From NCBI RefSeq assembly GCF_000737315.1, contig NZ_JMCB01000008.1:525980-589979 (forward strand): a stretch of DNA of 64,000 nucleotides, written 5' to 3'. This stretch comes from Hyalangium minutum (GTDB lineage: Bacteria; Myxococcota; Myxococcia; Myxococcales; Myxococcaceae). Of this stretch, positions 1 to 64,000 are shown in pieces (the first letter of the stretch is position 1; every line of letters begins with the position of its first letter). The notes beneath the pieces are model-generated. The model had not been told where the DNA came from. It saw only the letters and a program-made list of their open reading frames with translations, and made no database searches. A program made the translations under genes and the position numbers.

Positions 1-76
1 GATCTGCGCGGCCTGTTCATCGTGCAATAGCGGCGACGGCCGCTGGGCCCAGCCAACCTTGCAGATGCTCCAAGCG

Positions 77-100
77 GCGGGTTCGATTGCCGTTGCCTCC
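77..100 (+). repeat. Degenerate tmRNA 3'-end copy (att-like remnant 1)
   Basis: GCGGG-TTCGATT-GCCGT-TGCCTCC: T-arm plus acceptor strand with mismatches; preceded by TCCAAGCG as in the copy at 24248. Confidence 0.5.
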
Positions 101-205
101 TGGCCGGAGTTCATGGGTCCGCTATCAAACATCCGGCCAGTCAAGCGCCTCATTCAACTCGCGCCTTTTGCCCGAGAAACTGTTGGACGGAAACAAGCAG
201 GCAAG

Positions 206-441
206 ACGGAAGACACCGAACAGGGGGTCGGCTCTTCGCTTGGAACTGGCGGTGCCGGTCTCCGAAACTGCGATGACGAACACATCCAGTGTTGTTCTCT
301 CGCGTCGACGAAGCGATTGACTGGATTAGGACTCACAAGGCTGAAGTGGCACTCGGAATGGTCGTTATCATTGCCGGAACCGCCTTCGTCATCACCACAG
401 GCGGCACTGGCGCGCTGATTCTCGCTCCTCTTGCACTCTAA
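206..441 (+). pseudogene. Internally deleted myxobacterial Cys-rich lipoprotein (toxin-like) remnant
   Basis: Frame 2 gives TEDTEQGVGSSLGTGGAGLRNCDDEHIQC; frame 1 then gives FSRVDEAIDWIRTHKAEVALGMVVIIAGTAFVITTGGTGALILAPLAL-stop (TAA 439-441). This is a C-terminus I recall from myxobacterial lipoproteins; the frame switch implies a deletion. Confidence 0.5.
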
Positions 442-453
442 CCTGACACGCCA

Positions 454-831
454 ATGACCTATAACTCAAACTTCGACATTGACGCCGTCATGAAGACCGT
501 TGGTACAGTGGGAGCAAAATACCCGGAGGGTACGCCGGAAGACGAGGCGCTCCGAATTGTCTCGCTGGCGTTGCTTTACGTTCGCGACATCCAGAAGTTG
601 GATGACTACCGTGAATATTTCCGGCGATTCTTCACCTACAAGCCTGTGACCATTGCTCAGACATTCGCGACAAGAGACGAAGCGGACACGTGGCTCGCCA
701 GCGGAGAAGCAAAGGACGGCGATCTGGTCAAAATCGCTGACCAAGGGTTCATCGTGATAGATGCGCTCAAGGGGTTGAAGTTCGTGCCGACGCGCCTGCC
801 GGAGGAACTGGCACCTCCAGGTTCGCAGTAG
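454..831 (+). CDS. Hypothetical protein, probable partner/immunity gene of the upstream remnant
   Basis: 125-aa ORF starting 12 bp after the remnant stop; soluble helical composition. Confidence 0.7.
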   Translation: MTYNSNFDIDAVMKTVGTVGAKYPEGTPEDEALRIVSLALLYVRDIQKLDDYREYFRRFFTYKPVTIAQTFATRDEADTWLASGEAKDGDLVKIADQGFIVIDALKGLKFVPTRLPEELAPPGSQ

Positions 832-927
832 GCCACGCTCGGGCGGTGCGGGCTACTGAGGTGGGCATTGCAGACCGTGTACGCGCGGCCCGCAAGTTCT
901 GGCCGCTCGCATCCGTGAGCGGCTCCC

Positions 928-998
928 CCCTGGTGGCCGCATGTACCCCCCGTGTGCCCCTCCAGCGGGGAATTGAGGGGTTTTGCTTCCGCCTTGAT
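928..998 (+). repeat. Shortened copy of the shared att arm
   Basis: Matches both ends of the arm at 18513-18668 (GGCCGCATGT..CCTCCAGCGGGGAATTGA and GGGGTTTTGCTTCCGCCTTGAT) with the middle missing. Confidence 0.75.
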
Positions 999-1023
999 GC
1001 GGGTTCGATTCCCGCCGCTCCCA
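999..1023 (+). repeat. tmRNA 3'-end copy (att-like remnant 2)
   Basis: GCGGG-TTCGATT-CCCGC-CGCTCCCA; no 5' half of the RNA upstream. Confidence 0.75.
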
Positions 1024-1087
1024 AGCAGAGCAACCCGCCGCTTTCAAGGCGCCGCCCTCTGAGAACGGCGGCGGCGCTCGCATTTTC

Positions 1088-1124
1088 GGGACCAAATCCG
1101 GTTTTTGGGACCCCAAAAGGACCA
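1088..1124 (+). other. GGGACC short direct repeats, possible integrase arm-type sites
   Basis: GGGACC at 1088 and 1107, GGACCA at 1119, 65-100 bp downstream of an att-like core. Confidence 0.35.
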
Positions 1125-1213
1125 AGCCGGAGACGGAAACGACATGAGCAAGACGTGGCTCGGCAAGTGGAAGCGTATAGGCGGGATACGCCTGGCTAGA
1201 CAACGCGGCCACC

Positions 1214-1859
1214 ATGAGTGGCCAGGTCATCATCCGAGACCTGGGGCTGGATGGAAACTCCGCCAACAACACCACCGCCGAGACGAATGGCATGGTGTTG
1301 CTGGCCGACAACGCTGTCGTGGAGAACACCCAGATCTTGAACATGCGGGGCTCTGGAATCCAGCTGACGAGCACCAACCGCGCGGGCACTCCAGCGAATG
1401 CACTCTCAAGCTCCTTCCCCACGCTGGGAGGGCGCATCGCGAAAAATGTCATTTCGAAGCCGGGCGGCCACGGCATCCTCATCAAGGGTGTGGACTGGCT
1501 CGTCGAAGTGCTCGACAACCAGATCGATGGCACCGGCCTGGATGGTATCGTCCTGGACAGCGGTAGCGTGTGTGTGGTGCGCGGCAATGACCTCTTCATG
1601 ATCGGCAAGAATGGGATCGTCACCAAGGCCCATGTGTTCATCACCACCGTAAAGTAGCCTCACCGTGATCGGGAACACCCTTGATGGCGTGGGGGGCACT
1701 GGGCTTGGGAACAATGGCCTTCATTATACCTATGGTGTCGCTCTTTCGAGCACTGGGACCTGGATCATCAAAGATAACTTGATTAACCATATCGGAAGCA
1801 TACACACGCCGTATTTGAAGACGTACCAGAAAACAGATTCGGAATGCAGCAGTTTCTAG
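1214..1859 (+). pseudogene. Right-handed beta-helix (pectin-lyase-like) protein fragment, frameshifted
   Basis: Repeated I/V-x-x-N-x-I..G-x-G-I patterns (VENTQILNMRGSGIQL, VLDNQIDGTGLDGIVL, VRGNDLFMIGKNGI) continue in a second frame (IGNTLDGVGG, IKDNLINHIG); no clear N-terminus. Confidence 0.55.
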
Positions 1860-1941
1860 GCAGCGCGCCGCCAGGCATCAGACATCCTTCCATTCAATTT
1901 CTCCATGCACTTTGAGTAGCTCGCCAGTATAGCGTGATGAC

Positions 1942-3384
1942 ATGAACCGATTCGCCGTCACAATGTTAGTGGTTACGCTGTCCGCGGGGGTGTGCGAGGC
2001 GTTGGGCTCCAGCCCGCCAGGCTACAGCGTTCAGATAACGCGCGCTGGCCTCGACCCCCTCATCAACGGCATTGCCAACCTGTCCGAGGCGTACGCCAAG
2101 AAAAGCCCTGCGCCGGACGCCACCATGGACATCTCTAACGTCCACTTGATCTTCAAAGGGATGAGCATCAGCACGTTGGAGCGGCCGGCGTTCGTGTACA
2201 CGTTGCAAGCACCGAACAAGCTCCTCACCAAGGTCACCTTGCCCAAGGTCATCATCAAGGGCCTCTTTCAGGCGTCGCGACGGACGCAATTCGAGACGCA
2301 AGAAGATCAAGGCAACGTCGACTTCACCCTGGTCAACGCCACGCTCACGCAGTCCGTCACCCTCGGCACGTTCGAGAACGGCATCCTGAGAGTCGACCAA
2401 CGCGACTGCAAAGCGACCCTCGGTTCGACCAACGTGGCCATCCAGAACAACCAACAATCATTCTCGGCCGATGCAGTCAGGGCAGCCGCCCCAGCGGAAC
2501 GGCAACTGCTCGCCACGAATCTGTGCAACGTGTTGACCCAGCTGCTGACGAAGAAAGTGGACAGGGCCCTGGCTCAATTGCCAAGCGTGTTGAGCTTCAG
2601 CAACAACGTGTCGTTGAAGGGGCAGCTCACGCCGGCCTTCACAGTCGACTCTGTCAAAGTGAACTTCTCCGAAGAGAGCATCACCGGCTTCGCCAGTGCC
2701 TGGGCGCCGGTCCTGTGCGACACGAGCGTGGCAGGCAGTCCGCAGGCCATCCTGACCGTGAGCGACGTCACGTTCAACAAGCTCTTGTACCTGGATTACA
2801 AGAGCGGCCTCTTGAACTTCACCCTCTCGCCGTCCAGCGCGCCCATCCTGTACCAGAAAATAACGTTGGACTGCGGCGAGTCCGGCGTGTGCCTGGGCAA
2901 CGTGGACAAGAAGTTGCCCGAGCGCTTCGGCAAGGACGCAAAGGTCGAGCTGCAGATGGAAGCGCCCATGGCGTCCACCCTCGAATTCAAAGAGAGCAGT
3001 ACCGCCATGACGGCCAGCTGGCGCGCCACTGTCTACATCACGAAGAATCAAGAGGGCGCCCCCCGGACGCTGGTGGCCAGCGGCGCTGTGTCCGCCAGCG
3101 GGCCGCTGCAAGCGAACATCCAAGGCGAGAAGGCCTACGGCAGGGTGAACATCGCGGAGCTCAAGCTCAAAGTCGATCAGCCCGAGGTGCAATCCTGGGA
3201 TCAGGACGCCCAGAGCCTGTTCAAGGACATCGTCCAAACCTACATCAACGATTTCTTCTTGAAAGACGGACTCTCGTTGCCGTCGGGACTGAGCGTCGAG
3301 AACGCGAGCATCAAATTCAGCCCCCACTGTGGGAAAGCGCCGTTCAGCTTGGACTACACGGGAATCTTGAGCAGCGAAGAATGA
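1942..3384 (+). CDS. Secreted BPI/LBP/CETP-family (TULIP) lipid-binding protein, two domains
   Basis: Signal peptide. PPGYSVQITRAGLD parallels BPI PGVVVRISQKGLD; RDCKATLG and NLCNVL give the conserved N-domain Cys pair; ILTVSDVTFNKLLYLDYKSGLLNFTL parallels the BPI C-domain start; 480 aa is full-length BPI size. Confidence 0.7.
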   Translation: MNRFAVTMLVVTLSAGVCEALGSSPPGYSVQITRAGLDPLINGIANLSEAYAKKSPAPDATMDISNVHLIFKGMSISTLERPAFVYTLQAPNKLLTKVTLPKVIIKGLFQASRRTQFETQEDQGNVDFTLVNATLTQSVTLGTFENGILRVDQRDCKATLGSTNVAIQNNQQSFSADAVRAAAPAERQLLATNLCNVLTQLLTKKVDRALAQLPSVLSFSNNVSLKGQLTPAFTVDSVKVNFSEESITGFASAWAPVLCDTSVAGSPQAILTVSDVTFNKLLYLDYKSGLLNFTLSPSSAPILYQKITLDCGESGVCLGNVDKKLPERFGKDAKVELQMEAPMASTLEFKESSTAMTASWRATVYITKNQEGAPRTLVASGAVSASGPLQANIQGEKAYGRVNIAELKLKVDQPEVQSWDQDAQSLFKDIVQTYINDFFLKDGLSLPSGLSVENASIKFSPHCGKAPFSLDYTGILSSEE

Positions 3385-3413
3385 CCCAAAGAGAGCGCTC
3401 CGAGGCCATGCTG

Positions 3414-3836
3414 CTATGGGGCGCGCGGCGCTCTGGCCCCAATGTCTTGCCCCATGGCACGGGACATCGGAGGGTTGCGCGCGGCGGCCCGCAGCGTCAC
3501 TCTCTTGCCCACGGGGGTGCCCTCGCTGTCCGAGCGCTCGGTGGGAATGGGCAGGGCGTAGTGACCATCCACGCCGCTCACCGCGACGCCCGCCACGGCG
3601 GTCCCGTTGATGTCCAGCGCTGTCACCTCCGCGCCCGCGACTGGCTGGCCTGAGAGGAGATCGAACACCTTGCCCTCGACCTGCACCGGCGCGAAGCACT
3701 GGGGGATATCCTTCCCGCGCACATGCTCACAGACGAGACCGGACGAGCATGAGCGTGGATCATCGAGTCTGCACTCGGTGTTGCCGACACAGGCCATCAG
3801 CAGTGCTGCAAGGGCCGGAATGATTCGCTTCAGCAT
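3414..3836 (-). pseudogene. C-terminally truncated lipoprotein with carboxypeptidase-regulatory-like (transthyretin-type) domain
   Basis: Lipobox LLMAC, Cys-rich start, VEGKVFDLLSGQPVAGAEV..DGHYALP motif; sequence loses coherence after RVTLRAAAR. Confidence 0.5.
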
Positions 3837-3948
3837 TCAGGAAGTCTCCTGGCATGAAGGGGCTCGAACGACCCGATCTGGCCCTGGTACTCCGGACGAA
3901 GGCAAGCGAAGTTGCCCCCCAGACAGCAGGCCCACTACTGTCGGAGCT

Positions 3949-6630
3949 TTGGTCTTCCAAAGGACCGCACGCGTGCGACGCTCCTCTCTCAGCCCTCGGC
4001 TCTCCCCCGCATCTTCCTCTTTCCTGGCCGTCCTGGCCCTGCTCGTCGCGGCTCCCGCCAGCGCGCAGTGGACTGCGGGGCCTGCCATGGCGGGTGCCCA
4101 CTCGCAGGGGGTGGCTGTCACCGATACCAACGGCCGCATCCACGTGATCGGCGGCAGCAGCACCACTGCCAGCGAGACCAGTCTTCACGAGGAATTCAAC
4201 CCCGCCACCAACACCTGGACCAGCCGCGCCCCCTTGCCCACCGCCAGTCGTGGCATGGGGGCCTCCCTGGGACCCGACGGACGCATCTACGTCTATGGTG
4301 GCTACAGCGGCACGGGCGCCACCGGCGCGTTCTACGCCTACAACCCCAGCACCAACGCGTGGACCACCCTGCCCTCCATGCCCACCCCTGTGTGGATGCC
4401 TCGGGGCGACTTCGCCTTGGACGGAAGGCTCTTCGTCTTCGGTGGAGAGAACAGCTCGGGCACCCCTCTCGACACGACCCAGATCTACAACCCCTCCAAC
4501 AACCTCTGGACCCTGGGTTCAAGCATGGGCCTGGCGCGCAAACAGCATGGGGTCTTCCGAGGCTCGAGTGGGAGCCTCTACGTCGTGGGCGGCCAGAACG
4601 CCAACGGCGTGGCGATCAGCTTGGTGTATTCCTACACCCCCTTCACCGGTACCTGGAACGTCGGCCCGAGCATGCCGGTGGCCATGAACTCCTTCGGCCA
4701 GGCCCTCTCGGCAGACCGCACCCGGTTCTTCGTGCTTGGAGGCTCGAGCAGCAACGGCAACGACAGCGCGCCCTACTTCAACAATGTCTACATGTTCAAC
4801 GAGGAGACCCATACCTGGTCGAGCCTCACCCCGCTCACCACGGGGCGCCGCGACCTGGCGGCCAGCGTGATCGGCTGCCGGCTGCGTGCCCTCGGCGGCA
4901 CCAACGGCACCCGCCTCGCGACCCATGAGGTGTTCCAGCTCACCGGCGCGCCAGACGACAATGGCAATGGTCTACCGGACTACTGCGAGAATGGGGCGGA
5001 CAGGGATGGCGACTCGGTGGCGGACGCCAACGACAACTGCCCTACCCTCTCCAACCCGGATCAGCGCAACACCGACGGTGACAGCCAGGGTGACGCGTGC
5101 GACGCCGACGATGACAACGATGGGGTGCCCGACACCACCGACAACTGCTCGCTGGTGGCCAACGCCAGCCAGGCCAACGCGGACGGCGACAGCCAGGGTG
5201 ACGCGTGCGACGCCGACGACGACAACGATGGGGTGCCCGATACCACCGACAACTGCTCGCTGGTGGCCAACGCCAACCAGACCAACACGGACGGAGACAG
5301 CCAGGGTGACGTCTGCGACGCCGACGACGACAACGATGGGGTACAGGACACCGTCGACAACTGCTCCCTGATCTCCAATTCGAACCAGACCAACACCGAC
5401 GGAGACAGCCAGGGCGACGTCTGTGACGCGGACGATGACAACGACGGAGTGGCGGACGTCACCGATAACTGCTCCCTCCTCTCCAATCCGGACCAGCGCA
5501 ACACGGACAATGACAGCCAGGGTGACATCTGCGACGCCGACGACGACAACGATGGGCTGCAGGACACCGTCGACAACTGCCCCCTGATCTCCAATTCGAA
5601 CCAGACCAACACCGACAGCGACAGCCAGGGTGACGCGTGCGACGCGGACGACGACAACGACGGCGTGGCGGACGCCACCGATAACTGCTCCCTCCTCTCC
5701 AACCCGGATCAGCGCAACACGGACAATGACAGCCAGGGTGACGTCTGCGACGCCGACGACGACGGCGATGGGGTGCCCGACACCACCGACAACTGCGTCC
5801 TGATCTCCAACCCGGGTCAGGCTGATCAGGACAACGATGGCCGAGGCGATGTCTGCGACAACGACGGCGACAACGACACCGTGTCCGATGCGCAGGACAA
5901 CTGCCCCACCGTCCCCAACGCGGACCAGACCGACTCGGATGGCGACAACCAGGGCAACGTTTGCGACCTGGATGATGATGGCGACGGAGTGGCGGACGCC
6001 ACCGACAACTGCTCGCTCATCGCCAACTCCGACCAGCGCAACACCGACGGAGATTTTGACGGTGACGTGTGCGACCAGGATGACGACAACGACAGCATCA
6101 CGGACAACGGGGACAACTGCCCCCTGGTGGTCAACACCGACCAGCGCAACACCGACGGCGACAGCACGGGCGATGCCTGCGACAGCGACAGTGACAATGA
6201 CGGGGTGCCTGACACCACCGATAACTGCGACTTCGTCTCCAACGCCGATCAGGCCAACGCCGACAACGACGCGCAGGGCAACGCTTGCGACTCGGACGAC
6301 GACAATGACACCGTGGCCGATGGCTCGGACAACTGCCCGCTCACCCCCAACACCGACCAGGCCGACAGCAACAGGAACGGCAAGGGCGACGCCTGCGACG
6401 TGGACAACGACACCGACAAGGACGGCATCGCCAACGCCGTGGACAACTGCCCCCAGGTGGCCAACCCTGACCAGGCGGACTCCGACACGGACGGCAAGGG
6501 CGACGCCTGCGAGGGCGACGGCGAGGGCGGAGGTTGCGGCTGCGGCGCGGGCCCTACCGGCGCCTCGAGCCTGATGGTGTGGGCGCTGGCCAGCCTCGCC
6601 CTGATGGCCCGTCGGCGCTTCGTCCGCTGA
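3949..6630 (+). CDS. Kelch-repeat + thrombospondin type-3 repeat surface protein with MYXO-CTERM (start uncertain)
   Basis: Signal peptide FLAVLALLVAAPASAQW; Kelch GG..Y/W repeats; 14 DNC..DxDxDxxGDxCD units; C-terminal GGGCGC-hydrophobic-RRR sorting motif. Confidence 0.85.
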   Translation: MVFQRTARVRRSSLSPRLSPASSSFLAVLALLVAAPASAQWTAGPAMAGAHSQGVAVTDTNGRIHVIGGSSTTASETSLHEEFNPATNTWTSRAPLPTASRGMGASLGPDGRIYVYGGYSGTGATGAFYAYNPSTNAWTTLPSMPTPVWMPRGDFALDGRLFVFGGENSSGTPLDTTQIYNPSNNLWTLGSSMGLARKQHGVFRGSSGSLYVVGGQNANGVAISLVYSYTPFTGTWNVGPSMPVAMNSFGQALSADRTRFFVLGGSSSNGNDSAPYFNNVYMFNEETHTWSSLTPLTTGRRDLAASVIGCRLRALGGTNGTRLATHEVFQLTGAPDDNGNGLPDYCENGADRDGDSVADANDNCPTLSNPDQRNTDGDSQGDACDADDDNDGVPDTTDNCSLVANASQANADGDSQGDACDADDDNDGVPDTTDNCSLVANANQTNTDGDSQGDVCDADDDNDGVQDTVDNCSLISNSNQTNTDGDSQGDVCDADDDNDGVADVTDNCSLLSNPDQRNTDNDSQGDICDADDDNDGLQDTVDNCPLISNSNQTNTDSDSQGDACDADDDNDGVADATDNCSLLSNPDQRNTDNDSQGDVCDADDDGDGVPDTTDNCVLISNPGQADQDNDGRGDVCDNDGDNDTVSDAQDNCPTVPNADQTDSDGDNQGNVCDLDDDGDGVADATDNCSLIANSDQRNTDGDFDGDVCDQDDDNDSITDNGDNCPLVVNTDQRNTDGDSTGDACDSDSDNDGVPDTTDNCDFVSNADQANADNDAQGNACDSDDDNDTVADGSDNCPLTPNTDQADSNRNGKGDACDVDNDTDKDGIANAVDNCPQVANPDQADSDTDGKGDACEGDGEGGGCGCGAGPTGASSLMVWALASLALMARRRFVR
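5032..6510 (+). repeat. Coding tandem repeat, about 14 x 108 bp (TSP3 units)
   Basis: 36-aa unit DNCxxxxNxDQxxxDxDxxGDxCDxDDDNDGxxDxx repeated. Confidence 0.9.
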
Positions 6631-6780
6631 GACCTGAGCCCTGGATGGGGCCTTGCTCACAAGCCCAGCCCTCTGACATCCCCCTGCTGCGAGGACAGCC
6701 TGGGCAGGGGTGTGCATCATTCTCCTGCTCGCCAGCTCATTCCTTCCGTGGGGCCATCCCGGCCCCTCGAAAGTGAAACC

Positions 6781-9072
6781 ATGCCTACCCTCCGGCGTCT
6801 CGCCTACCTAACCGCGGTGCTGGTCTTTGCCGTCGCCTGCACTTCCGAGCCCACCGGCTCCGTGCAATTCATCGCCTCTGTCCCTCAGGCCCTCTCCGCC
6901 AACGATGTCACCCGCGTCAAGGTGACCGTCTCCGCCGCGGATATGTCTTCCCTCGTCGTCGAGATGGCACCGTCTCATGGCTCCTGGGGCGGACTCATCG
7001 GCAACATCCCGGCTGGCTCCAACCGCTCCTTCCTCGCCGAGGCCTTCGACTCCTCCGGTATCAGGCGCTTCCAGGGCCAGAGCTCTGGCGTCACCATCAC
7101 CGCCAACCAGACCACCGCCGTGGCCATCACCCTCCAGGAGCTGGCTCCCCCTCTTCCCTATGCCAATGAGGCTCCCGTCATTGACTCCCTGGTGGCCTCC
7201 TCCACCTCTGTCCAGGCCGGTTCCGCGCTCTCGCTGACAGCCACGGTTCATGATCCCAACGCCGGAGACACCCTCACCCTCGCGTGGACTGCCTCCGGTG
7301 GCACCTTCACCGCCCCCACGGCCACGAGCACCTCCTGGACGGCTCCTTCCTCTGCAGGCGTGCAGACGCTCACCCTCACGGTGACCGACTCCCAGGGCGC
7401 TGCCGTCGCCGTCTCTCTCGCCGTCAACGTCCTCTCTGGGGCCTCCACCGGTAACGCCGCCGTCAACATCTCCTTCAACCTCTGGCCCACTGTCTCCAGC
7501 GTCTCGGCCTCTCTCCACCGCCTGGATGCAGGTCAGTCCACCACCGTCTCCGCCCATGCCTCGGATGCCGATGGCGACGCCCTCTCCTACCAGTGGGCTG
7601 CGAGCTGCCCTGGTACCTGGACGAATGCGGCTTCCAGCTCCGCATCCTTCGAGCCTTCCTCGGTTCCGGCCGGCGTGTGCAACAACTGCCGGCTCACCGT
7701 CACCGTTCAGGACGGTCGCGGCGGGCAGACCACCGGCTCGCTCCACCTCTGCATCGCCTCCTCCTCTACCCAGCGCTTCGCTCCGTCCTTCACTCACTAC
7801 TACCAGTCCGCTACGGCCGCCTCCCCGGGCCAGACCGTGACCTTTGACGTCACCGCCCTGGACCCTCAGTCCAGTACTCTGACGTTTGCCTGGGCCTCCA
7901 ACACTGGCTCGCTTGCCTCGGCCCAGCACACCGCCAACACCAGCCATGTTGTTTGGACGGCACCGGCCTGCGTGCAAACAGGTGTCACCCCCACCGTCAC
8001 CGCTACCGTCACCAATGCCTACGGCTTGCCGGCCTCCAAGGCGTTCTCCCTTTCTGGCCTGCCGACGTGCGCGGCCGACTGGACCGCTTCAGGCTCCATG
8101 TCCGTCGCCCGCCGGTTCCACACCGCCACCCGGCTCGTCTCCGGCAAGGTCTTCGTCACGGGAGGCGACGATTCGTCTGGCTATCACACCGCCGCGGACG
8201 TGTTCGATCCGGTCACCCGTTCCTGGTCCGCCGCGGCCCCCATGGCCGTGGGCCGCAATGCCCACGCCGCCGCCCTGCTCGCCTCCGGGAAGGTCCTCGT
8301 CACGGGGGGCAACAATGCTGGCGCCCTTTCCACCGCTGCGGTGTACGACCCGGATACCAACTCCTGGTCCGCGGCCACCTCCATGACCACGGCCCGTTTC
8401 CACCACACCTCCACCCTGCTGCCCTCCGGCAAGGTGCTTATCGCGGGAGGCCTCAACTCGGCTGGCGGCCTTGCCACCGCGGCCCTGTACGATCCGGCCA
8501 CCAACTCCTGGTCCGCGGCCGGGTCTATGGCTTCGGTCCGCTACCAACACATCGCCACCCTGCTGCCCTCGGGCAAAGTGCTCGTCACCGGGGGCCCCGG
8601 CTCTCCCCTTGCCGCCGCGGAGGTGTACAACCCGGCCACCAATACCTGGGCCTCCGCCGGTTCCATGGCCACGGCCCGCCAGCTTCACACCGCCACCCTG
8701 CTCTCCTCCGGCAAGGTCCTCGTCGCGGGAGGTGATCAGCCTGGCCCCCTTGCCTCCGCGGAGGTGTATGACCCGGCCACCAACTCCTGGTCCGCGGCTG
8801 CTCCCATGGCCGTGGGCCGCCGGGCTCACGCCGCCGCCCTGCTGCCCTCTGGCAAGGTGCTCATCGCGGGAGGCCTGGGCACCAACAGTCCCATGGCTGC
8901 TTCGGAGGTGTACGACCCGGCCACCAACTCCTGGTCCTCCACCGATTCCATGACATCGCTCCGCAACTACCACACCGCCACCGCGCTCTCTTCGGGCGAG
9001 GTTCTCGTCACGGGGGGCTACACGGCCCTCCACTCTGCCGTCACCTCCTCCACGGAGCTCTACAGGCCCTGA
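6781..9072 (+). CDS. Lipoprotein with Ig/PKD-like domains and C-terminal Kelch propeller
   Basis: Lipobox FAVAC; Ser/Thr-rich beta-sandwich repeats; six HTATLLxSGKVLVxGG..YDPATNSW repeats. Confidence 0.85.
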   Translation: MPTLRRLAYLTAVLVFAVACTSEPTGSVQFIASVPQALSANDVTRVKVTVSAADMSSLVVEMAPSHGSWGGLIGNIPAGSNRSFLAEAFDSSGIRRFQGQSSGVTITANQTTAVAITLQELAPPLPYANEAPVIDSLVASSTSVQAGSALSLTATVHDPNAGDTLTLAWTASGGTFTAPTATSTSWTAPSSAGVQTLTLTVTDSQGAAVAVSLAVNVLSGASTGNAAVNISFNLWPTVSSVSASLHRLDAGQSTTVSAHASDADGDALSYQWAASCPGTWTNAASSSASFEPSSVPAGVCNNCRLTVTVQDGRGGQTTGSLHLCIASSSTQRFAPSFTHYYQSATAASPGQTVTFDVTALDPQSSTLTFAWASNTGSLASAQHTANTSHVVWTAPACVQTGVTPTVTATVTNAYGLPASKAFSLSGLPTCAADWTASGSMSVARRFHTATRLVSGKVFVTGGDDSSGYHTAADVFDPVTRSWSAAAPMAVGRNAHAAALLASGKVLVTGGNNAGALSTAAVYDPDTNSWSAATSMTTARFHHTSTLLPSGKVLIAGGLNSAGGLATAALYDPATNSWSAAGSMASVRYQHIATLLPSGKVLVTGGPGSPLAAAEVYNPATNTWASAGSMATARQLHTATLLSSGKVLVAGGDQPGPLASAEVYDPATNSWSAAAPMAVGRRAHAAALLPSGKVLIAGGLGTNSPMAASEVYDPATNSWSSTDSMTSLRNYHTATALSSGEVLVTGGYTALHSAVTSSTELYRP

Positions 9073-9192
9073 GCCTGGAAACGCCCTCTGATAACGCGTG
9101 TTTTCGATCGCGGGGATTGCGGCGAAGCGCGGGATCGTCCACGGCTGGGGACTCTCCGTCCGCCGCCGTGGACGGTTTGTGGTTATAGGGGC

Positions 9193-9549
9193 TCACCGAC
9201 GCACCCCCGCTCGCGTGAGGGCCTCAGCCAGGGCCTGGGCAGCGTCTCCCACGGCCTCCAGAGCGCGAGTCCCCTCAAACATGCTGCGCATGGCTTCGTC
9301 GTCGCCCACTTCGATGGAGAGCAGCTCGCAGGCAGCAACGGCCATGCTGAAGTTGTTGAAGGCCAACTTCACGGCCGCCGGCGTGTTCCCTCCGTACTCA
9401 GCGGCGATTTCCGCCACCGCCAGGTACCAACACTCGGTGGCCCGGCGCTGCGCCTCCCATGCCTCCCGGTAGTGCCGAGCCGCCTCCTTCAACTGCTGGG
9501 CCGCGTTCCGGAAGTTCGCCTCGGCCTTGTTCAGGTTGGGGGTGCTCAT
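9193..9549 (-). CDS. Hypothetical helical protein, possibly phage/element derived
   Basis: 118-aa Ala-rich ORF with ATG start, next to a tRNA fragment. Confidence 0.55.
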   Translation of the reverse strand: MSTPNLNKAEANFRNAAQQLKEAARHYREAWEAQRRATECWYLAVAEIAAEYGGNTPAAVKLAFNNFSMAVAACELLSIEVGDDEAMRSMFEGTRALEAVGDAAQALAEALTRAGVRR

Positions 9550-9610
9550 TCCGCGTTCGCCCGCCGGGCCTTGGCAATAGCTTCCATTGTTTTTACGAGG
9601 GGTTGCGAAG

Positions 9611-9660
9611 CACGCCGAGGGGGACTTGAACCCCCAACCCTTGGCTTCGAAGGCCGATGC
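9611..9660 (-). tRNA. tRNA-Arg(TCG) 3' half only (att-like remnant, not a functional gene)
   Basis: Minus strand GCATCGGC-CTTCGAA-GCCAA-GGGTT-GGGGG-TTCAAGT-CCCCC-TCGGCGTG: anticodon arm, T-arm and acceptor 3' strand; no D-arm or matching 5' acceptor strand upstream. Confidence 0.75.
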
Positions 9661-10260
9661 CGCTGGTTAGCGCCCTTCAGCTGCCAGCACGTGCCTACCT
9701 CGGGCGCATTGCTCGCGGCGGTGGTGCTGCGCACGGTGCGATGGGAGGCGATGCGGCTGCTGCTTCGCTTCTTCCGGGTACTGCTCTTCACTCTGGCGGC
9801 GCCCATGGGCCCCCAAAAGCGAGAGGGCCTGTCGCCGGGGTAGAGTCCCGACAACAAGCCCCTCTCAGGACAGCAGGCGCGGCCAAGCGCCAGCGCTGGC
9901 CTCACCCTCCGCCCAACAGGCTCACGCCGGACTCGCATCCGGGCATGAGTACCCCTATCGGGTGCTCGGGTGCGCATACAGCCTTAGCACGGCCAAGACC
10001 GGCCGTCCTAGCGCGCCCCGTGGTGCTCTACCCACCCCTGCGCGGGGTGGCACCCAGTTCGCACACGGGCTGCACAGGTTTGGCCGCCTGCGCGTGGCAC
10101 GGCGTTACCCGTGCCCCCGTCACGCGCTCAACACTGCGCCCCTGCGCGCACGGGCGTCAAGAGGGTGCTCGCGGCCACCCCTTGTCGCGCAGTCCTCACG
10201 CGGGGTTACTGCGCAGGCACAGCAGGTGCTACGCGCGCGTGGGCCCGCGTGCGTGTCCTC

Positions 10261-11079
10261 CTAGTGAGCGCGCTGCGCAGGCACCGGAGGCACGGGGAGA
10301 GTGCTGCTCGGTTCTTTGGGGGTGGGGATGCTCGGCAGGTAGCACCGGCCCTGCCACTCATACCCGCGCGTCTTGCACGCCGCGCGGCTGTAGACGATCT
10401 GCACCCAGCACGCGCGGGTGCCGTCCTTCAGCTCAATCTCAAACTCCGTGCCGTCCTCGCAGGGGGCCTTGCGCTGGCCCTTGAATGGGCGCGGCGGCAG
10501 ATCCAAGCCCACTGCTGGGCGCTGCGCGTCCACCGCCCCCACTGGCAACGCCTCCGGCTCAGCAAGGGCCTCTTCCGCCACAGAGGCCAGAGCGGGCTGC
10601 TCAGTCTCCTCGGGAATGGGCTGCGCAGCCTTCCATGCGCGCGGGGCCAAGGCTGAGCACGCCAGCAGTCCGGCCAGAGCCGCCCACTGCCAGCTGCGCA
10701 TGCGCGCACGTGGGCGGGCGGCAGGCGCGCACAGGTGGGCCATGGCCTCGGGGTGGTGCTCCAGTCCCTCCAGCACGCAGGCCAGCGCATCCAGCCCGTC
10801 GTTCACCTGGCCGAGGGGGTTGGTGCCCTGGGGCGCGCGCTCCACCTCCAGCGCCACGTAGGGAGAGGGAGAGGTGCCCGCACGCACGCGCAGGCGGTAC
10901 TCCTCGGCGGGGGCGTAGTGGCCTGGGGCAGCAGCCGTCACAAGCAGCGCGGGGCGGCCAGTAGCGGACTGCCACGCGGTGTACAGGCGGCCCACGCCAC
11001 CCTCGCCGCCGGTCGCGTTGCGCAGCCTGCGCAGTACCGTGTACGGCCCCACGCGGTTCTTCTGCCAGTTGCTGCTCAT
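10261..11079 (-). CDS. Myxobacterial degenerate kinase-N-lobe-like membrane protein with C-terminal Cys motif
   Basis: VGPYTVLRRL..GGVGRLYTA kinase-like start without HRD/DFG; TM segment WQWAALAGLLACSALA; PPRPFKGQRKAPC..CW..C..YEWQGRCYLP tail. Confidence 0.65.
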   Translation of the reverse strand: MSSNWQKNRVGPYTVLRRLRNATGGEGGVGRLYTAWQSATGRPALLVTAAAPGHYAPAEEYRLRVRAGTSPSPYVALEVERAPQGTNPLGQVNDGLDALACVLEGLEHHPEAMAHLCAPAARPRARMRSWQWAALAGLLACSALAPRAWKAAQPIPEETEQPALASVAEEALAEPEALPVGAVDAQRPAVGLDLPPRPFKGQRKAPCEDGTEFEIELKDGTRACWVQIVYSRAACKTRGYEWQGRCYLPSIPTPKEPSSTLPVPPVPAQRAH

Positions 11080-11278
11080 GTTCCGGCCCTCCCTCGCATC
11101 AAGGGCCTTTCATGTACCACGGCGCACGCTGGGAGGTTGCGCGCCGTCGAAGGCGCTCCGCGCTCTGGGACTTGGTCTGCTGCTGTTTGTGTAGCTGTTG
11201 CTGCTCGTGTGTGGTTCCCGGGTCAGACTAGACGGCTCGGAGAAGCCTAGTAACCTCGTTGAGGCATATGAGCCTTCA

Positions 11279-11399
11279 GGTGGCGTTCAGCTCGTCCAAC
11301 TCGGCCGTACGCGTCCACCCGTTCGTCGTCTTTTGGGACGCGGCCGCCTCCGAACAACTCCGTTTCCACCGCGTCGCCTGTCTTCGTGTAGAAGTTCTG
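11279..11399 (-). pseudogene. 5' fragment of PduO-type ATP:cob(I)alamin adenosyltransferase
   Basis: Minus strand [30 protein letters not shown], then after a 1-nt shift ELDELNAT-stop; matches the family N-terminal IYTKTGDxGxT..RVxK..RVxAYGxVDELN signature. Confidence 0.65.
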
Positions 11400-11775
11400 G
11401 GCTGAAGAGCACTGTCACGGCCAACCGCCTGGGGCCGCATTGACCTCTGGACGATCAGGCGGAGTGTGGTTTCAGAACGACGCAGTTCGCGGAGGCCGAT
11501 AAGCGCAAAGACCTCGGATCTCAGGGCAAGGCCCTGAAAACAGCAGCCCGGCGCCCACAGGTTCTCTACCTCCTGCGAGGGCCGGGCTTTCAAAACGACG
11601 AGCCCCCAGTTACCCAGGGACCGTACTCGTGGGCACGAGATTGGTCATTCTGGACACTGCACCTGCTCGTCGTCAACACGAGCCTTCGGGCTCCGTGCAG
11701 GGGGATCGTCTGCCCTGCGCAAACGCCGTGCTCTTGGTTTTAGAACCCATCGAGAGAAGCGCTGAGGAATACCTC

Positions 11776-12021
11776 ATGACCATTCTGACCGACGTCGTCT
11801 CACTCTTTTCTGTGCTGAAGGGCAACCCCGAGGCAGTCGCTCTTCTGGGGAATCTGCTCGACCGCATCGACCCAGGATGCTTGTTCGTTCTGGCCGTCTG
11901 CTTCTGGCGCACTCGTGAGCGATCCCCCACGTGCGGAGCGTCAACGGGCGCAGGCAAGCAGACGAAGAAAAGAGCCACACGAAGCAGCTTGAAGAAGAGA
12001 AAGGGGCCCACGAAGAAATGA
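11776..12021 (+). CDS. Small hypothetical membrane-associated protein
   Basis: GAGGA RBS before ATG; hydrophobic segment then Lys/Arg-rich tail. Confidence 0.35.
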   Translation: MTILTDVVSLFSVLKGNPEAVALLGNLLDRIDPGCLFVLAVCFWRTRERSPTCGASTGAGKQTKKRATRSSLKKRKGPTKK

Positions 12022-12095
12022 TGGCGCCTCCTGTCCGCTGGCTGCTGCGTGAAATTTCAGGTGCGCACGGGTGCAATGCGAAGCGCCAGGCGGCG

Positions 12096-12446
12096 GTGAA
12101 ATTTCAGGTGGTCGGGGACCAGGGAGCCGAAGGCCGCAAGGCCTTCTTCATCGAGATCGAGGCGCGACCCGGGCAGGAGGACGCGGTGGTGCAGATGCTG
12201 CGCGACATCCGTGCCTGCGTCGAAGACGAGCCCGCCACCGGCCCCTGGTTCGCGGTGCGGTTCTCGACGACGCGCTTCGGCATCTTCGAGGCCTTCCCCG
12301 ATCTGGCGGGGCGCCAGGCGCATGTGGACGGCGGCGGCGGCGACATCTTCCGCGACATCGAGCGGATGAACACGATCCTCAATGTCGCAGCCCGGGTCCA
12401 TCGGGTCGATGTACTGATGAGCAAGGACCGGTTCGCTCCTCTGTGA
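12096..12446 (+). CDS. Antibiotic biosynthesis monooxygenase (ABM) family protein, start uncertain
   Basis: FIEIEARPGQEDAV..EPATGPWFAVRFSTTRFGIFEAFPDLAGRQAH is an ABM ferredoxin-like motif. Confidence 0.7.
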   Translation: MKFQVVGDQGAEGRKAFFIEIEARPGQEDAVVQMLRDIRACVEDEPATGPWFAVRFSTTRFGIFEAFPDLAGRQAHVDGGGGDIFRDIERMNTILNVAARVHRVDVLMSKDRFAPL

Positions 12447-12502
12447 ATCCTCTCGTTCCGGCCGGCTTCACACTGAGAACGCTTCCAGGAATTCCCGAAT
12501 CC

Positions 12503-13285
12503 CTAGACCGTCGGCACCGTCCCCCCGTCGATCAAGTGCTCCGAGCCCGATATCGAACCCGCGCGCGGTGACACCAGAAAGGTGATCAGGTCGGCGACTT
12601 CCTGCGGCTTGGCCGGCCGCCCGAGCGGGATGCCGCCGAGCGATTGCATGATGATCTGCTTGCCGCCCTCGTAGTCCGTTCCGGCCTGGGTGGCCAGGCG
12701 CTCGGCCAGCGCAACGGAGGCTTCGGTCTCGACCCACCCGGGCGAGACGCGCAGCACGCGCACGCCCTTCGGTGTCACCTCCTTCGACAAGGCCTTGCTG
12801 TAGGTGGACAGGGCGGCCTTGGCCGCTGCATAGGCCGTTGTCGATTCCGGCAGCGGCAGCAGACGCTGGATCGAGCTGACGTGGACGATGACACCCGAGC
12901 CTTGCGCCAGCATGGCAGGCAGCAAGGCGCGGTCGAGCCGCACGGCCGGCATGAGGTTCCGGTTCAACGCATCGAACCACTGCGCATCGTCCAAAGCCGC
13001 AAAACCACCACCCGGCGCGCTCGAGCCGCCGAGCACATTGATCAGGATGTCGACGCCGCCCCAACGCTCTCGCACCGACCGCGCCACCTCGGCGACACCT
13101 TCGGCCGTCGAGAGGTCGGCCGCGACATACGACACGCCGGCGTTCGGCTCCGCGGGCACAGCGCGTGCGGTGGTCATTACCTGCACGCCCGCAGCGTGCA
13201 GACCTTGAACGACAGCGGCGCCAATGCCTTTGGTGCCTCCCGTGACCAGCGCCCGCAGGCCTTTCAGTTGGAGATCGAAGCTCAT
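12503..13285 (-). CDS. SDR family oxidoreductase
   Basis: [11 protein letters not shown] Rossmann motif; YAAAK catalytic YxxxK. Confidence 0.9.
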
Positions 13286-13611
13286 GCCGTGATCTCCAGC
13301 GATGCGATCAGACCCCGCTCCAGGCGGAACCGATACCGCAGATCGACCGGACTACCGGGGAAGTTGCCGGTGACGTGGGCTTGGACGACCTGCGAACCGG
13401 CCTCGCGCTCCAGCGTGAACGGCTGCGTCGTGTACGTGTACTGGGCCGACGCCGCCGCCTTCCACGCCTTGATGGCGTCGAGGCCGATGTGTGTGTGGCC
13501 TTCATCTTTGACCACGGCCTGAGCGGCAAAGCAGCGGGCCACGGCCTCGGGGTTCTGTGTGTCGGCGGCGAAGTAGGCCGCAATCGGCTCCGGAAGGGTC
13601 AGATCGTTCAT
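13282..13611 (-). CDS. SnoaL/NTF2-like protein
   Basis: [42 protein letters not shown]; overlaps the SDR start by 4 bp. Confidence 0.85.
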
Positions 13612-13657
13612 GGTGGTTCCTCGGTAGTGATGACCGGAGAATGCGCGCCCTGGAGAA

Positions 13658-13672
13658 ATAAGAGAATCATAT
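13658..13672. promoter_or_regulatory. Candidate LysR binding box (T-N11-A) in the divergent intergenic region
   Basis: ATAAGAGAATCATAT imperfect dyad between the divergent SnoaL/SDR genes and LysR. Confidence 0.4.
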
Positions 13673-13707
13673 AGACTCTTCACAGGTTATGTAGAGGTGG
13701 CTACAGA

Positions 13708-14616
13708 ATGCGTGGATCGGAATTCGCCGAACTGAAGGCTTTTGCCGCAGTGGTCGAGCGCGCCAGCTTCGCGCGCGCAGCAGAGCACCTGGGGGTGTCG
13801 CCTTCAGCGCTCAGCCAGACCATCCGCCTGCTGGAAGCCCGGCTTGGAGCGCGGCTGCTGAACCGCACCACGCGCAGCCTGGCGCCCACCGTCACCGGAG
13901 AGCAGCTGTACAGGCGCATCGCGCCTCTTCTCCGAGAGATGACCGAGGCGGTGGCCGAAGCCAGTGCAGCGGCCGGGCGAACGCGCGGCACGCTGCGCAT
14001 CAACACGCTGGGGATGGCCGCCCGCCAGGTCATCGCGCCACGGCTGGGCCGGTTTCACCGCGCGCACCCGGAGGTGGCACTGGACATCGTGGTCGACGAT
14101 GCGCTGAGCGACATCGTCGCCGGCCGCTTCGATGCCGGCATTCGCGTGGGCGTACGTCTGGAGAAGGACATGGTCGCCGTGCGCTTGACGCCGGACGTGA
14201 AGATGGTCGCCGTGGCGTCCCCTGACTACCTCGCGCATCGCGGCATCCCGCGCACCCCCGGTGACCTGCATGGCCACGCGTGCATCAACTGGCGACTCCA
14301 AGTCGATGGACGTGCCTACCGCTGGGAGTTCGAGAAGAGGGGAAAGCGGATCGAGCTCGCGGTCGATGGCCCGCTGGTCACCAACAATGCCGATGTCGGC
14401 GTTGCCGCGGCGCTGGAAGGGCTGGGCATTGCCTATGCGTTCGGCCACGAGGGCGTGGACGAGTACCTTGCCCGAGGAGAGTTGGTCCGGGTGCTCGCGG
14501 ACTGGTCGATCGCACGACCAGGGCTGTTCCTGTACCACCCCAGCCGACGCCACTTTCCGGCTGCGCTGCGCGCCTTCATCGACTGCATGCTGGACAAGGA
14601 CATGCCCGCACCGTGA
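13708..14616 (+). CDS. LysR family transcriptional regulator
   Basis: SFARAAEHLGVSPSALSQTIRLLEARLGARLLNRTTRSL HTH signature. Confidence 0.95.
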   Translation: MRGSEFAELKAFAAVVERASFARAAEHLGVSPSALSQTIRLLEARLGARLLNRTTRSLAPTVTGEQLYRRIAPLLREMTEAVAEASAAAGRTRGTLRINTLGMAARQVIAPRLGRFHRAHPEVALDIVVDDALSDIVAGRFDAGIRVGVRLEKDMVAVRLTPDVKMVAVASPDYLAHRGIPRTPGDLHGHACINWRLQVDGRAYRWEFEKRGKRIELAVDGPLVTNNADVGVAAALEGLGIAYAFGHEGVDEYLARGELVRVLADWSIARPGLFLYHPSRRHFPAALRAFIDCMLDKDMPAP

Positions 14617-14640
14617 CCCGGATGGCGCTCACGCCAGCTC

Positions 14641-14716
14641 GAACACCACGTCCTGTGCGCCTTCCCACAGCTCCAGCTCGGCTCAGGGCGCGCGCGTCGG
14701 ACAGCTCCAGCTCGGG
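14641..14716 (-). mobile_element. Short relic related to the junction sequence at 16061-16110 and to the IS91-like transposase 3' end
   Basis: CCAGCTCGGC..GGGCGCGCGCG.CGGACAGCTCCAGCTCGGGC shared with 16063-16109; AACACCACG shared with the remnants at 21087 and 32339. Confidence 0.4.
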
Positions 14717-14965
14717 CGCCGCGTACAGGTCCACCTCGGCACGGGGGACATACCGTAGGACTCTCCAAGTCCTATTCAACTACCCGCCCTCTGCGAGCAT
14801 GAACTTTCCAAGTCGGTGCGTGCCAGAAGACTTCGTAGGTCATAGGCTGGGATGGCATGGGACTTGTTAGGTCCTAAAATCTCGTCTGACGTATTGGTGT
14901 GTGCGCAACCTGTCCCGGGGAACTTGCGATAACTCCGATCACTCGGGCTGTGCCCGGGAGGCCCC

Positions 14966-15535
14966 ATGACCCATCACGCCAACTCTTGGCGCCTTAGGTG
15001 TGCTCTCCTGATCTGCGCCAGCCTGTTAGCCGGTGTGGGCTGTAGTTCGACGCAAGCTGCCCATCAGGGCACCGGCGGATCGGGCTCTGCGGATGGGGCT
15101 GCCGCATACGTGCAGGAAACCGCGCAGCGCGGGGATTCCATCGCGCAGGCTGCCCCCGCCCAATGCGGCCCGTTTGACAGCACCGTTTCCTGCTGCCTTA
15201 AGCAGCACCCGGGCGAGTTCGGACGCTGCGGGGCTATAGACCCTGGGAAGGCCCCCACGCGGGCACCCAAGCAAGCGCCCCGGACGGATCCGAATCCGTA
15301 CCCGCCCCCCACTACGGATCCGTACCCGCCCCCCACGGATGCAGCCCCTCCCGACAGACGGAAGAGGGATCAGCAATGCCGCGAGTATTGGAATCAGTGC
15401 ATCGCGCTCGGAGGCGAGTACGAGAAGCGCGGGCAGCATGGCCGCACCATCTGCGCGTCCTGCTACGACCAGTGCATGGGGCTGGGCTACTGGCCCAAAG
15501 AGGTCAACGACTTTGAATGTCTCGGAGGCTTCTAG
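14966..15535 (+). CDS. Cys-rich myxobacterial lipoprotein, putative toxin
   Basis: Lipobox LAGVGC; SCCLKQHP..C; PYPPP repeat linker; C-terminal C..C..C..C..C..WP domain. Confidence 0.7.
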   Translation: MTHHANSWRLRCALLICASLLAGVGCSSTQAAHQGTGGSGSADGAAAYVQETAQRGDSIAQAAPAQCGPFDSTVSCCLKQHPGEFGRCGAIDPGKAPTRAPKQAPRTDPNPYPPPTTDPYPPPTDAAPPDRRKRDQQCREYWNQCIALGGEYEKRGQHGRTICASCYDQCMGLGYWPKEVNDFECLGGF

Positions 15536-16038
15536 CCGTGGCCCTCCTTCGTTGGGAATGGTGGAACAAGGTTGCCGAGGAACGCCAGTGGCTCACCCTC
15601 GGAATGAGCTTCGCAGAAGTGCCTTTTGACGCCTACGTGGCCGCGCTCAAGGATCTAGAGCGACAGTTTGCACGAGAGGCGCGAACTCCTGGCGAACGCC
15701 TGCACCTCAAGCGCCTGACGGCAGAGGACGCATTGAACGCGGCATTCAGGATGGATCGCCCATGGAAAGACTTTGGCCCGTGGCTGCGCAGGCTCAAACG
15801 GCTGGGCTTCCCGAATCTCTGGAGCCGCTATCAGATCTCGACGATCTATGTGCAGTCCTTGCACAACTTCCCGGAGCAAACCCGAGACGCTTTTGAGATG
15901 TTGGCGGACACAAGGCGCAGGGTCTTGAGGCGACGCAAGGATCGTTCTTCGCGCCAACAGATGCTTGACGGGATCGAGCACGCCCGACGCGAGGCAGCAC
16001 AATACGGCATCCAGCCGCCCGCGAAATCGAAGCGGTAG
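15517..16038 (+). CDS. Helical hypothetical protein, putative immunity partner (start may be 15604)
   Basis: Directly follows the lipoprotein gene; charged helical sequence. Confidence 0.6.
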   Translation: MSRRLLAVALLRWEWWNKVAEERQWLTLGMSFAEVPFDAYVAALKDLERQFAREARTPGERLHLKRLTAEDALNAAFRMDRPWKDFGPWLRRLKRLGFPNLWSRYQISTIYVQSLHNFPEQTRDAFEMLADTRRRVLRRRKDRSSRQQMLDGIEHARREAAQYGIQPPAKSKR

Positions 16039-16219
16039 GGCACGGGAAACGCCCGCACAATCCCAGCTCGGCCCCATGGGCGCGCGCGGCGGACAGCTCC
16101 AGCTCGGGCCGGTGGCGCTCGCCAGGACGGCAGCCATCGTCGCCGCTCCGGTCGCGGGAGGGACGGCCCTTCGCCTCATCGACTCGGGCCGCCCCCCGCA
16201 CAGATCTCCGGCCCCCTTC

Positions 16220-16407
16220 TCGTACGCCAACACCCTGAAGCCTGCCTCCACACCTCAAGCACGCCAACACATCCAGGGCGAACGTCCTTTTCTGCAGCCC
16301 GGCCCAGTCCAAACCGGGGGTGCGCTCCTTCCAAAGGCTCCTCCACCCTCGCGGCAAAGGCGGGGCTCTCCTCCGTAAGCCCCGGCTCCGCCCCTGCTTG
16401 AGGGAGC
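16220..16407 (-). mobile_element. IS91-like (Y2/HUH) transposase 3' remnant
   Basis: KERTPGLDWAGLQKRTFALDVLACLRCGGRL, a C-terminal CxxC motif; closely similar to 32440-32628. Confidence 0.75.
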
Positions 16408-16432
16408 AACGTCCCCGGCCTCGGACGTGCAG

Positions 16433-17275
16433 TCAGAGCATCGGGAGCTCGGGCCTGGGCTCGGAGGCAAAGGCCTCGTCGATGAGCGAAATCTCCTCCC
16501 GCGTGAGTCGCAGGTCCGCGGCCCCCGCATTCTCCTCCACGTGCGCCACGCGCGAGGCTTTGGGGATGGCGAAGAGCGAGGGGCGCCGGGTGACGAAGGC
16601 GAGCGCCACCTGGCGGAGGGTGGCCCCGTGGTTGCGCGCGACCTGGACCAGCGCGCGCCCCCTGGGTGACGAGGGAGACGGGAACTGGCCGTGGCCGAGG
16701 GGGCTGTAGGCGACCATCGACACCCGGTGGTCCTCGCACCAGGGGAGGACGCGGTACTCGGTGGTGCGCTCCTCCAGGTTGTAGAGCACCTGGTTGCAGG
16801 TGATGCGCCCCTCGCCCGTGAACCCGAGCGCCTCCTCGAGGTCGTCCACGTCGAAGTTGCTCACGCCCCAGCTGCGAATCTTCCCCTGGTCCACCAGCCG
16901 GTCGAAGGCGCCGAACGTCTCCTCCAGGGGATACTTCCCCCGCCAGTGCAGCAGGTAGCAGTCCAGCCAGTCCGTGCCCAGGCGCTCCAGCGAGCGCTCA
17001 CAGGCGCCCAGGGTGCCGCGGAAGCTCGCGTTGGAGGGCAGCACCTTGGAGACGAGGAAGACCTCGTCGCGCCGGCCGGAGATGGCCTCCCCCACCATCT
17101 CCTCCACCGCGCCGGAGCCGTACATCTCCGCGGTGTCCACGTGGGTCATCCCCAGCTCCAGCCCTCGGCGGAGCGCCCGGATGGCCTCCTCCCGGTGGGC
17201 CTGGTCCAGGTACCAGGTGCCCTGGCCCAGCACCGGCACCTGCCAGCCGGTGGGGCCCCACGCGTGCGTCCTCAT
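16433..17275 (-). CDS. Aldo/keto reductase
   Basis: GQGTW, DTAEMY, LVSKV, DCYLLHW, WGVSNF, NQVLYNL, IPKAS motifs. Confidence 0.95.
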   Translation of the reverse strand: MRTHAWGPTGWQVPVLGQGTWYLDQAHREEAIRALRRGLELGMTHVDTAEMYGSGAVEEMVGEAISGRRDEVFLVSKVLPSNASFRGTLGACERSLERLGTDWLDCYLLHWRGKYPLEETFGAFDRLVDQGKIRSWGVSNFDVDDLEEALGFTGEGRITCNQVLYNLEERTTEYRVLPWCEDHRVSMVAYSPLGHGQFPSPSSPRGRALVQVARNHGATLRQVALAFVTRRPSLFAIPKASRVAHVEENAGAADLRLTREEISLIDEAFASEPRPELPML

Positions 17276-17465
17276 GCGGTACCTCCTCGTTGCCCGCAAA
17301 GGTTGGGCACGCCGCTCCCTCCGTGCAGGCGGAGGCCGTCACGACCCAGCGAGGGCTCACCGGTCCCGAGGCAGAGCCGCTCTGGCCGCCGGGCCGGGCC
17401 GGACGGACCTTCAGGCGGAAGGGACGGACGCTGGCGCCGGCGTGGCCGCCGGTGAGGAGGGCAGG

Positions 17466-18128
17466 ATGCGCAACCCCCGGGTCGAGCAGTACAGCACCAC
17501 GGACACCCGCCGTGCAGAGGGCTTCGCGGACGCGGTCTTCGCCATCACCATCACCCTGCTGGTGCTCGAGCTGCGTCCACCCGAGGTCCCGCCCGGCCAG
17601 CTGCTCGCCGGGCTGCTGCATCAGTGGCCGTCGTATCTCGCCTACGTGACGTCCTACCTCTACATCGCGGTCATCTGGCTCAACCACAAGCACGCCTTCC
17701 TGCGCATCCGCTCGATGAACCGGGGGCTGCACTGGGCCAACCTCGGAATCCTCTTCACGACCGCGCTGCTGCCGTTCGCGACCGGGGTCCTGTCGAAAGC
17801 GGTGCGGGAAGGCGATCCGGCCGACGAGCCGACGGCCGTGGCGCTCTACTCGCTGGTCGGCACGTTCCTGTGTGGCACCTGGGTGGTGTTCTTCCGCTAC
17901 CTCGGCCACCACCCGGCCCTGCTCGACGAGGGAGTCCCCGCGGAGTTCTTCATCCAGGAGACCACCCGCGCGTGGCTGGGGGTCATCCTCTACGCCGCCG
18001 CCGGGGCGTTCGGCTACCTCGTCGCCCCGGTCATCGCGCTGGTGCTCTTCCTCGCCGTGCCGACCTTCTACGCCATCACCAGCCACGGGCTCTACGAGCT
18101 GGGCATCGTGTTGCGTCGGCGTCGCTGA
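17466..18128 (+). CDS. TMEM175 family potassium channel
   Basis: RRAEGFADAVFAITITLLVLEL (RxxxFSD-like) and WLNHKH motifs; about 6 TM segments. Confidence 0.9.
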   Translation: MRNPRVEQYSTTDTRRAEGFADAVFAITITLLVLELRPPEVPPGQLLAGLLHQWPSYLAYVTSYLYIAVIWLNHKHAFLRIRSMNRGLHWANLGILFTTALLPFATGVLSKAVREGDPADEPTAVALYSLVGTFLCGTWVVFFRYLGHHPALLDEGVPAEFFIQETTRAWLGVILYAAAGAFGYLVAPVIALVLFLAVPTFYAITSHGLYELGIVLRRRR

Positions 18129-18512
18129 CGCTTCGAGGAGGTGGACGCACTCCGTGGAGGAACCTCAGCGGGCATGTCCCACCTCACCCGGGGAACGTGC
18201 AGCACCGATTTTCCCTCTCCGGAAAGCCATGTCAGATTTCAGGGGCCCCGCCCGGGGCTTCTCGCCATGCTCTCTCTTCGCCAGCTCCCCCGCCTCGGCC
18301 CGCTCCTCCTCGTCCTCGCACCGCTGCTCGCGTGGGCTGCGGGGGGGCGCCCATCCCGCTGAGGGAGGGCTGGCGGCACCGATGGGGGATGCTCCCTCCT
18401 GGGCGGGAGCATAGGGGCGACGAGAAACTCGTCCTTGCCACTCTCGCAGCGCACCCGCGCGAAGCCGTGCGCCCTGGGAGACCGGGGAACTCAGGCCGCT
18501 TGCGTCCAAGCA

Positions 18513-18668
18513 GATTGCCCCTGTTGGGCCGCATGTGCCCCCAGTGTGACCCTCCAGCGGGGAATTGAACGGGACGAGACGGGACGGAGCGGAGGAGCGA
18601 TCCACTGTGAGATCAAGGCGTTAGCCGGTAACAGCGCGACCTGCTTGGGGTTTTGCTTCCGCCTTGAT
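18513..18668 (+). repeat. Shared att arm, full-length copy
   Basis: Near-identical to 36399-36554; abuts a tmRNA 3'-end copy. Confidence 0.85.
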
Positions 18669-18693
18669 GCGGGTTCGATTCCCGCAGCCTCCA
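18669..18693 (+). repeat. tmRNA 3'-end copy (att-like remnant 3)
   Basis: GCGGG-TTCGATT-CCCGC-AGCCTCC-A. Confidence 0.8.
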
Positions 18694-18839
18694 AAAGCGG
18701 TGAACGTCCGCAACTTGCCCGCCTAAGCTGCCCCTCATGCCCTGACGGCGAGCAGGACACGCGCGATACTCAGGCCCGGGCCGCGTGCTTCTGGTACAGT
18801 GGCCGACCCGCAGAGATAGGAATTTCAAAGGAGCGCATT

Positions 18840-20861
18840 GTGCAGCTTGTCTCGGTGCAGGTGGGGCCGTTCAAGTCAATCGACCAACCACAGACGGTCA
18901 AGATCGACCCAGAGGTAACCGTCTTCGTCGGTATGAACGAGGCGGGTAAGACCGTGTTCCTTCAGGCCCTTCATAAATCCGACGATGCCGCCGGTGTTGC
19001 CGTGTTCGACCCTGTTGAGGATTACCCTCGCAAGGACTTGTCGGCCTATCTCAGGCAACACACGACGAAGCCCGCCCAGGTCACGAAGCTTACCTACAAG
19101 CTTACAGCGGGCGAACTGGACGAGTTGAACCGCGACCTGCATACGAATCTCCCCGCCGACTTCGAATTTTCCCTGCTCCGGCATTATGACAATACACTAC
19201 GGATCCAACTGGGGATCGACGAAAAGCCTGTCCTGGATCATCTACGCCAAGATAGCCGGCTCAGCTCGGATGTGAGGGCAGCGCTAGCGGCAGTCACATC
19301 GGTAAGAAGTATCCCCAAAGCGACCGAGCATCTCAGCCTTACAGACAACGACAAAGGCTGGCTCGCCTCGGTCCAGCAGCGCATCACCAAGACGCAATGG
19401 GAATCCGTGACTCAAGCTGAAGCTTGGAATTGGTTGCAACCCCGCCTCCCAAAGTTTGCCTTCTTCGGAGAGTACGAGCTCCTGCCGAGCAAGCTGAATC
19501 TTACCGACTTGGCACGACGTGTTGAACAGGCGAAGTCAATCACGACGCCCCAGAATGCTCAGCAGGCCAAAGCTTCACAAAAACCTCTGGAGCCTCAGCA
19601 TCGTGCGGTACTTGCCTTATTGAGGATGGCTGATATCTCCGTAGAAGACTTCACGCGACCTGGAGGCGGGTATGAGTCCCTCAAGGCTAGGCTTGAAGCC
19701 ATCTCCATCAAGCTGACCGACGAAATACTGGAGTTCTGGAAACAAAACGAAGATCTAGAGGTCGAAGTCGACATTCGGCTCGATCCGGACGAACAGCCGC
19801 CTTTCAACAGTGGGCCGAACATCTACCTGCGCATCAAGAACCGGCGGCATCGCGGGGTCAGTACACCGTTCCACCAGCGGAGCAGGGGCTTCACCTGGTT
19901 CTTCAGCTTTCTGGTGTGGTTTGACAGCGTGCAACATCAACTAGCTGTTGGCGACCCTGGGGACCGTGACCTCATCCTGCTGCTGGATGAGCCCGGGCTG
20001 AATCTCCACGCACTCGCCCAAGCCGATTTCCTGCGGTACATCGACAGATTGGCTGAGAAACATCAAGTACTCTACACCACGCACTCTCCATTCATGGTCC
20101 ACTCTGACCGGCTTCACCAAGTCCGTGTCGTCGAGGATCGCGTAAAGGTGGGTACTGTGCTTTCCGATAATGTGAGCAACTCAGATCCGCGAACCATCTT
20201 TCCACTACAGGCGGCATTAGGCTGGACCCTAGCGCAGAACCTCTTTATTTCGGAGCGAAACCTATTGGTGGAAGGGCCCTCCGACCTGCTGTACCTGCAG
20301 GCGATCTCATCCCTCCTTGAGGCCCAAGGACGAGTTGGTTTGCGTGAGGAAGTAACTATCGTACCGACAGGTGGGCTCGACAAGGTGGTCACCTTCGTTG
20401 CGTTGCTTGGGGCAAACGGGCTCAAGCTTGCGGTCCTTCACGACTATCGGGGAAGGCCAGAGCAGAAACTTGAGGACCTTGTGAAGCAGAAGATGATCGC
20501 CCCCAAGGCCTTGCTCGACGTTTCGCAATTCCGAGATCTCGCCAATATCGGAAAGAGCAGCCGAGCATCGGACATCGAAGATCTCCTGCCGGTGAGCCTG
20601 TATCTCGATTACTTCAATAGGGCTTTCAGCCAGCAACTAGGTAGCACGAAGGTCACCGAAGCGGACTTGCCGGCCGGGGACCGGGTTCTTGATCGGATTG
20701 AACGACATCTGTCCACCACTAGAATACATATCCGCCCCAGTGGAGGCTTCAATCATTACGCCGTGGCCTCCCTCTTCGTCAGTAGTCCTCCATCCAGTCT
20801 CGACGCGGATGCCCTGGCTCGGTTCGAGTCGTTATTCCGGGCAGTGAATGGGCTGTTCTGA
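18840..20861 (+). CDS. OLD-family ABC-ATPase + TOPRIM nuclease, candidate anti-phage protein
   Basis: AAGGAG RBS before GTG; Walker A GMNEAGKT, Walker B LLLDEPG, TTHSP H-loop, TOPRIM LLVEGPSD and LHDY; AT-richer than flanks. Confidence 0.85.
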   Translation: MQLVSVQVGPFKSIDQPQTVKIDPEVTVFVGMNEAGKTVFLQALHKSDDAAGVAVFDPVEDYPRKDLSAYLRQHTTKPAQVTKLTYKLTAGELDELNRDLHTNLPADFEFSLLRHYDNTLRIQLGIDEKPVLDHLRQDSRLSSDVRAALAAVTSVRSIPKATEHLSLTDNDKGWLASVQQRITKTQWESVTQAEAWNWLQPRLPKFAFFGEYELLPSKLNLTDLARRVEQAKSITTPQNAQQAKASQKPLEPQHRAVLALLRMADISVEDFTRPGGGYESLKARLEAISIKLTDEILEFWKQNEDLEVEVDIRLDPDEQPPFNSGPNIYLRIKNRRHRGVSTPFHQRSRGFTWFFSFLVWFDSVQHQLAVGDPGDRDLILLLDEPGLNLHALAQADFLRYIDRLAEKHQVLYTTHSPFMVHSDRLHQVRVVEDRVKVGTVLSDNVSNSDPRTIFPLQAALGWTLAQNLFISERNLLVEGPSDLLYLQAISSLLEAQGRVGLREEVTIVPTGGLDKVVTFVALLGANGLKLAVLHDYRGRPEQKLEDLVKQKMIAPKALLDVSQFRDLANIGKSSRASDIEDLLPVSLYLDYFNRAFSQQLGSTKVTEADLPAGDRVLDRIERHLSTTRIHIRPSGGFNHYAVASLFVSSPPSSLDADALARFESLFRAVNGLF

Positions 20862-20884
20862 TCAACGCCTGTTGGGTAGAAAAT

Positions 20885-21245
20885 GCGCATAAGAAGGATA
20901 GGGGCAGTGTTGAAGGGAACGGGCGAGAGCAGAGAGGCAGCCGAGGGCTGCTGACGAGTGCCGGAGGGCCGAGTGCCACGTCGGTGCACCCACAGCGCAG
21001 CCTAAGAGGGTACACGCCTGCTTAAGCCGCCCTCCCATGAGGAAGCGGCAAGCGATGGGCCACTGCTGCTGATGAGCTGATGACTCAACACCACGAGTTC
21101 TGGGGGCCCCCGCGCCGGGGCCAGCCTCCCAGGCAGCGTGGGCAGACCTTAGGTGCTCCAAGAGGGCACGCACCCCACCGGGAGCCGTCACATACGTCAG
21201 CACCCGGCGCTTGCCTCCACACCTGCCGCACGCGAACACGTCTAG
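20885..21245 (-). mobile_element. IS91-like element terminus plus transposase 3' remnant
   Basis: FACGRCGGKRRVLTYVTAPGGVRALLEHL on the minus strand; terminal motif GCGCATAAGAAGGATAGGGGCAGTG at 20885. Confidence 0.75.
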
Positions 21246-21322
21246 CGCGAAGCTCCTGCGCAGCAGCCCGACTTCGTGGTTGGCAGGGTACGCAAATTCG
21301 TACAGGAGTAGTATCCGGTCCC

Positions 21323-24019
21323 ATGTTGCAGATCCTGAGTGAAACGGTTCTCAAGGGCACCTACCGCATCGATCAGAGGATCGGCATGGGCAGCATGGGC
21401 CCCGTCTATCGAGCCACCCACCTCGGGCTCGATAAGGCCATGGCGGTCAAGTTGCTCTCGCCGGATGCGCTCACCACGCCGCAAAGCTTCGCGCGCTTCA
21501 AGCGGGAGGCCATGGTCGTCAGCGGGGTCAACCACCCGGCGATGGTGCACGTCATCGACTTCGGGGAGGAGCAGGGCACGCCGTATATCGTCATGGAGTA
21601 CGTGGACGGCATCGATCTGGCCGAGTACATCGCGCACCAGGGGCCGATGCCGCCACGGCAGGCGGTGGCGGTGATGCGGCAGCTCGTCTCGCTGCTGCGC
21701 ACCATGCATGCGCAGGGCATCATCCACCGCAACCTCAAGCCGAGAAATATCCGGGTGCTCCAGGACGGCGAGGAGGATGGCCAGCTCTTCGTGAAGGTGC
21801 TTGCCTTCAGTCTCGCCACGGTGTTCGGCGAGCCTATCCATTCGGTGATACAGGGCACGCAACTGTACATGGCGCCAGAGCTGCTTGCCGGCAGGCAGAG
21901 CGACCAGCGGACGGATCTGTACGCCGCAGGGATGATCTTCCAAGAGATGCTAAGCGGAGATCGGCCCCCTCCTCTGCCCCTCCGCTGGGGGGCGCGACCT
22001 CTCCCCCCGGCCATGCCGGTGCCGAACGTGGTGCGCCAGACGCTGTGGACGTTTTGTGAGGAGCGCCCCCAAGATCGCTTCCAGAGCGCAGCGGAAGCGG
22101 AACATGCGCTCAGGGCTTGTGAGGATGCGCTGCGTCCCACTCCACCGGTGGCAGAGCGCAACCCCGCACGGCCCTCGGCCCAATCCAAGCCCCTCTCCCG
22201 CGAGAAGCCCCCGCCAGCCAACGGCCTGGACGTCGCCATCCTTACGGTCATCCAGCCCGAGCTCTTTGCCGTGCTCGACGCTTTGGGCATCTCTGCTTCT
22301 CAGAGAGAGAAGGATGCACACGGGACTGTGTACTTTCGCGGTTCACTGCGCTCGCAACTCACTGGGAGGGACTACGAACTCGTGGTGACGTGCATCGGTG
22401 CTGCCGGCAATTACGATGCATCCGCCGCCGCCTATGGCGTGATTGCGAAGCATCGACCCCGAGCGCTGCTCCTGCTGGGCATTGCTGCGGGAATGCGGGA
22501 GAAAGTCCAGATCGGGGAGGTTGTCCTCTCCGAACGCGTGGTGGCCTATGAACCTGCTGCTGTCGTGTCGTCGGGCGATGAGCGCTCATCGAACACGGAA
22601 CCACGCCCCGAGATCGATAGGCTGCCCCACTCAATGAGTCAGGATGTCACCACCTACAGGCCCAAGCCCGCCAGACTCGAGGCCCTATTCCGCGATGCCG
22701 GAGGACAGTTCCCTGTTGCGCCGGCCGGCCGAGAGGACGAGTTTCTAAACCTGGTCGCCACGACCATCAAGGTACGTGCCGCGACGATTGCCAGCGGGGA
22801 GAAGCTGCTGAGAGACCCAGCCAAGCTCCGAGCCGTCAAGCAGGAGCAGCATGGCAAGGTCGAGGTGGGCGAAATGGAAGCTGCGGGGCTGGTGGCTGCG
22901 TGCCGCCGCGCCAATGTCCCCTGGCTGGTCATCCGGGGCATCTCGGACTTTGGAGATCCATTCAAGGATGATCGTTTCCACGATTTCGCTTCACGTGCGG
23001 CAGCGACGGTCCTCGCGGATTTCCTGGCGTATGGGCTTTCCATTCCTGCCCGCTCGGGTCAGGTGACGGTGCCCGTTCCTCACTACCCCGATGAGCAGAC
23101 CCGCCTCTTGAGCCTTCAGCTTCAGGGCGCACGGGAGCGGAAGAAGCGGCTCCAGGACTCTGGGGTTGGGACGGCTCAGGTTGATCAAGAGATTCTGGCT
23201 CTGCGCCGTCACCTCCGAGAAGGAGGCCGGCTTCGAGCGGGTGATTCGCTAGGGGATGGCCGATACCTGCTGATCGAGTCCGTAGGCAGTGGAGGCTTCG
23301 CTACCATCTGGAGAGCACACGATCAGCAGGCGCAGAGGATCATCGCCATCAAGGTGCTGCATGCGAACCTGGCCGGCGATGAGGAACGACGGGAGCGATT
23401 CTTCCGCGGGGCGCGACGCATGGCGGAACTCCAGCACCCCGCAGTGGTTCAGGTGCTCGAGCAACACGGCGAAGACGGTGGGTACCAGTACTTCGTCATG
23501 GAATACATGCCTGGTGGAAACCTTCGTCAAGCAGTGCTCGAAAGACTCATCATGCCCGACAGAATCATTCCCATCATCCTCCGTGTCGGAGAAGCACTCG
23601 CGCTGGCTCACTCAAAGGGGATCATCCACCGCGATATCAAGCCCGCCAACATCCTCTTGGACAGCCATGGACAACCCCACCTTACGGACTTCGACCTCGT
23701 GGGTGCACTCGATACGACAGGAGGGACGAAGAGTGGAGCGATGGGGACCATCGTGTACGCGGCACCAGAGTGCCTGGAGCGTCCCCAGGAGGCAGACCCG
23801 AGGGCCGACGTCTATGGCCTTGGCATGACCGCCATCTTCGGGCTCCATGGAGCCGATCTGCCATTGCAGATCCTGAGGGGGCCCGAGCCCTTTCTCGAGC
23901 AACTTCCCTGCGCTGAAGGGCTGAAGGCGGTCCTGCACCGCGCCACCAGCATGGTTCCGGGCGATCGCTATGAAGATGCAAGCGAGTTCATCACGGCCCT
24001 TAGCGCATCGGGCGAATAG
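21323..24019 (+). CDS. Pseudokinase - PNP/MTA-SAH nucleosidase-like domain - Ser/Thr kinase fusion
   Basis: Kinase 1 has HRNLKPRN and AFS in place of HRD and DFG; middle domain ILTVIQPE..LLGIAAG..IASGEK..EMEAAG..IRGISD; kinase 2 has GSGGFA, AIK, HRDIKPAN, DFD and APE. Confidence 0.85.
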   Translation: MLQILSETVLKGTYRIDQRIGMGSMGPVYRATHLGLDKAMAVKLLSPDALTTPQSFARFKREAMVVSGVNHPAMVHVIDFGEEQGTPYIVMEYVDGIDLAEYIAHQGPMPPRQAVAVMRQLVSLLRTMHAQGIIHRNLKPRNIRVLQDGEEDGQLFVKVLAFSLATVFGEPIHSVIQGTQLYMAPELLAGRQSDQRTDLYAAGMIFQEMLSGDRPPPLPLRWGARPLPPAMPVPNVVRQTLWTFCEERPQDRFQSAAEAEHALRACEDALRPTPPVAERNPARPSAQSKPLSREKPPPANGLDVAILTVIQPELFAVLDALGISASQREKDAHGTVYFRGSLRSQLTGRDYELVVTCIGAAGNYDASAAAYGVIAKHRPRALLLLGIAAGMREKVQIGEVVLSERVVAYEPAAVVSSGDERSSNTEPRPEIDRLPHSMSQDVTTYRPKPARLEALFRDAGGQFPVAPAGREDEFLNLVATTIKVRAATIASGEKLLRDPAKLRAVKQEQHGKVEVGEMEAAGLVAACRRANVPWLVIRGISDFGDPFKDDRFHDFASRAAATVLADFLAYGLSIPARSGQVTVPVPHYPDEQTRLLSLQLQGARERKKRLQDSGVGTAQVDQEILALRRHLREGGRLRAGDSLGDGRYLLIESVGSGGFATIWRAHDQQAQRIIAIKVLHANLAGDEERRERFFRGARRMAELQHPAVVQVLEQHGEDGGYQYFVMEYMPGGNLRQAVLERLIMPDRIIPIILRVGEALALAHSKGIIHRDIKPANILLDSHGQPHLTDFDLVGALDTTGGTKSGAMGTIVYAAPECLERPQEADPRADVYGLGMTAIFGLHGADLPLQILRGPEPFLEQLPCAEGLKAVLHRATSMVPGDRYEDASEFITALSASGE

Positions 24020-24125
24020 GATGCCGGTTGAGGGTGTGGGACGCATAGGAGGGACAGGGGCACTGTTAGGTGCGAGGGAGGGGCATAGAGCGGCAGCGGA
24101 GGGTGGCTGACAGGGTTCCAGGGCC
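24013..24125 (-). mobile_element. IS91-like terminus copies (two adjacent variants)
   Basis: CGAATAGGA..CGG.TTGAGGGTG.GGG at 24013 matches 28962; ACGCATAGGAGGGACAGGGGCACTG at 24041 matches 20885 and 36345. Confidence 0.65.
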
Positions 24126-24247
24126 GTACGCGGGACGGGTGGCACCCACGGAACTCCGACAGGCCCGCTGTCAAAATGCTGCGGCTGGAAGTCCTACGGG
24201 ACCTACGCTCGACCGTGTGAGATCGCCCTCGCCAGAAGTTCCAAGCG

Positions 24248-24272
24248 GCGGGTTCGATTCCCGCCGCTTCCA
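24248..24272 (+). repeat. tmRNA 3'-end copy (att-like remnant 4)
   Basis: GCGGG-TTCGATT-CCCGC-CGCTTCC-A. Confidence 0.75.
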
Positions 24273-24483
24273 AAGGATGAGCGTTCTACTGAGAGCCAGG
24301 AGGCACAGAGCTCGGAGGAGGCTTTCTCCCTGACGGGCCTGACGAAGCAGTCCTCTGTTCTCCCTCCGAGGCACCGTGCAGTGGAGTGTGTACCGCCTGC
24401 GAAGCCCAGAGGTCACCGCGAGCGCCACCATCGTCGCCGTTCGAGGCGTTGCGGCTCTGCCGCGACGCACGTAGCGTCGGTGC

Positions 24484-24650
24484 ATGCCAGTCGACCTCTA
24501 CGCCGGGATCGCCGTCTCGGACTTCGCCACGGCGCGCGACTGGTACTCGCGACTGTTCGGGGGACCGCCCTCGTTCGTCGCCACTCCCACGGAAGCGGTT
24601 ATCGCGATCCCGACGGGAACGAAATCAGCGTCGGCGGCGTCCCGCTCTGA
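24484..24650 (+). pseudogene. Internally deleted VOC/glyoxalase gene
   Basis: MPVDLYAGIAVSDFATARDWYSRLFG start joined out of frame to the YRDPDGNEISVGG-stop end. Confidence 0.6.
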
Positions 24651-24665
24651 TCCTTCACAACCTGA

Positions 24666-25679
24666 TTGTCACCTGAAGAGGAGATACAGCCCATGCAGAT
24701 GTATCCCGCCTGTCCGAAGAGCTTGTTCGAATCCGTGCCTGGCACAGTCCAGGGATTGTCGTTTCTGGCGATGTTGAGTGCACTGCCGTTGCTGGGATGC
24801 GGCCTGGGACAGGGCTCCCCCTCCCCCGTCAGCGAGCGGAACCTCTCGACAGCAGGAGCGCTCACTGGGTGGGCGAGCGATGATCCAGGACAAGCTTTTG
24901 CATCCACCTTCTTCTCAGAGGTTCAGGCGGGTTATGACAACACCTGCGGCGTGAAGACGGACGGAACGCTCGCGTGCTGGGGGGAGGACTCCTACGGCCA
25001 GTCGTCGCCGCCAGCTGGCAGCTTCACGCAGGTCAGCGCGGGCAATAGCCATGCCTGTGGGTTGGATACGGCCGGGGCCGTCTCGTGCTGGGGGAACAAC
25101 AGCGGGGGCCAGGCCACGCCGCCCACCGGCAGCTTCACGCAGGTCAGCGCGGGCACTTCCCACACGTGCGGCGTGAAGACGGACGGGACGCTCGCGTGCT
25201 GGGGCTTCAACTCCTACGGCGAGTCCTCACCGCCCGCGGGAACCTTCACGCAGGTCAGCGCGGGCATGCAGCATACCTGTGGAGTGAAGACGAACGGGAC
25301 CGTCGCGTGCTGGGGACTCAACTTCGCCCGCCAGGCCTCACCTCCCGTGGGGACCTTCACCCAGGTCAGTGCGGGCTACGCAAGCACCTGTGGAGTGAGG
25401 ACGAACGGGACGCTCGCGTGCTGGGGCTTTGCGCATGCGCCGGGTTCGCCACCGACGGGGACCTTCACCCAGGTCAGCGTGGGCGGCTACCACACCTGCG
25501 GCCTGAGGCAGGACGGGACGGTGGCGTGCTGGGGAGCCAACAACGACGGCCAGTCCTCGGCTCCAGCAGGCCTCTTCACGCAGGTCAGCGCGGACGGCTA
25601 CCACACCTGCGGCCTGAGGCAGGACGGGACGGTGGAGTGCTGGGGAAACAACTTCGCCGGGCAGACCTCACCCCCGTAG
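24666..25679 (+). CDS. RCC1-like repeat beta-propeller protein, probably secreted or lipoprotein (start uncertain)
   Basis: Seven roughly 37-aa repeats FTQVSAGxxHTCGxxTDGTxxCWGxxxxGQ; hydrophobic LLGC segment. Confidence 0.85.
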   Translation: MSPEEEIQPMQMYPACPKSLFESVPGTVQGLSFLAMLSALPLLGCGLGQGSPSPVSERNLSTAGALTGWASDDPGQAFASTFFSEVQAGYDNTCGVKTDGTLACWGEDSYGQSSPPAGSFTQVSAGNSHACGLDTAGAVSCWGNNSGGQATPPTGSFTQVSAGTSHTCGVKTDGTLACWGFNSYGESSPPAGTFTQVSAGMQHTCGVKTNGTVACWGLNFARQASPPVGTFTQVSAGYASTCGVRTNGTLACWGFAHAPGSPPTGTFTQVSVGGYHTCGLRQDGTVACWGANNDGQSSAPAGLFTQVSADGYHTCGLRQDGTVECWGNNFAGQTSPP

Positions 25680-25767
25680 ACCCCAGGACGCCAGATCAGC
25701 CCTCGGGCCCCTTGGCTGGTCGAGCCCCCCGGCCGCCTCTCTGCGCGTGTCCGGGCTAAGGTCGGGC

Positions 25768-28700
25768 ATGATGAGGCGCGCGAACTCCCCTCTTGTTGCC
25801 ACCCTGGCGCTCTTCCTGACGGCGGCCGCGCCTGATCCGCGAGCGACGCCGGTGCTCGACACCTTCGACGACCTCACGCCTTGGCGGGTGGCGGCGTCGG
25901 ATGGCGTCTCCGTCTCGAAAGCGCCGGTGCCGGGTGCGCAGGGCGGTGCGCTCCGGCTGTCCTTCAACCTAGGCCCATCCGCCGGCTACGCCTTCGCTCG
26001 CCAGGACCTTCCGCTCTGCCTGCCGGACAACTTCGAGCTCGCCTTCCTCGTGCGCGGCGAGGCAGCACCCAACAATCTCGAGTTCAAGCTGGTAGACGCC
26101 AGCGGCGACAATGTCTGGTGGCATGTCCGGCGCGACTTCCAGTTCAGCCGCGAGTGGCGCGAAGTGCGCATCAAGAGACGCCAGATCTCCTTCGCCTGGG
26201 GTCCCCTTGAGGACAAGACCCTGCGCTGTACCGCAACGCTCGAGTTCGTGGTCAGCGCGGGCAGTGGCGGCGGCGCGGGATGGATAGAGATAGACCAGCT
26301 CATGCTCCGGCACCTCCCGGCTGATTCCGGAACTCCGCCGCCGATCACCGCGAGCGCCACAACTGCGAACGGCCTTGCGCCACTCGCCGTCGACAACGAT
26401 CCAGCGACCGCATGGCGCAGTCCTGCACCGGCCCGCGATCCACAGATACTGACGCTCGATCTCGGCCGCATGCGCGAATTCGGTGGGCTCTCGCTCCTGT
26501 GGCTGCCGGGCGCTCACGCGCGCGATTACGACATCGAGCTCTCGGACGAGGGGCTCCACTGGCGCCTGCTGCGCCGCGTGCACGGTGGAGACGGTGGCGA
26601 AGACCCGATCATGGCGACGGAGTCGGAGGCCCGTTTCATCCGGATCCGCATGCAGAACCCCGCCGGGCAGGGCTTCGGGCTCGCGGACATTCGCGTCGAG
26701 CCGCTTCAGTTTGGCGCCGATGCGAACGCCTTCCTCACGGAGCTGGCCCGCCGGGCGCCGCGCGGCCTCTATCCGCGAGGATTCGCCGGTCAGCAGACCT
26801 ACTGGACGCTGATAGGCGTCAAGAGTGGCGGCGACGGCGCGCTCTTGTCCGAGGACGGCGCACTGGAGATCGGCCGCGGCGGCGTTTCCATTGAACCCTT
26901 CGTCATTGAGGCGGGCCGCCTCACAACCTGGGCGGACGCGGCAATCGCGCATCGCCTCGCGGACAACGCTCTGCCAATCCCTTCGGTGGAGTGGACACGT
27001 CCCTCCTGGAAGCTGACGGTGGCCGCCTTCGTGGCGGGTGAGCGCGGAAACGAACGTCTCGTTGGCCGCTACACGCTGAAGAACCTCACCGGCGCACCGC
27101 TCTCGCTGCGTCTTGCCCTGGCTGTCCGTCCGCTGCAAGTGAATCCTCCCACGCAGTTTCTGACAACGCCGGGCGGCATCAGTCCGATCCGCACGATGTC
27201 GTGGGACGGCACGGTGATGAGCGCGGGCCTGCGCCGCATCTACCCGCTCCAGCGCCCGGACATGGCGAGCGTCTCAACCTTCGACAGCGGCGCCTATCCT
27301 CAACGCCTCATGAGGGCTGATGCCGCGGGCGAACGCGCGGCCGAGGACGAGACGGGCCTTGCCTCTGGGGTACTTGCCTACGATGTCGTCCTGCCGCCAG
27401 ACGGAGAGAAGCGCCTGGGCATTGTCGCACCGCTGACGGGCAACACTCAGGCCCTGCCAAGTGCGGCACCCGACAGCTGGCTCGATGAAGAGGAGGCACG
27501 CGTCGCCGCCTTCTGGCGGAAGGAGCTCTCCAGCGCCGTGGTTGAGGCAGCCGGCGAAGGGCGCGAGGTGACCAACGCCCTGCGCACCTCGCTCGCGCAC
27601 ATGCTCATCATGCAGGACGGGCCGATCCTGCGTCCTGGAGCACGGTCCTATGCGCGCTCCTGGATCCGCGACGGCGCGATGATCGCCGAGGCGCTCCTGC
27701 GTCTGGGTCACGCGGAGGAAGCCAAGGCCTATCTGCGCTGGTACGCAACGCACCTGTTCGCCAACGGCAAGGTCCCCTGCTGCGTCGATAAGCGCGGAGC
27801 CGATCCCGTTCCGGAGAATGACAGTCACGGCGAGTTCATCCACCTCGCGGCGGAAGTCTGGCGCTACACCGGCGACCGTGCCCTGCTTCAGTCCGTCTGG
27901 CCGAAGGTGGCAGCGGCGGCGGAGTACATGAATCAGCAGCGCCTCTCCGAGCGCACACCGGCCCATCTCGCCACGCCCGAGCGGCGCAACCTCTACGGGC
28001 TCATGCCGCCCTCCATCTCGCATGAAGGCTATTCAGCGAAGCCCGCCTACTCCTACTGGGACGATTTCTGGACGCTGCGAGGCTTCGAGGACGCCGTCAT
28101 GCTCGCGGCGGCGTTCGGCGATCCTATGACACGGACGCGCCTTGCCGCTCAGCGCGATGAATTCCGCACCGATCTGATGAAGTCCCTTCGTCTGACCGCG
28201 GACCGGTTCAAGATTCCCTATATCGCCGGTGCCGCCGACCTGGGCGACTTCGACGCCACCTCGACGACGATCGCGCTCTCGCCCGGCGGACTCCGCCGTC
28301 AGCTGCCCTCGGATCTCCTGGAAGGAACGTTCGATCGCTACTGGCAGAACTTCGTGGCGCGCCGCGATGGCGCTACCTCATGGAAGGATTACACGCCTTA
28401 TGAATGGCGCGTGGTGGGCGCGTTTGTCCGCCTCGGGAGCCGCGACCGGGCCAGACAGGCCCTCGATTTCTTCATGAACGATCGCCGCCCGCTCGCTTGG
28501 AACCAGTGGGCGGAGGTCGTCGGCCGCGAACCGCGCGAGCCACGCTTCATCGGCGACATGCCGCACGGCTGGGTTGCCTCCGACTACATCCGCTCAGCGC
28601 TGGACCTCTTCGTGTATGAGCGGCGCGACGACAGCGCGCTCGTGCTCGCGGCTGGCGTTCCAGAGAGCTGGCTGCGCGGTGACGGCGTACGTCTCGAGAA

Positions 28701-28935
28701 TTACCGTACGCCGTGGGGAGCGCTGAGCCTCTCCATGCAAGCGGAGGGTGATCGGCTGACCATTCGCCTCCAGGGCACCGCCCGGCCACCTGGCGGTTTC
28801 GTCATTCCCGCTGATCTCTTCGGCCCTTCCGACGCGCTCGTCGACGGCCGGCGCGCGAAGTGGAGCGGCGCTGAGCTCAAGGCCGCGCGCGCTCCGGCGG
28901 TCATCGTCCTCACCCGCCGGAAGGGAGGTCCCTGA
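25768..28935 (+). CDS. Secreted discoidin (F5/8 type C) domain six-hairpin glycosidase
   Basis: Signal peptide; AVDNDPATAWRS..LTLDLG discoidin motif; YARSWIRDG (alpha/alpha)6 glycosidase motif. Confidence 0.8.
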   Translation: MMRRANSPLVATLALFLTAAAPDPRATPVLDTFDDLTPWRVAASDGVSVSKAPVPGAQGGALRLSFNLGPSAGYAFARQDLPLCLPDNFELAFLVRGEAAPNNLEFKLVDASGDNVWWHVRRDFQFSREWREVRIKRRQISFAWGPLEDKTLRCTATLEFVVSAGSGGGAGWIEIDQLMLRHLPADSGTPPPITASATTANGLAPLAVDNDPATAWRSPAPARDPQILTLDLGRMREFGGLSLLWLPGAHARDYDIELSDEGLHWRLLRRVHGGDGGEDPIMATESEARFIRIRMQNPAGQGFGLADIRVEPLQFGADANAFLTELARRAPRGLYPRGFAGQQTYWTLIGVKSGGDGALLSEDGALEIGRGGVSIEPFVIEAGRLTTWADAAIAHRLADNALPIPSVEWTRPSWKLTVAAFVAGERGNERLVGRYTLKNLTGAPLSLRLALAVRPLQVNPPTQFLTTPGGISPIRTMSWDGTVMSAGLRRIYPLQRPDMASVSTFDSGAYPQRLMRADAAGERAAEDETGLASGVLAYDVVLPPDGEKRLGIVAPLTGNTQALPSAAPDSWLDEEEARVAAFWRKELSSAVVEAAGEGREVTNALRTSLAHMLIMQDGPILRPGARSYARSWIRDGAMIAEALLRLGHAEEAKAYLRWYATHLFANGKVPCCVDKRGADPVPENDSHGEFIHLAAEVWRYTGDRALLQSVWPKVAAAAEYMNQQRLSERTPAHLATPERRNLYGLMPPSISHEGYSAKPAYSYWDDFWTLRGFEDAVMLAAAFGDPMTRTRLAAQRDEFRTDLMKSLRLTADRFKIPYIAGAADLGDFDATSTTIALSPGGLRRQLPSDLLEGTFDRYWQNFVARRDGATSWKDYTPYEWRVVGAFVRLGSRDRARQALDFFMNDRRPLAWNQWAEVVGREPREPRFIGDMPHGWVASDYIRSALDLFVYERRDDSALVLAAGVPESWLRGDGVRLENYRTPWGALSLSMQAEGDRLTIRLQGTARPPGGFVIPADLFGPSDALVDGRRAKWSGAELKAARAPAVIVLTRRKGGP

Positions 28936-28961
28936 CCCGGCGGACCGGCGGGCGCAGAGGA

Positions 28962-28993
28962 CGAATAGGAAACGGGTTGAGGGTGAGGGCTGG
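28962..28993 (-). mobile_element. IS91-like terminus remnant
   Basis: CGAATAGGAAACGGGTTGAGGGTGAGGGCTGG shares TGAGGGTGAGGGCTGG with 32146 and its start with 24013. Confidence 0.5.
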
Positions 28994-29252
28994 AGGCGTG
29001 CTCGAATCGTAGTGTTGCCACCGCAGGCCGGCCGCTTCGCCGAGCTGGTGCTCAGTGAGGATGCAGGGGGGAGGTTGCCACGAGATCCGCGAGGTGCGCA
29101 TCCCGGAAGAGCGCCTTGGTGAGCCGCGCCTCCCTCTCCTTCGTGAGGGGGCCGGGGAGAGGGGGAGCGCGCACCTCCTCCTCTCCTCATGGCAGAGGGG
29201 TGGGCGCTGGCCCCCGGCGTGGCCAATGTTGTGGCGAAAGAGGATTCTCCCC

Positions 29253-29825
29253 ATGGCCACACTCGCTCCTCCTCCTCCAGCTTCGGGCGTCCTTGCGCAC
29301 GGTCTGCCAGCCGGTACGCTCGCACCCGAGCTGGACCTTCTATCCACCCCTGATGGGCGACGGGTCAAGCTCTCGGACCAGAAGGGCTCCCCCGCCGTCC
29401 TCGTCTTCTACCCGGGGGACTTCACCCCTGTCTGCACCAACGAGCTGGGGCTCTTCAACGAGCTGATGCCCGTGTTCGGCCAGTTCGGCGCGAAGGTGTT
29501 CGGCATCTCGTGCGACTCCCTCTGGAGCCACATCGCCTTCGCCAAGGAGCTCCACATCCAGATTCCGCTCCTCTCCGACTTCCATCCGAAGGGAGAGGTC
29601 TCGCGCCGCTACAACATCTACCGGGAGGACGTCGGCATCTGCGAGCGGGCGCTCTACGTTATCGACGGCAAGGGCGTCATCTACTGGAGCTACGTCTCGC
29701 CCATCGAGCTCAACCCCGGCGCGGACGGCGTCATCGACGCGCTCGAGCGGCTGACCGGCAAGCAGATGGAGTTCCCCACCTTCCAGCCACAGCAGCAGCC
29801 ACTTCAGCCGGAGGCCCGGCCATGA
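29253..29825 (+). CDS. Peroxiredoxin (AhpC/TSA family)
   Basis: VFYPGDFTPVCTNE peroxidatic motif. Confidence 0.9.
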   Translation: MATLAPPPPASGVLAHGLPAGTLAPELDLLSTPDGRRVKLSDQKGSPAVLVFYPGDFTPVCTNELGLFNELMPVFGQFGAKVFGISCDSLWSHIAFAKELHIQIPLLSDFHPKGEVSRRYNIYREDVGICERALYVIDGKGVIYWSYVSPIELNPGADGVIDALERLTGKQMEFPTFQPQQQPLQPEARP

Positions 29826-30424
29826 GCAGACTTCGTAGAGGCGTGGACGCCAATGACTGGGCGCGGGGGCCGGCCGATGCCCCCGTCACCCTCCTGGAGT
29901 ACGGCGACTTCGAGTGTCCCTTCTGTGGGCGCGCCTTCTGGGAGCTGAAGCGGCTTGAGAGCGCTGTCGGAGATCGGGTCCGCTTCGTCTCCCGCCACTT
30001 CCCCCTCACCCAGCTCCACCCGCACGCGCTGCTGGCCGCGGAGGCCGCGGAGACCGCCGGCGCGCAGGGAAAGTTCTGGGAGATGCACGACATGCTCTTC
30101 CAGAACCAGCAGAACCTGGAGGCTCCCGCGCTGCTGACGTACGCGGCCGACCTGGGGCTCGACATGGGCCGCTTCACTCGCGACCTCCAGGAGCACCGCT
30201 GCCTGCCGAAGGTCCAGCGCGACTTCATCGAGGGCGTGCGCAGTGGCGTGAACGGTACCCCGACCTTTTTCATCAACGGGGAGCGCCACAACGGCGCCTA
30301 CACGGCCGAAGCGCTGCTCGCCGCCATCGAGCAGCGGATGGGGCCCGACATCGAGCCGATGACGGGGCTTCCCTGGGAAGGCGGTCGCGTGCCGCGCATG
30401 GGCCGGCCCCATTCGCGCATGTAG
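29822..30424 (+). CDS. DsbA-like thioredoxin-fold protein
   Basis: YGDFECPFCG CxxC and GVNGTPTFFING cis-Pro loop; ATGA overlap with the peroxiredoxin gene. Confidence 0.9.
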   Translation: MSRLRRGVDANDWARGPADAPVTLLEYGDFECPFCGRAFWELKRLESAVGDRVRFVSRHFPLTQLHPHALLAAEAAETAGAQGKFWEMHDMLFQNQQNLEAPALLTYAADLGLDMGRFTRDLQEHRCLPKVQRDFIEGVRSGVNGTPTFFINGERHNGAYTAEALLAAIEQRMGPDIEPMTGLPWEGGRVPRMGRPHSRM

Positions 30425-30724
30425 GGGGCGCAGGGGCCCCGTGACGGCATCGCAACGAGAGTCCTCGGGGGCGAGCGCGAGCGTGAAGCGCGCGGACCAG
30501 CGGTACATGGGCCGCGGCTCCCCGCCGCACGACGGCCCCGACGACGGGACGCTGCCCATCCTCCTGCACGAGTCCGCAGGCAGCAGACACCAGGGCAGGC
30601 CCTGCAGTGCGTCGGTCCCCCTCCCGCCGCGCGTCCGGCTCCCTCTGTGAGGCGGGTTGTCATGACGTGCGTTCCTGCCAAGGCTTGTCGAGGACTACTG
30701 CAATGCCATGCACAGGGAGACACC

Positions 30725-31867
30725 ATGAAGGCACTCGTCTACGAGGGACCGCGCAAGGTCAGTGTGAAAGAAGTGCCGGACGCGAAGATTGAGCGGCCCA
30801 CCGATGTAGTGGTGCGCATTCGCAGTACCAACATCTGCGGCTCCGACCTGCACATGTACGAAGGCCGCACCGACATGGAGTCGGGCCGGGTGCTCGGGCA
30901 CGAGAACCTCGGAGAGGTGGTCGAGGTCGGCTCGGCGGTGGACAAGCTGAAGGTGGGCGACTGGGTGGCCGTTCCCTTCAACGTCAGCTGTGGCCACTGC
31001 GAGAACTGCGAGCACGGCCTGACCGCCTTCTGCCTCAACGCCAACCCGTCGGGGACGGCCGGCGCCGCCTACGGCTTCGCAGACATGGGGCCCTACAATG
31101 GCGGGCAGGCCGAGTACCTGCGCGTGCCCTGGGCCGACTTCAACTGCCTGCGGCTGCCAGAGGACGCCGAGGAGAAGCAGCTCGACTACGTGATGCTCGC
31201 CGACATCTTCCCCACCGGCTACCACGTCACCGAGCTCGCCGGGCTCATGCCGGGCGAATCCGTCGTCATCTTCGGTGGAGGGCCCGTGGGACAGATGGCC
31301 GCGCTCTCCGCCACCATCAAGAGCGCGAGCAAGGTGATGGTCGTCGACTGCCATCCGGACCGGCTCGCTCTTGCCGAGAAGATTGGCGCCATCCCCATCG
31401 ACTACTCGAAGGTGGACCCCGTCGAGCGGGTGAAGGAGCTCACCCACGGCAAGGGCGCCGACCGCGGCTGCGAGTGCGTGGGCTACCAGGCGCACGACCC
31501 GCAGGGGAGGGAGCACCCCAACCTGACGATGAACAACCTGGTGAAGGCGGTGAAGTTCACCGGCGGCATCGGCGTGGTGGGCGTCTTCATCCCCAATGAC
31601 CCCGGCGGCCCGGACCCCCTGGCCAGGCAGGGTGAAATCGTCTTCGACTGGGGCATGCTCTGGTTCAAGGGGCAGCGCGTGGCGACCGGCCAGTGCAACG
31701 TGAAGGCCTACAACCGCCAGCTGCGCGAGCTCATCCACCTGGACAAGGTGAAGCCCTCGTGGATCGTCTCGCACACGCTCCCGCTCGACAAGGCGCCGGA
31801 CGGCTACCTGCACTTCGACAAGCGCGACAGGGGATGGACCAAGGTCGTCCTGCAGCCGGCCGCATGA
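30725..31867 (+). CDS. Glutathione-independent formaldehyde dehydrogenase-like Zn-dependent dehydrogenase
   Basis: ICGSDLHMYEGRT, GHENLGEV, CGHCENC..C, GGQAEYLRVPWADFN, DIFPTG. Confidence 0.9.
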   Translation: MKALVYEGPRKVSVKEVPDAKIERPTDVVVRIRSTNICGSDLHMYEGRTDMESGRVLGHENLGEVVEVGSAVDKLKVGDWVAVPFNVSCGHCENCEHGLTAFCLNANPSGTAGAAYGFADMGPYNGGQAEYLRVPWADFNCLRLPEDAEEKQLDYVMLADIFPTGYHVTELAGLMPGESVVIFGGGPVGQMAALSATIKSASKVMVVDCHPDRLALAEKIGAIPIDYSKVDPVERVKELTHGKGADRGCECVGYQAHDPQGREHPNLTMNNLVKAVKFTGGIGVVGVFIPNDPGGPDPLARQGEIVFDWGMLWFKGQRVATGQCNVKAYNRQLRELIHLDKVKPSWIVSHTLPLDKAPDGYLHFDKRDRGWTKVVLQPAA

Positions 31868-32124
31868 GCCGGCGCTAAGGCGAGGGAAGGAAGGGGCCGC
31901 TTGATGGGCCCCCAGGGCCTCGCGAACCGCGCGTTCGGCGACCAGCCCGACGAGCCGCTTCTAGGCGGGATAGAAGCCATGTTGAGGGTGGAGCGCACCC
32001 CAGTGGGGGCCTTACTTCTGCCGGGGCGCTGAACGCCAAGGGCTGCGGGGCCGCCATCCTGGCGGGCTTCTACCGAGCCAGCATGCGAGCCTGGACACGC
32101 GCTGGCTCTACAGATTCCAGGTTC

Positions 32125-32628
32125 TAAGACAGATAGGAGCTGTGCTGAGGGTGAGGGCTGGTGCAGAGGGGCCGAGGAGGGCCGAGGACGACCGCAGAGG
32201 GGGACATGTGGGCTGTGTGCCAAGCCGGTGGAGAGGCCGCGCAGCCACTTTGAGGTACACGCCTACCCCAGCCGCCTTCCCAGGAGGGGCGCGGCAGGTG
32301 CCTGGCTCTCTTGGCTGGCTGGGGCGGCTTGAGCTTCAACACCACGCGCTCTGGGGCGGCCCTCGCGCAGGGGCCAGGTGCTCACTCGCCGGGGGCAACC
32401 CCAGGTGCTCCACTATCGCTCTCACCCCTCCTGCTCCCTTCACAGACGCCAACACCCTTAAGCCTGCCTCCACACCTCAAGCACGCCAACACTTCCAGGG
32501 CGAACCTCCTTTTCAGCAACCCGGCCCAGTTCAAACGGGGTGTGCGCTCCTTCCTCGGCTCCTCCCCCGTCGCGGCAAAGGCGGGGCTCTCTTCCGTAAG
32601 CCCCGGCTCCGCCCCTGCTTGAGGGAGC
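32125..32628 (-). mobile_element. IS91-like terminus plus transposase 3' remnant
   Basis: PRKERTPRLNWAGLLKRRFALEVLACLRCGGRL; terminus TAAGACAGATAGGAGCTGTG and internal GGTACACGCCT..AGCCGCC.TCCCA shared with 20890-21040. Confidence 0.75.
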
Positions 32629-32902
32629 GCCTCGGGCGACAGGTGCGCGTACTTCATTATCGAACGGCGGCTATTTTTAGGTGCGCCGTAGAGTGCTTCC
32701 GCAGCCGACCCGGGCAGGTCCACGCTCCTTTCTCGTCCCCTTGGGCAGCCCCCACGCCACACCAAGCCGTCCGGCGCACGTTGATCAGGCGCCCGGATTC
32801 CTCACGGGATTAGACGGCGCCATCTTGCCAACCCAACAGTGCCTTGATGCCCTAGAAAAGCATCAGCTACTCAATAGACCATAGGGCGGGTATATTGCTC
32901 TT

Positions 32903-35089
32903 ATGATCCATGTGGACCGCAGTCGCGTCTCTCCTCCACCGAAGTTTTTCGCGGCGGCTCAATCTCTTCTCGATAAGTCACGGCTTTTTTTCAACAATCC
33001 AGATAGCCTCAGGAGCCAAAGCCGCCCCGCCATCTTCGGCCAATTCGTCAACCTAAAGAATGTGGTGCGACCTGCTCTAATCGAACTATTCCACGGCAAG
33101 TGCGCCTATTGTGAATCGAGTGTCGCAGCCACAGGAAGTACCGCAGTGGATCACTTTCGTCCGAGGATGGATGCTGCAAACCTTGATAGGAAGATTTCGC
33201 CCATCCACTATTGGTGGCTGATGGCCACTTGGGACAATCTCTATCTGGCATGCCTTGAGTGCAATCGATACAAGCGCAACCTTTTTCCGGTGCGCCACCA
33301 ACGGGCTGTTCCCGAGAGCTTTGGACAAGCACTTGAGTCAGAAGGCCGGTTGCTTATCGATCCTTGCAACGACGAGCCCGAACAATCCTTCGCCTTTCAG
33401 CCCAATGGTCAAGTAGAGCCTCTTGATGAACACGCCAAGGTAACCATTGAAGTGCTGCAGCTCAATCGCCCTAGTCTTGTCCACATGAGACGGGATCATT
33501 ATGCTCGCATCACACAGGAACTCGGCCTCTGGATATCTAGCCAGAGGCAGACAAGCGTGTCAGGCGATGATCGGCTTGAGGCTGGACTTCGAGATAGGCT
33601 TTTAAGCTATACGCACAGCAGCGCTCCCTATGCAGCCGTTGCGCGGCAGGCACTTAGGCACGTTCTCCATCGCCTGCGAGGAGATGCTCTCCATACGGAA
33701 GTCCCTCCGGCACAGAAGAAAATCAGGCGAGGGCATCAAATCCCTCGAAAGCTGGAAAAAGCAGCTGAATCGCTCCGAACAGGGTGGATCTCGCGAATAG
33801 AAATAGAGAACTTCCGCGGCATCGACTCCCTTGCACTTGACTTTCCTCGTCTAGAGCATCGAGATTTCCTTGTAGACGACGAGATGACAGCAATAGCTTC
33901 GCCTAGCGAGACAGAAGACCCTGACATACGCCGCGAACCATGGCTGATGCTAATTGGCCCGAACGGTGTCGGGAAGAGCAGTGTCCTCAAAGCGGTCGCT
34001 CTAGCCCTCGTAGATGAGCCAACTCGAAACCGTCTCATTCCTGATGCCTCTTCAGTGCTCAACCAGCGCTCGCGCAGTTCCACCGGTGTCGTATTTGTGC
34101 GCTTTGACAATGGTGAGTCCGTCAGAATTTCTTTCAGTCGACGGTCTCGTACATTTCGGCAGCAAGGAGGCAGAGCACACTCTCCATTGCTTGCTTATGG
34201 TTCAACCAGGCTCCTCTCGCCGGGCACTGCACGTCTCGAACGACCGCGTAGCGTGCGCGTTGATAATCTTTTCCACCCAAGAACTCTGCTCGGCGATGCA
34301 GAGAAGTGGCTTGCCGATACTAGCCAACTCTTAGATAGCGGCTTTGACCTTCTGGCCCGCTCACTCAAAGATCTCCTCTCTCTAGATGATGAGGACCGCG
34401 TCATCCGTCAGAATGGCCGCCTGCTCATAGAGATGTCGGGTTCCCGGATTCCTCTGCACGAACTGAGCGATGGCTACCAGTCCATTGTTGCACTAGCCAC
34501 TCATATCATGGTGAACCTCTCACGAGGCGGCTTTGCACTGGAGCATGTAGCAGGAACGGTACTACTTGATGAACTTGAGGTTCACCTCCACCCAACTTGG
34601 AAAATACGTATTGTGCGCAGTTTAAGGCGAGTTTTTCCTCGGGTCCGATTCATTACAACTACTCATGATCCGCTTTGTCTAAGAGGCTTGGAATCAGGCG
34701 AGGTCTACCACCTTGATCGGGAACCAGAGTCGAAAAGGGTGCGAGCCATTCAATTGGACGTGCCGCCTGGCTTGCGTGTGGATCAACTCCTGACTGGCCA
34801 ATGGTTCGGTTTGAGTTCAACTCTCGATGCAGACACGTTGGCTCTTATGGAGAAACACCAGAGCCTACTCGCGCGACGAAGACTCAGCGCAACGGAGCAA
34901 CTCCAACTTGAGCAATTGAGCAACGAACTGCAAAGTCGCCTTAGCACTTTTGCCGATACATCTCTTGACCGCATGGCGCTGAGCGTCGCAGCACAACTCA
35001 TGGCCAGCACATCAACTCCGCTGACCCCAGATGAACGAACAAGGCTTCGTGAAGGAATTCGTCAAGCTCTGTCGGAAAAGGCTCCTTGA
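32903..35089 (+). CDS. HNH nuclease (PtuB/TIGR02646-like) fused to ABC-type ATPase (PtuA-like)
   Basis: N-term KCAYCE..VDHFRP..WDNLYLACLECN..LLIDPC..LQLNR; C-term ISRIEIENFRG, GPNGVGKS, LSDGY, LLDELEVHLHP, TTHDP. Confidence 0.85.
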   Translation: MIHVDRSRVSPPPKFFAAAQSLLDKSRLFFNNPDSLRSQSRPAIFGQFVNLKNVVRPALIELFHGKCAYCESSVAATGSTAVDHFRPRMDAANLDRKISPIHYWWLMATWDNLYLACLECNRYKRNLFPVRHQRAVPESFGQALESEGRLLIDPCNDEPEQSFAFQPNGQVEPLDEHAKVTIEVLQLNRPSLVHMRRDHYARITQELGLWISSQRQTSVSGDDRLEAGLRDRLLSYTHSSAPYAAVARQALRHVLHRLRGDALHTEVPPAQKKIRRGHQIPRKLEKAAESLRTGWISRIEIENFRGIDSLALDFPRLEHRDFLVDDEMTAIASPSETEDPDIRREPWLMLIGPNGVGKSSVLKAVALALVDEPTRNRLIPDASSVLNQRSRSSTGVVFVRFDNGESVRISFSRRSRTFRQQGGRAHSPLLAYGSTRLLSPGTARLERPRSVRVDNLFHPRTLLGDAEKWLADTSQLLDSGFDLLARSLKDLLSLDDEDRVIRQNGRLLIEMSGSRIPLHELSDGYQSIVALATHIMVNLSRGGFALEHVAGTVLLDELEVHLHPTWKIRIVRSLRRVFPRVRFITTTHDPLCLRGLESGEVYHLDREPESKRVRAIQLDVPPGLRVDQLLTGQWFGLSSTLDADTLALMEKHQSLLARRRLSATEQLQLEQLSNELQSRLSTFADTSLDRMALSVAAQLMASTSTPLTPDERTRLREGIRQALSEKAP

Positions 35090-35092
35090 GTC

Positions 35093-35923
35093 ATGGACCG
35101 CTTCCCGCGTCCCTCTAAGCCAAGAGGTTTTGATGCTTCGGTCAAGGCACACAAGGATCGAGTTCAATCTCACTTCAAGAAAAAGAAGCCGGGCAAATGG
35201 AAGTTTGAGGATATTTGGAGCAAGTACAAGCGGAACATCGCAGTCGCCTCACATGGAAAATGTGGCTACTGTGAAGTACGCGTTACTGGCTCCCAACATG
35301 GAGACGTCGATCACTTCTACCCTAAGGGAGAAGTGTGGGCACTCCATGATGACCGTACCAAATGGGGTCAAGAGATTCCTGGGCTATCTAAAGTCAAAGG
35401 GAGAAAAAAGAAGCTCCTTTCGCGCAGAGGCTACTGGTGGCTAGTCTACGAATGGAAGAACTACGTACTGGCATGCCTTGTGTGTAATCAGCAATGGAAA
35501 CTCTCGTTCTTTCCGGTACGTGCCAAGCGCCGCAAACTTCCTCCTTTGCCGCGTAGTAAAGAGAAACCCCTACTGCTAAACCCTTTCTTTGGTCCAGATC
35601 CAGTGAGGCACCTTCAATTCATCATTACAGGTGCAATCATTCCCTATAAAGGTAGCCGTTACGGTTTCGAGACTATCAGAACATGCGGGCTAGATCGCCC
35701 CAGTCTTACTCTCGATAGACATGAAAAAGCACAACGGGCCTACTATCTCCTCAAGAAGTTGACGACGTGTTTGCCGACGACTCCCGAGTATGACCTCACG
35801 CTCAAAGACTTTTTCCTTATGGGAAGAAAGGAAAATGTTCACTCTGGAATGATCCGCGCCATCTTTGAACAGGAGACTGCTATGAAGTGGAAGCAGCTTG
35901 AGAAACGGTTCGCTATCCCCTAG
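35093..35923 (+). CDS. HNH nuclease (PtuB/TIGR02646-like)
   Basis: KCGYCE..DVDHFYPK..YWWLVYEWKNYVLACLVCN..LLLNP..GLDRPSL; 3 bp after the ATPase stop; AT-rich. Confidence 0.85.
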   Translation: MDRFPRPSKPRGFDASVKAHKDRVQSHFKKKKPGKWKFEDIWSKYKRNIAVASHGKCGYCEVRVTGSQHGDVDHFYPKGEVWALHDDRTKWGQEIPGLSKVKGRKKKLLSRRGYWWLVYEWKNYVLACLVCNQQWKLSFFPVRAKRRKLPPLPRSKEKPLLLNPFFGPDPVRHLQFIITGAIIPYKGSRYGFETIRTCGLDRPSLTLDRHEKAQRAYYLLKKLTTCLPTTPEYDLTLKDFFLMGRKENVHSGMIRAIFEQETAMKWKQLEKRFAIP

Positions 35924-36157
35924 CACCTACCCTGGGGTGCGGTTGCCACGATAGGCGAGGCAGATCTTAACAGGTGTAAGTGGTGGCCCTTATGCTGGAG
36001 CAATTGACGCAGGCCGTTATCAGGCCTTCCACGAAGAAAAGCCTGATGCACAAACAGATTGCTCGCCAGTTGGGCATTTGAGAGATCATCGTCAACGCAT
36101 AGACGGGATAAGTGGCCACGCACTCCCCGGACGCATGTGCCTCCAGTGTGCCTTGCT

Positions 36158-36182
36158 GAGGGTTCGATTCCCACCGCCTCCA
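36158..36182 (+). repeat. tmRNA 3'-end copy (att-like remnant 5)
   Basis: GAGGG-TTCGATT-CCCAC-CGCCTCC-A preceded by a very short arm relic GCATGTGCCTCCAGTGTGCC. Confidence 0.7.
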
Positions 36183-36344
36183 TTCTGAGAAGCCCAGCAA
36201 ACTTGATGATGGAGAAGCGGGCGTCCCGGCTCAGCCCACCTCGTCTCTGGAGGCGCTGGTCCACAGCGTCACGGAGTGAAAACCGGCCGACGGGGAATTC
36301 TCACGGAGTTGGGAGCGACGCGTGAGGGCCGTGCAGGGCTCAGT

Positions 36345-36398
36345 GCATAGGAAGGACAGGAGCCCTCTTGGGCGTAGCGGGCGGGAGCAGAGCGGGAG
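36345..36398 (-). mobile_element. IS91-like terminus copy
   Basis: GCATAGGAAGGACAGGAGC..TTG..CGGGCGGGAGCAGAGCGG aligns with 20887-20938. Confidence 0.7.
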
Positions 36399-36554
36399 GA
36401 TTGCCCCTGTTGGGCCGCATGTGCCCCCGGTGTAACCCTCCAGCGGGGAATGGAACGGGACGAGACGGGACGGAGCGGAGGAACGATCCACTGTGAGATC
36501 AAGGCATTAGCCGGTAACAGCGCGACCTGCTTGGGGTTTTGCTTCCGCCTTAAT
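36399..36554 (+). repeat. Shared att arm, full-length copy
   Basis: Near-identical to 18513-18668. Confidence 0.85.
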
Positions 36555-36578
36555 GCGGGTTCGATTCCCGCCGCCTCC
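36555..36578 (+). repeat. tmRNA 3'-end copy (att-like remnant 6)
   Basis: GCGGG-TTCGATT-CCCGC-CGCCTCC. Confidence 0.8.
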
Positions 36579-36700
36579 CTCCCGAGAGGCCTCGCAATCT
36601 CACCGGGTTGCTGGGCTTTCTCTTGGGCCTCGTGACTCCGGCGTCTCTGGCCGGAGCGGCGTGGAGCTGGGGCACGGTGTTCGACGCGGGCGCTTGATGC

Positions 36701-37312
36701 TCAGTACAGCGTCGCCTTCACCCGGCCGGGCAACTCGCGGTCGTACTCGCCGCCGTCGAAGTTATCCGGGCTCAGCGCCTCGAGGATGGAGCCGGGGCTT
36801 GGGAACTCGGCGCGGGTGACGTGCCGGGCCGGGTCCCAAAGCCTGGAGCGGACCAACGCGCGGCTGCATTGGAAGTAGACCGTCTCCACGGTGATGCGCA
36901 GCACGGAGCGCGGCGCCTTCCCATCGAAGGTGAAGCGCTCCAGCATGGACGGCTCGATGACGATGCTCGCCCGGCCGTTGACACGCAGGGTTTCGTTCAC
37001 GCCCGGGACGAAGAACAGCAGCGCGACGCGCGGATCCGCCAGGATGTTCCGCAGCGAGTCCATGCGGTTGTTGCCTCGGCGATCGGGCAGCAGCAGCGTG
37101 CGCGTGTCCTCGATGACCACGAACCCGGCGGGGTCTCCTCGCGGCGAGGCATCCAGCCCTCCAGGGCCGGACGTGGCGAGGACCATGAACGGCGATCGCT
37201 CGATGAAGGGCCGGTATGCGGGGTGGAGGTGGTCCACCTCCTTGAGCACGGACGACTTCCCGGGAACCCCGTACAGGCGTTCGAGCGTCTCCACATCGTT
37301 CACGGTCTTCAT
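36701..37312 (-). CDS. Pyridoxamine 5'-phosphate oxidase-like FMN-binding protein
   Basis: SPFMVLAT..DASPRGDPAGFV..LPDRRGNNRMDSLRNI..ETLRVNGRA..YFQCSRA. Confidence 0.9.
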   Translation of the reverse strand: MKTVNDVETLERLYGVPGKSSVLKEVDHLHPAYRPFIERSPFMVLATSGPGGLDASPRGDPAGFVVIEDTRTLLLPDRRGNNRMDSLRNILADPRVALLFFVPGVNETLRVNGRASIVIEPSMLERFTFDGKAPRSVLRITVETVYFQCSRALVRSRLWDPARHVTRAEFPSPGSILEALSPDNFDGGEYDRELPGRVKATLY

Positions 37313-37428
37313 CCGAGGGCGCCTCCTGGGTCCTTTTAGGCCTTTAAAATGGCCATGTCACACGCGGCATCGGCTGCGTCGTCCTGGGAATGGAAGGGCA
37401 CTTCGCCCCCCAGAACGAGGACCTGCAC

Positions 37429-37890
37429 ATGAAGCCCCGGATGAATGCCTTCGCGGTCGCGCCGGACGCCGTCAACCTCATGTTGGATTTCAGCAAGAAG
37501 GTGGAGGCCCTGGGGCTGGAGCCGAGCCTCCGCGAGCTCGTCAAGATCCGCTCGTCCCAGCTCAATGGCTGCGCCTTCTGCATCCACATGCACACCCGCG
37601 ACGCCCGCGCACATGGGGAGACCGAGGAGCGCATCTACCTTCTGGACGGCTGGCGTGAGTCGCCGCTGTACACCGACCGCGAGCGGGCGGCCCTGGGCTG
37701 GACCGAGGCCCTGACGCTCGTCTCCACGACACATGCCCCGGATGAGGACTACGCTGCGCTCAAGCCGCACTTCACCGAAGAGGAGATCGTGAAGCTGACC
37801 CTCATGATTGGTGTCATCAACTCCTGGAACCGGTTCGCCATCGGCTTCCGGTCCATCCACCCGGTGACCGCTCGCAGTGAAGCCGCCTGA
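37429..37890 (+). CDS. Carboxymuconolactone decarboxylase/AhpD family protein
   Basis: ELVKIRSSQLNGCAFCIHMH CxxC motif; WRES..ERAAL..INSWNR. Confidence 0.9.
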   Translation: MKPRMNAFAVAPDAVNLMLDFSKKVEALGLEPSLRELVKIRSSQLNGCAFCIHMHTRDARAHGETEERIYLLDGWRESPLYTDRERAALGWTEALTLVSTTHAPDEDYAALKPHFTEEEIVKLTLMIGVINSWNRFAIGFRSIHPVTARSEAA

Positions 37891-38755
37891 TTCAAATCCT
37901 GCGGACGTCTTCGACCCGCTCCGCCCCCGGCTGCTCCGCATCGCGTACCGGATGCTGGGCATCGTCGCGGAGGCGGAGGACGTGGTGCAGGAGGCGTATC
38001 TGCGTTGGCACCAGACGAACCGCGACGTCGTGCGGGACGCCGAGGCCGTGCTCGTCCGCACGGTGACGCGCCTGTGCCTGGACGTCCTGAAGTCCGCGCG
38101 CGTGCGGCGCGAGGAGTACGTGGGGACCTGGCTTCCAGAGCCCATCCTCGAGACAGTGGAGGGCGATGACTTGACGCTGACCCTGATGATGGCCCTGGAG
38201 CGCCTGTCCCCGCTGGAGCGCGCCGCGTTCCTCCTGCACGACGTGTTCGGCATGGACTTCGAGCAGGTGGCGAAGGCGCTCGACCGCGCTCCCGCGGCGT
38301 GCCGCCAGCTCGCCAGCCGGGCGCGGGACCATGTGCAGGAGGCCCGGCCCCGCTTCCCCGTGACGGAGGCGAAGGGCCACGAGCTGGCCTCGGCGTTCCA
38401 TGCCGCGTCCCGGAGCGGCGACACGCAGGCGCTCCAGGCCCTGCTGGCCCAGGACGCCATCCTGTACGCCGACGGCGGCGGCAAGGTGAAGGCGGTCCTC
38501 AATCCCATCTACGGCCGGGAGAAGCTGGTGCGCTTCTTCGAAGGGGTGTGGCGCATTCCAGCCGTGGGCTCGGCGCAGCTCGTGCACGAGGGCACCATCG
38601 ACGGCCTGCCCGCGTACGTCACGATGGATCCGGATGGAATGCTGCAGACCACGGCGTTTGCCATCGAGGACGGCCGGATCGTCGCCCTCTACGTCACGCG
38701 CAACCCCGACAAGCTGAAGGGCATCCGGCGCGCGGTGGTGGGCGAGTCGTCCTAG
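37877..38755 (+). CDS. ECF sigma-70 factor, SigJ/ECF41 type with SnoaL-like extension
   Basis: AYRMLG..AEDVVQEAYLRW, YVGTWLPEP, ERAAFLLHDVF, DGGGKV, RNPDKL. Confidence 0.9.
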   Translation: MKPPDSNPADVFDPLRPRLLRIAYRMLGIVAEAEDVVQEAYLRWHQTNRDVVRDAEAVLVRTVTRLCLDVLKSARVRREEYVGTWLPEPILETVEGDDLTLTLMMALERLSPLERAAFLLHDVFGMDFEQVAKALDRAPAACRQLASRARDHVQEARPRFPVTEAKGHELASAFHAASRSGDTQALQALLAQDAILYADGGGKVKAVLNPIYGREKLVRFFEGVWRIPAVGSAQLVHEGTIDGLPAYVTMDPDGMLQTTAFAIEDGRIVALYVTRNPDKLKGIRRAVVGESS

Positions 38756-38907
38756 GAGGCTTCAGCGCGCGGCGAAGAACTCGCGCGCGAAGGTTACAAA
38801 AGTCTCACTGGTGAGACTTGGCCGCCTGTGGGATTCCAGCGGTAGCGGTTCGAGAGAGCTGGGGACGCTCCGGCATCATCCTCCCCGGAGTACAGTGGGC
38901 ACTCCCG

Positions 38908-39790
<883 letters not shown>

Positions 39791-39795
39791 GCAGG

Positions 39796-39831
39796 GTGCT
39801 CAACGCCTTTCGGCATCACGGCAAGGGGGAC
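39796..39831 (+). CRISPR. Solitary 36-bp CRISPR-type repeat (no array, no cas genes in the window)
   Basis: GTGCTCAACGCCTTTCGGCATCACGGCAAGGGGGAC with a GCC-TTTC-GGC hairpin; matches my recall of a myxobacterial type I repeat except near the 3' end. Confidence 0.6.
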
Positions 39832-40296
39832 CCTGCCAGCTAACCCGGCCCCGCCCAGGGGACTGAGTGCTCTCCCTTCAGGTGCGTGGCAGGCGCCGAG
39901 GCCTGTGGGGTGTCTTGAGCGCCTCAACACCCCGCTGCCTTATGGGGCCCTCGCGCCGGCGCCAGCCTCTCACCTGCCGTGGCCAGGCCCAGGTGCTTCA
40001 CCATCACGCAGCGTCACGGGACAGCGTGACGGTCACGCGTCCGATGGAGGCAGCGCGGAGCACCGCTGGAACTCCGGCGGAGTCCTCACGGATATCGACT
40101 GGCCATCCTGCGCCAGTCCGCAGCGCGGCGCTACGTGGGGGGCGCAGGGACGTGGCGAGTGTCCAGCCGTCAGCCTCGGGCGCGAGGCCGCCCCCGCAGG
40201 GTGCCCGGAGGTGAAGGACAGTACCACCCGGTGGCTCCTCCTCTTCTCCGTGTCTGCCCTCTACCCTGATCCCCTCCTCGCAAGAGCGGGTGACAC

Positions 40297-41652
40297 ATGC
40301 TGCCATGGCGGATGCTCTGGAAGGCCGAAGCGCTGTTCCTTGCGTTGTTGGTGGGGTGCGCCAGCGTCCCTCGGGTCCCCGTCGTGGAAGACATCGGCCA
40401 GGGTATGGCCGTCGTCCACGTGCCCCGCACCGCTGACCTGCACCCGGTGGAACTGGAGGAAGAGGAATTCCAGCAGGCGGTGAGGCGCCTTGCGCGCGAG
40501 GTGCGGCTGACAGGCACGCCGCGCCAAACGGCGGAGCGGGCTTTTCAAATGGGCCCGCAGAGCGGCTACTACCACTACCTGATGCGGGAAAAGAAGATGG
40601 CGCCAGATGGGCCCGGTGAGTCCTGGGACGGCACGTTGACGAAAGAAGACTTGGAGCTGGCGGAGCGCTATCGGCTCTGGTGCCAGAGCGCATACAACTT
40701 CTATGGAGATTGTCTTGGGGGCGCGCTGGTGGCAGGGCGCTACCTGGACATGCAAGGCCGCTACGTTTGGGCGCTGGCCATGAGCAAGAGCCCGGTGCTG
40801 GACGAGATGAAAAAGGCGCTCGGGGAGATGGTGGAGTTCCGCGCGCTCATCAGCGCGGCCCTGTGGACGTTGGGTTCGATGCTGCTGATCATGGCCCTGA
40901 CTCCCGTGGCGCCTGGGCTGGTGGCTGTGCTGGGCGTGGGGCTGCTCCTGTATGTGGGCTATGACACGCTCCACAACCTCGTGACGGGCTGGGCTGAGTT
41001 GACGGAGGCGGCAGAGGCCGCGACCACCTTCGAGCAGCTCCGCGAGGCGGGCGAGAGGTTCGGGAAGATCATCGGGCGAGAGGCGGCGCGCGCGTTCGCC
41101 ATGCTGCTGGTTGCGGCGATTGGCTCCACGGCGCAGCTGTTCGCGGCGAAGGTGCCGACGCTGCCCGGCTCGGCTCAGGTGGCCATGCAGGCCGAGGGGC
41201 AGGCAGGATTCTCGCTGCCCGCGCTGGGGGCTGTGCAGGAGATCGCGGTGGCTGCCGAGGGCGTGAGTATCACGCTTCCCGCGAACGCGGTGGCGATGGC
41301 GGCGCGGGGCAGTGGCGGCAAGGCTCCTTGTGTCGAGACGCACCACATCGCCACCATCTGCAACGACACGTCCACCGCACGCGGGGGCGCGTGGACACCG
41401 CGGTTCCGGAAGGTCTTCGCCAAGGCGGGAATGTCGATGGAGAATCCTGCGAACAAGATGCCTCTGCAGGGGCATTACGGCCCGCACCCCGAGCGGTATC
41501 ACCAGATAGTCTTCAATGCACTGGATGACGCGACGCGGACCTGTCGCAGCGTCGTCACGTGCCGGGCGAAGCTGATGGAGGCCCTCAAGGATCTGGCTCA
41601 GGACATCGCAACCCCGGGAACAGAGCTGAACCAACTCGTCACCCGGCAGTAG
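40297..41652 (+). CDS. SitA-like lipoprotein polymorphic toxin with C-terminal AHH nuclease
   Basis: LLVGC lipobox; hydrophobic central helices; ETHHIAT..GGAWTPRF..PANK..GHYGPHPERYH AHH signature. Confidence 0.85.
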   Translation: MLPWRMLWKAEALFLALLVGCASVPRVPVVEDIGQGMAVVHVPRTADLHPVELEEEEFQQAVRRLAREVRLTGTPRQTAERAFQMGPQSGYYHYLMREKKMAPDGPGESWDGTLTKEDLELAERYRLWCQSAYNFYGDCLGGALVAGRYLDMQGRYVWALAMSKSPVLDEMKKALGEMVEFRALISAALWTLGSMLLIMALTPVAPGLVAVLGVGLLLYVGYDTLHNLVTGWAELTEAAEAATTFEQLREAGERFGKIIGREAARAFAMLLVAAIGSTAQLFAAKVPTLPGSAQVAMQAEGQAGFSLPALGAVQEIAVAAEGVSITLPANAVAMAARGSGGKAPCVETHHIATICNDTSTARGGAWTPRFRKVFAKAGMSMENPANKMPLQGHYGPHPERYHQIVFNALDDATRTCRSVVTCRAKLMEALKDLAQDIATPGTELNQLVTRQ

Positions 41653-41672
41653 CCGCGCTACATACGGAGCCC

Positions 41673-42224
41673 ATGTCCCAGCGTTTCTTCGAACTCGCCG
41701 ACGATGTGAATGTCCCGCACCGATGGCACCTTGACATGCCGACGGACAGTCACACTAAGCAAGTGGACGACGGACAGTTCAGGATCGGGGTACCCGTTCA
41801 TGTCAAAGAACGCCTGAGAATCCCCGTCGAGATCGCAGGCAAGCCGCTGGACTTCACAGAAGCGGGCATCCGCATCCCGGTGGTCCATGTCCGAGTTGCG
41901 TCCATCTTCGCGGAACTGGCCCCGGACGACGTGCAACTGATCCCCGTGGATGTGGACGGCCAACCGGATCAGTACCTCATCCTCGTGGCCACACGTCTCA
42001 TCCCCTGTATCGACGAGAATGCTTCGCGGTTCAGCCGCCCGGGGGAGCCTGATCCAGTCAGGCGGTATTCCATCATGTACGCACTGCGCATCGACAAGTC
42101 CAAGGTCGGAAGCGCCAAGGTGTTCCGGTGCGAGGGGTGGCCGGGCCCGCTGATCGTCTCTGGGGAGATCAAGGAGGCCTTGGATCGCATGGCCGCTACC
42201 GGCACGAGGTTCGAGGAGGTCTAA
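41673..42224 (+). CDS. Imm11-like immunity protein
   Basis: RWHL..PLDFT..PVVHVRVASIF..VQLIPV..CIDE..LRID..VFR..LIVSGEIKEAL; directly downstream of the AHH toxin. Confidence 0.8.
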   Translation: MSQRFFELADDVNVPHRWHLDMPTDSHTKQVDDGQFRIGVPVHVKERLRIPVEIAGKPLDFTEAGIRIPVVHVRVASIFAELAPDDVQLIPVDVDGQPDQYLILVATRLIPCIDENASRFSRPGEPDPVRRYSIMYALRIDKSKVGSAKVFRCEGWPGPLIVSGEIKEALDRMAATGTRFEEV

Positions 42225-42256
42225 TTCGCTCACCTGCGGTTTTCGCACCGCCCGGC

Positions 42257-42281
42257 GTGGGTTCGATTCCCGCCGCCTCCA
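42257..42281 (+). repeat. tmRNA 3'-end copy (att-like remnant 7, right border of the mosaic)
   Basis: GTGGG-TTCGATT-CCCGC-CGCCTCC-A. Confidence 0.8.
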
Positions 42282-42421
42282 ACCCAGAAAAGCTTCACGG
42301 GTTCTAATGAGAGGGGGAGGTGTTTGAGGACTCCCGCCCGAGCCCATCTCCGTGGCGGACTCCAAGGCTCGCACGCTCAGGTGAGCCTGGACCTGAAGTA
42401 AGCTGGGGCTCTCGCGCCCTC

Positions 42422-44158
42422 ATGTCCTTCCTCCTGGTTCTGCCGGATGGCCGCCGCACCACCCTGGACAAGCCGGTGGCGTCCGTGGGCACCGACTCCG
42501 CCTGTGACGTCGTCCTCCGCGCCTCCGGGGTGAAGGCCAGCCACGCCCTGCTGTTCCGCGACGCTCAGGGTTGGTCCGTGTCTCCCGCCGGCCCTGGCTG
42601 TGACGTGCGCGTGCGCGGCAAGCGCGTGGAGCTGGCCAGGCTCGCCCCCGGCGACTCCTTCTCCTTGGGCAGCGCCACGCTCACCCTGCTCGCTCCCGAG
42701 GAGACGCAGGTTCCCGCGAGTCCTCCCTCCAGAGCCGCTTCCTCCGGACGAGTGCTCTCGGTGCTGGCGGGCTTTGCCTCCCGGCTGCTGTTGCAGCGCC
42801 CTGCCCCGGAGCTGCTGGAGACGGCCATGCGCGGGCTGGCGGAGGCGGCCGGCGCGGACGTGGGCTTCCTGGTGTCGGCGGAAGGGGCGCGCCGCCAGGT
42901 GCTGTGCGCCACCGGCCCAGTGCCCGACGCGGCCGTGGTGGACAGCCTGGTGGATCGGGTGGTGGCCTCGGGAGCGCCCGTGCTGGTGCCGGACGTGGCA
43001 GTGGATCAGGCGCTCGCGAGCGCTCCGAGCGTCGTGGCCCTGCGCCTCACCTCCGCGCTGGTGATCCCCCTCCGCGCGGGGCCTGCGCCGCTCTCGGCCG
43101 TGTACCTCGGACGGCGCGCGGGCAGCCCTCCCTTCTCCGCCGTGGAGCTGGAGGAGGCCATGGCCCTCTCCGCGCTGGCGGCGCTGCTGCTGGCCACCTC
43201 GCGCGAGCTGACGGACCTGCGCGCGCAGGTGGACAACCTCACGCAGCGGATCCAGGCGGCCACCTTCGAGGGGCTCATCGGCGAGTCCCGCCCCATGAGC
43301 GAGCTGTACCGGCAGGTGGAGCGCCTGGGGCCCACCGCGCTCAACGTGCTCATTCAAGGAGAGACTGGCACAGGCAAGGAGGGCGTGGCCCGGGCGCTTC
43401 ACCGGCGCAGCGGACGGCGCGGGCGTCTCGTGGCCATCAACTGCGCAGCGCTTCCCGAGTCGCTCATCGAGCGCGAGCTGTTCGGCCACGCACGCGGCGC
43501 CTTCTCGGGCGCGGGGGCGGATCGGCCCGGACTGGTGGAGGCGGCGGACGGAGGCACGCTCTTCCTGGACGAGATCGGCGACATGCCGCGCTCGCTTCAG
43601 TCCCGGCTGCTGCGGGTGGTGCAGGAGCGCGAAGTCACCCGGCTCGGCGAGAACCACCCGCGCAAGGTGGACATGCGCATCATCTCGGCCACGCACAAGC
43701 CACTCAAGTCGCTGGTGCAGCAGGGCCTCTTCCGGGAGGACCTCCTCTTCCGGCTGGAGGAGGTGCGCGTGGAGGTGCCGCCCCTGCGCGAGCGCGGCGA
43801 TGACGTGCTGCTCATCGCCCACCATGTGCTGACCCAGGAGGGGCGCCGCGCGAAGGGCTTCACCCAGAAGGCCACCGAGGCCCTACGAGGCCACCCCTTC
43901 CCCGGCAACGTGCGCGAGTTGGTGTCGCGGGTGCGGCGCGCGGCGATCCTGGCCTCGGGAGAGCTCATCGGCCCGGCGGACCTGGAGCTCGGCGGAGAGC
44001 AGACGCCGCTGCAGCCACTGGACGAGGCCCGTGACGCCTTCGTGCTCCGCTATGTGCGCGAGGCCATCGCCCGCAGCGGCGGGAGCAAGAAGGAGGCGGC
44101 ACAGGCGCTCGGCATCGGACTGCGCTCGTTGTTCCGCTACCTGGGTGAGGGAGAATGA
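42422..44158 (+). CDS. FHA-GAF-sigma54 enhancer-binding protein (Fis HTH)
   Basis: N-terminal FHA-like region; GETGTGKE, GAFSGA, GTLFLDEIG, FREDLLFRL, FPGNVREL. Confidence 0.9.
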   Translation: MSFLLVLPDGRRTTLDKPVASVGTDSACDVVLRASGVKASHALLFRDAQGWSVSPAGPGCDVRVRGKRVELARLAPGDSFSLGSATLTLLAPEETQVPASPPSRAASSGRVLSVLAGFASRLLLQRPAPELLETAMRGLAEAAGADVGFLVSAEGARRQVLCATGPVPDAAVVDSLVDRVVASGAPVLVPDVAVDQALASAPSVVALRLTSALVIPLRAGPAPLSAVYLGRRAGSPPFSAVELEEAMALSALAALLLATSRELTDLRAQVDNLTQRIQAATFEGLIGESRPMSELYRQVERLGPTALNVLIQGETGTGKEGVARALHRRSGRRGRLVAINCAALPESLIERELFGHARGAFSGAGADRPGLVEAADGGTLFLDEIGDMPRSLQSRLLRVVQEREVTRLGENHPRKVDMRIISATHKPLKSLVQQGLFREDLLFRLEEVRVEVPPLRERGDDVLLIAHHVLTQEGRRAKGFTQKATEALRGHPFPGNVRELVSRVRRAAILASGELIGPADLELGGEQTPLQPLDEARDAFVLRYVREAIARSGGSKKEAAQALGIGLRSLFRYLGEGE

Positions 44159-44775
44159 GCCCCATGCACCGGCGCACCTTCCTCCTCATTGCCACGCTCC
44201 TGAGCACGGTGTGGCTCGGGTGTCCGCTCGACATCCAGGTCCGTTGCGAGGACGCCTCCTCTTGCGGCGACAACGAGGTGTGCGCGTCTGGCCTGTGCAC
44301 GCCCTCCTCGGGCACCGGGGATGCAGGGACGGATGGGGGAATAGATGGAGGCGTGAAGAAGTGTGCCGCCGACACGGAGTGCCCGGAGGACTGGCGCTGC
44401 GGCGAGAGGACACAGCAGTGCGAGCTCGGGTCTCGGCTTGGCGAGAGGTGCTACGAAAGCTACGAGTGTCCGTGGACTGCAACCTGCAGCGCCCTGCGCA
44501 ACGTCTGCGTGAAGTACTGCACCCTGGACCCGTATTGTCCGGTCGGCTACCAGTGCAGCCCGGACAAGTTCTGCGTGGCGAAGTGCACGGCCCCGCCGGA
44601 GACAGTGGGGCGCCCCTGCTCGGACTCCATGGAATGCGGCTGTGGCTTCTGCGTGAACACCGGAGGACAGGAGCTCTGCCGCCTGCCATGCGTGTTCGAC
44701 CAGGACTGCCCCAGAGGCGAAGTGGGAGTGTGCGAGCAAGTGGGCTCCACGAACAAGAGAGCCTGCAAGCTGTGA
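44155..44775 (+). CDS. Cys-rich putative lipoprotein
   Basis: VWLGC lipobox and many C-x(4-5)-C disulfide repeats; ATGA overlap with the upstream gene. Confidence 0.75.
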   Translation: MSPMHRRTFLLIATLLSTVWLGCPLDIQVRCEDASSCGDNEVCASGLCTPSSGTGDAGTDGGIDGGVKKCAADTECPEDWRCGERTQQCELGSRLGERCYESYECPWTATCSALRNVCVKYCTLDPYCPVGYQCSPDKFCVAKCTAPPETVGRPCSDSMECGCGFCVNTGGQELCRLPCVFDQDCPRGEVGVCEQVGSTNKRACKL

Positions 44776-44823
44776 GGCGGCGGAGGTTGCTCCCTGGGAG
44801 CCCGGCTCTAGAATGCGCCCGGG

Positions 44824-46668
44824 ATGACGGGTGAACTGCTGGCCGGCCGCTACCAGTTGGAGCAGGAGCTGGGACGCGGAGGTATGGCCACGGTCTTCCT
44901 GGCCACGGACTTGCGGCTGGCGCGCCGGGTGGCGGTGAAGGTGATGCACCCGGGCGGAGACGCGCGCCGGACTGAGCGCTTCCGCCGGGAGGCCGCGCTG
45001 GTGGCCTCGCTCAAGCACCCCTACGTGTTGGAGATCCACGACTTCGGCGAGGACTCGGCGCGCGGCCCCTTCCTGGTGTGCGAGTGGGTGCAGGGCGAGA
45101 GCCTGCGGGAGCTGTCCCAGCGGCTCGCCCCCGTGCCTCCCGAGTCCGCGGCGGTGCTGGGCTGGGCGCTGGCCCAGGCGCTCGGCGAGGCCCATGCACG
45201 GGGAATCGTGCACCGGGACGTGAAGCCGGAGAACGTGCTGGTGGCCCGGGGCGGCCCGCTGAAGCTGGCGGACTTCGGCATCGCCGCGCTGGCGGATCAG
45301 GAGCGGCTGACGAGCACCGGCGCCATCACGGGCTCGCTGCCGTACATGGCTCCCGAGCGCATCGACACCGGCGCCTTCTCACCGGCCTCGGACGTGTACG
45401 CGGTGGGCGTCATGCTCTTCGAGCTGTGCACGGGCACCACGCCGCATGGAGGAAAAGGGGCTGCGCACCTGGCGGCCTCAGTGCTCACGAAGGATGTGCC
45501 GCCCTTGAGCGAGCTCGTCCCGGGAACGCCCGAGCCGCTGAGCGCCCTGGTCTCGCGCTGCCTCGCGAGGGATCCGCGAGATCGCCCTGCCCACGGAGGC
45601 GAGCTCGCGCCACTGCTGGAAGAGGTGGTGGGCCGCATCGCCGGGCCTCCGGCCGAGGAGTCCCGGGCGTTCTTCCAGGATCCTCAGAGCTACAGCGCGC
45701 GTCGGCGCGAAGCCCGCTTCCAGCAGTTGTTGAGCGAAGCCCGCGCGCTGCTGGAGGAAGGACAGGGAGCCAAGGCCGCGAAGTTGCTCAATGGAGCGCT
45801 GGCGCTCCGGCCGGACTCGCCCGAGGTCGCCGCGCTGCTGCGCCACCGTCCGAAGTCTCGGAGGAAGAAGGTGGTCGCGGTGGGCTCGGCACTGGCGGCC
45901 TCCCTCGTGGTCACGGGAGCACTGGCGTGGGCCGCGAACCGGTGGCTCGCGAATCCGCCTGAGCCCCAGCCCATCGCTCAACCCGAGCAGCGCGCTCAGG
46001 AGACGCGAAGCACGGAGCCCCGCCCGGAGAACCGTCCCACCGTCCCCAGCCCTCCACCGGCGACGGCCCAGGAAGCGGCTCCTCCCGCGCCCGAGCCTGA
46101 CCGAGTGGCTCCGCGCCCGGAGCCCAAGAAGAAGAGCGCCTCGGCAACTCGAGCCCCGGCTCCGCGTGAGGCGCCTGCCTCGTCCCCTTCTCCAGCGCCT
46201 CCCCAGCTCCCCGCTCCCTCAGTCTCCCAGGAGCAAGAGCCCGCGAGGCCCGCGACTCTGAAGCTGACGGTGCGCCCCTGGGCCGAGGTGTTCGTGGACG
46301 GCCTGAGCCGGGGCTACACGCCCCGCGTGCGCGAGGTGAACCTCTCTCCGGGAGAGCACCGCCTGCGCCTCGTCAACCCGCTGTGTGAACCGATGGAGGA
46401 AGTCCTCCAGGTGGCCGCAGGGGAGACGGTGACCCGGGAGGTGGCGCTCCGGGTGTACAAGGCCGAGGTGATCATCACCGCGCCCTCGGGCGCCCGCGTC
46501 TTCATCGACGGAGTGGAGACGGGCATCGCGCCACTGCCGGGCCCCGTGTATGTCGAGCACGGACGGCATGTCATCTCGGCCCGCCTGCCGGGAGTGCCGC
46601 CCCTGCAGCGCGAGGTGGACGCGGTGGCTGGCAAGCGCATCGAGGTGATGCTGGAGGGGACTCCATGA
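44824..46668 (+). CDS. Membrane Ser/Thr protein kinase with PEGA domains
   Basis: GRGGMA, VAVK, HRDVKPEN, DFG, APE; TM segment; Pro-rich linker; VRPWAEVFVDG PEGA motif. Confidence 0.92.
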   Translation: MTGELLAGRYQLEQELGRGGMATVFLATDLRLARRVAVKVMHPGGDARRTERFRREAALVASLKHPYVLEIHDFGEDSARGPFLVCEWVQGESLRELSQRLAPVPPESAAVLGWALAQALGEAHARGIVHRDVKPENVLVARGGPLKLADFGIAALADQERLTSTGAITGSLPYMAPERIDTGAFSPASDVYAVGVMLFELCTGTTPHGGKGAAHLAASVLTKDVPPLSELVPGTPEPLSALVSRCLARDPRDRPAHGGELAPLLEEVVGRIAGPPAEESRAFFQDPQSYSARRREARFQQLLSEARALLEEGQGAKAAKLLNGALALRPDSPEVAALLRHRPKSRRKKVVAVGSALAASLVVTGALAWAANRWLANPPEPQPIAQPEQRAQETRSTEPRPENRPTVPSPPPATAQEAAPPAPEPDRVAPRPEPKKKSASATRAPAPREAPASSPSPAPPQLPAPSVSQEQEPARPATLKLTVRPWAEVFVDGLSRGYTPRVREVNLSPGEHRLRLVNPLCEPMEEVLQVAAGETVTREVALRVYKAEVIITAPSGARVFIDGVETGIAPLPGPVYVEHGRHVISARLPGVPPLQREVDAVAGKRIEVMLEGTP

Positions 46669-47366
46669 CGGGCCTCATCGTGGCCATGGTGCTCGCAGCC
46701 GCCTCTCCGCTGGACCCGGCCCGGGCGGCGTACCAGTCTGGCGAGCTGGCGCAGGCGCGCACCGAGCTGGAGGCGCTCCTCTACCCTCTTCGGCTCGACG
46801 GTGAAGCCCTGGAGTCCGAGGCCCACCTGCTGCTGGCCGCCACGTACCACGCCCAGGAAGACACCTCCCGAGCGGAGCACGAGGCCGTGCTGGGACTCGC
46901 CGCGAGCCGCGACACGAAGCTGGATCCCCTGCTGTACCCACCGGACTTCATCACCTTCGTGGAGCGCGTGCGCACGATGCACCGCGAGCGCATCGCCGCG
47001 CTGGCCGCCGAGCGCCGCCGTCCGATCCTCGTGCCCTCCCCTCCTCCAGTCCAGGCGCCACCTTCCGCCCAGGCTTCCCCTCCCATTCCCTCAAAGAGCT
47101 GGTACCTGATGCCATTCGGCGTCGGCCACTTCCAGCACGGCCAGCGGACGAAGGGCACCATGCTCGCGGTGACTCAGGGGACGTGCCTCACAGTCTCCGC
47201 GGTCTCGCTGAGCACGGCGCTGTCGCTGCGGGGACGGGACGGGCTGTACAGCGCCTCGGATGCGCGGACGGCCCGCAGGCTCAACACGTCCTACCTCGTG
47301 TCGGCCTACGCCTTCGCGGCCCTCTATACCTACGGTGTCCTCGACGGGCTCGTCTTCACGCCCTGA
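46665..47366 (+). CDS. TPR-like exported protein with hydrophobic C-terminus
   Basis: Signal peptide; ARAAYQSGELAQA helical repeat; ATGA overlap. Confidence 0.7.
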   Translation: MTGLIVAMVLAAASPLDPARAAYQSGELAQARTELEALLYPLRLDGEALESEAHLLLAATYHAQEDTSRAEHEAVLGLAASRDTKLDPLLYPPDFITFVERVRTMHRERIAALAAERRRPILVPSPPPVQAPPSAQASPPIPSKSWYLMPFGVGHFQHGQRTKGTMLAVTQGTCLTVSAVSLSTALSLRGRDGLYSASDARTARRLNTSYLVSAYAFAALYTYGVLDGLVFTP

Positions 47367-47367
47367 G

Positions 47368-48660
47368 TCAGAGGGCCTCATAGGCCGAGCGCCAGAAGTC
47401 CACGAAGGCGGCGGGTGGATTCGGAGAGTCCATCAGTCGCTGCGTCATCAGCACGCCAATGAGCCCGGTCTGGGGATCCCAGTAGCACGAGGTCCCGTAC
47501 CCGCCGTCCCAGCCAAAGCCACGGGGATCCCCAGGCTCGTGCTGCTTCACGATGGAGAGCGCATAACCCCAGCCGCGCTTGTCCCAGAAGCCGGTGGAGA
47601 AAGGCGACACGGCCTTCTGCTCGGGAGTGATGTGGTCGGTGGTCATCAGCTCCACCGAGCGCTCCGACAGGAGGCGCTTCCCGCCATACGCGCCCTTGTT
47701 CAGCATCATCCGCGCGAAGGCGAGGTAGTCGTCGGCCGTGGAGACGAGGCCACCGGACGCGGACGGCATGCCCGGTGGGCGGCTGAACTGGCTCTCCGTA
47801 CCCGCGGGATCGAAGACCTCGAACTTCTCCGCACCGGGAGTCCGGAAGTAGGCGGTGCACAGCCGGTCGAGCTTCTCAGCCGGGACACTGAAGCCGGTGT
47901 CCTTCATGCCCAGCGGCTCGAAGATGCGCTCTCGCATGAAGGCCTCGAGCGGCTGGCCCGCAGCGCGCGAGAGCAGCACGCCCAGCACGGTCATGCCCGT
48001 GTCATACATCCAGGCCTCGCCCGGCTGACGCATCAGCGGCAGGGAGCCCAGGCTGCGGATCCACGCGTCCATGCTCGGCGCCTTGGGCAACCACGGACCG
48101 ACCGCAACGCCCTGCTCCGTCATCGCCTGGACGATCGGATACTGGCCCTGCGCCATGATCGCCCCCGTGCCCATGCGCACCGTCAGGAGATCACTGACGA
48201 GGATCGGGCGGTTCGCGGGCACGGTGTCATCCACAGGCCCATCGAGGCGCTTGAGCACCCGTCGGTTGGCAAGCTCCGGCAACAATCGGTCCACCGGCTC
48301 GTCGAGGCGGAGCTTCCCCTCCTCCACCAGGATCATCGCCGCAGCGCCTGAGATCGGCTTCGTCAGCGAGGCGATCCGGAAGATCGTGTCGCGCCGCATC
48401 GGGGCCGAGTTCCCAAAGGCCAGCGTGCCGATCGCATCCGCGCGCACCTCGTCGCCCCGAGCCAGCAGCGTCACGACGCCCGGCAGCTCTCCCCGCTCCA
48501 CATGGGCCGCCATCACGGAATGCATGCGCTCGACTCCCTCCTTGGAGAGCCCACCCTGGGGCTCTGGGTTCAGCACTTCCGTCCGGCTGCAGCCCAACGC
48601 CGTCGCCGCACCCAGCGCTGCGGCGCCCTGTAACACACTCCTGCGGCTGACCCTGCTCAT
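47368..48660 (-). CDS. Serine hydrolase (class C beta-lactamase-like), Tat/lipoprotein signal
   Basis: SRRSVLQG twin-Arg signal with LGC; FRIASLTK SxxK motif; GWDGGYGT. Confidence 0.9.
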   Translation of the reverse strand: MSRVSRRSVLQGAAALGAATALGCSRTEVLNPEPQGGLSKEGVERMHSVMAAHVERGELPGVVTLLARGDEVRADAIGTLAFGNSAPMRRDTIFRIASLTKPISGAAAMILVEEGKLRLDEPVDRLLPELANRRVLKRLDGPVDDTVPANRPILVSDLLTVRMGTGAIMAQGQYPIVQAMTEQGVAVGPWLPKAPSMDAWIRSLGSLPLMRQPGEAWMYDTGMTVLGVLLSRAAGQPLEAFMRERIFEPLGMKDTGFSVPAEKLDRLCTAYFRTPGAEKFEVFDPAGTESQFSRPPGMPSASGGLVSTADDYLAFARMMLNKGAYGGKRLLSERSVELMTTDHITPEQKAVSPFSTGFWDKRGWGYALSIVKQHEPGDPRGFGWDGGYGTSCYWDPQTGLIGVLMTQRLMDSPNPPAAFVDFWRSAYEAL

Positions 48661-50336
48661 GCTGACTTCTTCTCCCGCAGCTCGCGGCGCAGGATCTTGC
48701 CCACGTTCGTCTTGGGCAGGTCCGTGCGGAACTCGATGTGCTTCGGGCGCTTGTAGCCGGTCAGCCGCTCCTTGCAGAACTCGCGCACGGCCTCCTCGGT
48801 CAGCGCCGGGTCCTTCTTGACGATGAACAGCTTGACCACCTCGCCCGAGTGCTCGTCTGGTACGCCTACCGCCGCGACCTCCAGCACTCCCGGACACTCC
48901 ATCACCACGCCCTCGAGCTCGTTCGGGTACACGTTGAAGCCGGACACCAGGATCATGTCCTTCTTGCGGTCCACGATCTTCGTGTAGCCGCGCTCGTCCA
49001 TGACGCCGACGTCGCCCGTCTTCAGAAAACCATCCGAGGTCATCACCCGCGCCGTCTCATCCGGCCGGTTCCAGTAGCCCGCCATCACCTGCGGGCCGCG
49101 GACGCAGATCTCTCCGGGCTGGCCCAGCGGCACCGACTTGCCGTCATCGTCGCGCAGCTCGAGCTCGGTGGACGGCAGCGGCAGTCCGATGGTGCCCGTG
49201 AAGATGTCCGTGTCGGTCGGGTTGCAAGTCACCGACGGAGAGGTCTCCGAGAGCCCATACCCCTCCACGATGGGGCACTTCGTGCGCTCCAGCCACTTGC
49301 GGGCCACGGCCTCCTGCACCGCCATGCCACCGCCGTTCGCCACGCGCAGATCGGAGAAGTCCACCTTGTCGAAGTCTGGGTGGTTGAGCATCGCGTTGTA
49401 GAGCGTGTTCACCGCCGGCAGCATGTGGACCTTCCACTTGCGGAGGTCCTTCAGCAGGCCGGCAATGTCGCGCGCATTGGGGATGAGCAGGGCCATCCCG
49501 CCGCTGCGCATGACGAGCAGGCAGCACACCGTGAGCGCGAAGATGTGGTACAGCGGCAGCGCCGTCACCATGATGATCTGATCGATGGGCGCGCCCTTGC
49601 GCAGCGAGGGCTGCATCCACGCCTCGGACTGGAGCACGTTGGCCACCACGTTGCGGTGCAGCAGCGTGGCCCCCTTGGACACGCCCGTGGTGCCCCCCGT
49701 GTACTGGAGGAAGGCCACGTCGTCCGGCTTCAGCTCCGCCGGCTTGAGCGTGAGTCTCTGGCCCTCCGCCAGCGCCGCGCTGAACGAGGTGCTGCCCGGC
49801 AGGGACCACTCCGGCACCAGCTTCTTCACGCGGCGGACGACGAAGTTGACGATCGTCCCCTTCACGGTGCCCAGCAAGTCACCCATGGTGGCCACCACCA
49901 CGTGCTTGACCGGCGCCTTGTCCAACACCTTCTGGAGGGTGCTGGCGAAGTTCTCGAGGATGATGATGGCCTCGGCGCCGCTGTCCTTCAGTTGGTGCTC
50001 GAGCTCGCGAGGGGTGTAGAGCGGGTTGACGTTGACCACGATGTAGCCCGCGCGCAGCACCGCGGCCAGGGCGACCGGGTACTGCAGGATGTTGGGCATC
50101 ATCAGGGCGACCCGGGACTTCGGTGCCAGCCCGCGCGACTGCAGCCACGCTCCGAGCTGGCGGGACAGCCGGTCCAACTCAGCGTAGGTCAGCGCCTTGT
50201 CCATGCAGACGAAGGCGCGGCGGGAGGCATTCTTCCGGAAGGACTCCTCCAGCAGGTGCACGAGGGAGGGGTACTCGCTGGGGTTGATCTCGCTCGGCAC
50301 ACCCTGGGGGTAATGCTTCAGCCACACCTTCTCCAT
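48657..50336 (-). CDS. fadD: Long-chain fatty acid--CoA ligase
   Basis: LQYTGGTTGVSKG AMP-binding motif, EGYGLSET, GFLKTGD, IVDRKKDMI, KTNVGKILRR. Confidence 0.9.
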   Translation of the reverse strand: MEKVWLKHYPQGVPSEINPSEYPSLVHLLEESFRKNASRRAFVCMDKALTYAELDRLSRQLGAWLQSRGLAPKSRVALMMPNILQYPVALAAVLRAGYIVVNVNPLYTPRELEHQLKDSGAEAIIILENFASTLQKVLDKAPVKHVVVATMGDLLGTVKGTIVNFVVRRVKKLVPEWSLPGSTSFSAALAEGQRLTLKPAELKPDDVAFLQYTGGTTGVSKGATLLHRNVVANVLQSEAWMQPSLRKGAPIDQIIMVTALPLYHIFALTVCCLLVMRSGGMALLIPNARDIAGLLKDLRKWKVHMLPAVNTLYNAMLNHPDFDKVDFSDLRVANGGGMAVQEAVARKWLERTKCPIVEGYGLSETSPSVTCNPTDTDIFTGTIGLPLPSTELELRDDDGKSVPLGQPGEICVRGPQVMAGYWNRPDETARVMTSDGFLKTGDVGVMDERGYTKIVDRKKDMILVSGFNVYPNELEGVVMECPGVLEVAAVGVPDEHSGEVVKLFIVKKDPALTEEAVREFCKERLTGYKRPKHIEFRTDLPKTNVGKILRRELREKKSA

Positions 50337-50511
50337 CGACGCGTCTCCTGGGCTGGGAATCGGAGCCTCGGAGCGTAGCGGGGCTCCAGGGTTGGGTGAA
50401 GCTCAGCACCCCTCCATTCAGCGGGCGAGCAACAAAGCATATGACCCAGAGCGTCATGACCTGCCGGGTCTTGCTCGCAGCATCGAGGCGCTCATGCTAC
50501 GCCGCCAACGC

Positions 50512-51474
50512 ATGTCCCTGCTTCTTGGAGTGCTCGCTGTCCTCGTCGCCACCGTGCTGGGCCTGCGGCAGTGGCTGCTGTACCGGGAGGGCCCCCCGCC
50601 CCCGCCCGAGTCCTTCGATGGCGACGTCTACACCGTGGGCAAGGCGGCCATCGCCGAGCGCCGCTGCGAGAACCCGCGCGCCACCGTCATCGGCATGCAC
50701 GGGTTCGTGGGTGACCTGCGCTACTTCACGGACCACTACCGCGACCCGGACCTGCAGCTCATCCTGCTGACAAGCTGCGACTACCACCTGCCCATCACCC
50801 AGCCTCGGTACAAGACAGCTCCGTGGGTGAAGGTGCCCACCCAGGAGGAGGGCTCCATCGCCTACGACGCCGCCGTGCTGGTGCAGGCCTTGGAGCACCT
50901 GCCGAGGACCCAGCGCATCCGCGTCCATGGGCACTCGCGAGGCGGCGCCGTCATCCTGGAGGCGGCGGCCCTGCGGCCGGACCTGTTCAAGCAGGTGGAA
51001 GTGGTGCTCGAGGCGCCCGTGCTCCCGCAGGCGCGCCCCTATGTGCCCACGACCGCCACGCAGCGCTGGTTCCTGCCGTTCGTGCTGCCCCTGTGGCAGC
51101 GGGAGCCCATCTCGCGGCGCAACCGGGGCGCCTGGGGCCCGCTGGAGAACACTCGGAAGCGCGAGCTCATCACGGCCTTCCCGTTCAACCCGAAGCGCGT
51201 GGCCACCATGGCGGCCAACCTGAAGGAGCTCGACTCCTGGATGAAGGCGCGCGACGTGTCGCTCTACCAGAACCTCGCGCGGGGCACGGTGCTGGTGCCG
51301 GGGAAGGACCGGGTGCTGGACACCCACTCCATGCTGGAGAGCGCCCAGAAGGCGGGCCCCGCGCTGAACGTGGTGAAGTTGGACGGCTGCAGCCACTTCG
51401 TCATCTGGGATCGTCCGGACGCGCTGCCCACCCTGGAGCGCTCGGAGGCAGCGCGCGAGGCCCTCGCCTCGTAG
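50512..51474 (+). CDS. Alpha/beta hydrolase with N-terminal membrane anchor
   Basis: MHGF oxyanion motif, GHSRGG nucleophile elbow, C-terminal SHF. Confidence 0.85.
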   Translation: MSLLLGVLAVLVATVLGLRQWLLYREGPPPPPESFDGDVYTVGKAAIAERRCENPRATVIGMHGFVGDLRYFTDHYRDPDLQLILLTSCDYHLPITQPRYKTAPWVKVPTQEEGSIAYDAAVLVQALEHLPRTQRIRVHGHSRGGAVILEAAALRPDLFKQVEVVLEAPVLPQARPYVPTTATQRWFLPFVLPLWQREPISRRNRGAWGPLENTRKRELITAFPFNPKRVATMAANLKELDSWMKARDVSLYQNLARGTVLVPGKDRVLDTHSMLESAQKAGPALNVVKLDGCSHFVIWDRPDALPTLERSEAAREALAS

Positions 51475-51516
51475 ACATCGGGGGGAATGTCGGGGCTCTT
51501 CGGAGCGCCAGCTCCC

Positions 51517-52422
51517 TCAGGCCAGCACCACCACGTTGCGCAGGGGCTGGAGCGGCAGGGTTGCCAGCGGCTCGGAGCGCGACGGCGCGGACAGCTCGGC
51601 ACAGTGGCGGTAGCCGATGGTCTGCAGCTCGTCGCGAAGCTCGGCCAGCGAGGAGCCCGCAGCAGTAGCAGCCTGGGCGTTCAGCTCGAGCAACAGGGGC
51701 GGAAGCGATGACAGCGCCCGCCGTCCCCCGCGCAGGGCCCCGAGCTCGCCGCCCTCGCAGTCCATCTTCACCAGCGCGTTCTCCCGAGGGATGGGCTCCG
51801 GGAGAAGCTCGTCGAGCCGAGCCACACGGACCTCCAAGCGCTCATGCCGCCCTTGCGCGGAGAAGGCCGCGTGCAGCCCGCCCGAGCCAGACCCCGCCGC
51901 CGGAATGAAGAAGGTCGACGCGCCAGCCTGCTCTCCGAGTGCCAGCTCGTGCACAGTCCCCTGCCGCATCCCATTGGACGCCAGAGACTGGCGCAGCAGC
52001 CGCGCGAGCAGGGGCTGCGGCTCGAAGGCCACCACGCGCCCCGTGGGGCCCACGCGCCGGCCCGCCAGGAGCGTGTAGCTGCCGTGGTTGGCGCCAATGT
52101 CCAGCATCATCCCGCCGGGCCCGAGCGTCCGCTCGATGAGCTGCGCCTCCGCGCCCCTCCCCTGCAGTTCGCCCAGCACCCAGAGCCACCGGTTGTCGAG
52201 CAGGTCCACGTGTACGGTCAGCCCGTCCACTCGGAACGCCTGCTCTCGCGGCAGGCCTCGCCATCGGATGAGGTCCTGCATCCGCCGCAGCAGGAACGAG
52301 CCTCCCCGCGCCAACTGCGTCTCCGGGTCGATCATCCGCCGCAGGTACGCGCCATACACGCTCAGGTGGAGCGGGAGCGTTCGGAGCAACTGCGCGTCTT
52401 CGTACCAGGGATGGGGCTGCAT
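51517..52422 (-). CDS. FkbM family methyltransferase
   Basis: LDIGANHG, VVAFEP, VKMDCEG. Confidence 0.88.
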   Translation of the reverse strand: MQPHPWYEDAQLLRTLPLHLSVYGAYLRRMIDPETQLARGGSFLLRRMQDLIRWRGLPREQAFRVDGLTVHVDLLDNRWLWVLGELQGRGAEAQLIERTLGPGGMMLDIGANHGSYTLLAGRRVGPTGRVVAFEPQPLLARLLRQSLASNGMRQGTVHELALGEQAGASTFFIPAAGSGSGGLHAAFSAQGRHERLEVRVARLDELLPEPIPRENALVKMDCEGGELGALRGGRRALSSLPPLLLELNAQAATAAGSSLAELRDELQTIGYRHCAELSAPSRSEPLATLPLQPLRNVVVLA

Positions 52423-52424
52423 GC

Positions 52425-54254
52425 TCAGTCGCGAATTTCCTGCAGCTCGCGCTGGGCGATGACCGCCAGGTCTTCCAGGGCCTGGTGATCCTCGGGCTGC
52501 AGGTGCCGAGGGCGGCTGTCGAAGAGGCACAGGGTGCCCACGGCGTGGCCCTGGGACGTCCGGAGGGGAACACCGGCGTAGAAGCGGTAGTGGTACTTGG
52601 TGAAGAGCAGGTTGTCTCCGAAGCGCTCGTCCTCCCGCGAGTCCGGGATGACCATCACGTCCCGGCCCAGGATCGTGTGCGCGCACAGGGAGATGGCCCG
52701 CGGGAGGATGTCCGGCCCCTCGCAGTTCATCCCCTTGCACACCTGCTGGTCCCGGTTGATGAGGTTCACCGCCGACACGGGCACGTCCAGCACCCGGGCC
52801 GCGATGCGGGCGATCCGATCGAAGCGCTCCTCCCGCCCCGCTCTCAAGACGTCCAGCTCCTCCAGCGCCGCAATGCGATCGATCTCGTTGGCCGGCAGAT
52901 CCGCCGGGCTCCAGCGCAGGCGCGAGCGGAGCATCCAGGCGCGCGCCTTGGTGCGCACATGCGCGGGGTTGAAGGGCCGGACCAGCCAGTCCGTAACTCC
53001 CGTCAAATAGCCCCGGGCCAGATCCTCCGGGTGCGTCGCATCCACCACGAGGACGATGGGCACGTCATGCAGATCGTACTGCGTCATGGCGCGCAGCTCG
53101 CGGCAGTACTCCATCCCGTCCTGCGCGCCAGGACCGTGCTCGATAATCACGAGCGCCGGGTGCTCTTCCGCGAGCAGCGGGAGCTCCGACAGCTTGCCGA
53201 TCTCGGTGGCCACCAGCCCGTCCTCCGCGAGCGCCTCGCGCACCAGCCGGGCCGTGGGCTCATGGCGGATCGCCAGCGCCACGCGCTGCCCGCGGGTGGG
53301 GGGGGACAGCTCGGCCGGCAGTGGCACGGGCGTCAGGTTCGGGCGAGCCCCCACCGCGCGCATCCTCCGCGAGGCCCGCCCCGCCAGCTCGATGCTCTCC
53401 CGCTCGGCGGCGGCGAAGATCTCCAGCGGACTGCCCAGCCGCGCCGCCCGCTCCTGGGCCATCTCCACCACCCGGTCCAACTGCTCGTCCGTGCGCATCG
53501 GGTCGTGGTGGAACAGCCCCAGGCGCTTCACCCCCGCGTCGCAGGCGATGTCGACCAGGTACTCCACGGTGCTGTGTCCCCAGCCGATCTTGCTGGGGTA
53601 CTCGGCCGCCGTGTACTGCGCGTCGTGCACCAGCAGGTCCACGCCGCGGATGAACTCCAGGTGCCGGCTGTCCTCCGGGTGGTGCCAGCCTTCCGCCTGG
53701 CCGCGCCCACAAGCCTGGGTGCGGCCATGGGGCTCATGGTCGGTGACATAGGCGAACGTCGCCCCGCCCACCTCCACGCGGTAGCCCAGCGTGAGCGCCG
53801 GGTGGTTGAGGTAGCGGCTGGTGATGAGCGCGTCCTCCACCGCCACCGTCTGCTCGAGCAGCTCGTGGTAGCGCAGCGTGGCGCCCAGCGAGTCCAGGGG
53901 GACCGGGAAGTAGGTGTACTGCATCTGCCCGGCGAGCGTCTGCTGGAGCTCGCCCTCCATGCCCTTGGGGGCGTAGATGTCCCACTCGTTACCGGGGACG
54001 AACAGGGGCGAGAAGAACGGCAATCCCTGGATGTGGTCCCAGTGGGTGTGGCCGATGAACAGGTGCCCGCGAACGGGCTTGGGCCCCGCCATGAGCTCCT
54101 GCCCGAGCGCTTGGGCTCCCGTCCCACAATCGAACACGATGCACGCCCCGCCTGGGGTACGCACCTCGACGCACGAGGTGTTACCGCCATAGCGCAGGGT
54201 GGTGGGACCAGGCTTTGGCAAGGAACCACGGGTGCCCCAGAAGCAGATGCGCAT
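52425..54254 (-). CDS. MBL-fold metallohydrolase + atypical receiver + GAF protein
   Basis: WGTRGS..YGGNTSC, HTHWDHIQG, LNHPA, WGHS, FHHDP; receiver-like region; RIAALEEL..FYAGVPL..GTLC GAF domain. Confidence 0.88.
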   Translation of the reverse strand: MRICFWGTRGSLPKPGPTTLRYGGNTSCVEVRTPGGACIVFDCGTGAQALGQELMAGPKPVRGHLFIGHTHWDHIQGLPFFSPLFVPGNEWDIYAPKGMEGELQQTLAGQMQYTYFPVPLDSLGATLRYHELLEQTVAVEDALITSRYLNHPALTLGYRVEVGGATFAYVTDHEPHGRTQACGRGQAEGWHHPEDSRHLEFIRGVDLLVHDAQYTAAEYPSKIGWGHSTVEYLVDIACDAGVKRLGLFHHDPMRTDEQLDRVVEMAQERAARLGSPLEIFAAAERESIELAGRASRRMRAVGARPNLTPVPLPAELSPPTRGQRVALAIRHEPTARLVREALAEDGLVATEIGKLSELPLLAEEHPALVIIEHGPGAQDGMEYCRELRAMTQYDLHDVPIVLVVDATHPEDLARGYLTGVTDWLVRPFNPAHVRTKARAWMLRSRLRWSPADLPANEIDRIAALEELDVLRAGREERFDRIARIAARVLDVPVSAVNLINRDQQVCKGMNCEGPDILPRAISLCAHTILGRDVMVIPDSREDERFGDNLLFTKYHYRFYAGVPLRTSQGHAVGTLCLFDSRPRHLQPEDHQALEDLAVIAQRELQEIRD

Positions 54255-54357
54255 GCCGCCCTCTCTCCCGGGCGCCCGCTCCTGATGAGCGCCCAATGAC
54301 ATTCTGCCCGATCAGGACGACGCCTGTGCCAGGGGGGCCCCTTCCGGCCCATTTCCA

Positions 54358-55797
54358 GTGTACAAGCCCCAGTCCATGAGTCCCGGCTTTGGACGTGATC
54401 TGACCACCGGCAGCATCCCCCGCCATATGGTGGCCTTCTCCATCCCCATGCTCGTGGGGAGCTTCCTGCAAACAGCTTACAGCTTCGTCAACGCCATCTG
54501 GGTCGGCCAGTTTCTGGGCACCGCCGCCCTGGCCACGGTGACGGTGAGCTTCCCCGTCATCTTCGTCCTGGCCGCCATCGGCATGGGGCTCACGATGGCG
54601 ACCAACATCCTCGTGTCGCAGAACTATGGCGCCAAACGGATGGACGCACTGCGCCAAGTCGTCGACAGCTCCACGGTGCTGATCTACAGCCTGGCCATCG
54701 TGCTCACGGTGCTGGGAGAGCTGCTCGCTCCGAGCATCCTGCGCGCCATGGACACGCCCGAGGACATCTTCGAGCCCTCCGTGAGCTACCTACGGGTCTT
54801 CTTGCTCACCCTTCCCTTCAGCTTCGGGGTGTTCGTCATCCGGAGCATGCTCCAAGGGGTGGGCGACTCGAAGACGCCGCTCTACTTCCAGGTCGGCTCC
54901 CTCCTCGCCACCACGGCGCTCGATCCGGTGCTGATGTTCGGATGGCTGGGGCTCCCGAAGCTGGGCCTGGTCGGCACGGCGTGGGCCTCCCTGGTCTCCC
55001 AGATTGGGCTGCTCTTGGCCCTGATCGTCTGGCTCCGCAGGAAGAAAAGCCCTGTGGCTCCGGCCTGGCCGCGCTTGAGCCACCTGGGGCCGGTCACCTG
55101 GCAGACGCTGCGGATTGGCCTGCCCTCGTCCGTGCAGCAGTCCTTCATCTCCATTGGCATCGTGCTGGTCACCGGCATCGTCAACGGCTTTGGAGAGGTG
55201 GCCACCGCCGCCTTTGGCGCGGCCTCGCGCATTGATCAGATTGCGTTCATGCCAGCCATGACGTTCGGTATGGCGATCTCGACCCTGGCCGGACAGAACC
55301 TGGGGGCGGGTCACCACCACCGGGTGAAGGAGATCTTCTGGTGGGGGTGCCTGTTCAGCGGGGGCATCACGCTCATCATCTCGGTGGTGGCCGTGCTGTT
55401 CCCCGAGGCCCTGCTGCGAATCTTCGTCAAGGATGCCCCTGTCCTCGAGCTGGGCGTCTCGTACCTGCACATCGTCGGGGCCTGCTACGTCTTCTTCGCC
55501 CTGCTCTTCGTCAGCAACGGCATCATCAATGGCGCGGGCCACACGCTGACGACCACGGTGTTCTCGCTGATCAGCCTGTGGGTGGTGCGCGTCCCCGGGG
55601 CCTACTGGCTGTCGCGAAGCCTGGGCCACGTGCGGGGGGTCTGGTACGCCCTGTCGCTGAGCTTCCTCGTCTCGTTCTTCGTCAGCATGGCGTACTACTT
55701 CTCGGGCCGCTGGAGGAAGCCGATCGCCAAGAAGGCGCCGGGGCCGGCCGCGCCGGATCCCGCCGAGGTCTTCGGCCATGAGACGGGCGAGGCCTGA
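54358..55797 (+). CDS. MATE family efflux transporter
   Basis: 12-TM pattern, GDSKTPL, LDPVLMFG, GQNLGAG. Confidence 0.9.
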   Translation: MYKPQSMSPGFGRDLTTGSIPRHMVAFSIPMLVGSFLQTAYSFVNAIWVGQFLGTAALATVTVSFPVIFVLAAIGMGLTMATNILVSQNYGAKRMDALRQVVDSSTVLIYSLAIVLTVLGELLAPSILRAMDTPEDIFEPSVSYLRVFLLTLPFSFGVFVIRSMLQGVGDSKTPLYFQVGSLLATTALDPVLMFGWLGLPKLGLVGTAWASLVSQIGLLLALIVWLRRKKSPVAPAWPRLSHLGPVTWQTLRIGLPSSVQQSFISIGIVLVTGIVNGFGEVATAAFGAASRIDQIAFMPAMTFGMAISTLAGQNLGAGHHHRVKEIFWWGCLFSGGITLIISVVAVLFPEALLRIFVKDAPVLELGVSYLHIVGACYVFFALLFVSNGIINGAGHTLTTTVFSLISLWVVRVPGAYWLSRSLGHVRGVWYALSLSFLVSFFVSMAYYFSGRWRKPIAKKAPGPAAPDPAEVFGHETGEA

Positions 55798-55829
55798 GCA
55801 GGGACTCAGCCCTCTCTTAAGGAGACGCG

Positions 55830-56063
55830 ATGGCAGACGACAGCCGCTGGGCCAACCTGGTGAACACGGCGTTCCTCCTGGACCAGACTCCGCGGGTCTC
55901 GGGCCCTGAGGGGCTCCAGCCAGCCCTCACCATGCTCCAGAGCGCCCTGGAGGTGTTCCCTTCGAGCATTGATCCCGTGGAGGACTTCGAGGGCTATGCC
56001 GTGCGCCGGCTGCTCCTAGCGCTGCAGGACTACCTGAGCCACACGCAGCACGGAGGGAAGTGA
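55830..56063 (+). CDS. Small hypothetical protein
   Basis: AAGGAG RBS, ATG start, 77 aa. Confidence 0.65.
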   Translation: MADDSRWANLVNTAFLLDQTPRVSGPEGLQPALTMLQSALEVFPSSIDPVEDFEGYAVRRLLLALQDYLSHTQHGGK

Positions 56064-56086
56064 CGCAGGCCCACGCAGGGCCGCGG

Positions 56087-56126
56087 AAAACAAAAACCCC
56101 GAGGCACCTCCGTGGGCGCCTCGGGG
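56087..56126 (-). terminator. Rho-independent terminator for the protease gene
   Basis: CCCCGAGGCACC/GGGCGCCTCGGGG hairpin followed by a U-tract on the minus strand. Confidence 0.75.
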
Positions 56127-56178
56127 CTCAGTGCGGCCGGGGCGGCGGAGCTCGCCGCCGCCGCCGAAGACCCGCTGC

Positions 56179-57318
56179 TTACGGAACGGTCGCGGTCAGC
56201 GACACGCCCGAGAAGGTCGAGTACCCGCGCACGGACACGTACCAAGTCCCCGCCGCCGGGTTGGTGATGGTGCACGTCTCGGCGTTGCCGCTCAGGTACG
56301 GACGGCAGTTGTACGTCGTCGTCGTCGGCTGCGAGCCCTGACGCACATACAGGTCCGCGTCACCCGTGCCGCCGGACTGATTCACCGTCAGCGTCGCGGC
56401 GCCCGACGGAACCTCGATGGCGAAGTGCTGGAAGCTGCTGCTCGCGCCCGACAGGCCCGTCTTCGACAGCAGCGTCGTCGTCGTGCCGCTGATCTTCGAG
56501 GTGATCCAGCTCTCGAACGACGACACGCGCGAGTACATGCCCGGGTAACGCGAGTCCGCGCAGCCGTAGCCCCAGCTCACCACACCAGCCAGAACGCGGG
56601 TGCTGCCATTGAGCACCGTCAGCGGACCGCCGCTGTCACCCTGGCACGAGTCCTTGCCCGGGGCCGCCGCCGCCAGCTGGTCCGCGGTGATCGTCTCCTG
56701 GGGGTACGAAGACTGCGCCGAGCTGTTGCTGACGATGTTCACATCCACCGTCTGCAGCGTGTCGGGGCTCGAGCCGTTGCTGGACAGCGTGCCCCAGCCG
56801 GTGACGCGCGTCACCACGCCGGTGTTCGTGACGCCCGCGGTGGCGTCCGCCGCCGTCACCAGGCCAATCGCCTTCACGCTCGCGCCGCTCAGGTCCAGCG
56901 GAGTGGACAGACGCAGCAGCGCCACGTCCTTGCCCTTCGAAGCATCCACGTAGCCCGGATAGACAATCACCTCAGCCACCGAGCGAACCTGTCCGGAGCC
57001 GCTGATCGTCGTGGTGCCCGCCTCCACGCGCGCGGGCTTGCTGATGGTGCCGCTGTCGTTCACGCAGTGCTGCGCGGTGAGGATCCAGTTCGCGTTGAGC
57101 ACCGAGCCGCCACAGAAGTGGAAGCCCGAGCTGGTCTGCAGCGACACCTGCCAGGGGTTGTTGGCGATCGTCGTCGCGGTGCCACCGACGATCTCCTGCT
57201 CACTGGACAGCAGCGACTCCGGCGACTGCGTCTCCTCGAGCATCTCGGGGCCACAACCCGCCAGCAGAGACAGCGTGGTGGCAGCCGCCCAGCGGCGCAG
57301 GAACTTGCGGGAAGACAT
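56179..57318 (-). CDS. Trypsin-like S1 serine protease with C-terminal PPC domain
   Basis: IVGG, LTAQHC, DVALL, GDSGGP triad; [14 protein letters not shown] motif; LLAGC lipobox. Confidence 0.95.
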
Positions 57319-57652
57319 GGGTACCTCTCGGGGGATTGGGGGAAAAAGCGCGGGCACTCTGAGAGAACCCAGTATCTGTCGTCAACCCCGTGCTCTTCTT
57401 TTTCCTCTAATCACCTGCTTTCACTGCAAGATTCTTGTCTGATTGTCTTTGGGGTGATCACGAGGTATGCCGCTCGGCGGCCTCCTCCAGCACCACGTCC
57501 CGCTCGCGGCTGAAGATGGCCTCGTCGATCTCCTCGCAGGTCAGAAGAGCCGAGGGGTCATCCAGCCAGGGTCTGGCAATCCCTCTCAAGGACCTATGCG
57601 CCTTCAGTCGCAGCTTGAAGTGCTTGACGTCCGAGGACCGATTCTTCTCGGC

Positions 57653-58714
57653 TTACCTGCTGGCTCCCGCTGGGCCCTGCGCCCCCACGGCCACGGACCG
57701 CAGCCGGTGCAGGAACCGGAAGTAGGTGCGGTTGATCATCGGGTGATGGGCGTCCGTGGGACCGAAGTCGCTGTCAGGGTGGAACGCGAGCACGGTGAGC
57801 GCCGACCGGCCTGTTCCAGGCGCGTCGCGTGTGTGAAAGGCGTGGTAGGTCTCGGGCGGCAGGAAGAAGATGCTCCCCTTCGTGAGCGGGTGGTCTCCCA
57901 TGGGGGTCTTGCACAGCCCCTCCCCCGCGATGACGGCGCCACAGCGGACGCTCGGGTGCAGGTGCCGCGTCTGGTGGGTGGCCGGTGGGAAGTAGAGGGC
58001 GTTGAGGCAGGGGTCTCCGCGCTTCACCGGGGCGATGAGCAGCGTGTCCGTGCAGCCATCGATGTACTCCAGCCGTCCCCAGTCCTCGATCTCCCCACCG
58101 AAGAGCGTGAGCCCCTTGTAATGGAAGCGCGTGGTCACCACGCACTGGCCTGTCCCATCAAGGGTAGCGGCACCCGCGACACAGAAGAAGGTGTTAGCGC
58201 CAACGGTCACTCTGCGGCCTCGCTCCGTGACAGCGCACTCCCCCTCCAGCACGTAGCCATAGTGCGTGGAACTCTCTTCCAGAGCGGTCACCTCGCCGGG
58301 CGGGTGGCAGAAGAGCCGGAGAGGGTGGTGGACATTGCGGTCCAGGCAGCCGGTCTTGCGCAGGAGCAGGGAGATGCTCTCACCGAGCTCCTTCGGCGGC
58401 TCGGGAACACCCAGCTCCCGGAGGCACGCGGCCACCTGAGGCCCCAACTGCCGCTCACCGGTGAAGGCCTCGAGGCTCGCGGCGAAGTCCGCCTCGTCCT
58501 CGGTGACCCCAAGGCTGACGAGAACTCGCCCCAGACTCCGTTCCACCTCACCATCCGAGCCCGCGCCAGAGAGCTGCCGGAGATCGACCGAGCGCCGGAG
58601 CCTCTCGAGATCCGTCATGCCCGCGGGCTCTCGAAAGTCGATCGTGAGTCCGGGGGCGTAGGCCTCGACCAGGAAGGTATTGGGGCTGATGACCACCCTG
58701 CCCTTCCGGCTCAC
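57653..58714 (-). CDS. Cupin-fold protein with uncharacterised N-terminal extension
   Basis: GRLEYIDGCTD, QTRHLHPS, YHAFHT, FHPDSDFGPT..HPMINRT; GTG start overlaps the upstream stop. Confidence 0.75.
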   Translation of the reverse strand: MSRKGRVVISPNTFLVEAYAPGLTIDFREPAGMTDLERLRRSVDLRQLSGAGSDGEVERSLGRVLVSLGVTEDEADFAASLEAFTGERQLGPQVAACLRELGVPEPPKELGESISLLLRKTGCLDRNVHHPLRLFCHPPGEVTALEESSTHYGYVLEGECAVTERGRRVTVGANTFFCVAGAATLDGTGQCVVTTRFHYKGLTLFGGEIEDWGRLEYIDGCTDTLLIAPVKRGDPCLNALYFPPATHQTRHLHPSVRCGAVIAGEGLCKTPMGDHPLTKGSIFFLPPETYHAFHTRDAPGTGRSALTVLAFHPDSDFGPTDAHHPMINRTYFRFLHRLRSVAVGAQGPAGASR

Positions 58715-59520
58715 TCCTTCTCCTTGGGCTCGGGCGGCTCCCACGAGAACGCCACGGTCGGTGCCTTCACGGCCTTGGCGTCCTTCATGAGGAAGCCCTC
58801 GGTGCGCTTGGCCGCGCGATCCAGCGCAGGCTTCAGCGAAGCGGGGATGGGCAACAGGATGCCCACCACGAAAAAATTCCCCCGGCACGCTTCGCTGGCG
58901 TAGCCGAACGCGATGCGCACGGCGACCTTGTTGCCCTCGATGTGATGGAACGCGACCCCGCGCTCGACGGCGTCGAGCCCGTACCGGAAGCCCACGCAGT
59001 CCTCTCCCTCATCCAGGGTCTCCAGCATCGCCTCCACCGTCTTGGCAGCATCAAACGCCTTCTGATCGCTGATGTGCTTGCGCACGAAGGTGTCCGCCTT
59101 GAGCGCCTTCAGCACGTCCTTCTCGGGGAACACCTTCATCAGTGAGAACGAGCCCTGCTCCTTCGAGACGTCCTTGAGCACATAGGACGTGCTCGCGTAC
59201 GGGTGCGCGCCCCCTGTGAAGCCCGAGTTCGACTCCTCGTAGCTCACCCACGGGCCCACCACCGACAGCACCTTGAAGGACTGGAAGGCCTCCCAGCCCG
59301 TCGGATCTTGGCCCTCCTCCACCTCGAAATTGGAGAGGAACCCCTTCTCGCGCGACTTCAGGCCAAAGACTTCCTTGCCGCCACGCAGGGCCCGCAGGTC
59401 CTCCGCCGTCATCTCGAACGCCACGTCCGTGCCGCTCACCTTCCACTTGAGGGGCGCAGCCGCAGCCGGCTGAGCCGGAGCGGCGAGCAGCACCACCATC
59501 ACCACGGAGCTCATGAACAT
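58711..59520 (-). CDS. Secreted hypothetical protein
   Basis: Signal peptide VVMVVLLAAPAQPAAAA; two Cys; co-oriented with the cupin gene. Confidence 0.75.
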   Translation of the reverse strand: MFMSSVVMVVLLAAPAQPAAAAPLKWKVSGTDVAFEMTAEDLRALRGGKEVFGLKSREKGFLSNFEVEEGQDPTGWEAFQSFKVLSVVGPWVSYEESNSGFTGGAHPYASTSYVLKDVSKEQGSFSLMKVFPEKDVLKALKADTFVRKHISDQKAFDAAKTVEAMLETLDEGEDCVGFRYGLDAVERGVAFHHIEGNKVAVRIAFGYASEACRGNFFVVGILLPIPASLKPALDRAAKRTEGFLMKDAKAVKAPTVAFSWEPPEPKEKE

Positions 59521-59654
59521 GCGCCCATCCTGCCCGAAATTCCCGGCCGATGGTGGCACCTGGAGAAGGCGCGTGAAAGCCCCCCGGGATGCGGAGGTGT
59601 CCCCTCACGGAGTGATACGCTTCGCCCCCTCATTCACCGGAGAGCCGCTCCACC

Positions 59655-59981
59655 ATGCCCCACGTCTTTCACAGCCCGCTGACCACGCTGATGGGAGCAA
59701 CGAGCGGCTGCGCTCCAGGCTGCGGCTGCGACGACGACATTCCCGTCCCAGACCCGCACCAGGTGGCCGCCTGGGTCCAGGAGGCCGGCGAGGCCAAGGC
59801 GCGCAAGGCGCTCGGGCAGTTGCAGCGCGTCATCGAGCGCAAGCAGCTGCAGAACATGAAGGACATCCAGCGGCAGGTGGGCCGCACCTTCGCCGGCCCC
59901 GTGCAGTTGGAGGCGTGGCTGCGCGAGTGGGAGCAGGCCCTGCTCGCGGCGCTGGAGCCTCCGAAGGAAGAGCCGCGCTGA
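59655..59981 (+). CDS. Small hypothetical protein with CAPGCGC motif
   Basis: GGAG RBS, ATG, 108 aa, helical C-terminus. Confidence 0.6.
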   Translation: MPHVFHSPLTTLMGATSGCAPGCGCDDDIPVPDPHQVAAWVQEAGEAKARKALGQLQRVIERKQLQNMKDIQRQVGRTFAGPVQLEAWLREWEQALLAALEPPKEEPR

Positions 59982-60085
59982 GCCTCTCCCCTCGGCACCG
60001 AGAGATGGACAACTCCCCGGGCCATGGGCTGTCGTTGGGCCCGAGCCCGCATGACGCTCGAACATTTGGAAGAGGATCCCTGACA

Positions 60086-60622
60086 ATGAGCACCCTGGAT
60101 GAGAAAGCGCTGTCGGAGCTCTGGGACCAGCACATGGCGGCCGAGTTCGGCATGAAGGACGTCGAGAAGATCCTGGCGACGATGGCCCCCCACCCCTCCG
60201 TCAACCACGTCCCGGTGATGATGGGCGCCATCGGCCGGGAGCAGGTGCGCGAGTTCTATACGAATTTCTTCCTGCCGCAGCTCCCCCCGGATCTGGAGAA
60301 CATCCCCATCTCACGGACCATCGGGCAAGGGCGGCTCGTCGACGAGTTCGTCGCGCGCTTCACCCACTCCATCCAGATCGACTGGCTGCTGCCCGGCATT
60401 CCCCCCACGGGCAAGGTCCTCGAGTTCGCCATCGCGGCCATCATCCAATTCGAGAACGACAAGATCCTCAGCGAGCGCCTCTACTGGGATCAGGCGTCGA
60501 TCCTCGTGCAGTTGGGGCTCATCGACCGCTCCCTGCCCGTGCTGGGAGCGGAGATCGCGCATCAGGTCATCCAGCCTGTCCAGCCGATGAATGCGCTGCT
60601 CCAGCGCGCGCACAAGCGCTAA
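60086..60622 (+). CDS. SnoaL-like ester cyclase family protein
   Basis: WDQHMAAEF..VNHVPVMMG..LVDEF..FTHSIQIDWLLPGIPPTGK..ERLYWDQAS. Confidence 0.88.
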   Translation: MSTLDEKALSELWDQHMAAEFGMKDVEKILATMAPHPSVNHVPVMMGAIGREQVREFYTNFFLPQLPPDLENIPISRTIGQGRLVDEFVARFTHSIQIDWLLPGIPPTGKVLEFAIAAIIQFENDKILSERLYWDQASILVQLGLIDRSLPVLGAEIAHQVIQPVQPMNALLQRAHKR

Positions 60623-60655
60623 CCACCACACCGTGACAGGACAAGGAGTGTCACC

Positions 60656-61438
60656 ATGAAGGGATTGAAGGACAAGGTCGCCATCGTCACCGGCGGCGCG
60701 ACATTGATTGGGGCCGGAGTGGTCCGTGCCTTTCAGGAGGCCGGCACACGGGTGATGATCGCGGACATCAACGCCGCCGGTGGCCAGACTGTGGCGCGCG
60801 AGCTGGGGCACGGGGTGGCCTTCCGCGCGACCGACGTCACGGATGACGCCCAGATCGACGCATGCGTCGCCGAGACGGTCGAGCGCTTCGGCGGCATCGA
60901 CTTCCTGGTCAACGCGGCCTGCACCTATGTGGACCACGGCCTGGCGTCGAGCCGCAAGGACTGGCTGGACTCGTACAACGTGAACGTGGTGGGCGGAGTG
61001 ATGATGGTGAAGGCCGTACGCCCGCACCTGGTGGCGCGAGGCGGGGGCGCCATCGTCCACTTCAGCAGCATCAGCGCCCAGGTGGCGCAGACAGGACGGT
61101 GGCTCTACCCGGCCACCAAGGCGGCCATCCTCCAGATCACCCGGAGCCAGGCCATGGACCTCGCGCCTGACAAGATCCGGGTCAACGCCGTCTCTCCGGG
61201 CTGGATCTGGAGCCGGCCCATGGACGAGGCGACCCACGGCAACAAGGCCGCGATCCAAGCCATCGCGGGGAAGTTCCACCTGCCCGGCCGCATCGGTGAG
61301 CCGGAGGAAGTGGCCCAGGCCGTGCTCTTCCTCTGCTCTGACAATGCCTCCTTCATCACCGGCACGGACATCGCCGTGGACGGCGGCTACTCGACGATGG
61401 GGCCCGAACGGGCGGAGCCTCCCTCCCCCTCAAAGTAG
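60656..61438 (+). CDS. SDR family oxidoreductase
   Basis: IVTGGATLIG, LVNAA, YPATK, IRVNAVSPG. Confidence 0.92.
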   Translation: MKGLKDKVAIVTGGATLIGAGVVRAFQEAGTRVMIADINAAGGQTVARELGHGVAFRATDVTDDAQIDACVAETVERFGGIDFLVNAACTYVDHGLASSRKDWLDSYNVNVVGGVMMVKAVRPHLVARGGGAIVHFSSISAQVAQTGRWLYPATKAAILQITRSQAMDLAPDKIRVNAVSPGWIWSRPMDEATHGNKAAIQAIAGKFHLPGRIGEPEEVAQAVLFLCSDNASFITGTDIAVDGGYSTMGPERAEPPSPSK

Positions 61439-61726
61439 GCACACGCACTGCCCGTTCACTGCCGCGCGGCGGTGTGACACACCCTCGGCGTAAACTGCCG
61501 CCCGTGCTACTGAGTCATGCGCCTTCCATCCCACCTGTGAGATAGGAACACACAGGAGCATGGCTCGACACGGTGCCAGAATTCGTGTGCTATGTGCGCG
61601 CCGCGGGGTGCATGCGCTGACCCATTCTCGATGGAGAGAGCTCTCCTCTGAACGTGACACTCAGAGGAGTGGAAGCAGCAGACCCTTCGGTGATTTCGGG
61701 GACACGGCAGAAGGGGGCACCTGACA

Positions 61727-62338
61727 ATGAGAACATTCGTGGAGTACAGCGGGTTTCAGGTCTTCGGAGGCACTGTGCTGACCTTTATCGAAGGCTTCAG
61801 CACCTTCACGCTCCTGGCCCATCAGTTCTTGATGGACGAGCAGGTGGGCACCAGCGATGCCGCAGGAAACTTCGTCATCGACAAAGAGAAGCTCTACCCC
61901 ATGCCCAATCTCTTGAGGGCATTCGCGCGGATGGGCCGGGAGTTTGGGGACCTGCCCCTGTACCGGGCGGGGCTCACGATTCAGAAAAACGCCGCCTATC
62001 CCCCGTCCATGCTGAGCCTGGGGCTCGTCGAGGCCATCCCCTTCCTGGACGTGGGCTACTACCTGAACCACGCCTGCCGGGACGGACTGCCCTTGTTCGA
62101 CGTCACCAAGAACGAGATGCGGTACTCGGGAGGCATTGGCCACTATTCGTTCAAGGGCGTGCCCGGCAAGAAGGAGATCAAAGGCTTCGTGGATGCCCCG
62201 TATCCCTGTCCCTATGGGCACGGAGTCGTCCTCGGAGTGGCTCAGCGCTTCGAGCCTTCCGCCACCGTGACGCATGACTCCGGCCCCTGCCGCAAGACCG
62301 GGGACAAGGCCTGCTTCTACACGGTCAAGTGGACCTGA
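61727..62338 (+). CDS. V4R-like small-ligand-binding protein
   Basis: GIGHY..PYPC..GVVLG..H..CRKTGDKACFYTVKW C-terminal Cys pattern. Confidence 0.65.
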   Translation: MRTFVEYSGFQVFGGTVLTFIEGFSTFTLLAHQFLMDEQVGTSDAAGNFVIDKEKLYPMPNLLRAFARMGREFGDLPLYRAGLTIQKNAAYPPSMLSLGLVEAIPFLDVGYYLNHACRDGLPLFDVTKNEMRYSGGIGHYSFKGVPGKKEIKGFVDAPYPCPYGHGVVLGVAQRFEPSATVTHDSGPCRKTGDKACFYTVKWT

Positions 62339-62515
62339 CTGCGGTGCCAGTAGGCCGCAGCCTTGAGCCAGTCACTCGGATGCCGGCGCTCGTCGGCGAA
62401 GTGAGTCCGTAGGTCGCGAACGATGGCAGCCTCGCCGGCAATCCAGACGAAGCCATCCCCGGCGGGAGGAGAGAAACCAGCGAGCGCACGGCGCAGCAGC
62501 TCGCCGTCGTGCTCG
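62320..62515 (-). pseudogene. C-terminal fragment of a siderophore-interacting protein
   Basis: DGFVWIAGEAAIVRDLRTHF..WLKAAAYW SIP C-domain motif; the N-terminal FAD-binding domain is absent. Confidence 0.65.
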
Positions 62516-62677
62516 CTCGGCTCGCCGCGCACAACCCAGAAGGTTGCTGGAGCTCATAGACCGCAGGACCGAAAATTCCGCCGATCTGACCTGAATCCTC
62601 GCTCTCCCGCGCATCGAGCTCCCGACGCATCTTCGGGTCTCATCGCCCGCCTCTCGCGGGCCTCCCGAGGACACGTC

Positions 62678-63409
62678 ATGGCTCACGAACACCCCTCCCA
62701 CTCCGTCCACCACATCGTGCCGGGCTTTGGCGCCGACCGCGCCGCCCACTACGACGCTCAGGCGTCCATCAACCTCGCCGGCGCCCAGGCGTTGTACGAG
62801 CTCGGCGTTAGCGCGACGACCGCCCAGCTTGACGGCCAGGACACGGCGTCACTGCTCTTCGTGGGACTGGGCACGGGCGCGGAGCTGGTGCCCTATACCC
62901 GCTTCAACGTGCCGGGCTGGCGCTTCACGGGCGTGGATCCCTCCGACGCCATGCTTGCTGTCGCCCGTAAGCGCCTGGAGGACGAAGGGCTGCTCTCGCG
63001 CACGCACCTGCACGTGGGCGAGCTGCACACCCTGCCTCCCAGCCCTCCGTTCGACGGCGCGCAGATGATGGGAGTCCTCCACCATGTGGAGGGCGAGGAG
63101 GCCCGCCTCGAACTCCTGCGCGAGGTGACCCGGCGGCTCAAGCCCGGAGCGCCCCTCGTGCTGGGCTGCCGCGTCGGCATGGACCCCGAGCTGATGAACG
63201 TGGAGCTGCGGCGATGGCGAGCGTATGGAGTCCCTACGGACGAGCTGGAGCACCGGCGCCAGCGCTTCGCGATGATACGGCCCATCGAGTCTGATGCCGC
63301 CCTGTTCGCGATGTTCGCCCGGACCGGACTGGTGGCGCCGCGGACGCTCTTCGTCTCGCTGCAGTACAAGGTCTTCCTCGCGCGCTTCGAGCCTGGAGCC
63401 GCCGGCTGA
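62678..63409 (+). CDS. Class I SAM-dependent methyltransferase
   Basis: LLFVGLGTGAEL, FTGVDPSDAML, VLHH..RRLKPGAPL. Confidence 0.88.
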   Translation: MAHEHPSHSVHHIVPGFGADRAAHYDAQASINLAGAQALYELGVSATTAQLDGQDTASLLFVGLGTGAELVPYTRFNVPGWRFTGVDPSDAMLAVARKRLEDEGLLSRTHLHVGELHTLPPSPPFDGAQMMGVLHHVEGEEARLELLREVTRRLKPGAPLVLGCRVGMDPELMNVELRRWRAYGVPTDELEHRRQRFAMIRPIESDAALFAMFARTGLVAPRTLFVSLQYKVFLARFEPGAAG

Positions 63410-63633
63410 GGACGGTCATCGCGCCGGCCTCTTCCGTTATTCGCCGGAGTGTCCTTCCTCTGGGAGCACGGCCAGTGGACAGTCAATGCGGCGAAGAGGC
63501 TACCGAGTTTTCACGGAGCTCGAACACTGCCTCGAGTACTCGGCCTTCGCCGTCGATGGAGCGGACGGGCTGTGCATGGTCGTCTATGCGCCAGCCGCCA
63601 CCGGCCGATGCTCGGGTGATAAAGCTGCTTCTC

Positions 63634-63945
63634 TTACGCAAACCTCCCGCGACCTGAGCCAGCCCGCTTTACCCGGCCTCCCATCCTTCTCATGCTTCTG
63701 CCCAGGGTCCAGGCCACTGCCAGCAGGGCCCAAGTGGCTGAAAAGGTGGGGGCGGCGGCACAGCTCCAGCCGTAATGGCTCCGCAGGATCGCGAAGCGGT
63801 GCTCGTCGGAACTCGGGCTGCGATTGCCGGCCGCATCCCTGGCCATGGCGGAAACGAAGTGGTACCCAAATTCCAGCTTCGTGGGCACAGTGAAGCTCCA
63901 ATGTAACCGTTCACCGGGAGGGACTTGGTTGGGGAGAGAGCAGCC
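63634..63945 (-). pseudogene. 3' portion of an Ig-like/MYXO-CTERM protein, in-frame stop upstream
   Basis: WSFTVP..AMARDAAGNRS..SHYGWSC-hydrophobic-RR; an in-frame TAG lies near the window edge. Confidence 0.5.
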
Positions 63946-64000
63946 GGAGTAGAACCCTATTGAGCAGGTAGGCCGTGCCGTGTTCTACCTGCTGAGTGAG

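Follow-up and report, generated by a model that had tools for sequence, protein, structure and literature searches.

A decayed and apparently orphan tandem array of ssrA-type attachment-site scars in Hyalangium minutum

A decayed tandem array of ssrA-type attachment (att) scars, real and apparently orphan, occupies much of a 64,000-nucleotide stretch of the Hyalangium minutum genome (hereafter the window). Seven short copies of a tmRNA 3′ end (the cores) are quite probably the scars of islands or prophages that were stacked by ssrA-type integrases and later lost these enzymes, leaving an array that no longer has ssrA at its head. Direct support comes from the cores and their identity to the tmRNA end, from the conserved arms, from vestiges of integrase genes, and from the presence of the same integrase family beside the ssrA gene of a relative. 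Together with a downstream (P′) arm, these features bear out a preliminary description of the stretch in which the cores were taken for tyrosine-integrase att scars. The locus shows a myxobacterial chromosome gathering anti-phage systems, a SitA5/Imm11 kin-discrimination pair, and many accessory genes via one recombination site.

The cores were first recognized as a series of same-strand copies running from position 77 to 42,281, and this series proved to be sound. A pattern search with up to three mismatches recovered six plus-strand copies of GCGGGTTCGATTCCCGCCGCCTCCA (copies 2 to 7 in Table 1), each with one or two mismatches, and no copy on the minus strand of the window; chance expectation, estimated from 100 shuffles, was zero copies. 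The seventh, leftmost core reads GCGGGTTCGATTGCCGTTGCCTCCT and is degenerate, with four mismatches, and was recovered by a core profile (E 6.7e-7) that found nothing further in the window, in the 19.7 kb upstream of it, or at the corresponding loci of four relatives. All seven align only to positions 334/337–361 of the 362-nt tmRNA of Stigmatella aurantiaca and, as originally described, have no 5′ half. They are thus displaced tDNA 3′ fragments in direct orientation, of the kind that bounds islands.

That the core represents the end of a tmRNA, as first proposed, is also well supported. The 25-mer is an exact match to positions 337–361 of the bona fide S. aurantiaca tmRNA, an RNA with the tag ANDNVELALAA and a 5′ end, GGGGGCG, that provides a G3-U70 pair. 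Among 120 exact copies of the 25-mer in IMG/VR viral contigs, 55 lie in tmRNA genes, 65 are free fragments and none is in a tRNA, and relaxed-E Rfam searches with the cores returned tmRNA as the best clan match, with the T-arm and acceptor strand alone aligned. An origin from a tRNA gene, such as tRNA-Ala (which also possesses G3-U70 and A73), is extremely improbable in light of these three results, even though 25 bases of T-arm and acceptor strand by themselves cannot separate tRNA-Ala from tmRNA and close homologues of the integrase target other tDNAs (tRNA-Leu in H. rubrum and another T-arm in Cystobacter). Judging from Stigmatella, a member of the same family, the cores presumably also correspond to the end of H. 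minutum’s own ssrA. Two further Rfam alignments, a “mini-tmRNA” with a 326-nt deletion and a permuted-tmRNA match after the core at 36,158 (E 0.21), were judged to be due to chance.

Table 1. Features of the array, its cargo and its right flank (positions in the window).
Feature	Position	Strand	Remarks
Class-B-type upstream arm of core 1		+	CAGATGCTCCAAGCG; begins 47 nt past the stop of a CarboxypepD_reg-like gene
Core copy 1	77–101	+	21/25 identical to tmRNA 3′ end; degenerate
Short class-A arm	935–998	+	Without the 78-nt middle part; core 2 follows
Core copy 2	999–1023	+	2 mismatches; short class-A arm before it
T2-type downstream (P′) arm	1024–1200	+	AGCAGAGCAACCCGCCGCTTTCAAG, hairpin, GGGACC repeats, then ATGAGCAAGACGTGG...GTATAGGCGGGATA
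Long class-A arm and core 3	18466–18693	+	Tandem 10-mers GAGACGGGAC
Core copy 3	18669–18693	+	1 mismatch; long class-A arm before it
OLD/AriA/GajA-like ATPase-TOPRIM protein	18840–20861	+	
Kinase-nucleosidase-kinase protein	21080–24019	+	PD-T4-6-like kinase domains, PN-superfamily effector domain
Class-B arm and core 4	24190–24272	+	...TACGGGACCTACGCTCGACCG...CGCCAGAAGTTCCAAGCG
Core copy 4	24248–24272	+	1 mismatch; class-B arm before it
Integrase C-terminus vestige, ~24 aa	25692–25763	-	62–75% identity to L023, L098 and L148 integrases; marginal
Repeat element	32261–32788	-	IS91/ISCR-type transposase C-terminus (32438–32591) fused to integrase remnant (32589–32788)
Septu-type PtuA, HNH-ATPase	32903–35089	+	Full-length match to PDLC00288
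Septu-type PtuB	35093–35923	+	Pairs with PtuA
Core copy 5	36158–36182	+	2 mismatches; then partial T1-like flank TTCTGAGAAGCCCAGCAA
Long class-A arm and core 6	36399–36579	+	
Core copy 6	36555–36579	+	1 mismatch; long class-A arm before it
T1-type P′ arm	36580–36700	+	Decayed copy of L067 terminator hairpin and integrase 3′ end; PNPOx gene truncates it
Last ~12–20 integrase codons	36638–36676	-	Within the T1 flank after the core at 36555
SitA5-family polymorphic toxin, AHH nuclease domain	40297–41652	+	
Imm11 immunity protein	41559–42224	+	
Class-C arm end and core 7	42241–42281	+	TTTCGCACCGCCCGGC, as in L067 and L138
Core copy 7	42257–42281	+	1 mismatch; class-C arm end before it; right end of array
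Conserved chromosomal flank	42402–47371	+	FHA-GAF-sigma54 activator, small protein, Ser/Thr kinase with PEGA domain, 233-aa protein

Another line of evidence is provided by the sequences on either side of the cores, which behave as conserved attP arms: upstream arms of three classes (A, B, and C) and downstream arms of two types (T1 and T2) recur in other genomes and in metagenomes. Three of the cores bear a conserved class-A arm of 65–200 nt that reappears, in unrelated surroundings, in six further Myxococcaceae genomes; these arms are 90–96% conserved and end exactly at the discriminator base. Within the window, positions 18,513–18,692 and 36,399–36,578 are 96% identical, and the block at 36,183–36,579 consists of the two arms that remain of an island. 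The T2 arm is conserved after cores in loci L013 and L138 and in nine metagenome contigs. The decayed hairpin of the T1 arm, after the core at 36,555, was not called by a simple terminator scan. The tandem GGGAC 10-mers of classes A and C are probably arm-type integrase sites, and the repeats of the long class-A arm and the CATGTGCCCCCAGTGTGACCC motif are likewise candidates for integrase arm sites.

Scans for these arms placed them consistently away from tmRNA genes. A class-A 33-mer gave ten matches in a genome collection, with none in a tmRNA gene and no integrase among the flanking ORFs tested, and the T2 flank gave nine metagenome matches, all of them lacking an intact tmRNA; GenBank phages had no BLAST match to the class-A unit. 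None of the 12 T2-flanked cores and none of the 10 other class-A cores is in a tmRNA gene. It might be argued that units so short (65–230 nt), sharply bounded, and conserved (90–96% across genera), with several copies per genome away from integrases, form an autonomous family of short repeats or small-RNA genes that merely have a tRNA-like 3′ end and are independent of any integrase. This is very unlikely, however, as a 201-nt class-A unit folds no better than its shuffles (z 0.19), the variable middle part and the copy-number-variable 10-mers resemble protein-binding arms rather than structured RNA, and full integrase-bearing elements have the same arms.

The att-scar reading draws directly on those elements, since related cores elsewhere adjoin members of one tyrosine integrase family. 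In locus L067, the layout is arm, core, terminator, and integrase (Pfam Phage_integrase, 5.9e-30), and the same layout occurs in L023 and L098; integrase remnants adjoin cores in L012 (79% over 62 aa) and L007. In S. aurantiaca, a homologous integrase, P0206 (71% identity), lies directly beside an intact ssrA, with its end 16 nt from the 3′ end of that gene and an HTH_17 excisionase-like gene alongside. A Cystobacter locus, L151, contains a complete 8-kb element in the order core, T1, and integrase, then cargo, then a class-A-like arm and core; with its integrase intact, this element has fragments alone at its ends. The integrase homologue of M. xanthus, with no tDNA nearby, likewise uses a different target. 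During the scan of 150 loci, the single ARAGORN “tmRNA”, in L015, was rejected, as its tag was implausible, it overlapped an EamA gene, and Rfam did not see it. Taken together, these loci identify a Myxococcaceae-wide family of ssrA/tDNA-specific integrases whose recognizable att arms can be used for mapping islands in large genomes.

Within the window itself, the same family survives only as debris. The preliminary description had stated that no integrase is left, and this holds for an intact one: neither the annotated ORFs nor 150 stop-to-stop segments (≥51 aa) of unannotated DNA contained a recombinase domain. Three short vestiges nevertheless remain, all on the minus strand, 12–65 aa in length, and derived from one tyrosine-integrase family (Table 1). 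The remnant at 32.7 kb is internally deleted, and the repeat element to which it belongs has a second copy at 16,206–16,407. Two of the three are weak on their own, the 36.6-kb vestige having an E of 9.8 and the 25.7-kb vestige an E of ~1e-4 (42-kb database). The vestiges at 25.7 and 32.7 kb adjoin no core, which means that some block boundaries have been lost and not all are clean; the “seven integrations” originally proposed can thus be read as a rough count only.

The cargo of the blocks was originally described as retained defense and toxin genes, and this was confirmed by the Septu pair, the OLD-family ATPase with its kinase-nucleosidase protein, and the SitA5/Imm11 pair. The defense blocks have a low-GC base composition, with a GC content of 0.56 at 19–21 kb and 0.50–0.54 across the Septu block (32,903–35,923). 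The blocks also contain redox, metabolic, and regulatory genes.

To the right of the array, ordinary chromosomal genes begin soon after the last core, as first noted. From 42,402 onward, ~120 nt past core 7, the window shows nucleotide homology with H. gracile, H. rubrum, S. aurantiaca, and M. xanthus, four relatives in which this flank is syntenic. Each relative examined has different DNA upstream of the right-flank gene, and neither ssrA nor a core occurs within 10 kb of the orthologous site in any of the four. A metagenome contig, L138, has only a kinase gene in common with the flank (78% identical), with a core 0.9 kb upstream. On the left, the CarboxypepD_reg gene was considered as the orthologue of the M. 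xanthus neighbor and rejected, the similarity being 24% identity only and arising from repeats.

One expectation of the preliminary description, that of a single ssrA hotspot with ssrA upstream on the plus strand, was not supported. Neither ARAGORN nor Rfam (at gathering thresholds) detected a tRNA or tmRNA gene in the window, and ARAGORN, Rfam, and BLAST with the Stigmatella tmRNA found no tmRNA pieces beyond the cores in the window or the 19.7 kb upstream, which is free of tRNA genes as well; across this range, then, the array has no intact tDNA at its head. It is conceivable, though improbable, that the array is still attached to an intact plus-strand ssrA more than 19.7 kb upstream, with the DNA between being one large recent island. 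Every fragment is a 3′ end and all lie on one strand, an arrangement to be expected downstream of ssrA, the variability of the region among relatives marks it as plastic, and myxobacterial prophages can exceed 20 kb. However, the 19.7 kb upstream contains an OEP gene, a two-component pair, kinases, peptidases, and a phosphatase, and no integrase, phage genes, core, or tmRNA. The ssrA of S. aurantiaca, located between M16 peptidase genes and an island, is 1.7 Mb from the activator orthologue, and the genes flanking it are absent from the 84 kb examined. Moreover, the leftmost core is the most decayed of the seven, which argues against simple accretion at ssrA, where the leftmost would be the youngest.

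If the cores are att scars, as favored here, the array could have arisen as follows. Tyrosine integrases would use the T-arm and acceptor end of ssrA as their recombination site, each element having an attP in which the 25-nt tmRNA end lies between an upstream arm (A, B, or C) and a downstream arm (T1 or T2) that would supply a terminator; in the T1 type, the integrase gene would come next, reading towards the core. Repeated integrations would stack elements head to tail, and deletions would then have stripped out the integrases along with most of the backbone, leaving the cargo and the cores in place. Because no intact ssrA lies at the head within 19.7 kb, the array would either have been split from ssrA by rearrangement or have grown at displaced fragments, which still contain the complete recombination core and might act as secondary attB sites. 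The order of these events is presumptive, as is any present-day recombination activity.

It is tempting to extend the second of these routes and suggest, more doubtfully, that the array is a self-standing landing pad, with fragments far from ssrA acting as secondary attB sites that go on capturing ssrA-type elements, and with blocks that, between functional arms and cores, could still undergo excision, shuffling, or transfer in trans through the integrases of resident relatives. The Cystobacter element between fragments, and the T2-flanked and other class-A cores outside tmRNA genes, 12 and 10 respectively, point in this direction. If true, myxobacteria would build clusters of defense and toxin genes at decoy att arrays without putting the essential tmRNA gene at risk. 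The missing ssrA poses a testable question, namely whether displaced tDNA fragments are integration sites in their own right, and, if they are, island finders that depend on both an intact tDNA and an integrase would overlook arrays of this kind.

Arrays of ssrA scars are already known, and that of H. minutum is unusually long and without an adjoining tmRNA gene. In tmRNA-gene islands, the crossover made by a tyrosine integrase falls within the 3′ end of ssrA; the element makes the gene whole again and leaves a displaced 3′ fragment, and repetition of the process generates same-strand fragments that bound islands. Among tDNA targets, the tmRNA gene shows the highest enrichment (Williams 2003; Islander, PMC4383910). 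Only 4 of 3919 Islander islands lie in arrays of three or more (PMC4383910). An Islander array requires an intact tDNA as well as an integrase for each island, whereas H. minutum presents seven fragments, integrase vestiges alone with no intact copy, and no tmRNA gene within 19.7 kb.

A second parallel is with the fda site of Streptococcus thermophilus, where mobilization of CIMEs, along with ICE accretion, has reportedly been demonstrated. Like those CIMEs, the H. minutum blocks are bounded by att sites, lack recombination genes of their own, and lie in tandem with related elements, and by analogy a related integrase could in principle mobilize them in cis or in trans; the two cases differ in host, integrase family, and target. 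Also comparable are the ssrA island of S. aurantiaca DW4/3-1 and loci L067, L023, and L098, which have the same 25-nt core, the same integrase family with the integrase reading towards the core, and akin arms with GGGAC repeats and GTGTTGCAYGT / CATGTGCCC motifs. These elements, however, keep an integrase of ~400 aa and an HTH_17 gene where the window has only 12–65-aa vestiges, and the Stigmatella core sits in an intact ssrA, unlike the cores of the window.

Finally, defense islands and integration hotspots are known to gather anti-phage systems, and the clustering of Septu, an OLD-family ATPase, kinase-effector proteins, and toxin-immunity pairs in variable hotspot DNA resembles them. In H. 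minutum, by contrast, many metabolic and regulatory genes of ordinary appearance lie among the defense genes, and explicit, repeated att scars mark the hotspot.

Six copies of a 25-nt core, GCGGGTTCGATTCCCGCCGCCTCCA, were found in the window by a pattern search allowing up to 3 mismatches, starting at 999, 18669, 24248, 36158, 36555 and 42257, all on the + strand and each with 1–2 mismatches; 100 shuffled sequences gave no match at this threshold. A seventh copy, at 77–101, carries 4 mismatches and was recovered with a profile built from the cores (E 6.7e-7); the same profile detected no additional copy, whether in the window, in 19.7 kb upstream of it or in the loci of four relatives. ARAGORN and Rfam found no tRNA or tmRNA gene in the window. 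The core could be identified in Stigmatella aurantiaca DW4/3-1, reached via an integrase homologue, where ARAGORN predicts a 362-nt tmRNA with a tag ending in ANDNVELALAA. The consensus 25-mer is exactly positions 337–361 of this tmRNA, whose GGGGGCG 5′ end gives the G3-U70 pair inferred in the preliminary description. All window copies align solely to positions 334/337–361, so that none contains anything beyond the T-arm, acceptor strand and discriminator base. A tRNA was also considered as the source of the cores. The exact 25-mer is present in more than 120 IMG/VR contigs, and among 120 copies retrieved and placed by local ARAGORN, 55 lay in tmRNA genes, none in tRNA genes and 65 outside any gene; together with the S. 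aurantiaca match, this placement makes a tRNA origin very unlikely.

The sequences adjoining the cores resemble attachment-site arms and recur at comparison loci (L-numbers) from other genomes, viral contigs and metagenomes. An upstream arm termed class A is common to the cores at 999, 18669 and 36555; 18513–18692 and 36399–36578 are 96% identical, and the arm at 999 is without a 78-nt middle part. This arm holds two or three GAGACGGGAC units in tandem and stops exactly at the discriminator base, with unrelated flanks beyond. In a scan of one genome per species, a 33-mer from it occurred ten times in six other Myxococcaceae genomes (Hyalangium MAGs, Pyxidicoccus caerfyrddinensis and Myxococcaceae MAGs), the arm being conserved at 90–96% over 175–230 nt. 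A class-B arm precedes the cores at 77 and 24248 and occurs in metagenome contigs too, while the end of a third type, class C, known from L067, L138 and L143, precedes the core at 42257. Downstream, the core at 999 is followed by the T2 arm, which has a hairpin, GGGACC repeats and a conserved end ~150 nt out, and which is also found 3′ of cores in L013, L138 and nine metagenome contigs, there joined to class A, B or C arms. The T1 arm lies 3′ of the core at 36555, and partially 3′ of that at 36158, and matches the hairpin and T-run 3′ of the core in L067, L012 and L015. In L138, positions 8900–9110 comprise a class-C arm, in which ACAGGACGGG is repeated six times in tandem, then a core and T2 flank; they precede by 0.9 kb a kinase with 78% identity to one located 8 kb upstream of the window. 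Between 2 and 6 such 10-mer repeats are present, depending on the locus. In a soil metagenome contig, L145, a group II intron (4375–5851; Rfam RF02003, RF00029) lies amid three tmRNA-end cores.

The integrase that accompanies these arms is preserved elsewhere. In the IMG/VR locus L067, an arm with GGGAC repeats is followed by the core, T1 and a 402-aa tyrosine integrase reading towards the core (Pfam Phage_integrase, 5.9e-30), and close homologues in L023 and L098 are positioned in the same way. The family ranges over Myxococcus, Corallococcus, Pyxidicoccus, Cystobacter, Stigmatella and Hyalangium; more distant homologues include one in H. rubrum that targets a tRNA-Leu and one in M. xanthus with no tDNA nearby. 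In S. aurantiaca, 16 nt separate the end of the homologue (71% identity) from the 3′ end of an intact ssrA; with HTH_17, VapE-like and TIR genes behind the integrase, this is a classical attL arrangement. This locus (L148; CP002271, 7.57–7.59 Mb), in which the intact ssrA has two M16 peptidase genes on one side and, on the other, an island encoding the integrase, HTH_17, VapE-like and TIR-domain proteins and IS66, provides a useful reference attL for the family. In Cystobacter ferrugineus (L151; MPIN01000002), one element of 8 kb, whose integrase is intact, has both ends visible, in the order core-type fragment, T1, integrase, HTH_17, HNH (HNH_5) and AbiJ cargo, class-A-like arm and second fragment. 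Both bounding fragments are copies of another T-arm fragment, CACGGGTTCGAATCCCGTCGGGGACA, and no intact tRNA or tmRNA was found nearby; apparently, it is a complete element lying between fragments only. C-terminal integrase remnants adjoin the core in L012 (79% identity over 62 aa) and L007.

In the window, no recombinase or transposase domain was found among ~40 candidate genes, and a scan of 150 stop-to-stop segments, each of 51 aa or more, from all unannotated stretches of 1–40.3 kb yielded just two Pfam matches, both unrelated, and no integrase. The preliminary description held that integrases had been present and then deleted, with none left; short vestiges (see table) support the first part, and the second is true of intact genes only. 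The vestiges also show that cores were lost at some island boundaries, and the proposed count of up to seven integrations is therefore only approximate. The vestige at 32589–32788 is fused to the C-terminus of an IS91/ISCR-type transposase (NF052416, E 6.7e-4), encoded on the − strand of a repeat of ~200–370 nt. The repeat precedes class-A arms in L010 and L013 as well, and may thus belong either to the backbone of the islands or to a recombinase-carrying IS91-type element.

Blocks between cores, integrase vestiges and small repeats in the window
Feature	Position	Strand	Remarks
Block	102-1023		One small ORF
Block	1024-18693		Beta-helix fragment, BPI/LBP-like protein, two large Kelch/TSP3/PKD proteins, short-chain dehydrogenase (SDR), SnoaL protein, LysR regulator, aldo-keto reductase, TMEM175-like channel
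Block	18694-24272		OLD/AriA/GajA-like ATPase-TOPRIM protein, kinase-nucleosidase-kinase protein
Block	24273-36182		RCC1 and F5/8 proteins, AhpC, DsbA, alcohol dehydrogenase, ISCR/integrase remnant, Septu pair
Block	36183-36579		Two arms, nothing else
Block	36580-42281		PNPOx, CMD protein, ECF-like sigma factor, two unknown ORFs, solitary CRISPR repeat, SitA5 toxin with Imm11
C-terminal integrase piece	25692-25763	-	24 aa, marginal
Internally deleted integrase piece	32589-32788	-	tblastn E 1.8e-4
T1 and last integrase codons	36580-36700		Directly 3′ of core at 36555; protein match weak alone, E 9.8
Transposase repeat	32261-32628, 16206-16407, 21085-21269		First two copies 90-96% identical
34-nt motif	24011-24044, 28960-28993, 32128-32161		Just 3′ of three genes
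CRISPR repeat	39796-39831		Rfam CRISPR-DR23, 46 bits (gathering score 45)

GC content falls to 0.56 and 0.50–0.54 in the two defence segments, compared with ~0.66 elsewhere. The single CRISPR repeat of the last island block lies 6 nt past the stop of an unannotated 229-aa ORF and upstream of the SitA5 gene; no second repeat of this type occurs in the window within 3 mismatches, nor an exact copy in IMG/VR. RNA anti-CRISPRs have been described that consist of solitary CRISPR repeats carried on mobile DNA. The 34-nt motif, GACGAATAGGA...GGTTGAGGGTGAGGGCTGG, has a similar counterpart, GGGATAGAGG...GGAGGGTGAGGGCAGGAGC, 3′ of the T2 arm in metagenome loci L142 and L147.

The reading as an ssrA hotspot is not borne out. 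It predicts an intact copy of this gene, on the + strand, at the left end of the array, but 19.7 kb upstream contains none by ARAGORN, Rfam, the core profile or BLAST with the Stigmatella tmRNA, and encodes an outer-membrane efflux protein, a two-component pair, kinases, peptidases and a phosphatase. Moreover, a hotspot model expects the leftmost core to be the youngest, whereas it is the most decayed. To the right of the array, H. gracile, H. rubrum, S. aurantiaca and M. xanthus become homologous to the window at 42402, ~120 nt past the last core; the homologous stretch includes an FHA-GAF-sigma54 activator gene, and the array thus ends at a synteny break. The regions upstream of the activator orthologue are all different among these relatives, and in none of the four do the 10 kb preceding it contain a tmRNA, tRNA or core. 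In S. aurantiaca, the orthologue is at 5.83–5.86 Mb and ssrA at ~7.58 Mb, and none of the ssrA-flanking genes (two M16 peptidases, an S8 peptidase and an OmpA-like protein) occurs in the 84 kb examined here. All ten further class-A cores and all twelve T2-flanked cores from other genomes and metagenomes lie outside any tmRNA gene, and several other contigs carry two or three same-strand cores. The window was placed at 426215–490214 of the H. minutum contig JMCB01000008.1 (GCA_000737315.1). On this contig, the same 20,378 bases (L001/L002) were obtained at two coordinate ranges 99,765 apart, a difference identical to the contig's length less the coordinate of the window's end; a later look-up fits the first range. 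This is probably a book-keeping artefact and no real 100-kb duplication.

The locus is thus likely to be a tandem array in decay, its cores being the scars left by site-specific integration of the ssrA type, and it is probable, if somewhat less so, that this array is now detached from ssrA, if it was ever attached. A rearrangement could have severed it from ssrA, or later elements could have entered displaced fragments, which keep the full 25-nt core; this second route is in keeping with the Cystobacter element, whose integrase is intact and which has fragments alone on both sides.

Blocks without an intact integrase that are bounded by att cores resemble the CIMEs of Streptococcus thermophilus, which are likewise integrase-less and att-bounded. 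Tandem islands at ssrA, mapped by their displaced 3′ fragments, are also established (Islander, PMC4383910, citing Williams 2003), and in the Islander survey, whose criteria demand an integrase per island, only 4 out of 3919 islands belonged to arrays with three or more members (PMC4383910). With both phenomena already known, the window array is a rather extreme case of a known phenomenon and not a new mechanism.

Follow-up and report, generated by a model that had tools for sequence, protein, structure and literature searches.

Probable one-directional colonisation of a variable Hyalangium minutum island by non-autonomous IS91-family transposon derivatives

Transposition of IS801 in Pseudomonas syringae yields right-end fragments of 229, 360 and 679 nt that end at internal tetranucleotides and make up 26% of transposition events (PMC3189936). 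These 'miniature' fragments are the closest precedent for a 0.49-kb unit found among the roughly 12 broken, same-direction element copies that lie between defence and accessory genes in an island of Hyalangium minutum. As with the IS801 miniatures, the ori end is constant, the left end would come from a premature stop at an internal site, and the products are non-autonomous fragments of less than 1 kb; here too, few full-length copies occur alongside the fragments and adjacent DNA may occasionally be mobilised. In contrast to IS801, one internal site dominates here, conserved over diverged subfamilies and seven genera, and it lies within coding sequence, so that the product has an ORF of ~95 codons (annotated as a hypothetical protein or 'HrpA'). 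The terminal tetranucleotide on the tnpA-sense strand also differs, being G(C/T/G)TC here and GAAC in IS801, and mobility, compared with that of IS801, is here read from sequences alone.

The same transposase family includes ISCR1, ISCR2 and ISCR27, and the C-terminus found here fits ISCR_clade_Ia. The oriIS of ISCR27 (GCGGTTGAACTTCCTATACC) and of ISCR1 (…CTTCCTATACCC) share TTCCTAT(A/G)C with the …CCTAT(A/G)C terminus described below, at a distance of ~200-236 bp past the stop codon. Truncated same-direction copies stand between accessory genes, much as ISCR copies stand next to resistance genes, but the hosts are Myxococcota chromosomes, a defined left end is present, and any capture would concern defence, redox and glycosidase genes. 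For IS91 itself, 89 bp of ter and 82 bp of ori are enough for a mini-element to move with transposase provided in trans (PMC13181058), and these short constructs of left end and ori resemble 230-290-bp units in our set. Functionally different ends and the lack of terminal inverted repeats and target duplications are shared with IS91, and the GC-rich left hairpin may be a further point of agreement. Unlike in IS91, the ori end has no CTTG/GTTC target, orf121 is missing, and the left hairpin is shaped like a tRNA acceptor/T-arm minihelix, its loop being GTTCRANN; unlike in both IS91 and IS801, the ori end showed no subterminal palindromes. GIsul2/CR2-sul2 (PMC9376610) offers a parallel for ISCR-type remnants physically linked to integrase att-like sequences, although here only integrase fragments are present and the linkage is known from sequence, not from integrase-dependent movement.

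Judged by its match to relatives, the motif that recurs in the window (the whole stretch of 64,000 nt that was analysed) is the genuine end of an IS91/ISCR-type rolling-circle transposon family that is common in myxobacteria. Read on the opposite strand, it gives the oriIS-type terminus of an IS91-family element (…CCTTCCTATGC / …CCGCCTATAC). A pattern search of the window found exact matches to GCATARGARGGAYAGGRGC at 20887, 24043 and 36345, all on the + strand, where 0.18 matches are expected by chance and none of 100 shuffles reaches four; the original prediction had placed two of these copies 2 nt off. We built an HMM profile of the stub, 3'UTR and end and scanned the window with nhmmer, which recovered more pieces than first described, all on the - strand and two of them, at 32609-32111 and 21340-20877, complete or near-complete units; in all, the ~12 pieces of the window share a single orientation (Table 1). 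The variants noted earlier at 24013 and 28962 are terminal fragments of another end subtype (CCCTCAACnnGnnTCCTATTCG), and the weak copy at 18409 is real to the extent that ~10-13 nt of the terminus are kept, but these are joined to transposase zinc-finger codons and the element's left end. Termini had also been described as lying just after cargo stop codons. This holds for the OLD gene, whose stop at 20861 is 16 nt short of an ori end, and for the F5/8-type-C gene (stop at 28935, 10-17 nt before an end), but the final codons and stop of the kinase fusion (24017-24019) lie inside an ori-end fragment.

The putative transposase 3' remnants proved to be just that. They are the last ~95 codons of an IS91-family transposase, matching positions 424-507 of 509 in NCBIfam ISCR_clade_Ia (NF052416; E = 4e-10 and 3e-6) and aligning to the C-terminus of full-length IS91-type transposases. 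By whole-protein score they fall far short of ISCR clade Ia: the stubs, which cover the C-terminal 47-84 residues only, reach 38.7 and 26.2 bits against a curated cut-off of 925. The remnants at 16407 and 32628 share their final nucleotide, and this boundary is real and recurs in other loci. No catalytic transposase domain or intact transposase is present in the window, where only the last 26-95 codons are left; in relatives, the motif does form the end of intact IS91-like elements, 200 nt past the tnpA stop.

Table 1. Element pieces and cargo genes in the window, with the evidence for each.
Positions	Strand	Feature	Evidence and remarks
62-100	-	Degenerate TLD (tRNA/tmRNA-3'-end-like hairpin)	Repeat family D12; T-stem broken; leftmost element piece
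880-1024	-	Left-end fragment: TLD 977-1024, 'GCATGT' box 935-976, part of 5'UTR	Alignable to the left ends of element copies from 8 further genomes
16205-16407	-	Stub: N-terminal part, ~65 codons from the start of the 0.49-kb unit	nhmmer model 3-184 (match 16388-16205); internal boundary, GCTC then CCTCAAGC, exact at 16407; ori side lost; lies 25 nt past aldo/keto reductase stop; 90-96% identical to 32428-32628
18409-18694	-	Internally deleted mini-element: TLD left end, 78 nt, box, 5'UTR, zinc-finger codons (HGFARVRCESCKDE), last ~10 nt of ori terminus	tblastn to full-length transposase aa 42-60
18735-20861	+	OLD-family ATPase-TOPRIM nuclease	Pfam AAA_15, OLD-like_TOPRIM; PADLOC Old/GajA/AriA; GC 0.56
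20877-21290	-	Ori terminus, ~200-nt 3'UTR, last ~60 tnpA codons	Profile match 21340-20877; transposase aa 387-425 align to 21266-21150; cut off short of internal boundary; kinase start codon next, ~21332
21332-24019	+	Ser/Thr kinase - PNP/UDP phosphorylase - kinase fusion	Pfam; PADLOC (PD-T4-6-like kinases, PN-superfamily effector); GC 0.63; no relative above 41% identity in metagenomes
24004-24040	-	Terminal fragment, second ori-end subtype (…CCCTCAACCGGCATCCTATTCGCCCGATGCG)	Terminal 28 nt only align; score higher than every shuffle with 5 of 7 reference ends
24042-24271	-	Mini-element: ~100 nt ori end plus left end	nhmmer model 379-481; end-only match 24140-24042; TLD of different subtype at 24233-24271; left end 81% identical to L036:5621-5773
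24666-25679	+	RCC1-repeat protein	Pfam, gene calls
25747-28935	+	F5/8-type-C / GH15-like protein	Pfam, gene calls
28945-28995	-	Ori-end terminal fragment (CCTATTCG subtype)	nhmmer E = 0.55 alone (end-only match 28995-28952); agrees with end consensus; the weakest copy of the set
29253-31867	+	AhpC/TSA peroxiredoxin, DsbA/thioredoxin-like protein, Zn alcohol dehydrogenase	Pfam, gene calls
31956-32039	-	Ori-end fragment, ~85 nt	nhmmer model 385-483, E = 8e-5; end-only match 32039-31956; absent from original prediction
32111-32628	-	Complete 0.49-kb unit, from GCTC then CCTCAAGC at 32628 to ori terminus	nhmmer model 3-491, E = 9e-146; profile match 32609-32111; stub frameshifted
32629-32700	-	Tyrosine integrase C-terminus remnant (…MKYAHLSPEA), ~20 residues	Abuts left boundary of the unit; same C-terminus adjoins these elements in 5 other loci
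32903-35089; 35093-35923	+	Septu-type pair: PtuA with N-terminal HNH/PtuB-like domain; PtuB	GC 0.53; closest relative 45% identical
36134-36183	-	Left-end fragment, box directly followed by TLD	Box-TLD spacing as in a real tmRNA 3' end
36341-36580	-	Mini-element: 65 nt ori end joined to 180-nt left end (box, 78 nt, TLD)	End-only match 36405-36341; degenerate terminator-like hairpin directly after it, at 36581-36630
39870-40007	-	Stub fragment, last tnpA codons and start of 3'UTR	nhmmer model 192-334, E = 2e-18; absent from original prediction
42235-42282	-	Rightmost TLD	

Comparison with 77 related loci from seven myxobacterial genera defines the family to which these pieces belong. More than 120 copies end at the same terminus, with 132 of the 224 pieces reaching model positions 480-491, that is, ending at …CCTAT(A/G)C, and sequences diverge just past this point plus ~2 nt; the 2 nt after CCTATAC belong to the element, as they are constant within a subfamily. 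This ori-type terminus lies ~200 nt after the tnpA stop codon and resembles …TTCCTATAC. Full-length elements of ~1.74 kb exist, but are rare, and a full-length tnpA with Zn_Tnp_IS91 (PF14319) and Y2_Tnp (PF04986) domains was found in three of the loci, and the two domains recur in many further proteins. Within tnpA, dozens of independent junctions begin at an internal left boundary, (G)CTC followed by CC(T/C)CAAGC, upstream of which the DNA is unrelated; the GCTC tetranucleotide is constant at this boundary and the adjacent palindrome differs between subfamilies. Internal boundary and ori terminus delimit the discrete non-autonomous unit of ~0.49 kb, of which 64 are complete. In full-length coordinates, the 50-nt bin that holds the boundary sees 57 pieces start and 2-3 tnpA fragments end, and the site is thus an element end, not an insertion hotspot. 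A constant ori end with a variable or premature left end is the pattern that one-ended transposition would leave. Fragments that keep the ori end and are truncated on the left number 65 against 39 of the reverse kind, which is only a modest excess, and so decay and rearrangement also matter.

Copies of the unit are 100% identical in loci L057 (three copies) and L005, and 99.8% identical in L030. Identity of such units stops exactly at both termini, without target duplication, the DNA flanking the 100%-identical copies is unrelated, and one terminus has a different sequence from the other; the lack of both terminal inverted repeats and target-site duplications is what IS91/ISCR elements would lead one to expect. 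Since 100%-identical units are separated by unrelated DNA, the small unit seems to move alone and to hop locally. Pieces cluster, with two or more in 56 of 78 sequences, and neighbours share an orientation in 89 cases and are opposed in 33. Two complete genomes show no rule of orientation at the scale of the replichore. A search for a conserved hairpin near the ori end found none. The original prediction had suggested looking for conserved insertion tetranucleotides; none follows the terminus, and the ori end is flanked by no target of the CTTG/GTTC type.

At the other end, the outer boundary of the full-length element is a hairpin that mimics the 3' end of tRNA/tmRNA, which accounts for the 'tmRNA' pieces in the window. 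The description of the locus as a tmRNA island is not supported: ARAGORN and Rfam find no tRNA or tmRNA gene in the window or 8 kb upstream, the 77 related loci hold none except a few unrelated tRNAs, and the pieces that look like tmRNA are left ends that the elements carry themselves and that in other genera lie upstream of full-length tnpA. The hairpin is GC-rich, has 5-12 bp and bounds the conserved left end, or transposase leader, on its outer side; a conserved ~280-nt region ends exactly at it in 10 copies from 8 genomes. It lies upstream of tnpA in four related loci, and of the ~30 hits across the loci only three are not antisense to tnpA. In the window, GGGTTCRANYCCC occurs seven times against 0.05 expected, six of the copies being on the + strand. 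Left-end hairpins are also found at dispersed chromosomal loci, and three have an ori end as partner at a distance of only 230-290 bp.

Our preferred explanation, to which we give somewhat better than even confidence, is that positions 60-42,300 of the window form a variable island that non-autonomous IS91-family derivatives have colonised repeatedly and in one orientation, the small unit moving locally. The full element consists of a hairpin left end (mimicking the T-arm and the acceptor 3' strand), a variable linker, a 5'UTR, tnpA with IS91-type zinc-binding and Y2/HUH domains, a ~200-nt 3'UTR and the ori-type terminus …CCTAT(A/G)C, the hairpin marking the left limit of these ~1.74 kb as the putative outer terminus. 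If it works as in IS91 and IS801, the transposase would nick at the ori terminus, displace the strand antisense to tnpA and stop at the first recognised terminus-like signal. A strong signal of this kind may lie inside tnpA (GCTC then CC(T/C)CAAGC, codons L-P-Q-A-G), and many events would therefore release only the last ~0.49 kb, comprising stub, 3'UTR and ori end. Internal deletions would produce the 230-290-bp units of left end and ori end. Both kinds of small unit would depend on transposase in trans and re-insert nearby, in the same orientation, mostly between genes and without target duplication, while later deletions and nested events would leave the end-only fragments. Simple insertion does not explain two observations. 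A sulfatase gene in L005 is cut exactly at an ori end, its other part is absent, and in-silico removal of the unit does not restore it; and GC content changes in blocks at element pieces. The OLD, kinase and PtuAB blocks (Table 1) stand out against a GC content of 0.67-0.71 elsewhere, and element pieces coincide with GC shifts at five of six junctions. The elements may have brought in the OLD, kinase-PNP, Septu, redox and lectin blocks, whether through one-ended (read-through) transposition or through recombination of one copy with another.

Such arrivals would be the rule if the pieces formed an ISCR-like platform, in which ori, stub and adjacent genes were captured elsewhere by read-through of the terminus and stacked beside resident ori ends, as the original prediction supposed. 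A precedent exists in IS91, IS1294 and IS801, for which one-ended transposition has been documented (PMC13181058, PMC3189936), and one-ended capture of cargo would fit the matching GC shifts, the single orientation of all ~12 window pieces, the truncated L005 sulfatase, and the intact cargo ORFs that finish 0-17 nt from ori ends. PtuAB lies between the complete unit and a left-end hairpin and is thus bounded by both end types; neither PtuA nor the kinase has close relatives. Just past an ori end, at 0-6 nt, the terminal fragment of a further ori end is often found. Archangium minus and Cystobacter fuscus share a GH10 gene, stub included, at 98.8% identity, but a block of cargo and unit in two different contexts is represented by one pair only, and identical units with unrelated DNA between them suggest a unit that moves alone. 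Moreover, ORFs outside ori ends are not biased in orientation (42 antisense vs 50 sense), stop codons lie a median of 157 nt from the end, some inter-genus blocks lie beyond the ori end (L011/L042), out of reach of one-ended transposition, and cargo in related loci is not defence-specific. The window itself lacks an intact transposase, and the point at which its 20877 piece meets the kinase is not the defined internal boundary. The ISCR-like cassette reading is thus only partly supported, and we hold it to be rather doubtful. In P. syringae, most IS801 fragments were ascribed to reorganisations and not to one-ended transposition (PMC3189936), and the same study's conclusion can be carried over to this island by treating the 0.2-0.5-kb units as portable homology, that is, as sites at which foreign segments enter by homologous recombination and between which deletions trim the island, with rolling-circle capture unneeded. 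Complex class 1 integrons, which are thought to arise via recombination with ISCR1-containing circles, set a further precedent. Pieces do sit at block boundaries, nine collinear deletion pairs and 47 pieces that have neither end were found, and high-identity inter-genus blocks have boundaries unfit for one-ended transposition; yet the copies flanking most window blocks belong to different subfamilies, ~70% identical, and would therefore be poor substrates for homologous recombination, and exact termini and 100%-identical local copies would go unexplained. We judge recombination of this kind unlikely to be the main process.

It is also conceivable that the tmRNA-like pieces are att repeats of tandem islands whose tyrosine integrases target tmRNA, with the IS91 pieces as passengers. 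The seven tmRNA-like 3'-end copies recur as direct repeats, an integrase C-terminal remnant is present at 32629-32700, a module of integrase 3' end, box, terminator and hairpin is conserved in four related loci, and an ISCR2-related unit has been moved by an island integrase via att sites (PMC9376610). The lack of a tmRNA or tRNA target gene, noted above, counts against this arrangement, as do the dispersal of hairpins over chromosomal sites, the pairing of three of them with a nearby ori end and their position as the outer boundary of the transposase leader. Pfam scans of the window ORFs detect no integrase domain, the window retaining only the ~20-residue remnant, and the integrases examined elsewhere are fragments only (a 186-aa ORF in L062, and in L074 no integrase-frame ORF of at least 150 aa). 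We regard integrase-driven islands as very improbable. Two other classes were considered and rejected. Integron gene cassettes would require an integron integrase, which is absent, and the repeats are IS91-type ends without conserved secondary structure; as for Helitrons, the relatives' transposase has Zn_Tnp_IS91 and Y2_Tnp domains without a helicase domain, and the termini are not 5'-TC … CTRR-3'. To the right of the last element piece, core-like genes run from 42311 on, with GC3 values of up to 0.9.

The repeated terminal motif of the original prediction is real, and it extends well beyond this island. A pattern search of the window finds exact matches at 20887, 24043 and 36345, each on the + strand, against 0.18 expected from shuffles, and the motif generalizes to 77 related myxobacterial loci. 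Alignment places it at the very end of a longer conserved module on the - strand, which runs from the last ~95 codons of a gene through ~200 nt of non-coding sequence to a pyrimidine-rich terminus. Mapping with a profile of this module (stub, 3'UTR and end) recovers complete, partial and end-only pieces, every one of them on the - strand; the variant motifs seen at 24013 and 28962 represent terminal pieces of a second subtype of end. Translations of the stubs align with positions 424-507 of 509 in NCBIfam ISCR_clade_Ia (E = 4e-10), and also with the C-terminus of full-length proteins carrying Zn_Tnp_IS91 and Y2_Tnp.

Positions of module pieces, integrase-associated modules and short repeats in the window and in related myxobacterial loci (L labels)
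Feature	Sequence	Position	Strand or orientation	Remarks
Complete or near-complete copy	window	32609-32111	-	module profile
Complete or near-complete copy	window	21340-20877	-	module profile
Partial stub	window	16388-16205	-	module profile
Partial stub	window	40007-39870	-	module profile
End-only fragment	window	24140-24042	-	module profile
End-only fragment	window	36405-36341	-	module profile
End-only fragment	window	28995-28952	-	module profile
End-only fragment	window	32039-31956	-	module profile; absent from the original prediction
Integrase-box-terminator-hairpin module	L031	~10500-10800	same as tnpA	
Integrase-box-terminator-hairpin module	L062	~19090-19800	same as tnpA	
Integrase-box-terminator-hairpin module	L074	~19900-20243	same as tnpA	
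Integrase-box-terminator-hairpin module	L077	~15600-15850	same as tnpA	
Remnant of the same tyrosine integrase	window	32629-32700		abuts complete unit; listed with the integrase-box-terminator-hairpin modules
GGATTTGGTCC...TTTGGTCC repeats	L025	10203+		
GGATTTGGTCC...TTTGGTCC repeats	L035	10482+		
GGATTTGGTCC...TTTGGTCC repeats	L062	4899+ and 19600+		
GGATTTGGTCC...TTTGGTCC repeats	L066	10424+		
GGATTTGGTCC...TTTGGTCC repeats	L031	10750+		

The assignment of these termini to IS91/ISCR elements is sound. An intact element of ~1.74 kb (L079:2798-4541) comprises, in order, a hairpin, a 170-nt leader, tnpA (446 aa), a 200-nt 3'UTR and the end ...CCCTCACCCTCAACATGGCCTCTATCCCGCCTATAC. The reverse complement of the predicted motif, GCYCCTGTCCYTCCTATGC, resembles the published oriIS of ISCR27 (GCGGTTGAACTTCCTATACC) and of ISCR1 (GTGGTTTATACTTCCTATACCC) and occupies the expected place, and is therefore an ori-type terminus. 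In both ISCR elements oriIS lies past the transposase stop codon, by 236 bp in ISCR27, compared with 200 nt past the tnpA stop for the myxobacterial terminus. Two IS91-family features, however, were not found in the myxobacterial lineage: a conserved hairpin or other structure near the ori end (RNAalifold predicts no pairs across 30 diverse ends), and a CTTG/GTTC-type target adjoining it. A partial H. minutum transposase (protein P0436) is encoded on the same contig, outside the window.

Within the 77 fetched loci, the right terminus is common to 132 of 224 module pieces, and sequences part just past CCTAT(A/G)C. On the opposite side, dozens of junctions with unrelated upstream DNA start at (G)CTC|CC(T/C)CAAGC, a boundary internal to tnpA, while longer copies run on upstream of it into tnpA sequence (...CCATTTCTG). 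The two window stubs that had been seen to stop at nearly the same point are instances of this one boundary, at 16407 and 32628. The boundary could in principle be a site where other DNA had inserted into tnpA, a reading we reject: when pieces are placed on full-length coordinates, the 50-nt bin containing it has the starts of 57, whereas only 2-3 tnpA fragments end there. It is therefore the left end of a self-contained unit of ~0.49 kb. Within one array, identity between units reaches 100% in L057 (three units) and L005 (two) and 99.8% in L030, and it breaks off exactly at 5'-GCTCCC... on one side and ...CCTATAC plus 2 nt on the other. Sequences flanking the identical units are unrelated and carry no target duplication, and a comparison of the flanks of every piece with all loci yielded no informative empty site.

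The other end of the full-length element is a hairpin that resembles the 3' end of a tmRNA or tRNA, with a T-loop-like loop, a 7-nt acceptor strand and a discriminator base. The window holds seven such T-arm-like matches (GGGTTCRANYCCC), six of them on the + strand, against 0.05 expected. The original prediction had placed the cargo in a tmRNA island, a view that the data do not support: across the window and the 8 kb preceding it, neither ARAGORN nor Rfam, at gathering and E-value thresholds, finds any tmRNA or tRNA gene, and the hairpins are instead the left ends of elements. Across the 77 related loci there are no tmRNA genes and only seven, assorted, tRNA genes. Ten copies from 8 genomes share a conserved left-end region of ~280 nt, with the hairpin at its outer limit. 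In L011, L030, L068 and L079 the hairpin is found upstream of tnpA, and of ~30 hairpin matches in the loci, only three are not antisense to tnpA. Three sequence types occur, with loops TTCGATT, TTCAAGY and TTCGAAT, and GTTCRA is kept in every loop. Three window hairpins each have an ori end at a distance of 230-290 bp; the resulting pairs, at 18409-18694, 24042-24271 and 36341-36580, are internally deleted mini-elements, the first of which retains zinc-finger codons. In silico removal of each mini-element restored no older element, giving no case of nested insertion. A similarity noted by eye at 24272-24480 was unsupported by alignment against shuffles. Overall, these data indicate a tRNA/tmRNA-like hairpin as a transposon end.

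The history of this left end may involve a different class of element. In four loci, a 'GCATGT' box and then a terminator-like hairpin, with its T-run on the tRNA-sense strand, lie between the 3' end of a tyrosine integrase gene (...MRYAHLAPEARESAVQQLD) and the tRNA-like hairpin. The integrases examined are fragments, namely a remnant in the window and a 186-aa ORF in L062, and L074 has no integrase-frame ORF of at least 150 aa. This arrangement suggests a left end derived from, or shared with, an integrase-type element; the hairpin itself may have begun as an att-like tmRNA end that was captured, or as a terminus signal that was adopted. Given the terminator after the hairpin in several loci, the tRNA-like end might be transcribed. 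Directly after several ori ends and hairpins come short repeats (GGATTTGGTCC...TTTGGTCC), which may represent arm-type binding sites for a protein or one end of a further mobile element. At 9619-9682 (-), on the strand opposite to the other hairpins, Rfam also gives a tRNA-like match that scores below threshold (tRNA model, 23 bits; T-arm GGGTTCAAGTCCC), with no ARAGORN call.

Characterized relatives offer a precedent for the short unit. Elements of the IS91 family initiate at oriIS and terminate at terIS; a failure to terminate, in 1-14% of events, mobilises adjacent DNA, and with transposase supplied in trans an IS91 construct needs no more than 89 bp of ter plus 82 bp of ori (PMC13181058). 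IS801 stops early at internal tetranucleotides, with right-end fragments of 229, 360 and 679 nt in 26% of transposition events (PMC3189936). The 0.49-kb unit fits premature termination of this kind: it would arise by rolling-circle transposition ended early at one dominant internal stop. This would extend IS801-style premature termination to a lineage with one dominant intragenic site.

Units accumulate locally and in a preferred direction. At least two pieces occur in 56 of 78 sequences, and adjacent pieces share the same orientation in 89 cases vs 33; two complete genomes show no replication-strand or replichore-wide pattern of orientation. In the window, the pieces separate blocks of differing GC content (OLD 0.56, kinase-PNP-kinase 0.63, PtuAB 0.53, others 0.67-0.71), whose defence types are Old/GajA-like, a PD-T4-6-like kinase with a PNP effector, and Septu, and whose other genes encode redox enzymes and lectin-like proteins. 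The genes between pieces in other loci are equally mixed (GH10, GNAT, GT2, SDR with AraC, DUF6310). PtuA has no relative above 45% identity, and the kinase fusion none above 41% in metagenomes.

Whether such blocks were carried in with the units is a separate question, and cassette capture of this kind is a minority hypothesis. The GC shifts in the window do coincide with element pieces, a GH10 gene and its stub are 98.8% identical in two genera, and in L005 a sulfatase gene is cut at an ori end with its remainder absent. In silico excision of identical units, an ORF test that high GC makes noisy, has this sulfatase as its one clear case, and the gene is not restored. Against capture, identical units have unrelated DNA between them, some shared blocks sit on the wrong side of the ori end, and cargo orientation is unbiased, with a stop-to-end distance of typically ~157 nt. 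Coding run-ins are depleted equally on both sides of element boundaries, and gene truncation shows no asymmetry between the ori side and the left side (26% each, vs 44% at random positions). The best-supported reading is that non-autonomous right-end derivatives of a myxobacterial IS91-type element have repeatedly inserted nearby in one orientation, and decayed, within a variable island. A bolder and, in our judgment, rather unlikely extension is that the two built-in stops of this lineage, hairpin and intragenic, yield small oriented units that nucleate arrays where read-through or recombination deposits foreign genes, a chromosomal rolling-circle counterpart of the integron that assembles defence and accessory islands in Myxococcota, perhaps with a transcribed tRNA-like end. 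If units do recruit genes, which we offer at present as a hypothesis, they would give soil predators a route to building defence islands. The literature searched contained nothing relevant to elements of this type in myxobacteria, to IS91 ends of tRNA-like form, or to IS91/ISCR elements within defence islands.

The stub accounts for a repeat that is very common, but unannotated, in large myxobacterial genomes. Searching proteins with it gave 128 matches, the 120 listed being all short (53-168 aa), and several are joined to unrelated N-termini (HrpA, FHA, GST) just before L-P-Q-A-G; a full HMMER scan gave 9,278 matches, of which the best 150 are nearly all short. Species-representative genomes contain 226 stub-encoding stretches, and the titled records among them are nearly all Cystobacterineae, with the stub present in Archangium, Cystobacter, Corallococcus, Myxococcus, Pyxidicoccus, Hyalangium and Vitiosangium. 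Many stub ORFs (P0009, P0020, P0035, P0041 and others) carry the NCBI name 'ATP-dependent helicase HrpA'. P0020 joins an HrpA N-terminus to the stub, with the fusion point at the internal boundary; the misnaming probably spread from chimeric entries such as this one. This explains hundreds of short ORFs labelled 'hypothetical' or, mistakenly, 'ATP-dependent helicase HrpA', and the exact repeat termini are usable for masking or annotation.

Several other features accompany the island and its relatives. A single perfect CRISPR repeat (39796-39831; Rfam CRISPR-DR23, 46 bits, just over the gathering score) is separated by 40 nt from the 39870-40007 stub fragment, with no second copy in the window even at 3 mismatches. 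Between a stub fragment and the last hairpin, 40294-42224 encodes an AHH-family nuclease toxin and an Imm11 immunity gene; a copy with 76% identity occurs in a delta-proteobacterial MAG (L075:7516-9504), where it is flanked by module pieces and has the opposite orientation relative to the stub. One Archangium minus genome contains a 4.3-kb duplicate (L011:6221-10500 and L030:2545-6832, 93.7% identical) in which an IS91-type tnpA is interrupted by a large serine recombinase gene that is frameshifted and lies on the other strand. Two genes of the window's contig are 130.7 kb apart by record coordinates vs 31.0 kb in the window, and despite this discordance the fetched DNA is collinear with the window. 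Within the island, between the first two hairpins, 3607-9072 encodes two very large secreted-type proteins with Kelch and thrombospondin type-3 repeats, the latter in 13 copies with a 108-nt period.

Follow-up and report, generated by a model that had tools for sequence, protein, structure and literature searches.

ATP-nucleosidase effectors are known downstream of CBASS cyclic-nucleotide sensors, Detocs two-component phosphorelays, STAND NTPases and Argonautes, and plants possess tandem kinase proteins and NLR integrated decoys, immune proteins that pair a kinase with a host-kinase-derived pseudokinase. Closest to the protein studied here are Cap17, the TPALS-PNP effector of CBASS, and DtcC of Detocs (Rousset et al. 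2023), which belong to the same PNP subfamily. The anti-phage action of both has been shown by experiment, and D353 of DtcC is needed for Detocs defence (bioRxiv 10.1101/2023.01.24.525353). Rousset et al. (Table S4) also place in the Cap17 clade a number of PNP proteins from myxobacteria, under an NLR-like label. Conflict systems of multicellular bacteria were described by Kaur et al. (PMC7159879, PMC8195603), who suggested that PNPase domains might produce second messengers. In the NTPase-FGS conflict systems of Kaur, Iyer, Burroughs and Aravind (2021), the central modules are NACHT, MNS, nSTAND1, KAP and AP-GTPase, and S/T/Y kinases are listed as effectors.

Within the 64-kb stretch of DNA that we analysed (the window), the ORF list holds a forward-strand frame at 21080..24019, in which the ATG at 21323 starts a complete gene for an 898-aa protein (Table 1). 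The same start is called for a 97%-identical protein in another genome (P0001), and the 898-codon frame is open in both. Pfam detected Pkinase at the N- and C-terminal ends and PNP_UDP_1 (PF01048, 64 bits) at residues 327-563. The first-pass annotation of this DNA had reported no transmembrane segment, and we found none that was convincing, the 19-residue Kyte-Doolittle maximum (mean 1.69) falling on the first strand of the PNP fold. It had also recognised no named system; likewise, we found none with a kinase-PNP-kinase architecture among the systems compared, and in a full-text literature search, with subscription journals outside its coverage, no paper described this architecture or a defence family of the PNP-kinase or effector-linker-kinase type. 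The three-part pseudokinase-nucleosidase-kinase protein that it singled out is not what is conserved: in an alignment of 13 proteins, the conserved unit consists of the PNP domain, the linker and an alpha-C-Gly/DFD kinase, with both protein ends variable. The full-length AlphaFold model (pLDDT 63, pTM 0.36) is too poor for inter-domain contacts to be read from it. A scan of the DNA for promoters and terminators gave nothing beyond chance level.

Table 1. Features of the gene and of its surroundings, in window coordinates.
Feature	Position	Strand	Basis
Complete gene: pseudokinase, PNP domain, helical linker and DFD kinase	21323..24019	+	898 codons and stop; ORF list; Pfam, PADLOC and NCBIfam matches
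Pseudokinase, residues ~14-275	21362..22147	+	Pkinase match; HRN 21725-21733, AFS 21803-21811
Cap17-type PNP domain, predicted ATP nucleosidase, residues 301-575	22223..23047	+	PADLOC PDLC00759; Cap17 alignment
PNP catalytic positions	E313; EME 22871-22879; Asp542 22946-22948	+	Alignments
Two-helix linker, residues 586-640, ending in LRRxLREGGxLRAGD	23078..23242	+	AlphaFold helices; invariant alignment columns; 77 family modules
alpha-C-Gly/DFD protein kinase, residues 645-898	23255..24016	+	Pkinase match; invariant family residues
Kinase sites	K677 23351-23353; G696 23408-23410; HRD 23627-23635; DFD 23687-23695	+	
3.1-kb segment with this gene only	21151..24272	+	97.1% identity, MAG contig CAVSWU010000003.1
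ISCR/IS91-family transposase 3' remnant and element end, directly upstream of the gene	20886..21270	-	69% over 400 nt to 32125-32523
Outer IS-end copy, partial and diverged, just past the stop codon	24042..24149	.	67% over 110 nt to 20886-20993; weak similarity
tRNA/tmRNA 3'-end-like hairpin (GCGGGTTCGATTCCCGC and acceptor-like tail), right edge of the shared segment	24248..24274	+	Repeat count; weak tmRNA-model matches

Regarding the PNP domain, direct reading and a regular expression found all the motifs first noticed in it: E313, EME (517-519) and GISD (539-542). E313, E517 and D542 are invariant among the 13 PNP-linker-kinase proteins of the alignment, and D542 aligns with D353 of DtcC. 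The PADLOC model PDLC00759 ('Effector PN-superfamily', a CBASS effector model) gave 238 bits over the entire domain, matched by positions 242-504 of the 506 in the model, which are its PNP portion, and the candidate-defence model PDC-M60C gave 93 bits. By contrast, the domain fell under every cut-off of the NCBIfam MTAN, futalosine and HpnG models, scoring 68 bits for the MTAN model NF004079 (cut-off 169) and 42 bits for TIGR01704 (cut-off 73.8). In its N-terminal half, the Cap17 PNP domain is 35% identical to that of the window protein (BLASTP E 4e-23), and an RPE insertion is present in both; an insertion of 40-70 residues in the window PNP is absent from MTANs. Identity rises to 55-65% with the PNP domains of myxobacterial PNP-AAA, PNP-NB-ARC and PNP-TPR proteins. 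A sequence search of the PDB returned MTANs as the sole matches (≤45 bits), with no immune PNP structure among them. We rejected an MTA/SAH nucleosidase (MtnN/Pfs) on the NCBIfam cut-offs and on the setting of the domain, which lies within an 898-aa protein and not in a stand-alone enzyme of ~230 aa. These comparisons support the grouping of the central domain with the immune Cap17-type ATP nucleosidases and not with MTA/SAH nucleosidases, as had been proposed at the outset, and membership of this clade suggests ATP as the substrate.

The window protein differs from these relatives in the parts that would control the nucleosidase. It has neither the cyclic-nucleotide sensor nor the CD-NTase that go with Cap17, nor the receiver domain and histidine kinase that go with DtcC; control would reside in a fused Hanks-type kinase of the same polypeptide. 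Accordingly, Detocs, with its DtcA histidine kinase, DtcB and effector-fused receiver, was discarded as an assignment, since neither the protein nor the neighbouring ORFs scanned had a Response_reg, HisKA or HATPase_c domain. So was CBASS, whose effector model is matched in its PNP portion alone and whose CD-NTase is absent from those same ORFs. The myxobacterial NLR- or Avs-like STAND proteins (PNP-AAA_22/NB-ARC-TPR) share a logic of N-terminal effector, central nucleotide-binding module and variable sensors, but in the window protein a protein kinase and its helical linker stand in the central position of the STAND NTPase, and the C-terminal repeat sensor is absent. An Avs/NLR-like STAND receptor was rejected because Pfam found no NTPase domain in the window protein, whereas its close PNP relatives have AAA_22 or NB-ARC. 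The NTPase-FGS systems have TIR, PNPase, caspase, Death-like and calcineurin-like effectors in common with the wider family of DFD kinases, and the FGE-sulfatase sensor occurs in both; in the DFD-kinase family, however, the kinase is the constant central module. Stk2 and PD-T4-6 are Hanks-type Ser/Thr kinases whose defence genes also stand alone, but they lack a fused nucleosidase, and the alpha-C-Gly/DFD combination was not seen in their descriptions. In the comparison with defence kinases (PD-T4-6, Stk2, MADS Mad6 and Mokosh MkoA), many PD-T4-6 models match both window kinase domains about equally, probably through generic kinase similarity, and NCBIfam MAD6 and PglW scored far below their cut-offs on these domains.

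The stretch from YPDEQTRLLS to REGGRLRAGD, first described as a helical linker, is indeed predicted by AlphaFold to form helices at residues 591-612 and 618-631. It is a hallmark of the kinase family, with invariant columns in the 13-protein alignment and conservation in 77 modules. The kinase that follows was at first thought to have intact motifs. This is true of HRD (769-771), but DFD (789-791) replaces DFG, and Gly696, within RFFRGARRM, replaces the alpha-C Glu; Gly696 and DFD are both family-invariant. The domain has a GSGGFA G-loop, K677, N776, D789 and an activation loop that reads DTTGGT before the APE motif (814-816). Its catalytic residues are invariant in the 13 proteins and at least 90% conserved over the 77 modules. 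Wherever a locus has a complete module, RFxRGA and DFD occur together, and at all of these loci except two RFxRGA is also accompanied by HRDxKPxN. Hence, on its residues, the domain is most likely an unusual but catalytically equipped Ser/Thr kinase, although a kinase without the alpha-C Glu could act as a nucleotide-binding switch instead of a phosphotransferase. In the comparison with P0001, the core of PNP domain, linker and kinase is under purifying selection (dN/dS 0.22).

The linker and the alpha-C-Gly/DFD kinase are a reusable module, and the pair marks a family with many members in Myxococcota and Acidobacteriota. At 78 loci, the regions upstream of the module contained TIR_2 (41), PNP (9), SIR2_2 (3) and SEFIR (2), with bDLD3, Death, CHAT and caspase once each; downstream of it, at 65 loci, FGE-sulfatase was present in 32 and TPR in about 9. 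Ten independently called proteins agree with this pattern, with the architectures TIR-kinase-kinase, kinase-SIR2, PNP-kinase-Metallophos and EAD9-kinases. Killer or signalling domains thus lie N-terminal and ligand-binding domains (lectin-like FGE-sulfatase, TPR) often C-terminal, so the kinase occupies the position that the STAND NTPase has in NLR-like receptors. A second kinase domain, often degenerate, recurs in the family. In sister proteins, the slot of the pseudokinase holds an EVE modified-base reader: a model of this N-terminal domain (pLDDT 89) had the EVE domain of VcaM4I as its top structural match (E 1e-13, TM 0.70-0.74), followed by other EVE and YTH readers. In the VcaM4I-type modification-dependent restriction enzymes, such an EVE domain serves an HNH nuclease, whereas the window protein has the pseudokinase in this slot and PNP as its effector.

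The loss of both catalytic Asp residues from the N-terminal kinase was noticed by the first-pass annotation and is evident in the protein, where HRN (135-137) stands for HRD and AFS (161-163) for DFG. The activation loop is also shortened, while the GMGSMG G-loop, the AVK Lys, the alpha-C Glu, the catalytic-loop Asn and APE are retained. Hyalangium Ser/Thr kinases are 59-60% identical to this domain, eight close paralogues keep HRD and DFG, and the pseudokinase architecture is present only in the window protein and P0001. Judging by these comparisons, the pseudokinase was copied from a housekeeping kinase of the host and joined the protein recently, as an add-on. Between the two proteins its dN/dS is 0.81, from 25 substitutions in one pairwise comparison, and the contrast with the core is significant at small counts (Fisher p = 0.04). 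This near-neutral evolution may mean that the domain is just decaying. Its position suggests a sensor; it may serve as an integrated decoy that lures a factor directed at kinases of the host, or it may act allosterically on the active kinase as its partner. Kinase-pseudokinase tandems have arisen independently in the family (P0022, P0129 and P0142). The pairing resembles that of the plant proteins mentioned above, but this is an analogy, the kinase fold being the sole homology with them.

The gene travels alone. By blastn, positions 9829-12975 of the L001 locus (MAG contig CAVSWU010000003.1) correspond to the 3.1-kb segment of the window, with unrelated flanks on both sides, and the GC3 of the gene is low for the host genome. 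IS91-like termini had been reported on both sides of it; the upstream one is a genuine remnant, but downstream there is only a short stretch similar to the outer 110 nt of the element end. A second, better-preserved IS copy lies at ~32.3-32.8 kb, and its frameshift-joined peptide aligns with the C-terminal end of the NCBIfam ISCR_clade_Ia transposase (positions 445-508 of 509, E 6e-9). The upstream remnant owes its ISCR/IS91 identity to its match with this copy, while the minus-strand ORF within it (20862-21239, 125 aa) had no Pfam, NCBIfam or plasmid tblastn match. An intact IS91/ISCR element was ruled out, since only a C-terminal remnant of ~50-130 codons with frameshifts was found, and the Y2_Tnp Pfam match was absent. 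The gene has an OLD-family nuclease on its upstream side; on the downstream side, a Septu system follows at a distance of 9 kb, past the second IS-remnant copy. We rejected the OLD-family ATPase as an operon partner because neither the 97%-identical copy nor any of the other homologues has it as a neighbour. In keeping with the defence reading of the first-pass annotation, the gene is mobile, stands alone and lies in a region with many defence genes. Seven homologue loci showed no conserved neighbours and mostly housekeeping flanks, which gives no support to the enrichment of homologues in defence islands that it had proposed to check. The window also holds an AHH polymorphic-toxin nuclease (40297-41652), and the P0001 locus bears Imm52 and EndoU-type genes.

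Taking these data together, we lean towards the view that the gene encodes a self-contained protein of the immune type, a candidate single-protein effector of abortive infection or regulated dormancy in which a kinase controls ATP cleavage. A trigger would bind the variable sensor slot, which is the pseudokinase here and the EVE reader in sister proteins. Kinase domains joined through the helical linker would then phosphorylate each other's activation loops, and this would release the PNP domains or assemble them into an active oligomer. ATP and dATP would be cleaved to adenine and ribose-5'-triphosphate, starving the invader and arresting the cell. Kinase gating and ATP depletion are both what we infer from the domains, and we assume from their position that the kinase controls the PNP domain. 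A wider and rather speculative proposal, which we put forward tentatively, is that linker and kinase together are an immune chassis, so far without a name, which stands in for the STAND NTPase of NLR-like receptors and couples sensors (EVE, FGE-sulfatase, TPR and kinase decoys) to killers (TIR, PNP, SIR2, caspase and Death-like adaptors) by phosphorylation. The window protein would then be a bacterial counterpart of tandem kinases and integrated decoys, its pseudokinase baiting a kinase-attacking phage factor and so triggering ATP destruction. If true, bacterial immunity would have a new kind of trigger, in which the same swappable effectors and sensors are arranged around a eukaryotic-like Ser/Thr kinase that stays constant as the control module, and the kinase/pseudokinase immune receptors of plants would have a bacterial parallel. 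In the EVE-bearing sister proteins, the likely ligand is modified DNA. The RFFRGA...DFD signature is distinctive, so the kinase family can be readily detected in genomes.

One could argue that the same biochemistry serves another conflict, namely regulated death or dormancy of myxobacteria for kin discrimination, developmental lysis or action against non-phage invaders such as plasmids and predatory or epibiotic bacteria. The concentration of the linker-DFD-kinase family in social, multicellular Myxococcota speaks for it, as do partner domains (bDLD3, EAD9, caspase/CHAT and FGE-sulfatase) that also occur in the conflict systems described by Kaur et al., the toxin nuclease and Imm52/EndoU-type genes at the two loci, and the finding of no relatives in viral contigs. 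We nevertheless regard it as unlikely, since the EVE domains of sister proteins point to modified nucleic acid, a typical phage signature, the Cap17 and DtcC effectors are experimentally anti-phage, and the neighbouring OLD and Septu are anti-phage systems. Even less probable is a housekeeping or signalling enzyme, that is, a kinase-regulated MTA/SAH or purine-salvage nucleosidase, or a maker of base or sugar-phosphate signals, in the myxobacterial Ser/Thr kinase network. The low scores on the MTAN, futalosine and HpnG models against 238 bits on the CBASS effector model outweigh, in our opinion, a fold and catalytic residues common to MTA/SAH nucleosidases and the restriction of solved relatives to MTANs. 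Homologues do lie among housekeeping genes, but the neighbours change from one locus to the next and form no pathway operon, and the mobile segment with its low GC3 also argues against such a role. The proposal that PNPase domains make second messengers (Kaur et al.) would fit a signalling enzyme, but the kinase module of the paralogues bears TIR, SIR2, caspase and Death-like domains. Finally, we consider very improbable a degenerating fusion, in which an IS-mediated rearrangement set a fragment of a host kinase gene before one for a PNP-kinase, and pseudogene formation is under way in the N-terminal domain or even throughout the protein, for although the lost Asp residues and shortened loop, the dN/dS contrast, the ISCR/IS91 remnant abutting the gene start and an architecture seen in two sequences only would suit it, the frame is open in two genomes at 97% identity, the core is under purifying selection, the pseudokinase keeps its G-loop, VAIK Lys, alpha-C Glu, catalytic-loop Asn and APE, and independent tandems exist.

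The right edge of the shared segment falls in a hairpin, where homology with L001 stops at 24272. ARAGORN found no tRNA or tmRNA gene in the window or in L001, nor did Rfam at the gathering threshold, and the tmRNA-model matches were weak, so we term these hairpins tRNA/tmRNA 3'-end-like repeats and not genes. The window has seven copies of the hairpin on the same strand, against 0.53 expected by chance.

The longest open reading frame of the region runs from 21080 to 24019 on the plus strand, and the ATG at 21323, the start chosen in the first-pass annotation, gives a protein of 898 aa. This is also the start called for P0001, a 901-aa relative with 97% identity from a 4.25-Mb metagenome-assembled contig. 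The gene has an atypical GC3 of 0.72, against 0.85-0.93 in the core genes at 42-64 kb (codon-position GC), within a GC-rich window (GC around 0.6-0.7). Pfam placed Pkinase domains at both ends of the protein and PNP_UDP_1 at residues 327-563. All the motifs quoted in the first-pass annotation were found, namely HRN (135-137) and AFS (161-163) in the first kinase, and E313, EME (517-519) and GISD (539-542) in the PNP domain. The helical linker was predicted as two helices (591-612 and 618-631) and, as had been stated, no hydrophobic stretch qualified as a transmembrane segment. The second kinase, described as having intact motifs, does keep HRD (769-771), but it carries DFD instead of DFG and, within RFFRGARRM, a Gly in place of the alpha-C Glu.

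By aligning the protein with its 12 best full-length relatives, we identified a conserved block from residue ~300 to the end, comprising the PNP domain, the linker and the C-terminal kinase, with 55-69% identity and many invariant columns, while both protein ends were variable across the 13 sequences. Hence, the claimed pseudokinase-nucleosidase-kinase protein has all its domains, but its conserved part is PNP-linker-kinase. N-terminal to PNP, the pseudokinase is found in the window protein and P0001, and is replaced by a kinase keeping HRD and DFG in P0008, by a 130-160-residue domain in P0002, P0004, P0005, P0007, P0011, P0012, P0015 and P0016, and by nothing in P0017. The C-terminal kinase is the last domain of the window protein, and is followed by a calcineurin-like phosphoesterase in P0002, P0004 and P0007 and by an FGE-sulfatase domain in P0017. 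The N-terminal domain shared by the sister proteins gave a confident structure model (pLDDT 89, pTM 0.86), whose top structural match was the EVE domain of VcaM4I, a modification-dependent restriction endonuclease (E 1e-13, TM 0.70-0.74), followed by EVE-domain proteins and YTH m6A readers. According to this model, most sisters carry a modified-base reader in the position that the pseudokinase occupies in the window protein. Precomputed Pfam annotation places PF28530 (DUF8426) N-terminal to PNP in the relatives P0005, P0006 and P0016 and at L088 4664-8134; it is probably the EVE-like domain or its second copy.

We scanned one genome per species with the two most conserved peptides of the kinase family and recovered 80 loci. 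Those with the alpha-C motif RFxRGA and a complete module (linker plus kinase) all carry (L/I)(T/S)DFD, and all but two carry HRDxKPxN. Among the 77 distinct modules compared, conservation reaches 90% or more in the linker motif R..ReGgqL..Gd.L, at the catalytic Lys, HRD, the Asn and the leading Asp of DFD, and in most of the activation loop DtTGgT, three of whose six positions lie at 60-90%. The best 150 proteins of a profile search against 1.84 billion cluster representatives (434-1615 aa) nearly all match linker and kinase, with 470-630 bits. Hosts include Sorangium, Nannocystis, Polyangia, Corallococcus, Archangium and Hyalangium, as well as Thermoanaerobaculia and Holophagae (Acidobacteriota), often with multiple paralogues per genome. 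Upstream of the module, Pfam detected in 78 loci TIR_2 (41), TIR (13), AAA_35 (12), AAA_22 (12), PNP_UDP_1 (9), a further kinase (5), SIR2_2 (3), SEFIR (2), and bDLD3, Death, CHAT, caspase and DUF4365 (1 each); downstream, in 65 loci, FGE-sulfatase (32), TPR (~9), a further kinase (3) and Metallophos (2). Such architectures were borne out by ten independently called proteins of the representative library, for example TIR-kinase-kinase (P0124, P0127 and P0129), kinase-SIR2 (P0123), Metallophos-kinase (P0126), PNP-kinase-Metallophos (P0132) and, in P0151, EAD9 ahead of four kinase domains and AAA_35.

A second kinase domain is recurrent in the family, and its catalytic loop is often degenerate (HRN, HGD, HLD); P0142 has it at the N-terminus, like the window protein. 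Degenerate copies (HRN, HGD) occur in P0022, P0129, P0142, P0122 and P0144, so the kinase-pseudokinase pairing arose more than once. Judged by eye, the N-terminal helical domain of P0022 resembles an effector-associated or Death-like domain.

By its annotated domains, the family has the domain set of NLR-like immune and conflict proteins, with the kinase in the position of the STAND NTPase. The NTPase-FGS systems of Kaur et al. 2021 (PMC8195603) use the same effectors, but NACHT, MNS, nSTAND1, KAP and AP-GTPase are given there as the central modules, and S/T/Y kinases are counted with the effectors. Regulation by ‘NTPase or protein kinase domains’ is mentioned in passing by Doré et al. 2024 (PMC10907252); a full-text literature search outside subscription journals found no paper defining the DFD-kinase family or a PNP-kinase defence protein. 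Immune PNP effectors and NLR-like three-part receptors are known kinds, and the PNP-kinase protein is not a categorically new system. The object of interest is the linker with its alpha-C-Gly/DFD kinase, which in the window protein is combined with a PNP effector of the Cap17 type and with a captured pseudokinase.

Regarding the effector, the PNP domain scored 238 bits over its whole length against the PADLOC CBASS ‘Effector, PN-superfamily’ model and 93 bits against the candidate-defence model PDC-M60C. It fell under every NCBIfam housekeeping cut-off (MTAN, 68 against 169; TIGR01704, 42 against 73.8; even lower scores for futalosine hydrolase and HpnG), and its PDB sequence matches were MTANs only, at no more than 45 bits. 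The sequences of Cap17 and DtcC, the PNP effectors of CBASS and Detocs, are those given by Rousset et al. (Table S1; bioRxiv 10.1101/2023.01.24.525353). The domain shares 35% identity (E 4e-23) with the N-terminal half of the Cap17 PNP domain, together with an RPE-containing insertion that MTANs lack, and its invariant D542 aligns with DtcC D353, whose mutation abolishes Detocs defence (same source). Outside the family, the nearest PNP domains (55-65% identity) are those of myxobacterial proteins with the architectures PNP-AAA_22, PNP-NB-ARC and PNP-TPR, and Table S4 of that work assigns to the Cap17 clade PNP proteins from Hyalangium, Archangium and Stigmatella that bear an NLR-like label. 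The Cap17 and DtcC domains convert ATP and dATP to adenine and sugar triphosphate and bring about abortive infection (bioRxiv 10.1101/2023.01.24.525353). Given its Cap17-clade membership, ATP/dATP cleavage is our best guess for the window domain. A defence reading of the gene is reasonable.

The pseudokinase shares 59-60% identity with the kinase domains found in a common Hyalangium Ser/Thr kinase family (~600-660 aa), all of which keep HRD and DFG; in the window protein and P0001, these motifs read HRN and AFS, and the activation segment is ~4 residues shorter. The domain was recently captured from a host kinase. Between the window protein and P0001, it shows 18 non-synonymous and 7 synonymous changes (dN/dS 0.81), against 8 and 12 in the core of PNP, linker and DFD kinase (dN/dS 0.22; Fisher p = 0.04, on small counts). 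Its evolution reflects either relaxed constraint or diversifying pressure, the counts being too few to separate the two. The G-loop, VAIK Lys, alpha-C Glu, catalytic-loop Asn and APE are retained, and the domain may be an ATP-binding regulator or may be decaying.

With the domain identities, conserved catalytic residues, constant core and variable ends, effector and sensor repertoire of the family and gene mobility established, we infer that a trigger would be sensed by the variable slot (the pseudokinase in the window protein, an EVE reader in its sisters, and FGE-sulfatase or TPR elsewhere in the family). The linker-kinase module would turn sensing into activation of the PNP domain, likely by pairing via the linker, with the DTTGGT activation loop phosphorylated in trans. 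PNP-fold enzymes form their active sites at subunit interfaces, so assembly would be a natural on-switch. One could argue that the kinase may bind nucleotide without transferring phosphate, as the alpha-C Glu is missing, or that it may be a second effector instead of a switch. In the proposed route, the final step would be destruction of ATP and dATP.

The window and the P0001 locus (L001) have only 21151-24272 in common (L001 9829-12975, 97.1% identity). The left edge of this segment falls within an ISCR/IS91 remnant, 20886-21270. The better-preserved copy, at about 32.3-32.8 kb, encodes, on the minus strand and across a frameshift, ...LNWAGLLKRRFALEVLACLRCGGRL/RVLASVKGAGGVRAIVEHLGLPP...APARGPPQ, a peptide with a match to the NCBIfam ISCR clade Ia (IS91-family) transposase model over its final 64 positions (E 6e-9); no intact ISCR/IS91 transposase was seen in the window. 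Of the IS91-like termini proposed for both sides of the gene, the upstream one is solid, but the downstream one is only a likeness to the outer 110 nt of the same end, at 67% identity. The PNP-kinase gene and Septu, both defence cargo, each have a remnant directly in front, a layout that suggests rolling-circle mobilisation of adjoining genes. The right edge is a hairpin resembling a tRNA/tmRNA 3' end (T-arm-like), GCGGGTTCGATTCCCGC. Allowing up to 2 mismatches, seven copies lie on the same strand where chance would give 0.5; the window contains no intact tRNA or tmRNA gene. These hairpins look like attachment-site remnants marking a chain of small islands at roughly 1-42 kb. In this picture, the islands were deposited in a chain at tRNA-like attachment sequences, and in the 18.7-24.3 kb island the PNP-kinase gene is the right-hand cargo.

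Coordinates of the features discussed, in window positions
Feature	Position	Strand	Remarks
PNP-kinase gene	21323-24019	+	
OLD-family AAA_15 and TOPRIM ATPase/nuclease	18840-20861	+	PADLOC Old, AriA and GajA models
Septu PtuA with N-terminal PtuB/HNH-like part	32903-35089	+	568 bits
Septu PtuB	35093-35923	+	133 bits
ISCR/IS91 transposase 3'-end remnants, diverged	20886-21270; 32125-32770		20886-21270 and 32125-32523 69% identical
ISCR/IS91 transposase 3'-end remnants, diverged	16206-16407; 39869-40021; 36345-36398		Closer or partial copies of 20886-21270
ISCR/IS91 transposase 3'-end remnant, diverged	24042-24149		Downstream of the gene
Hairpin copies	77-93; 999-1015; 18669-18685; 24248-24264; 36158-36174; 36555-36571; 42257-42273	+	
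180-nt repeats	18513-18692; 36399-36578		96% identical, each with a hairpin copy
451-aa protein with C-terminal AHH domain	40297-41652	+	
CRISPR-DR23 match	39796-39831	+	Rfam, 46 against 45-bit threshold
Large repeat proteins	3607-9072; 24666-25679	+	
13 tandem 108-nt units	4888-6483		In thrombospondin type 3 and Kelch protein

The OLD-family gene lies 460 bp upstream of the PNP-kinase gene on the same strand, as left-hand cargo of the same island. We ruled it out as part of the system: at seven other loci the homologues are singletons whose neighbours differ and are mostly housekeeping, with no conserved partner. As it is missing beside the 97%-identical copy, it is an independent defence candidate. 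Genes close to P0001 include Fic, Imm52 (immunity to polymorphic toxins) and EndoU-type ones (L001 5863-9741 and 18198-19235), and downstream lie a kinase gene in divergent orientation and a TPR gene; its locus is likewise a conflict-gene neighbourhood, but a different one. Septu is found 9 kb downstream of the PNP-kinase gene, in a low-GC patch (0.52) preceded by a remnant copy. The AHH nuclease toxin domain (HNH/EndoVII superfamily) is typical of polymorphic toxins, and the single CRISPR-DR23 match may be chance or a lone repeat. The large repeat proteins (thrombospondin type 3 with Kelch, Kelch with PKD/Big_9, and RCC1-repeat, the last with 111-nt tandem units) are typical myxobacterial surface or secreted proteins, unconnected with the PNP-kinase finding.
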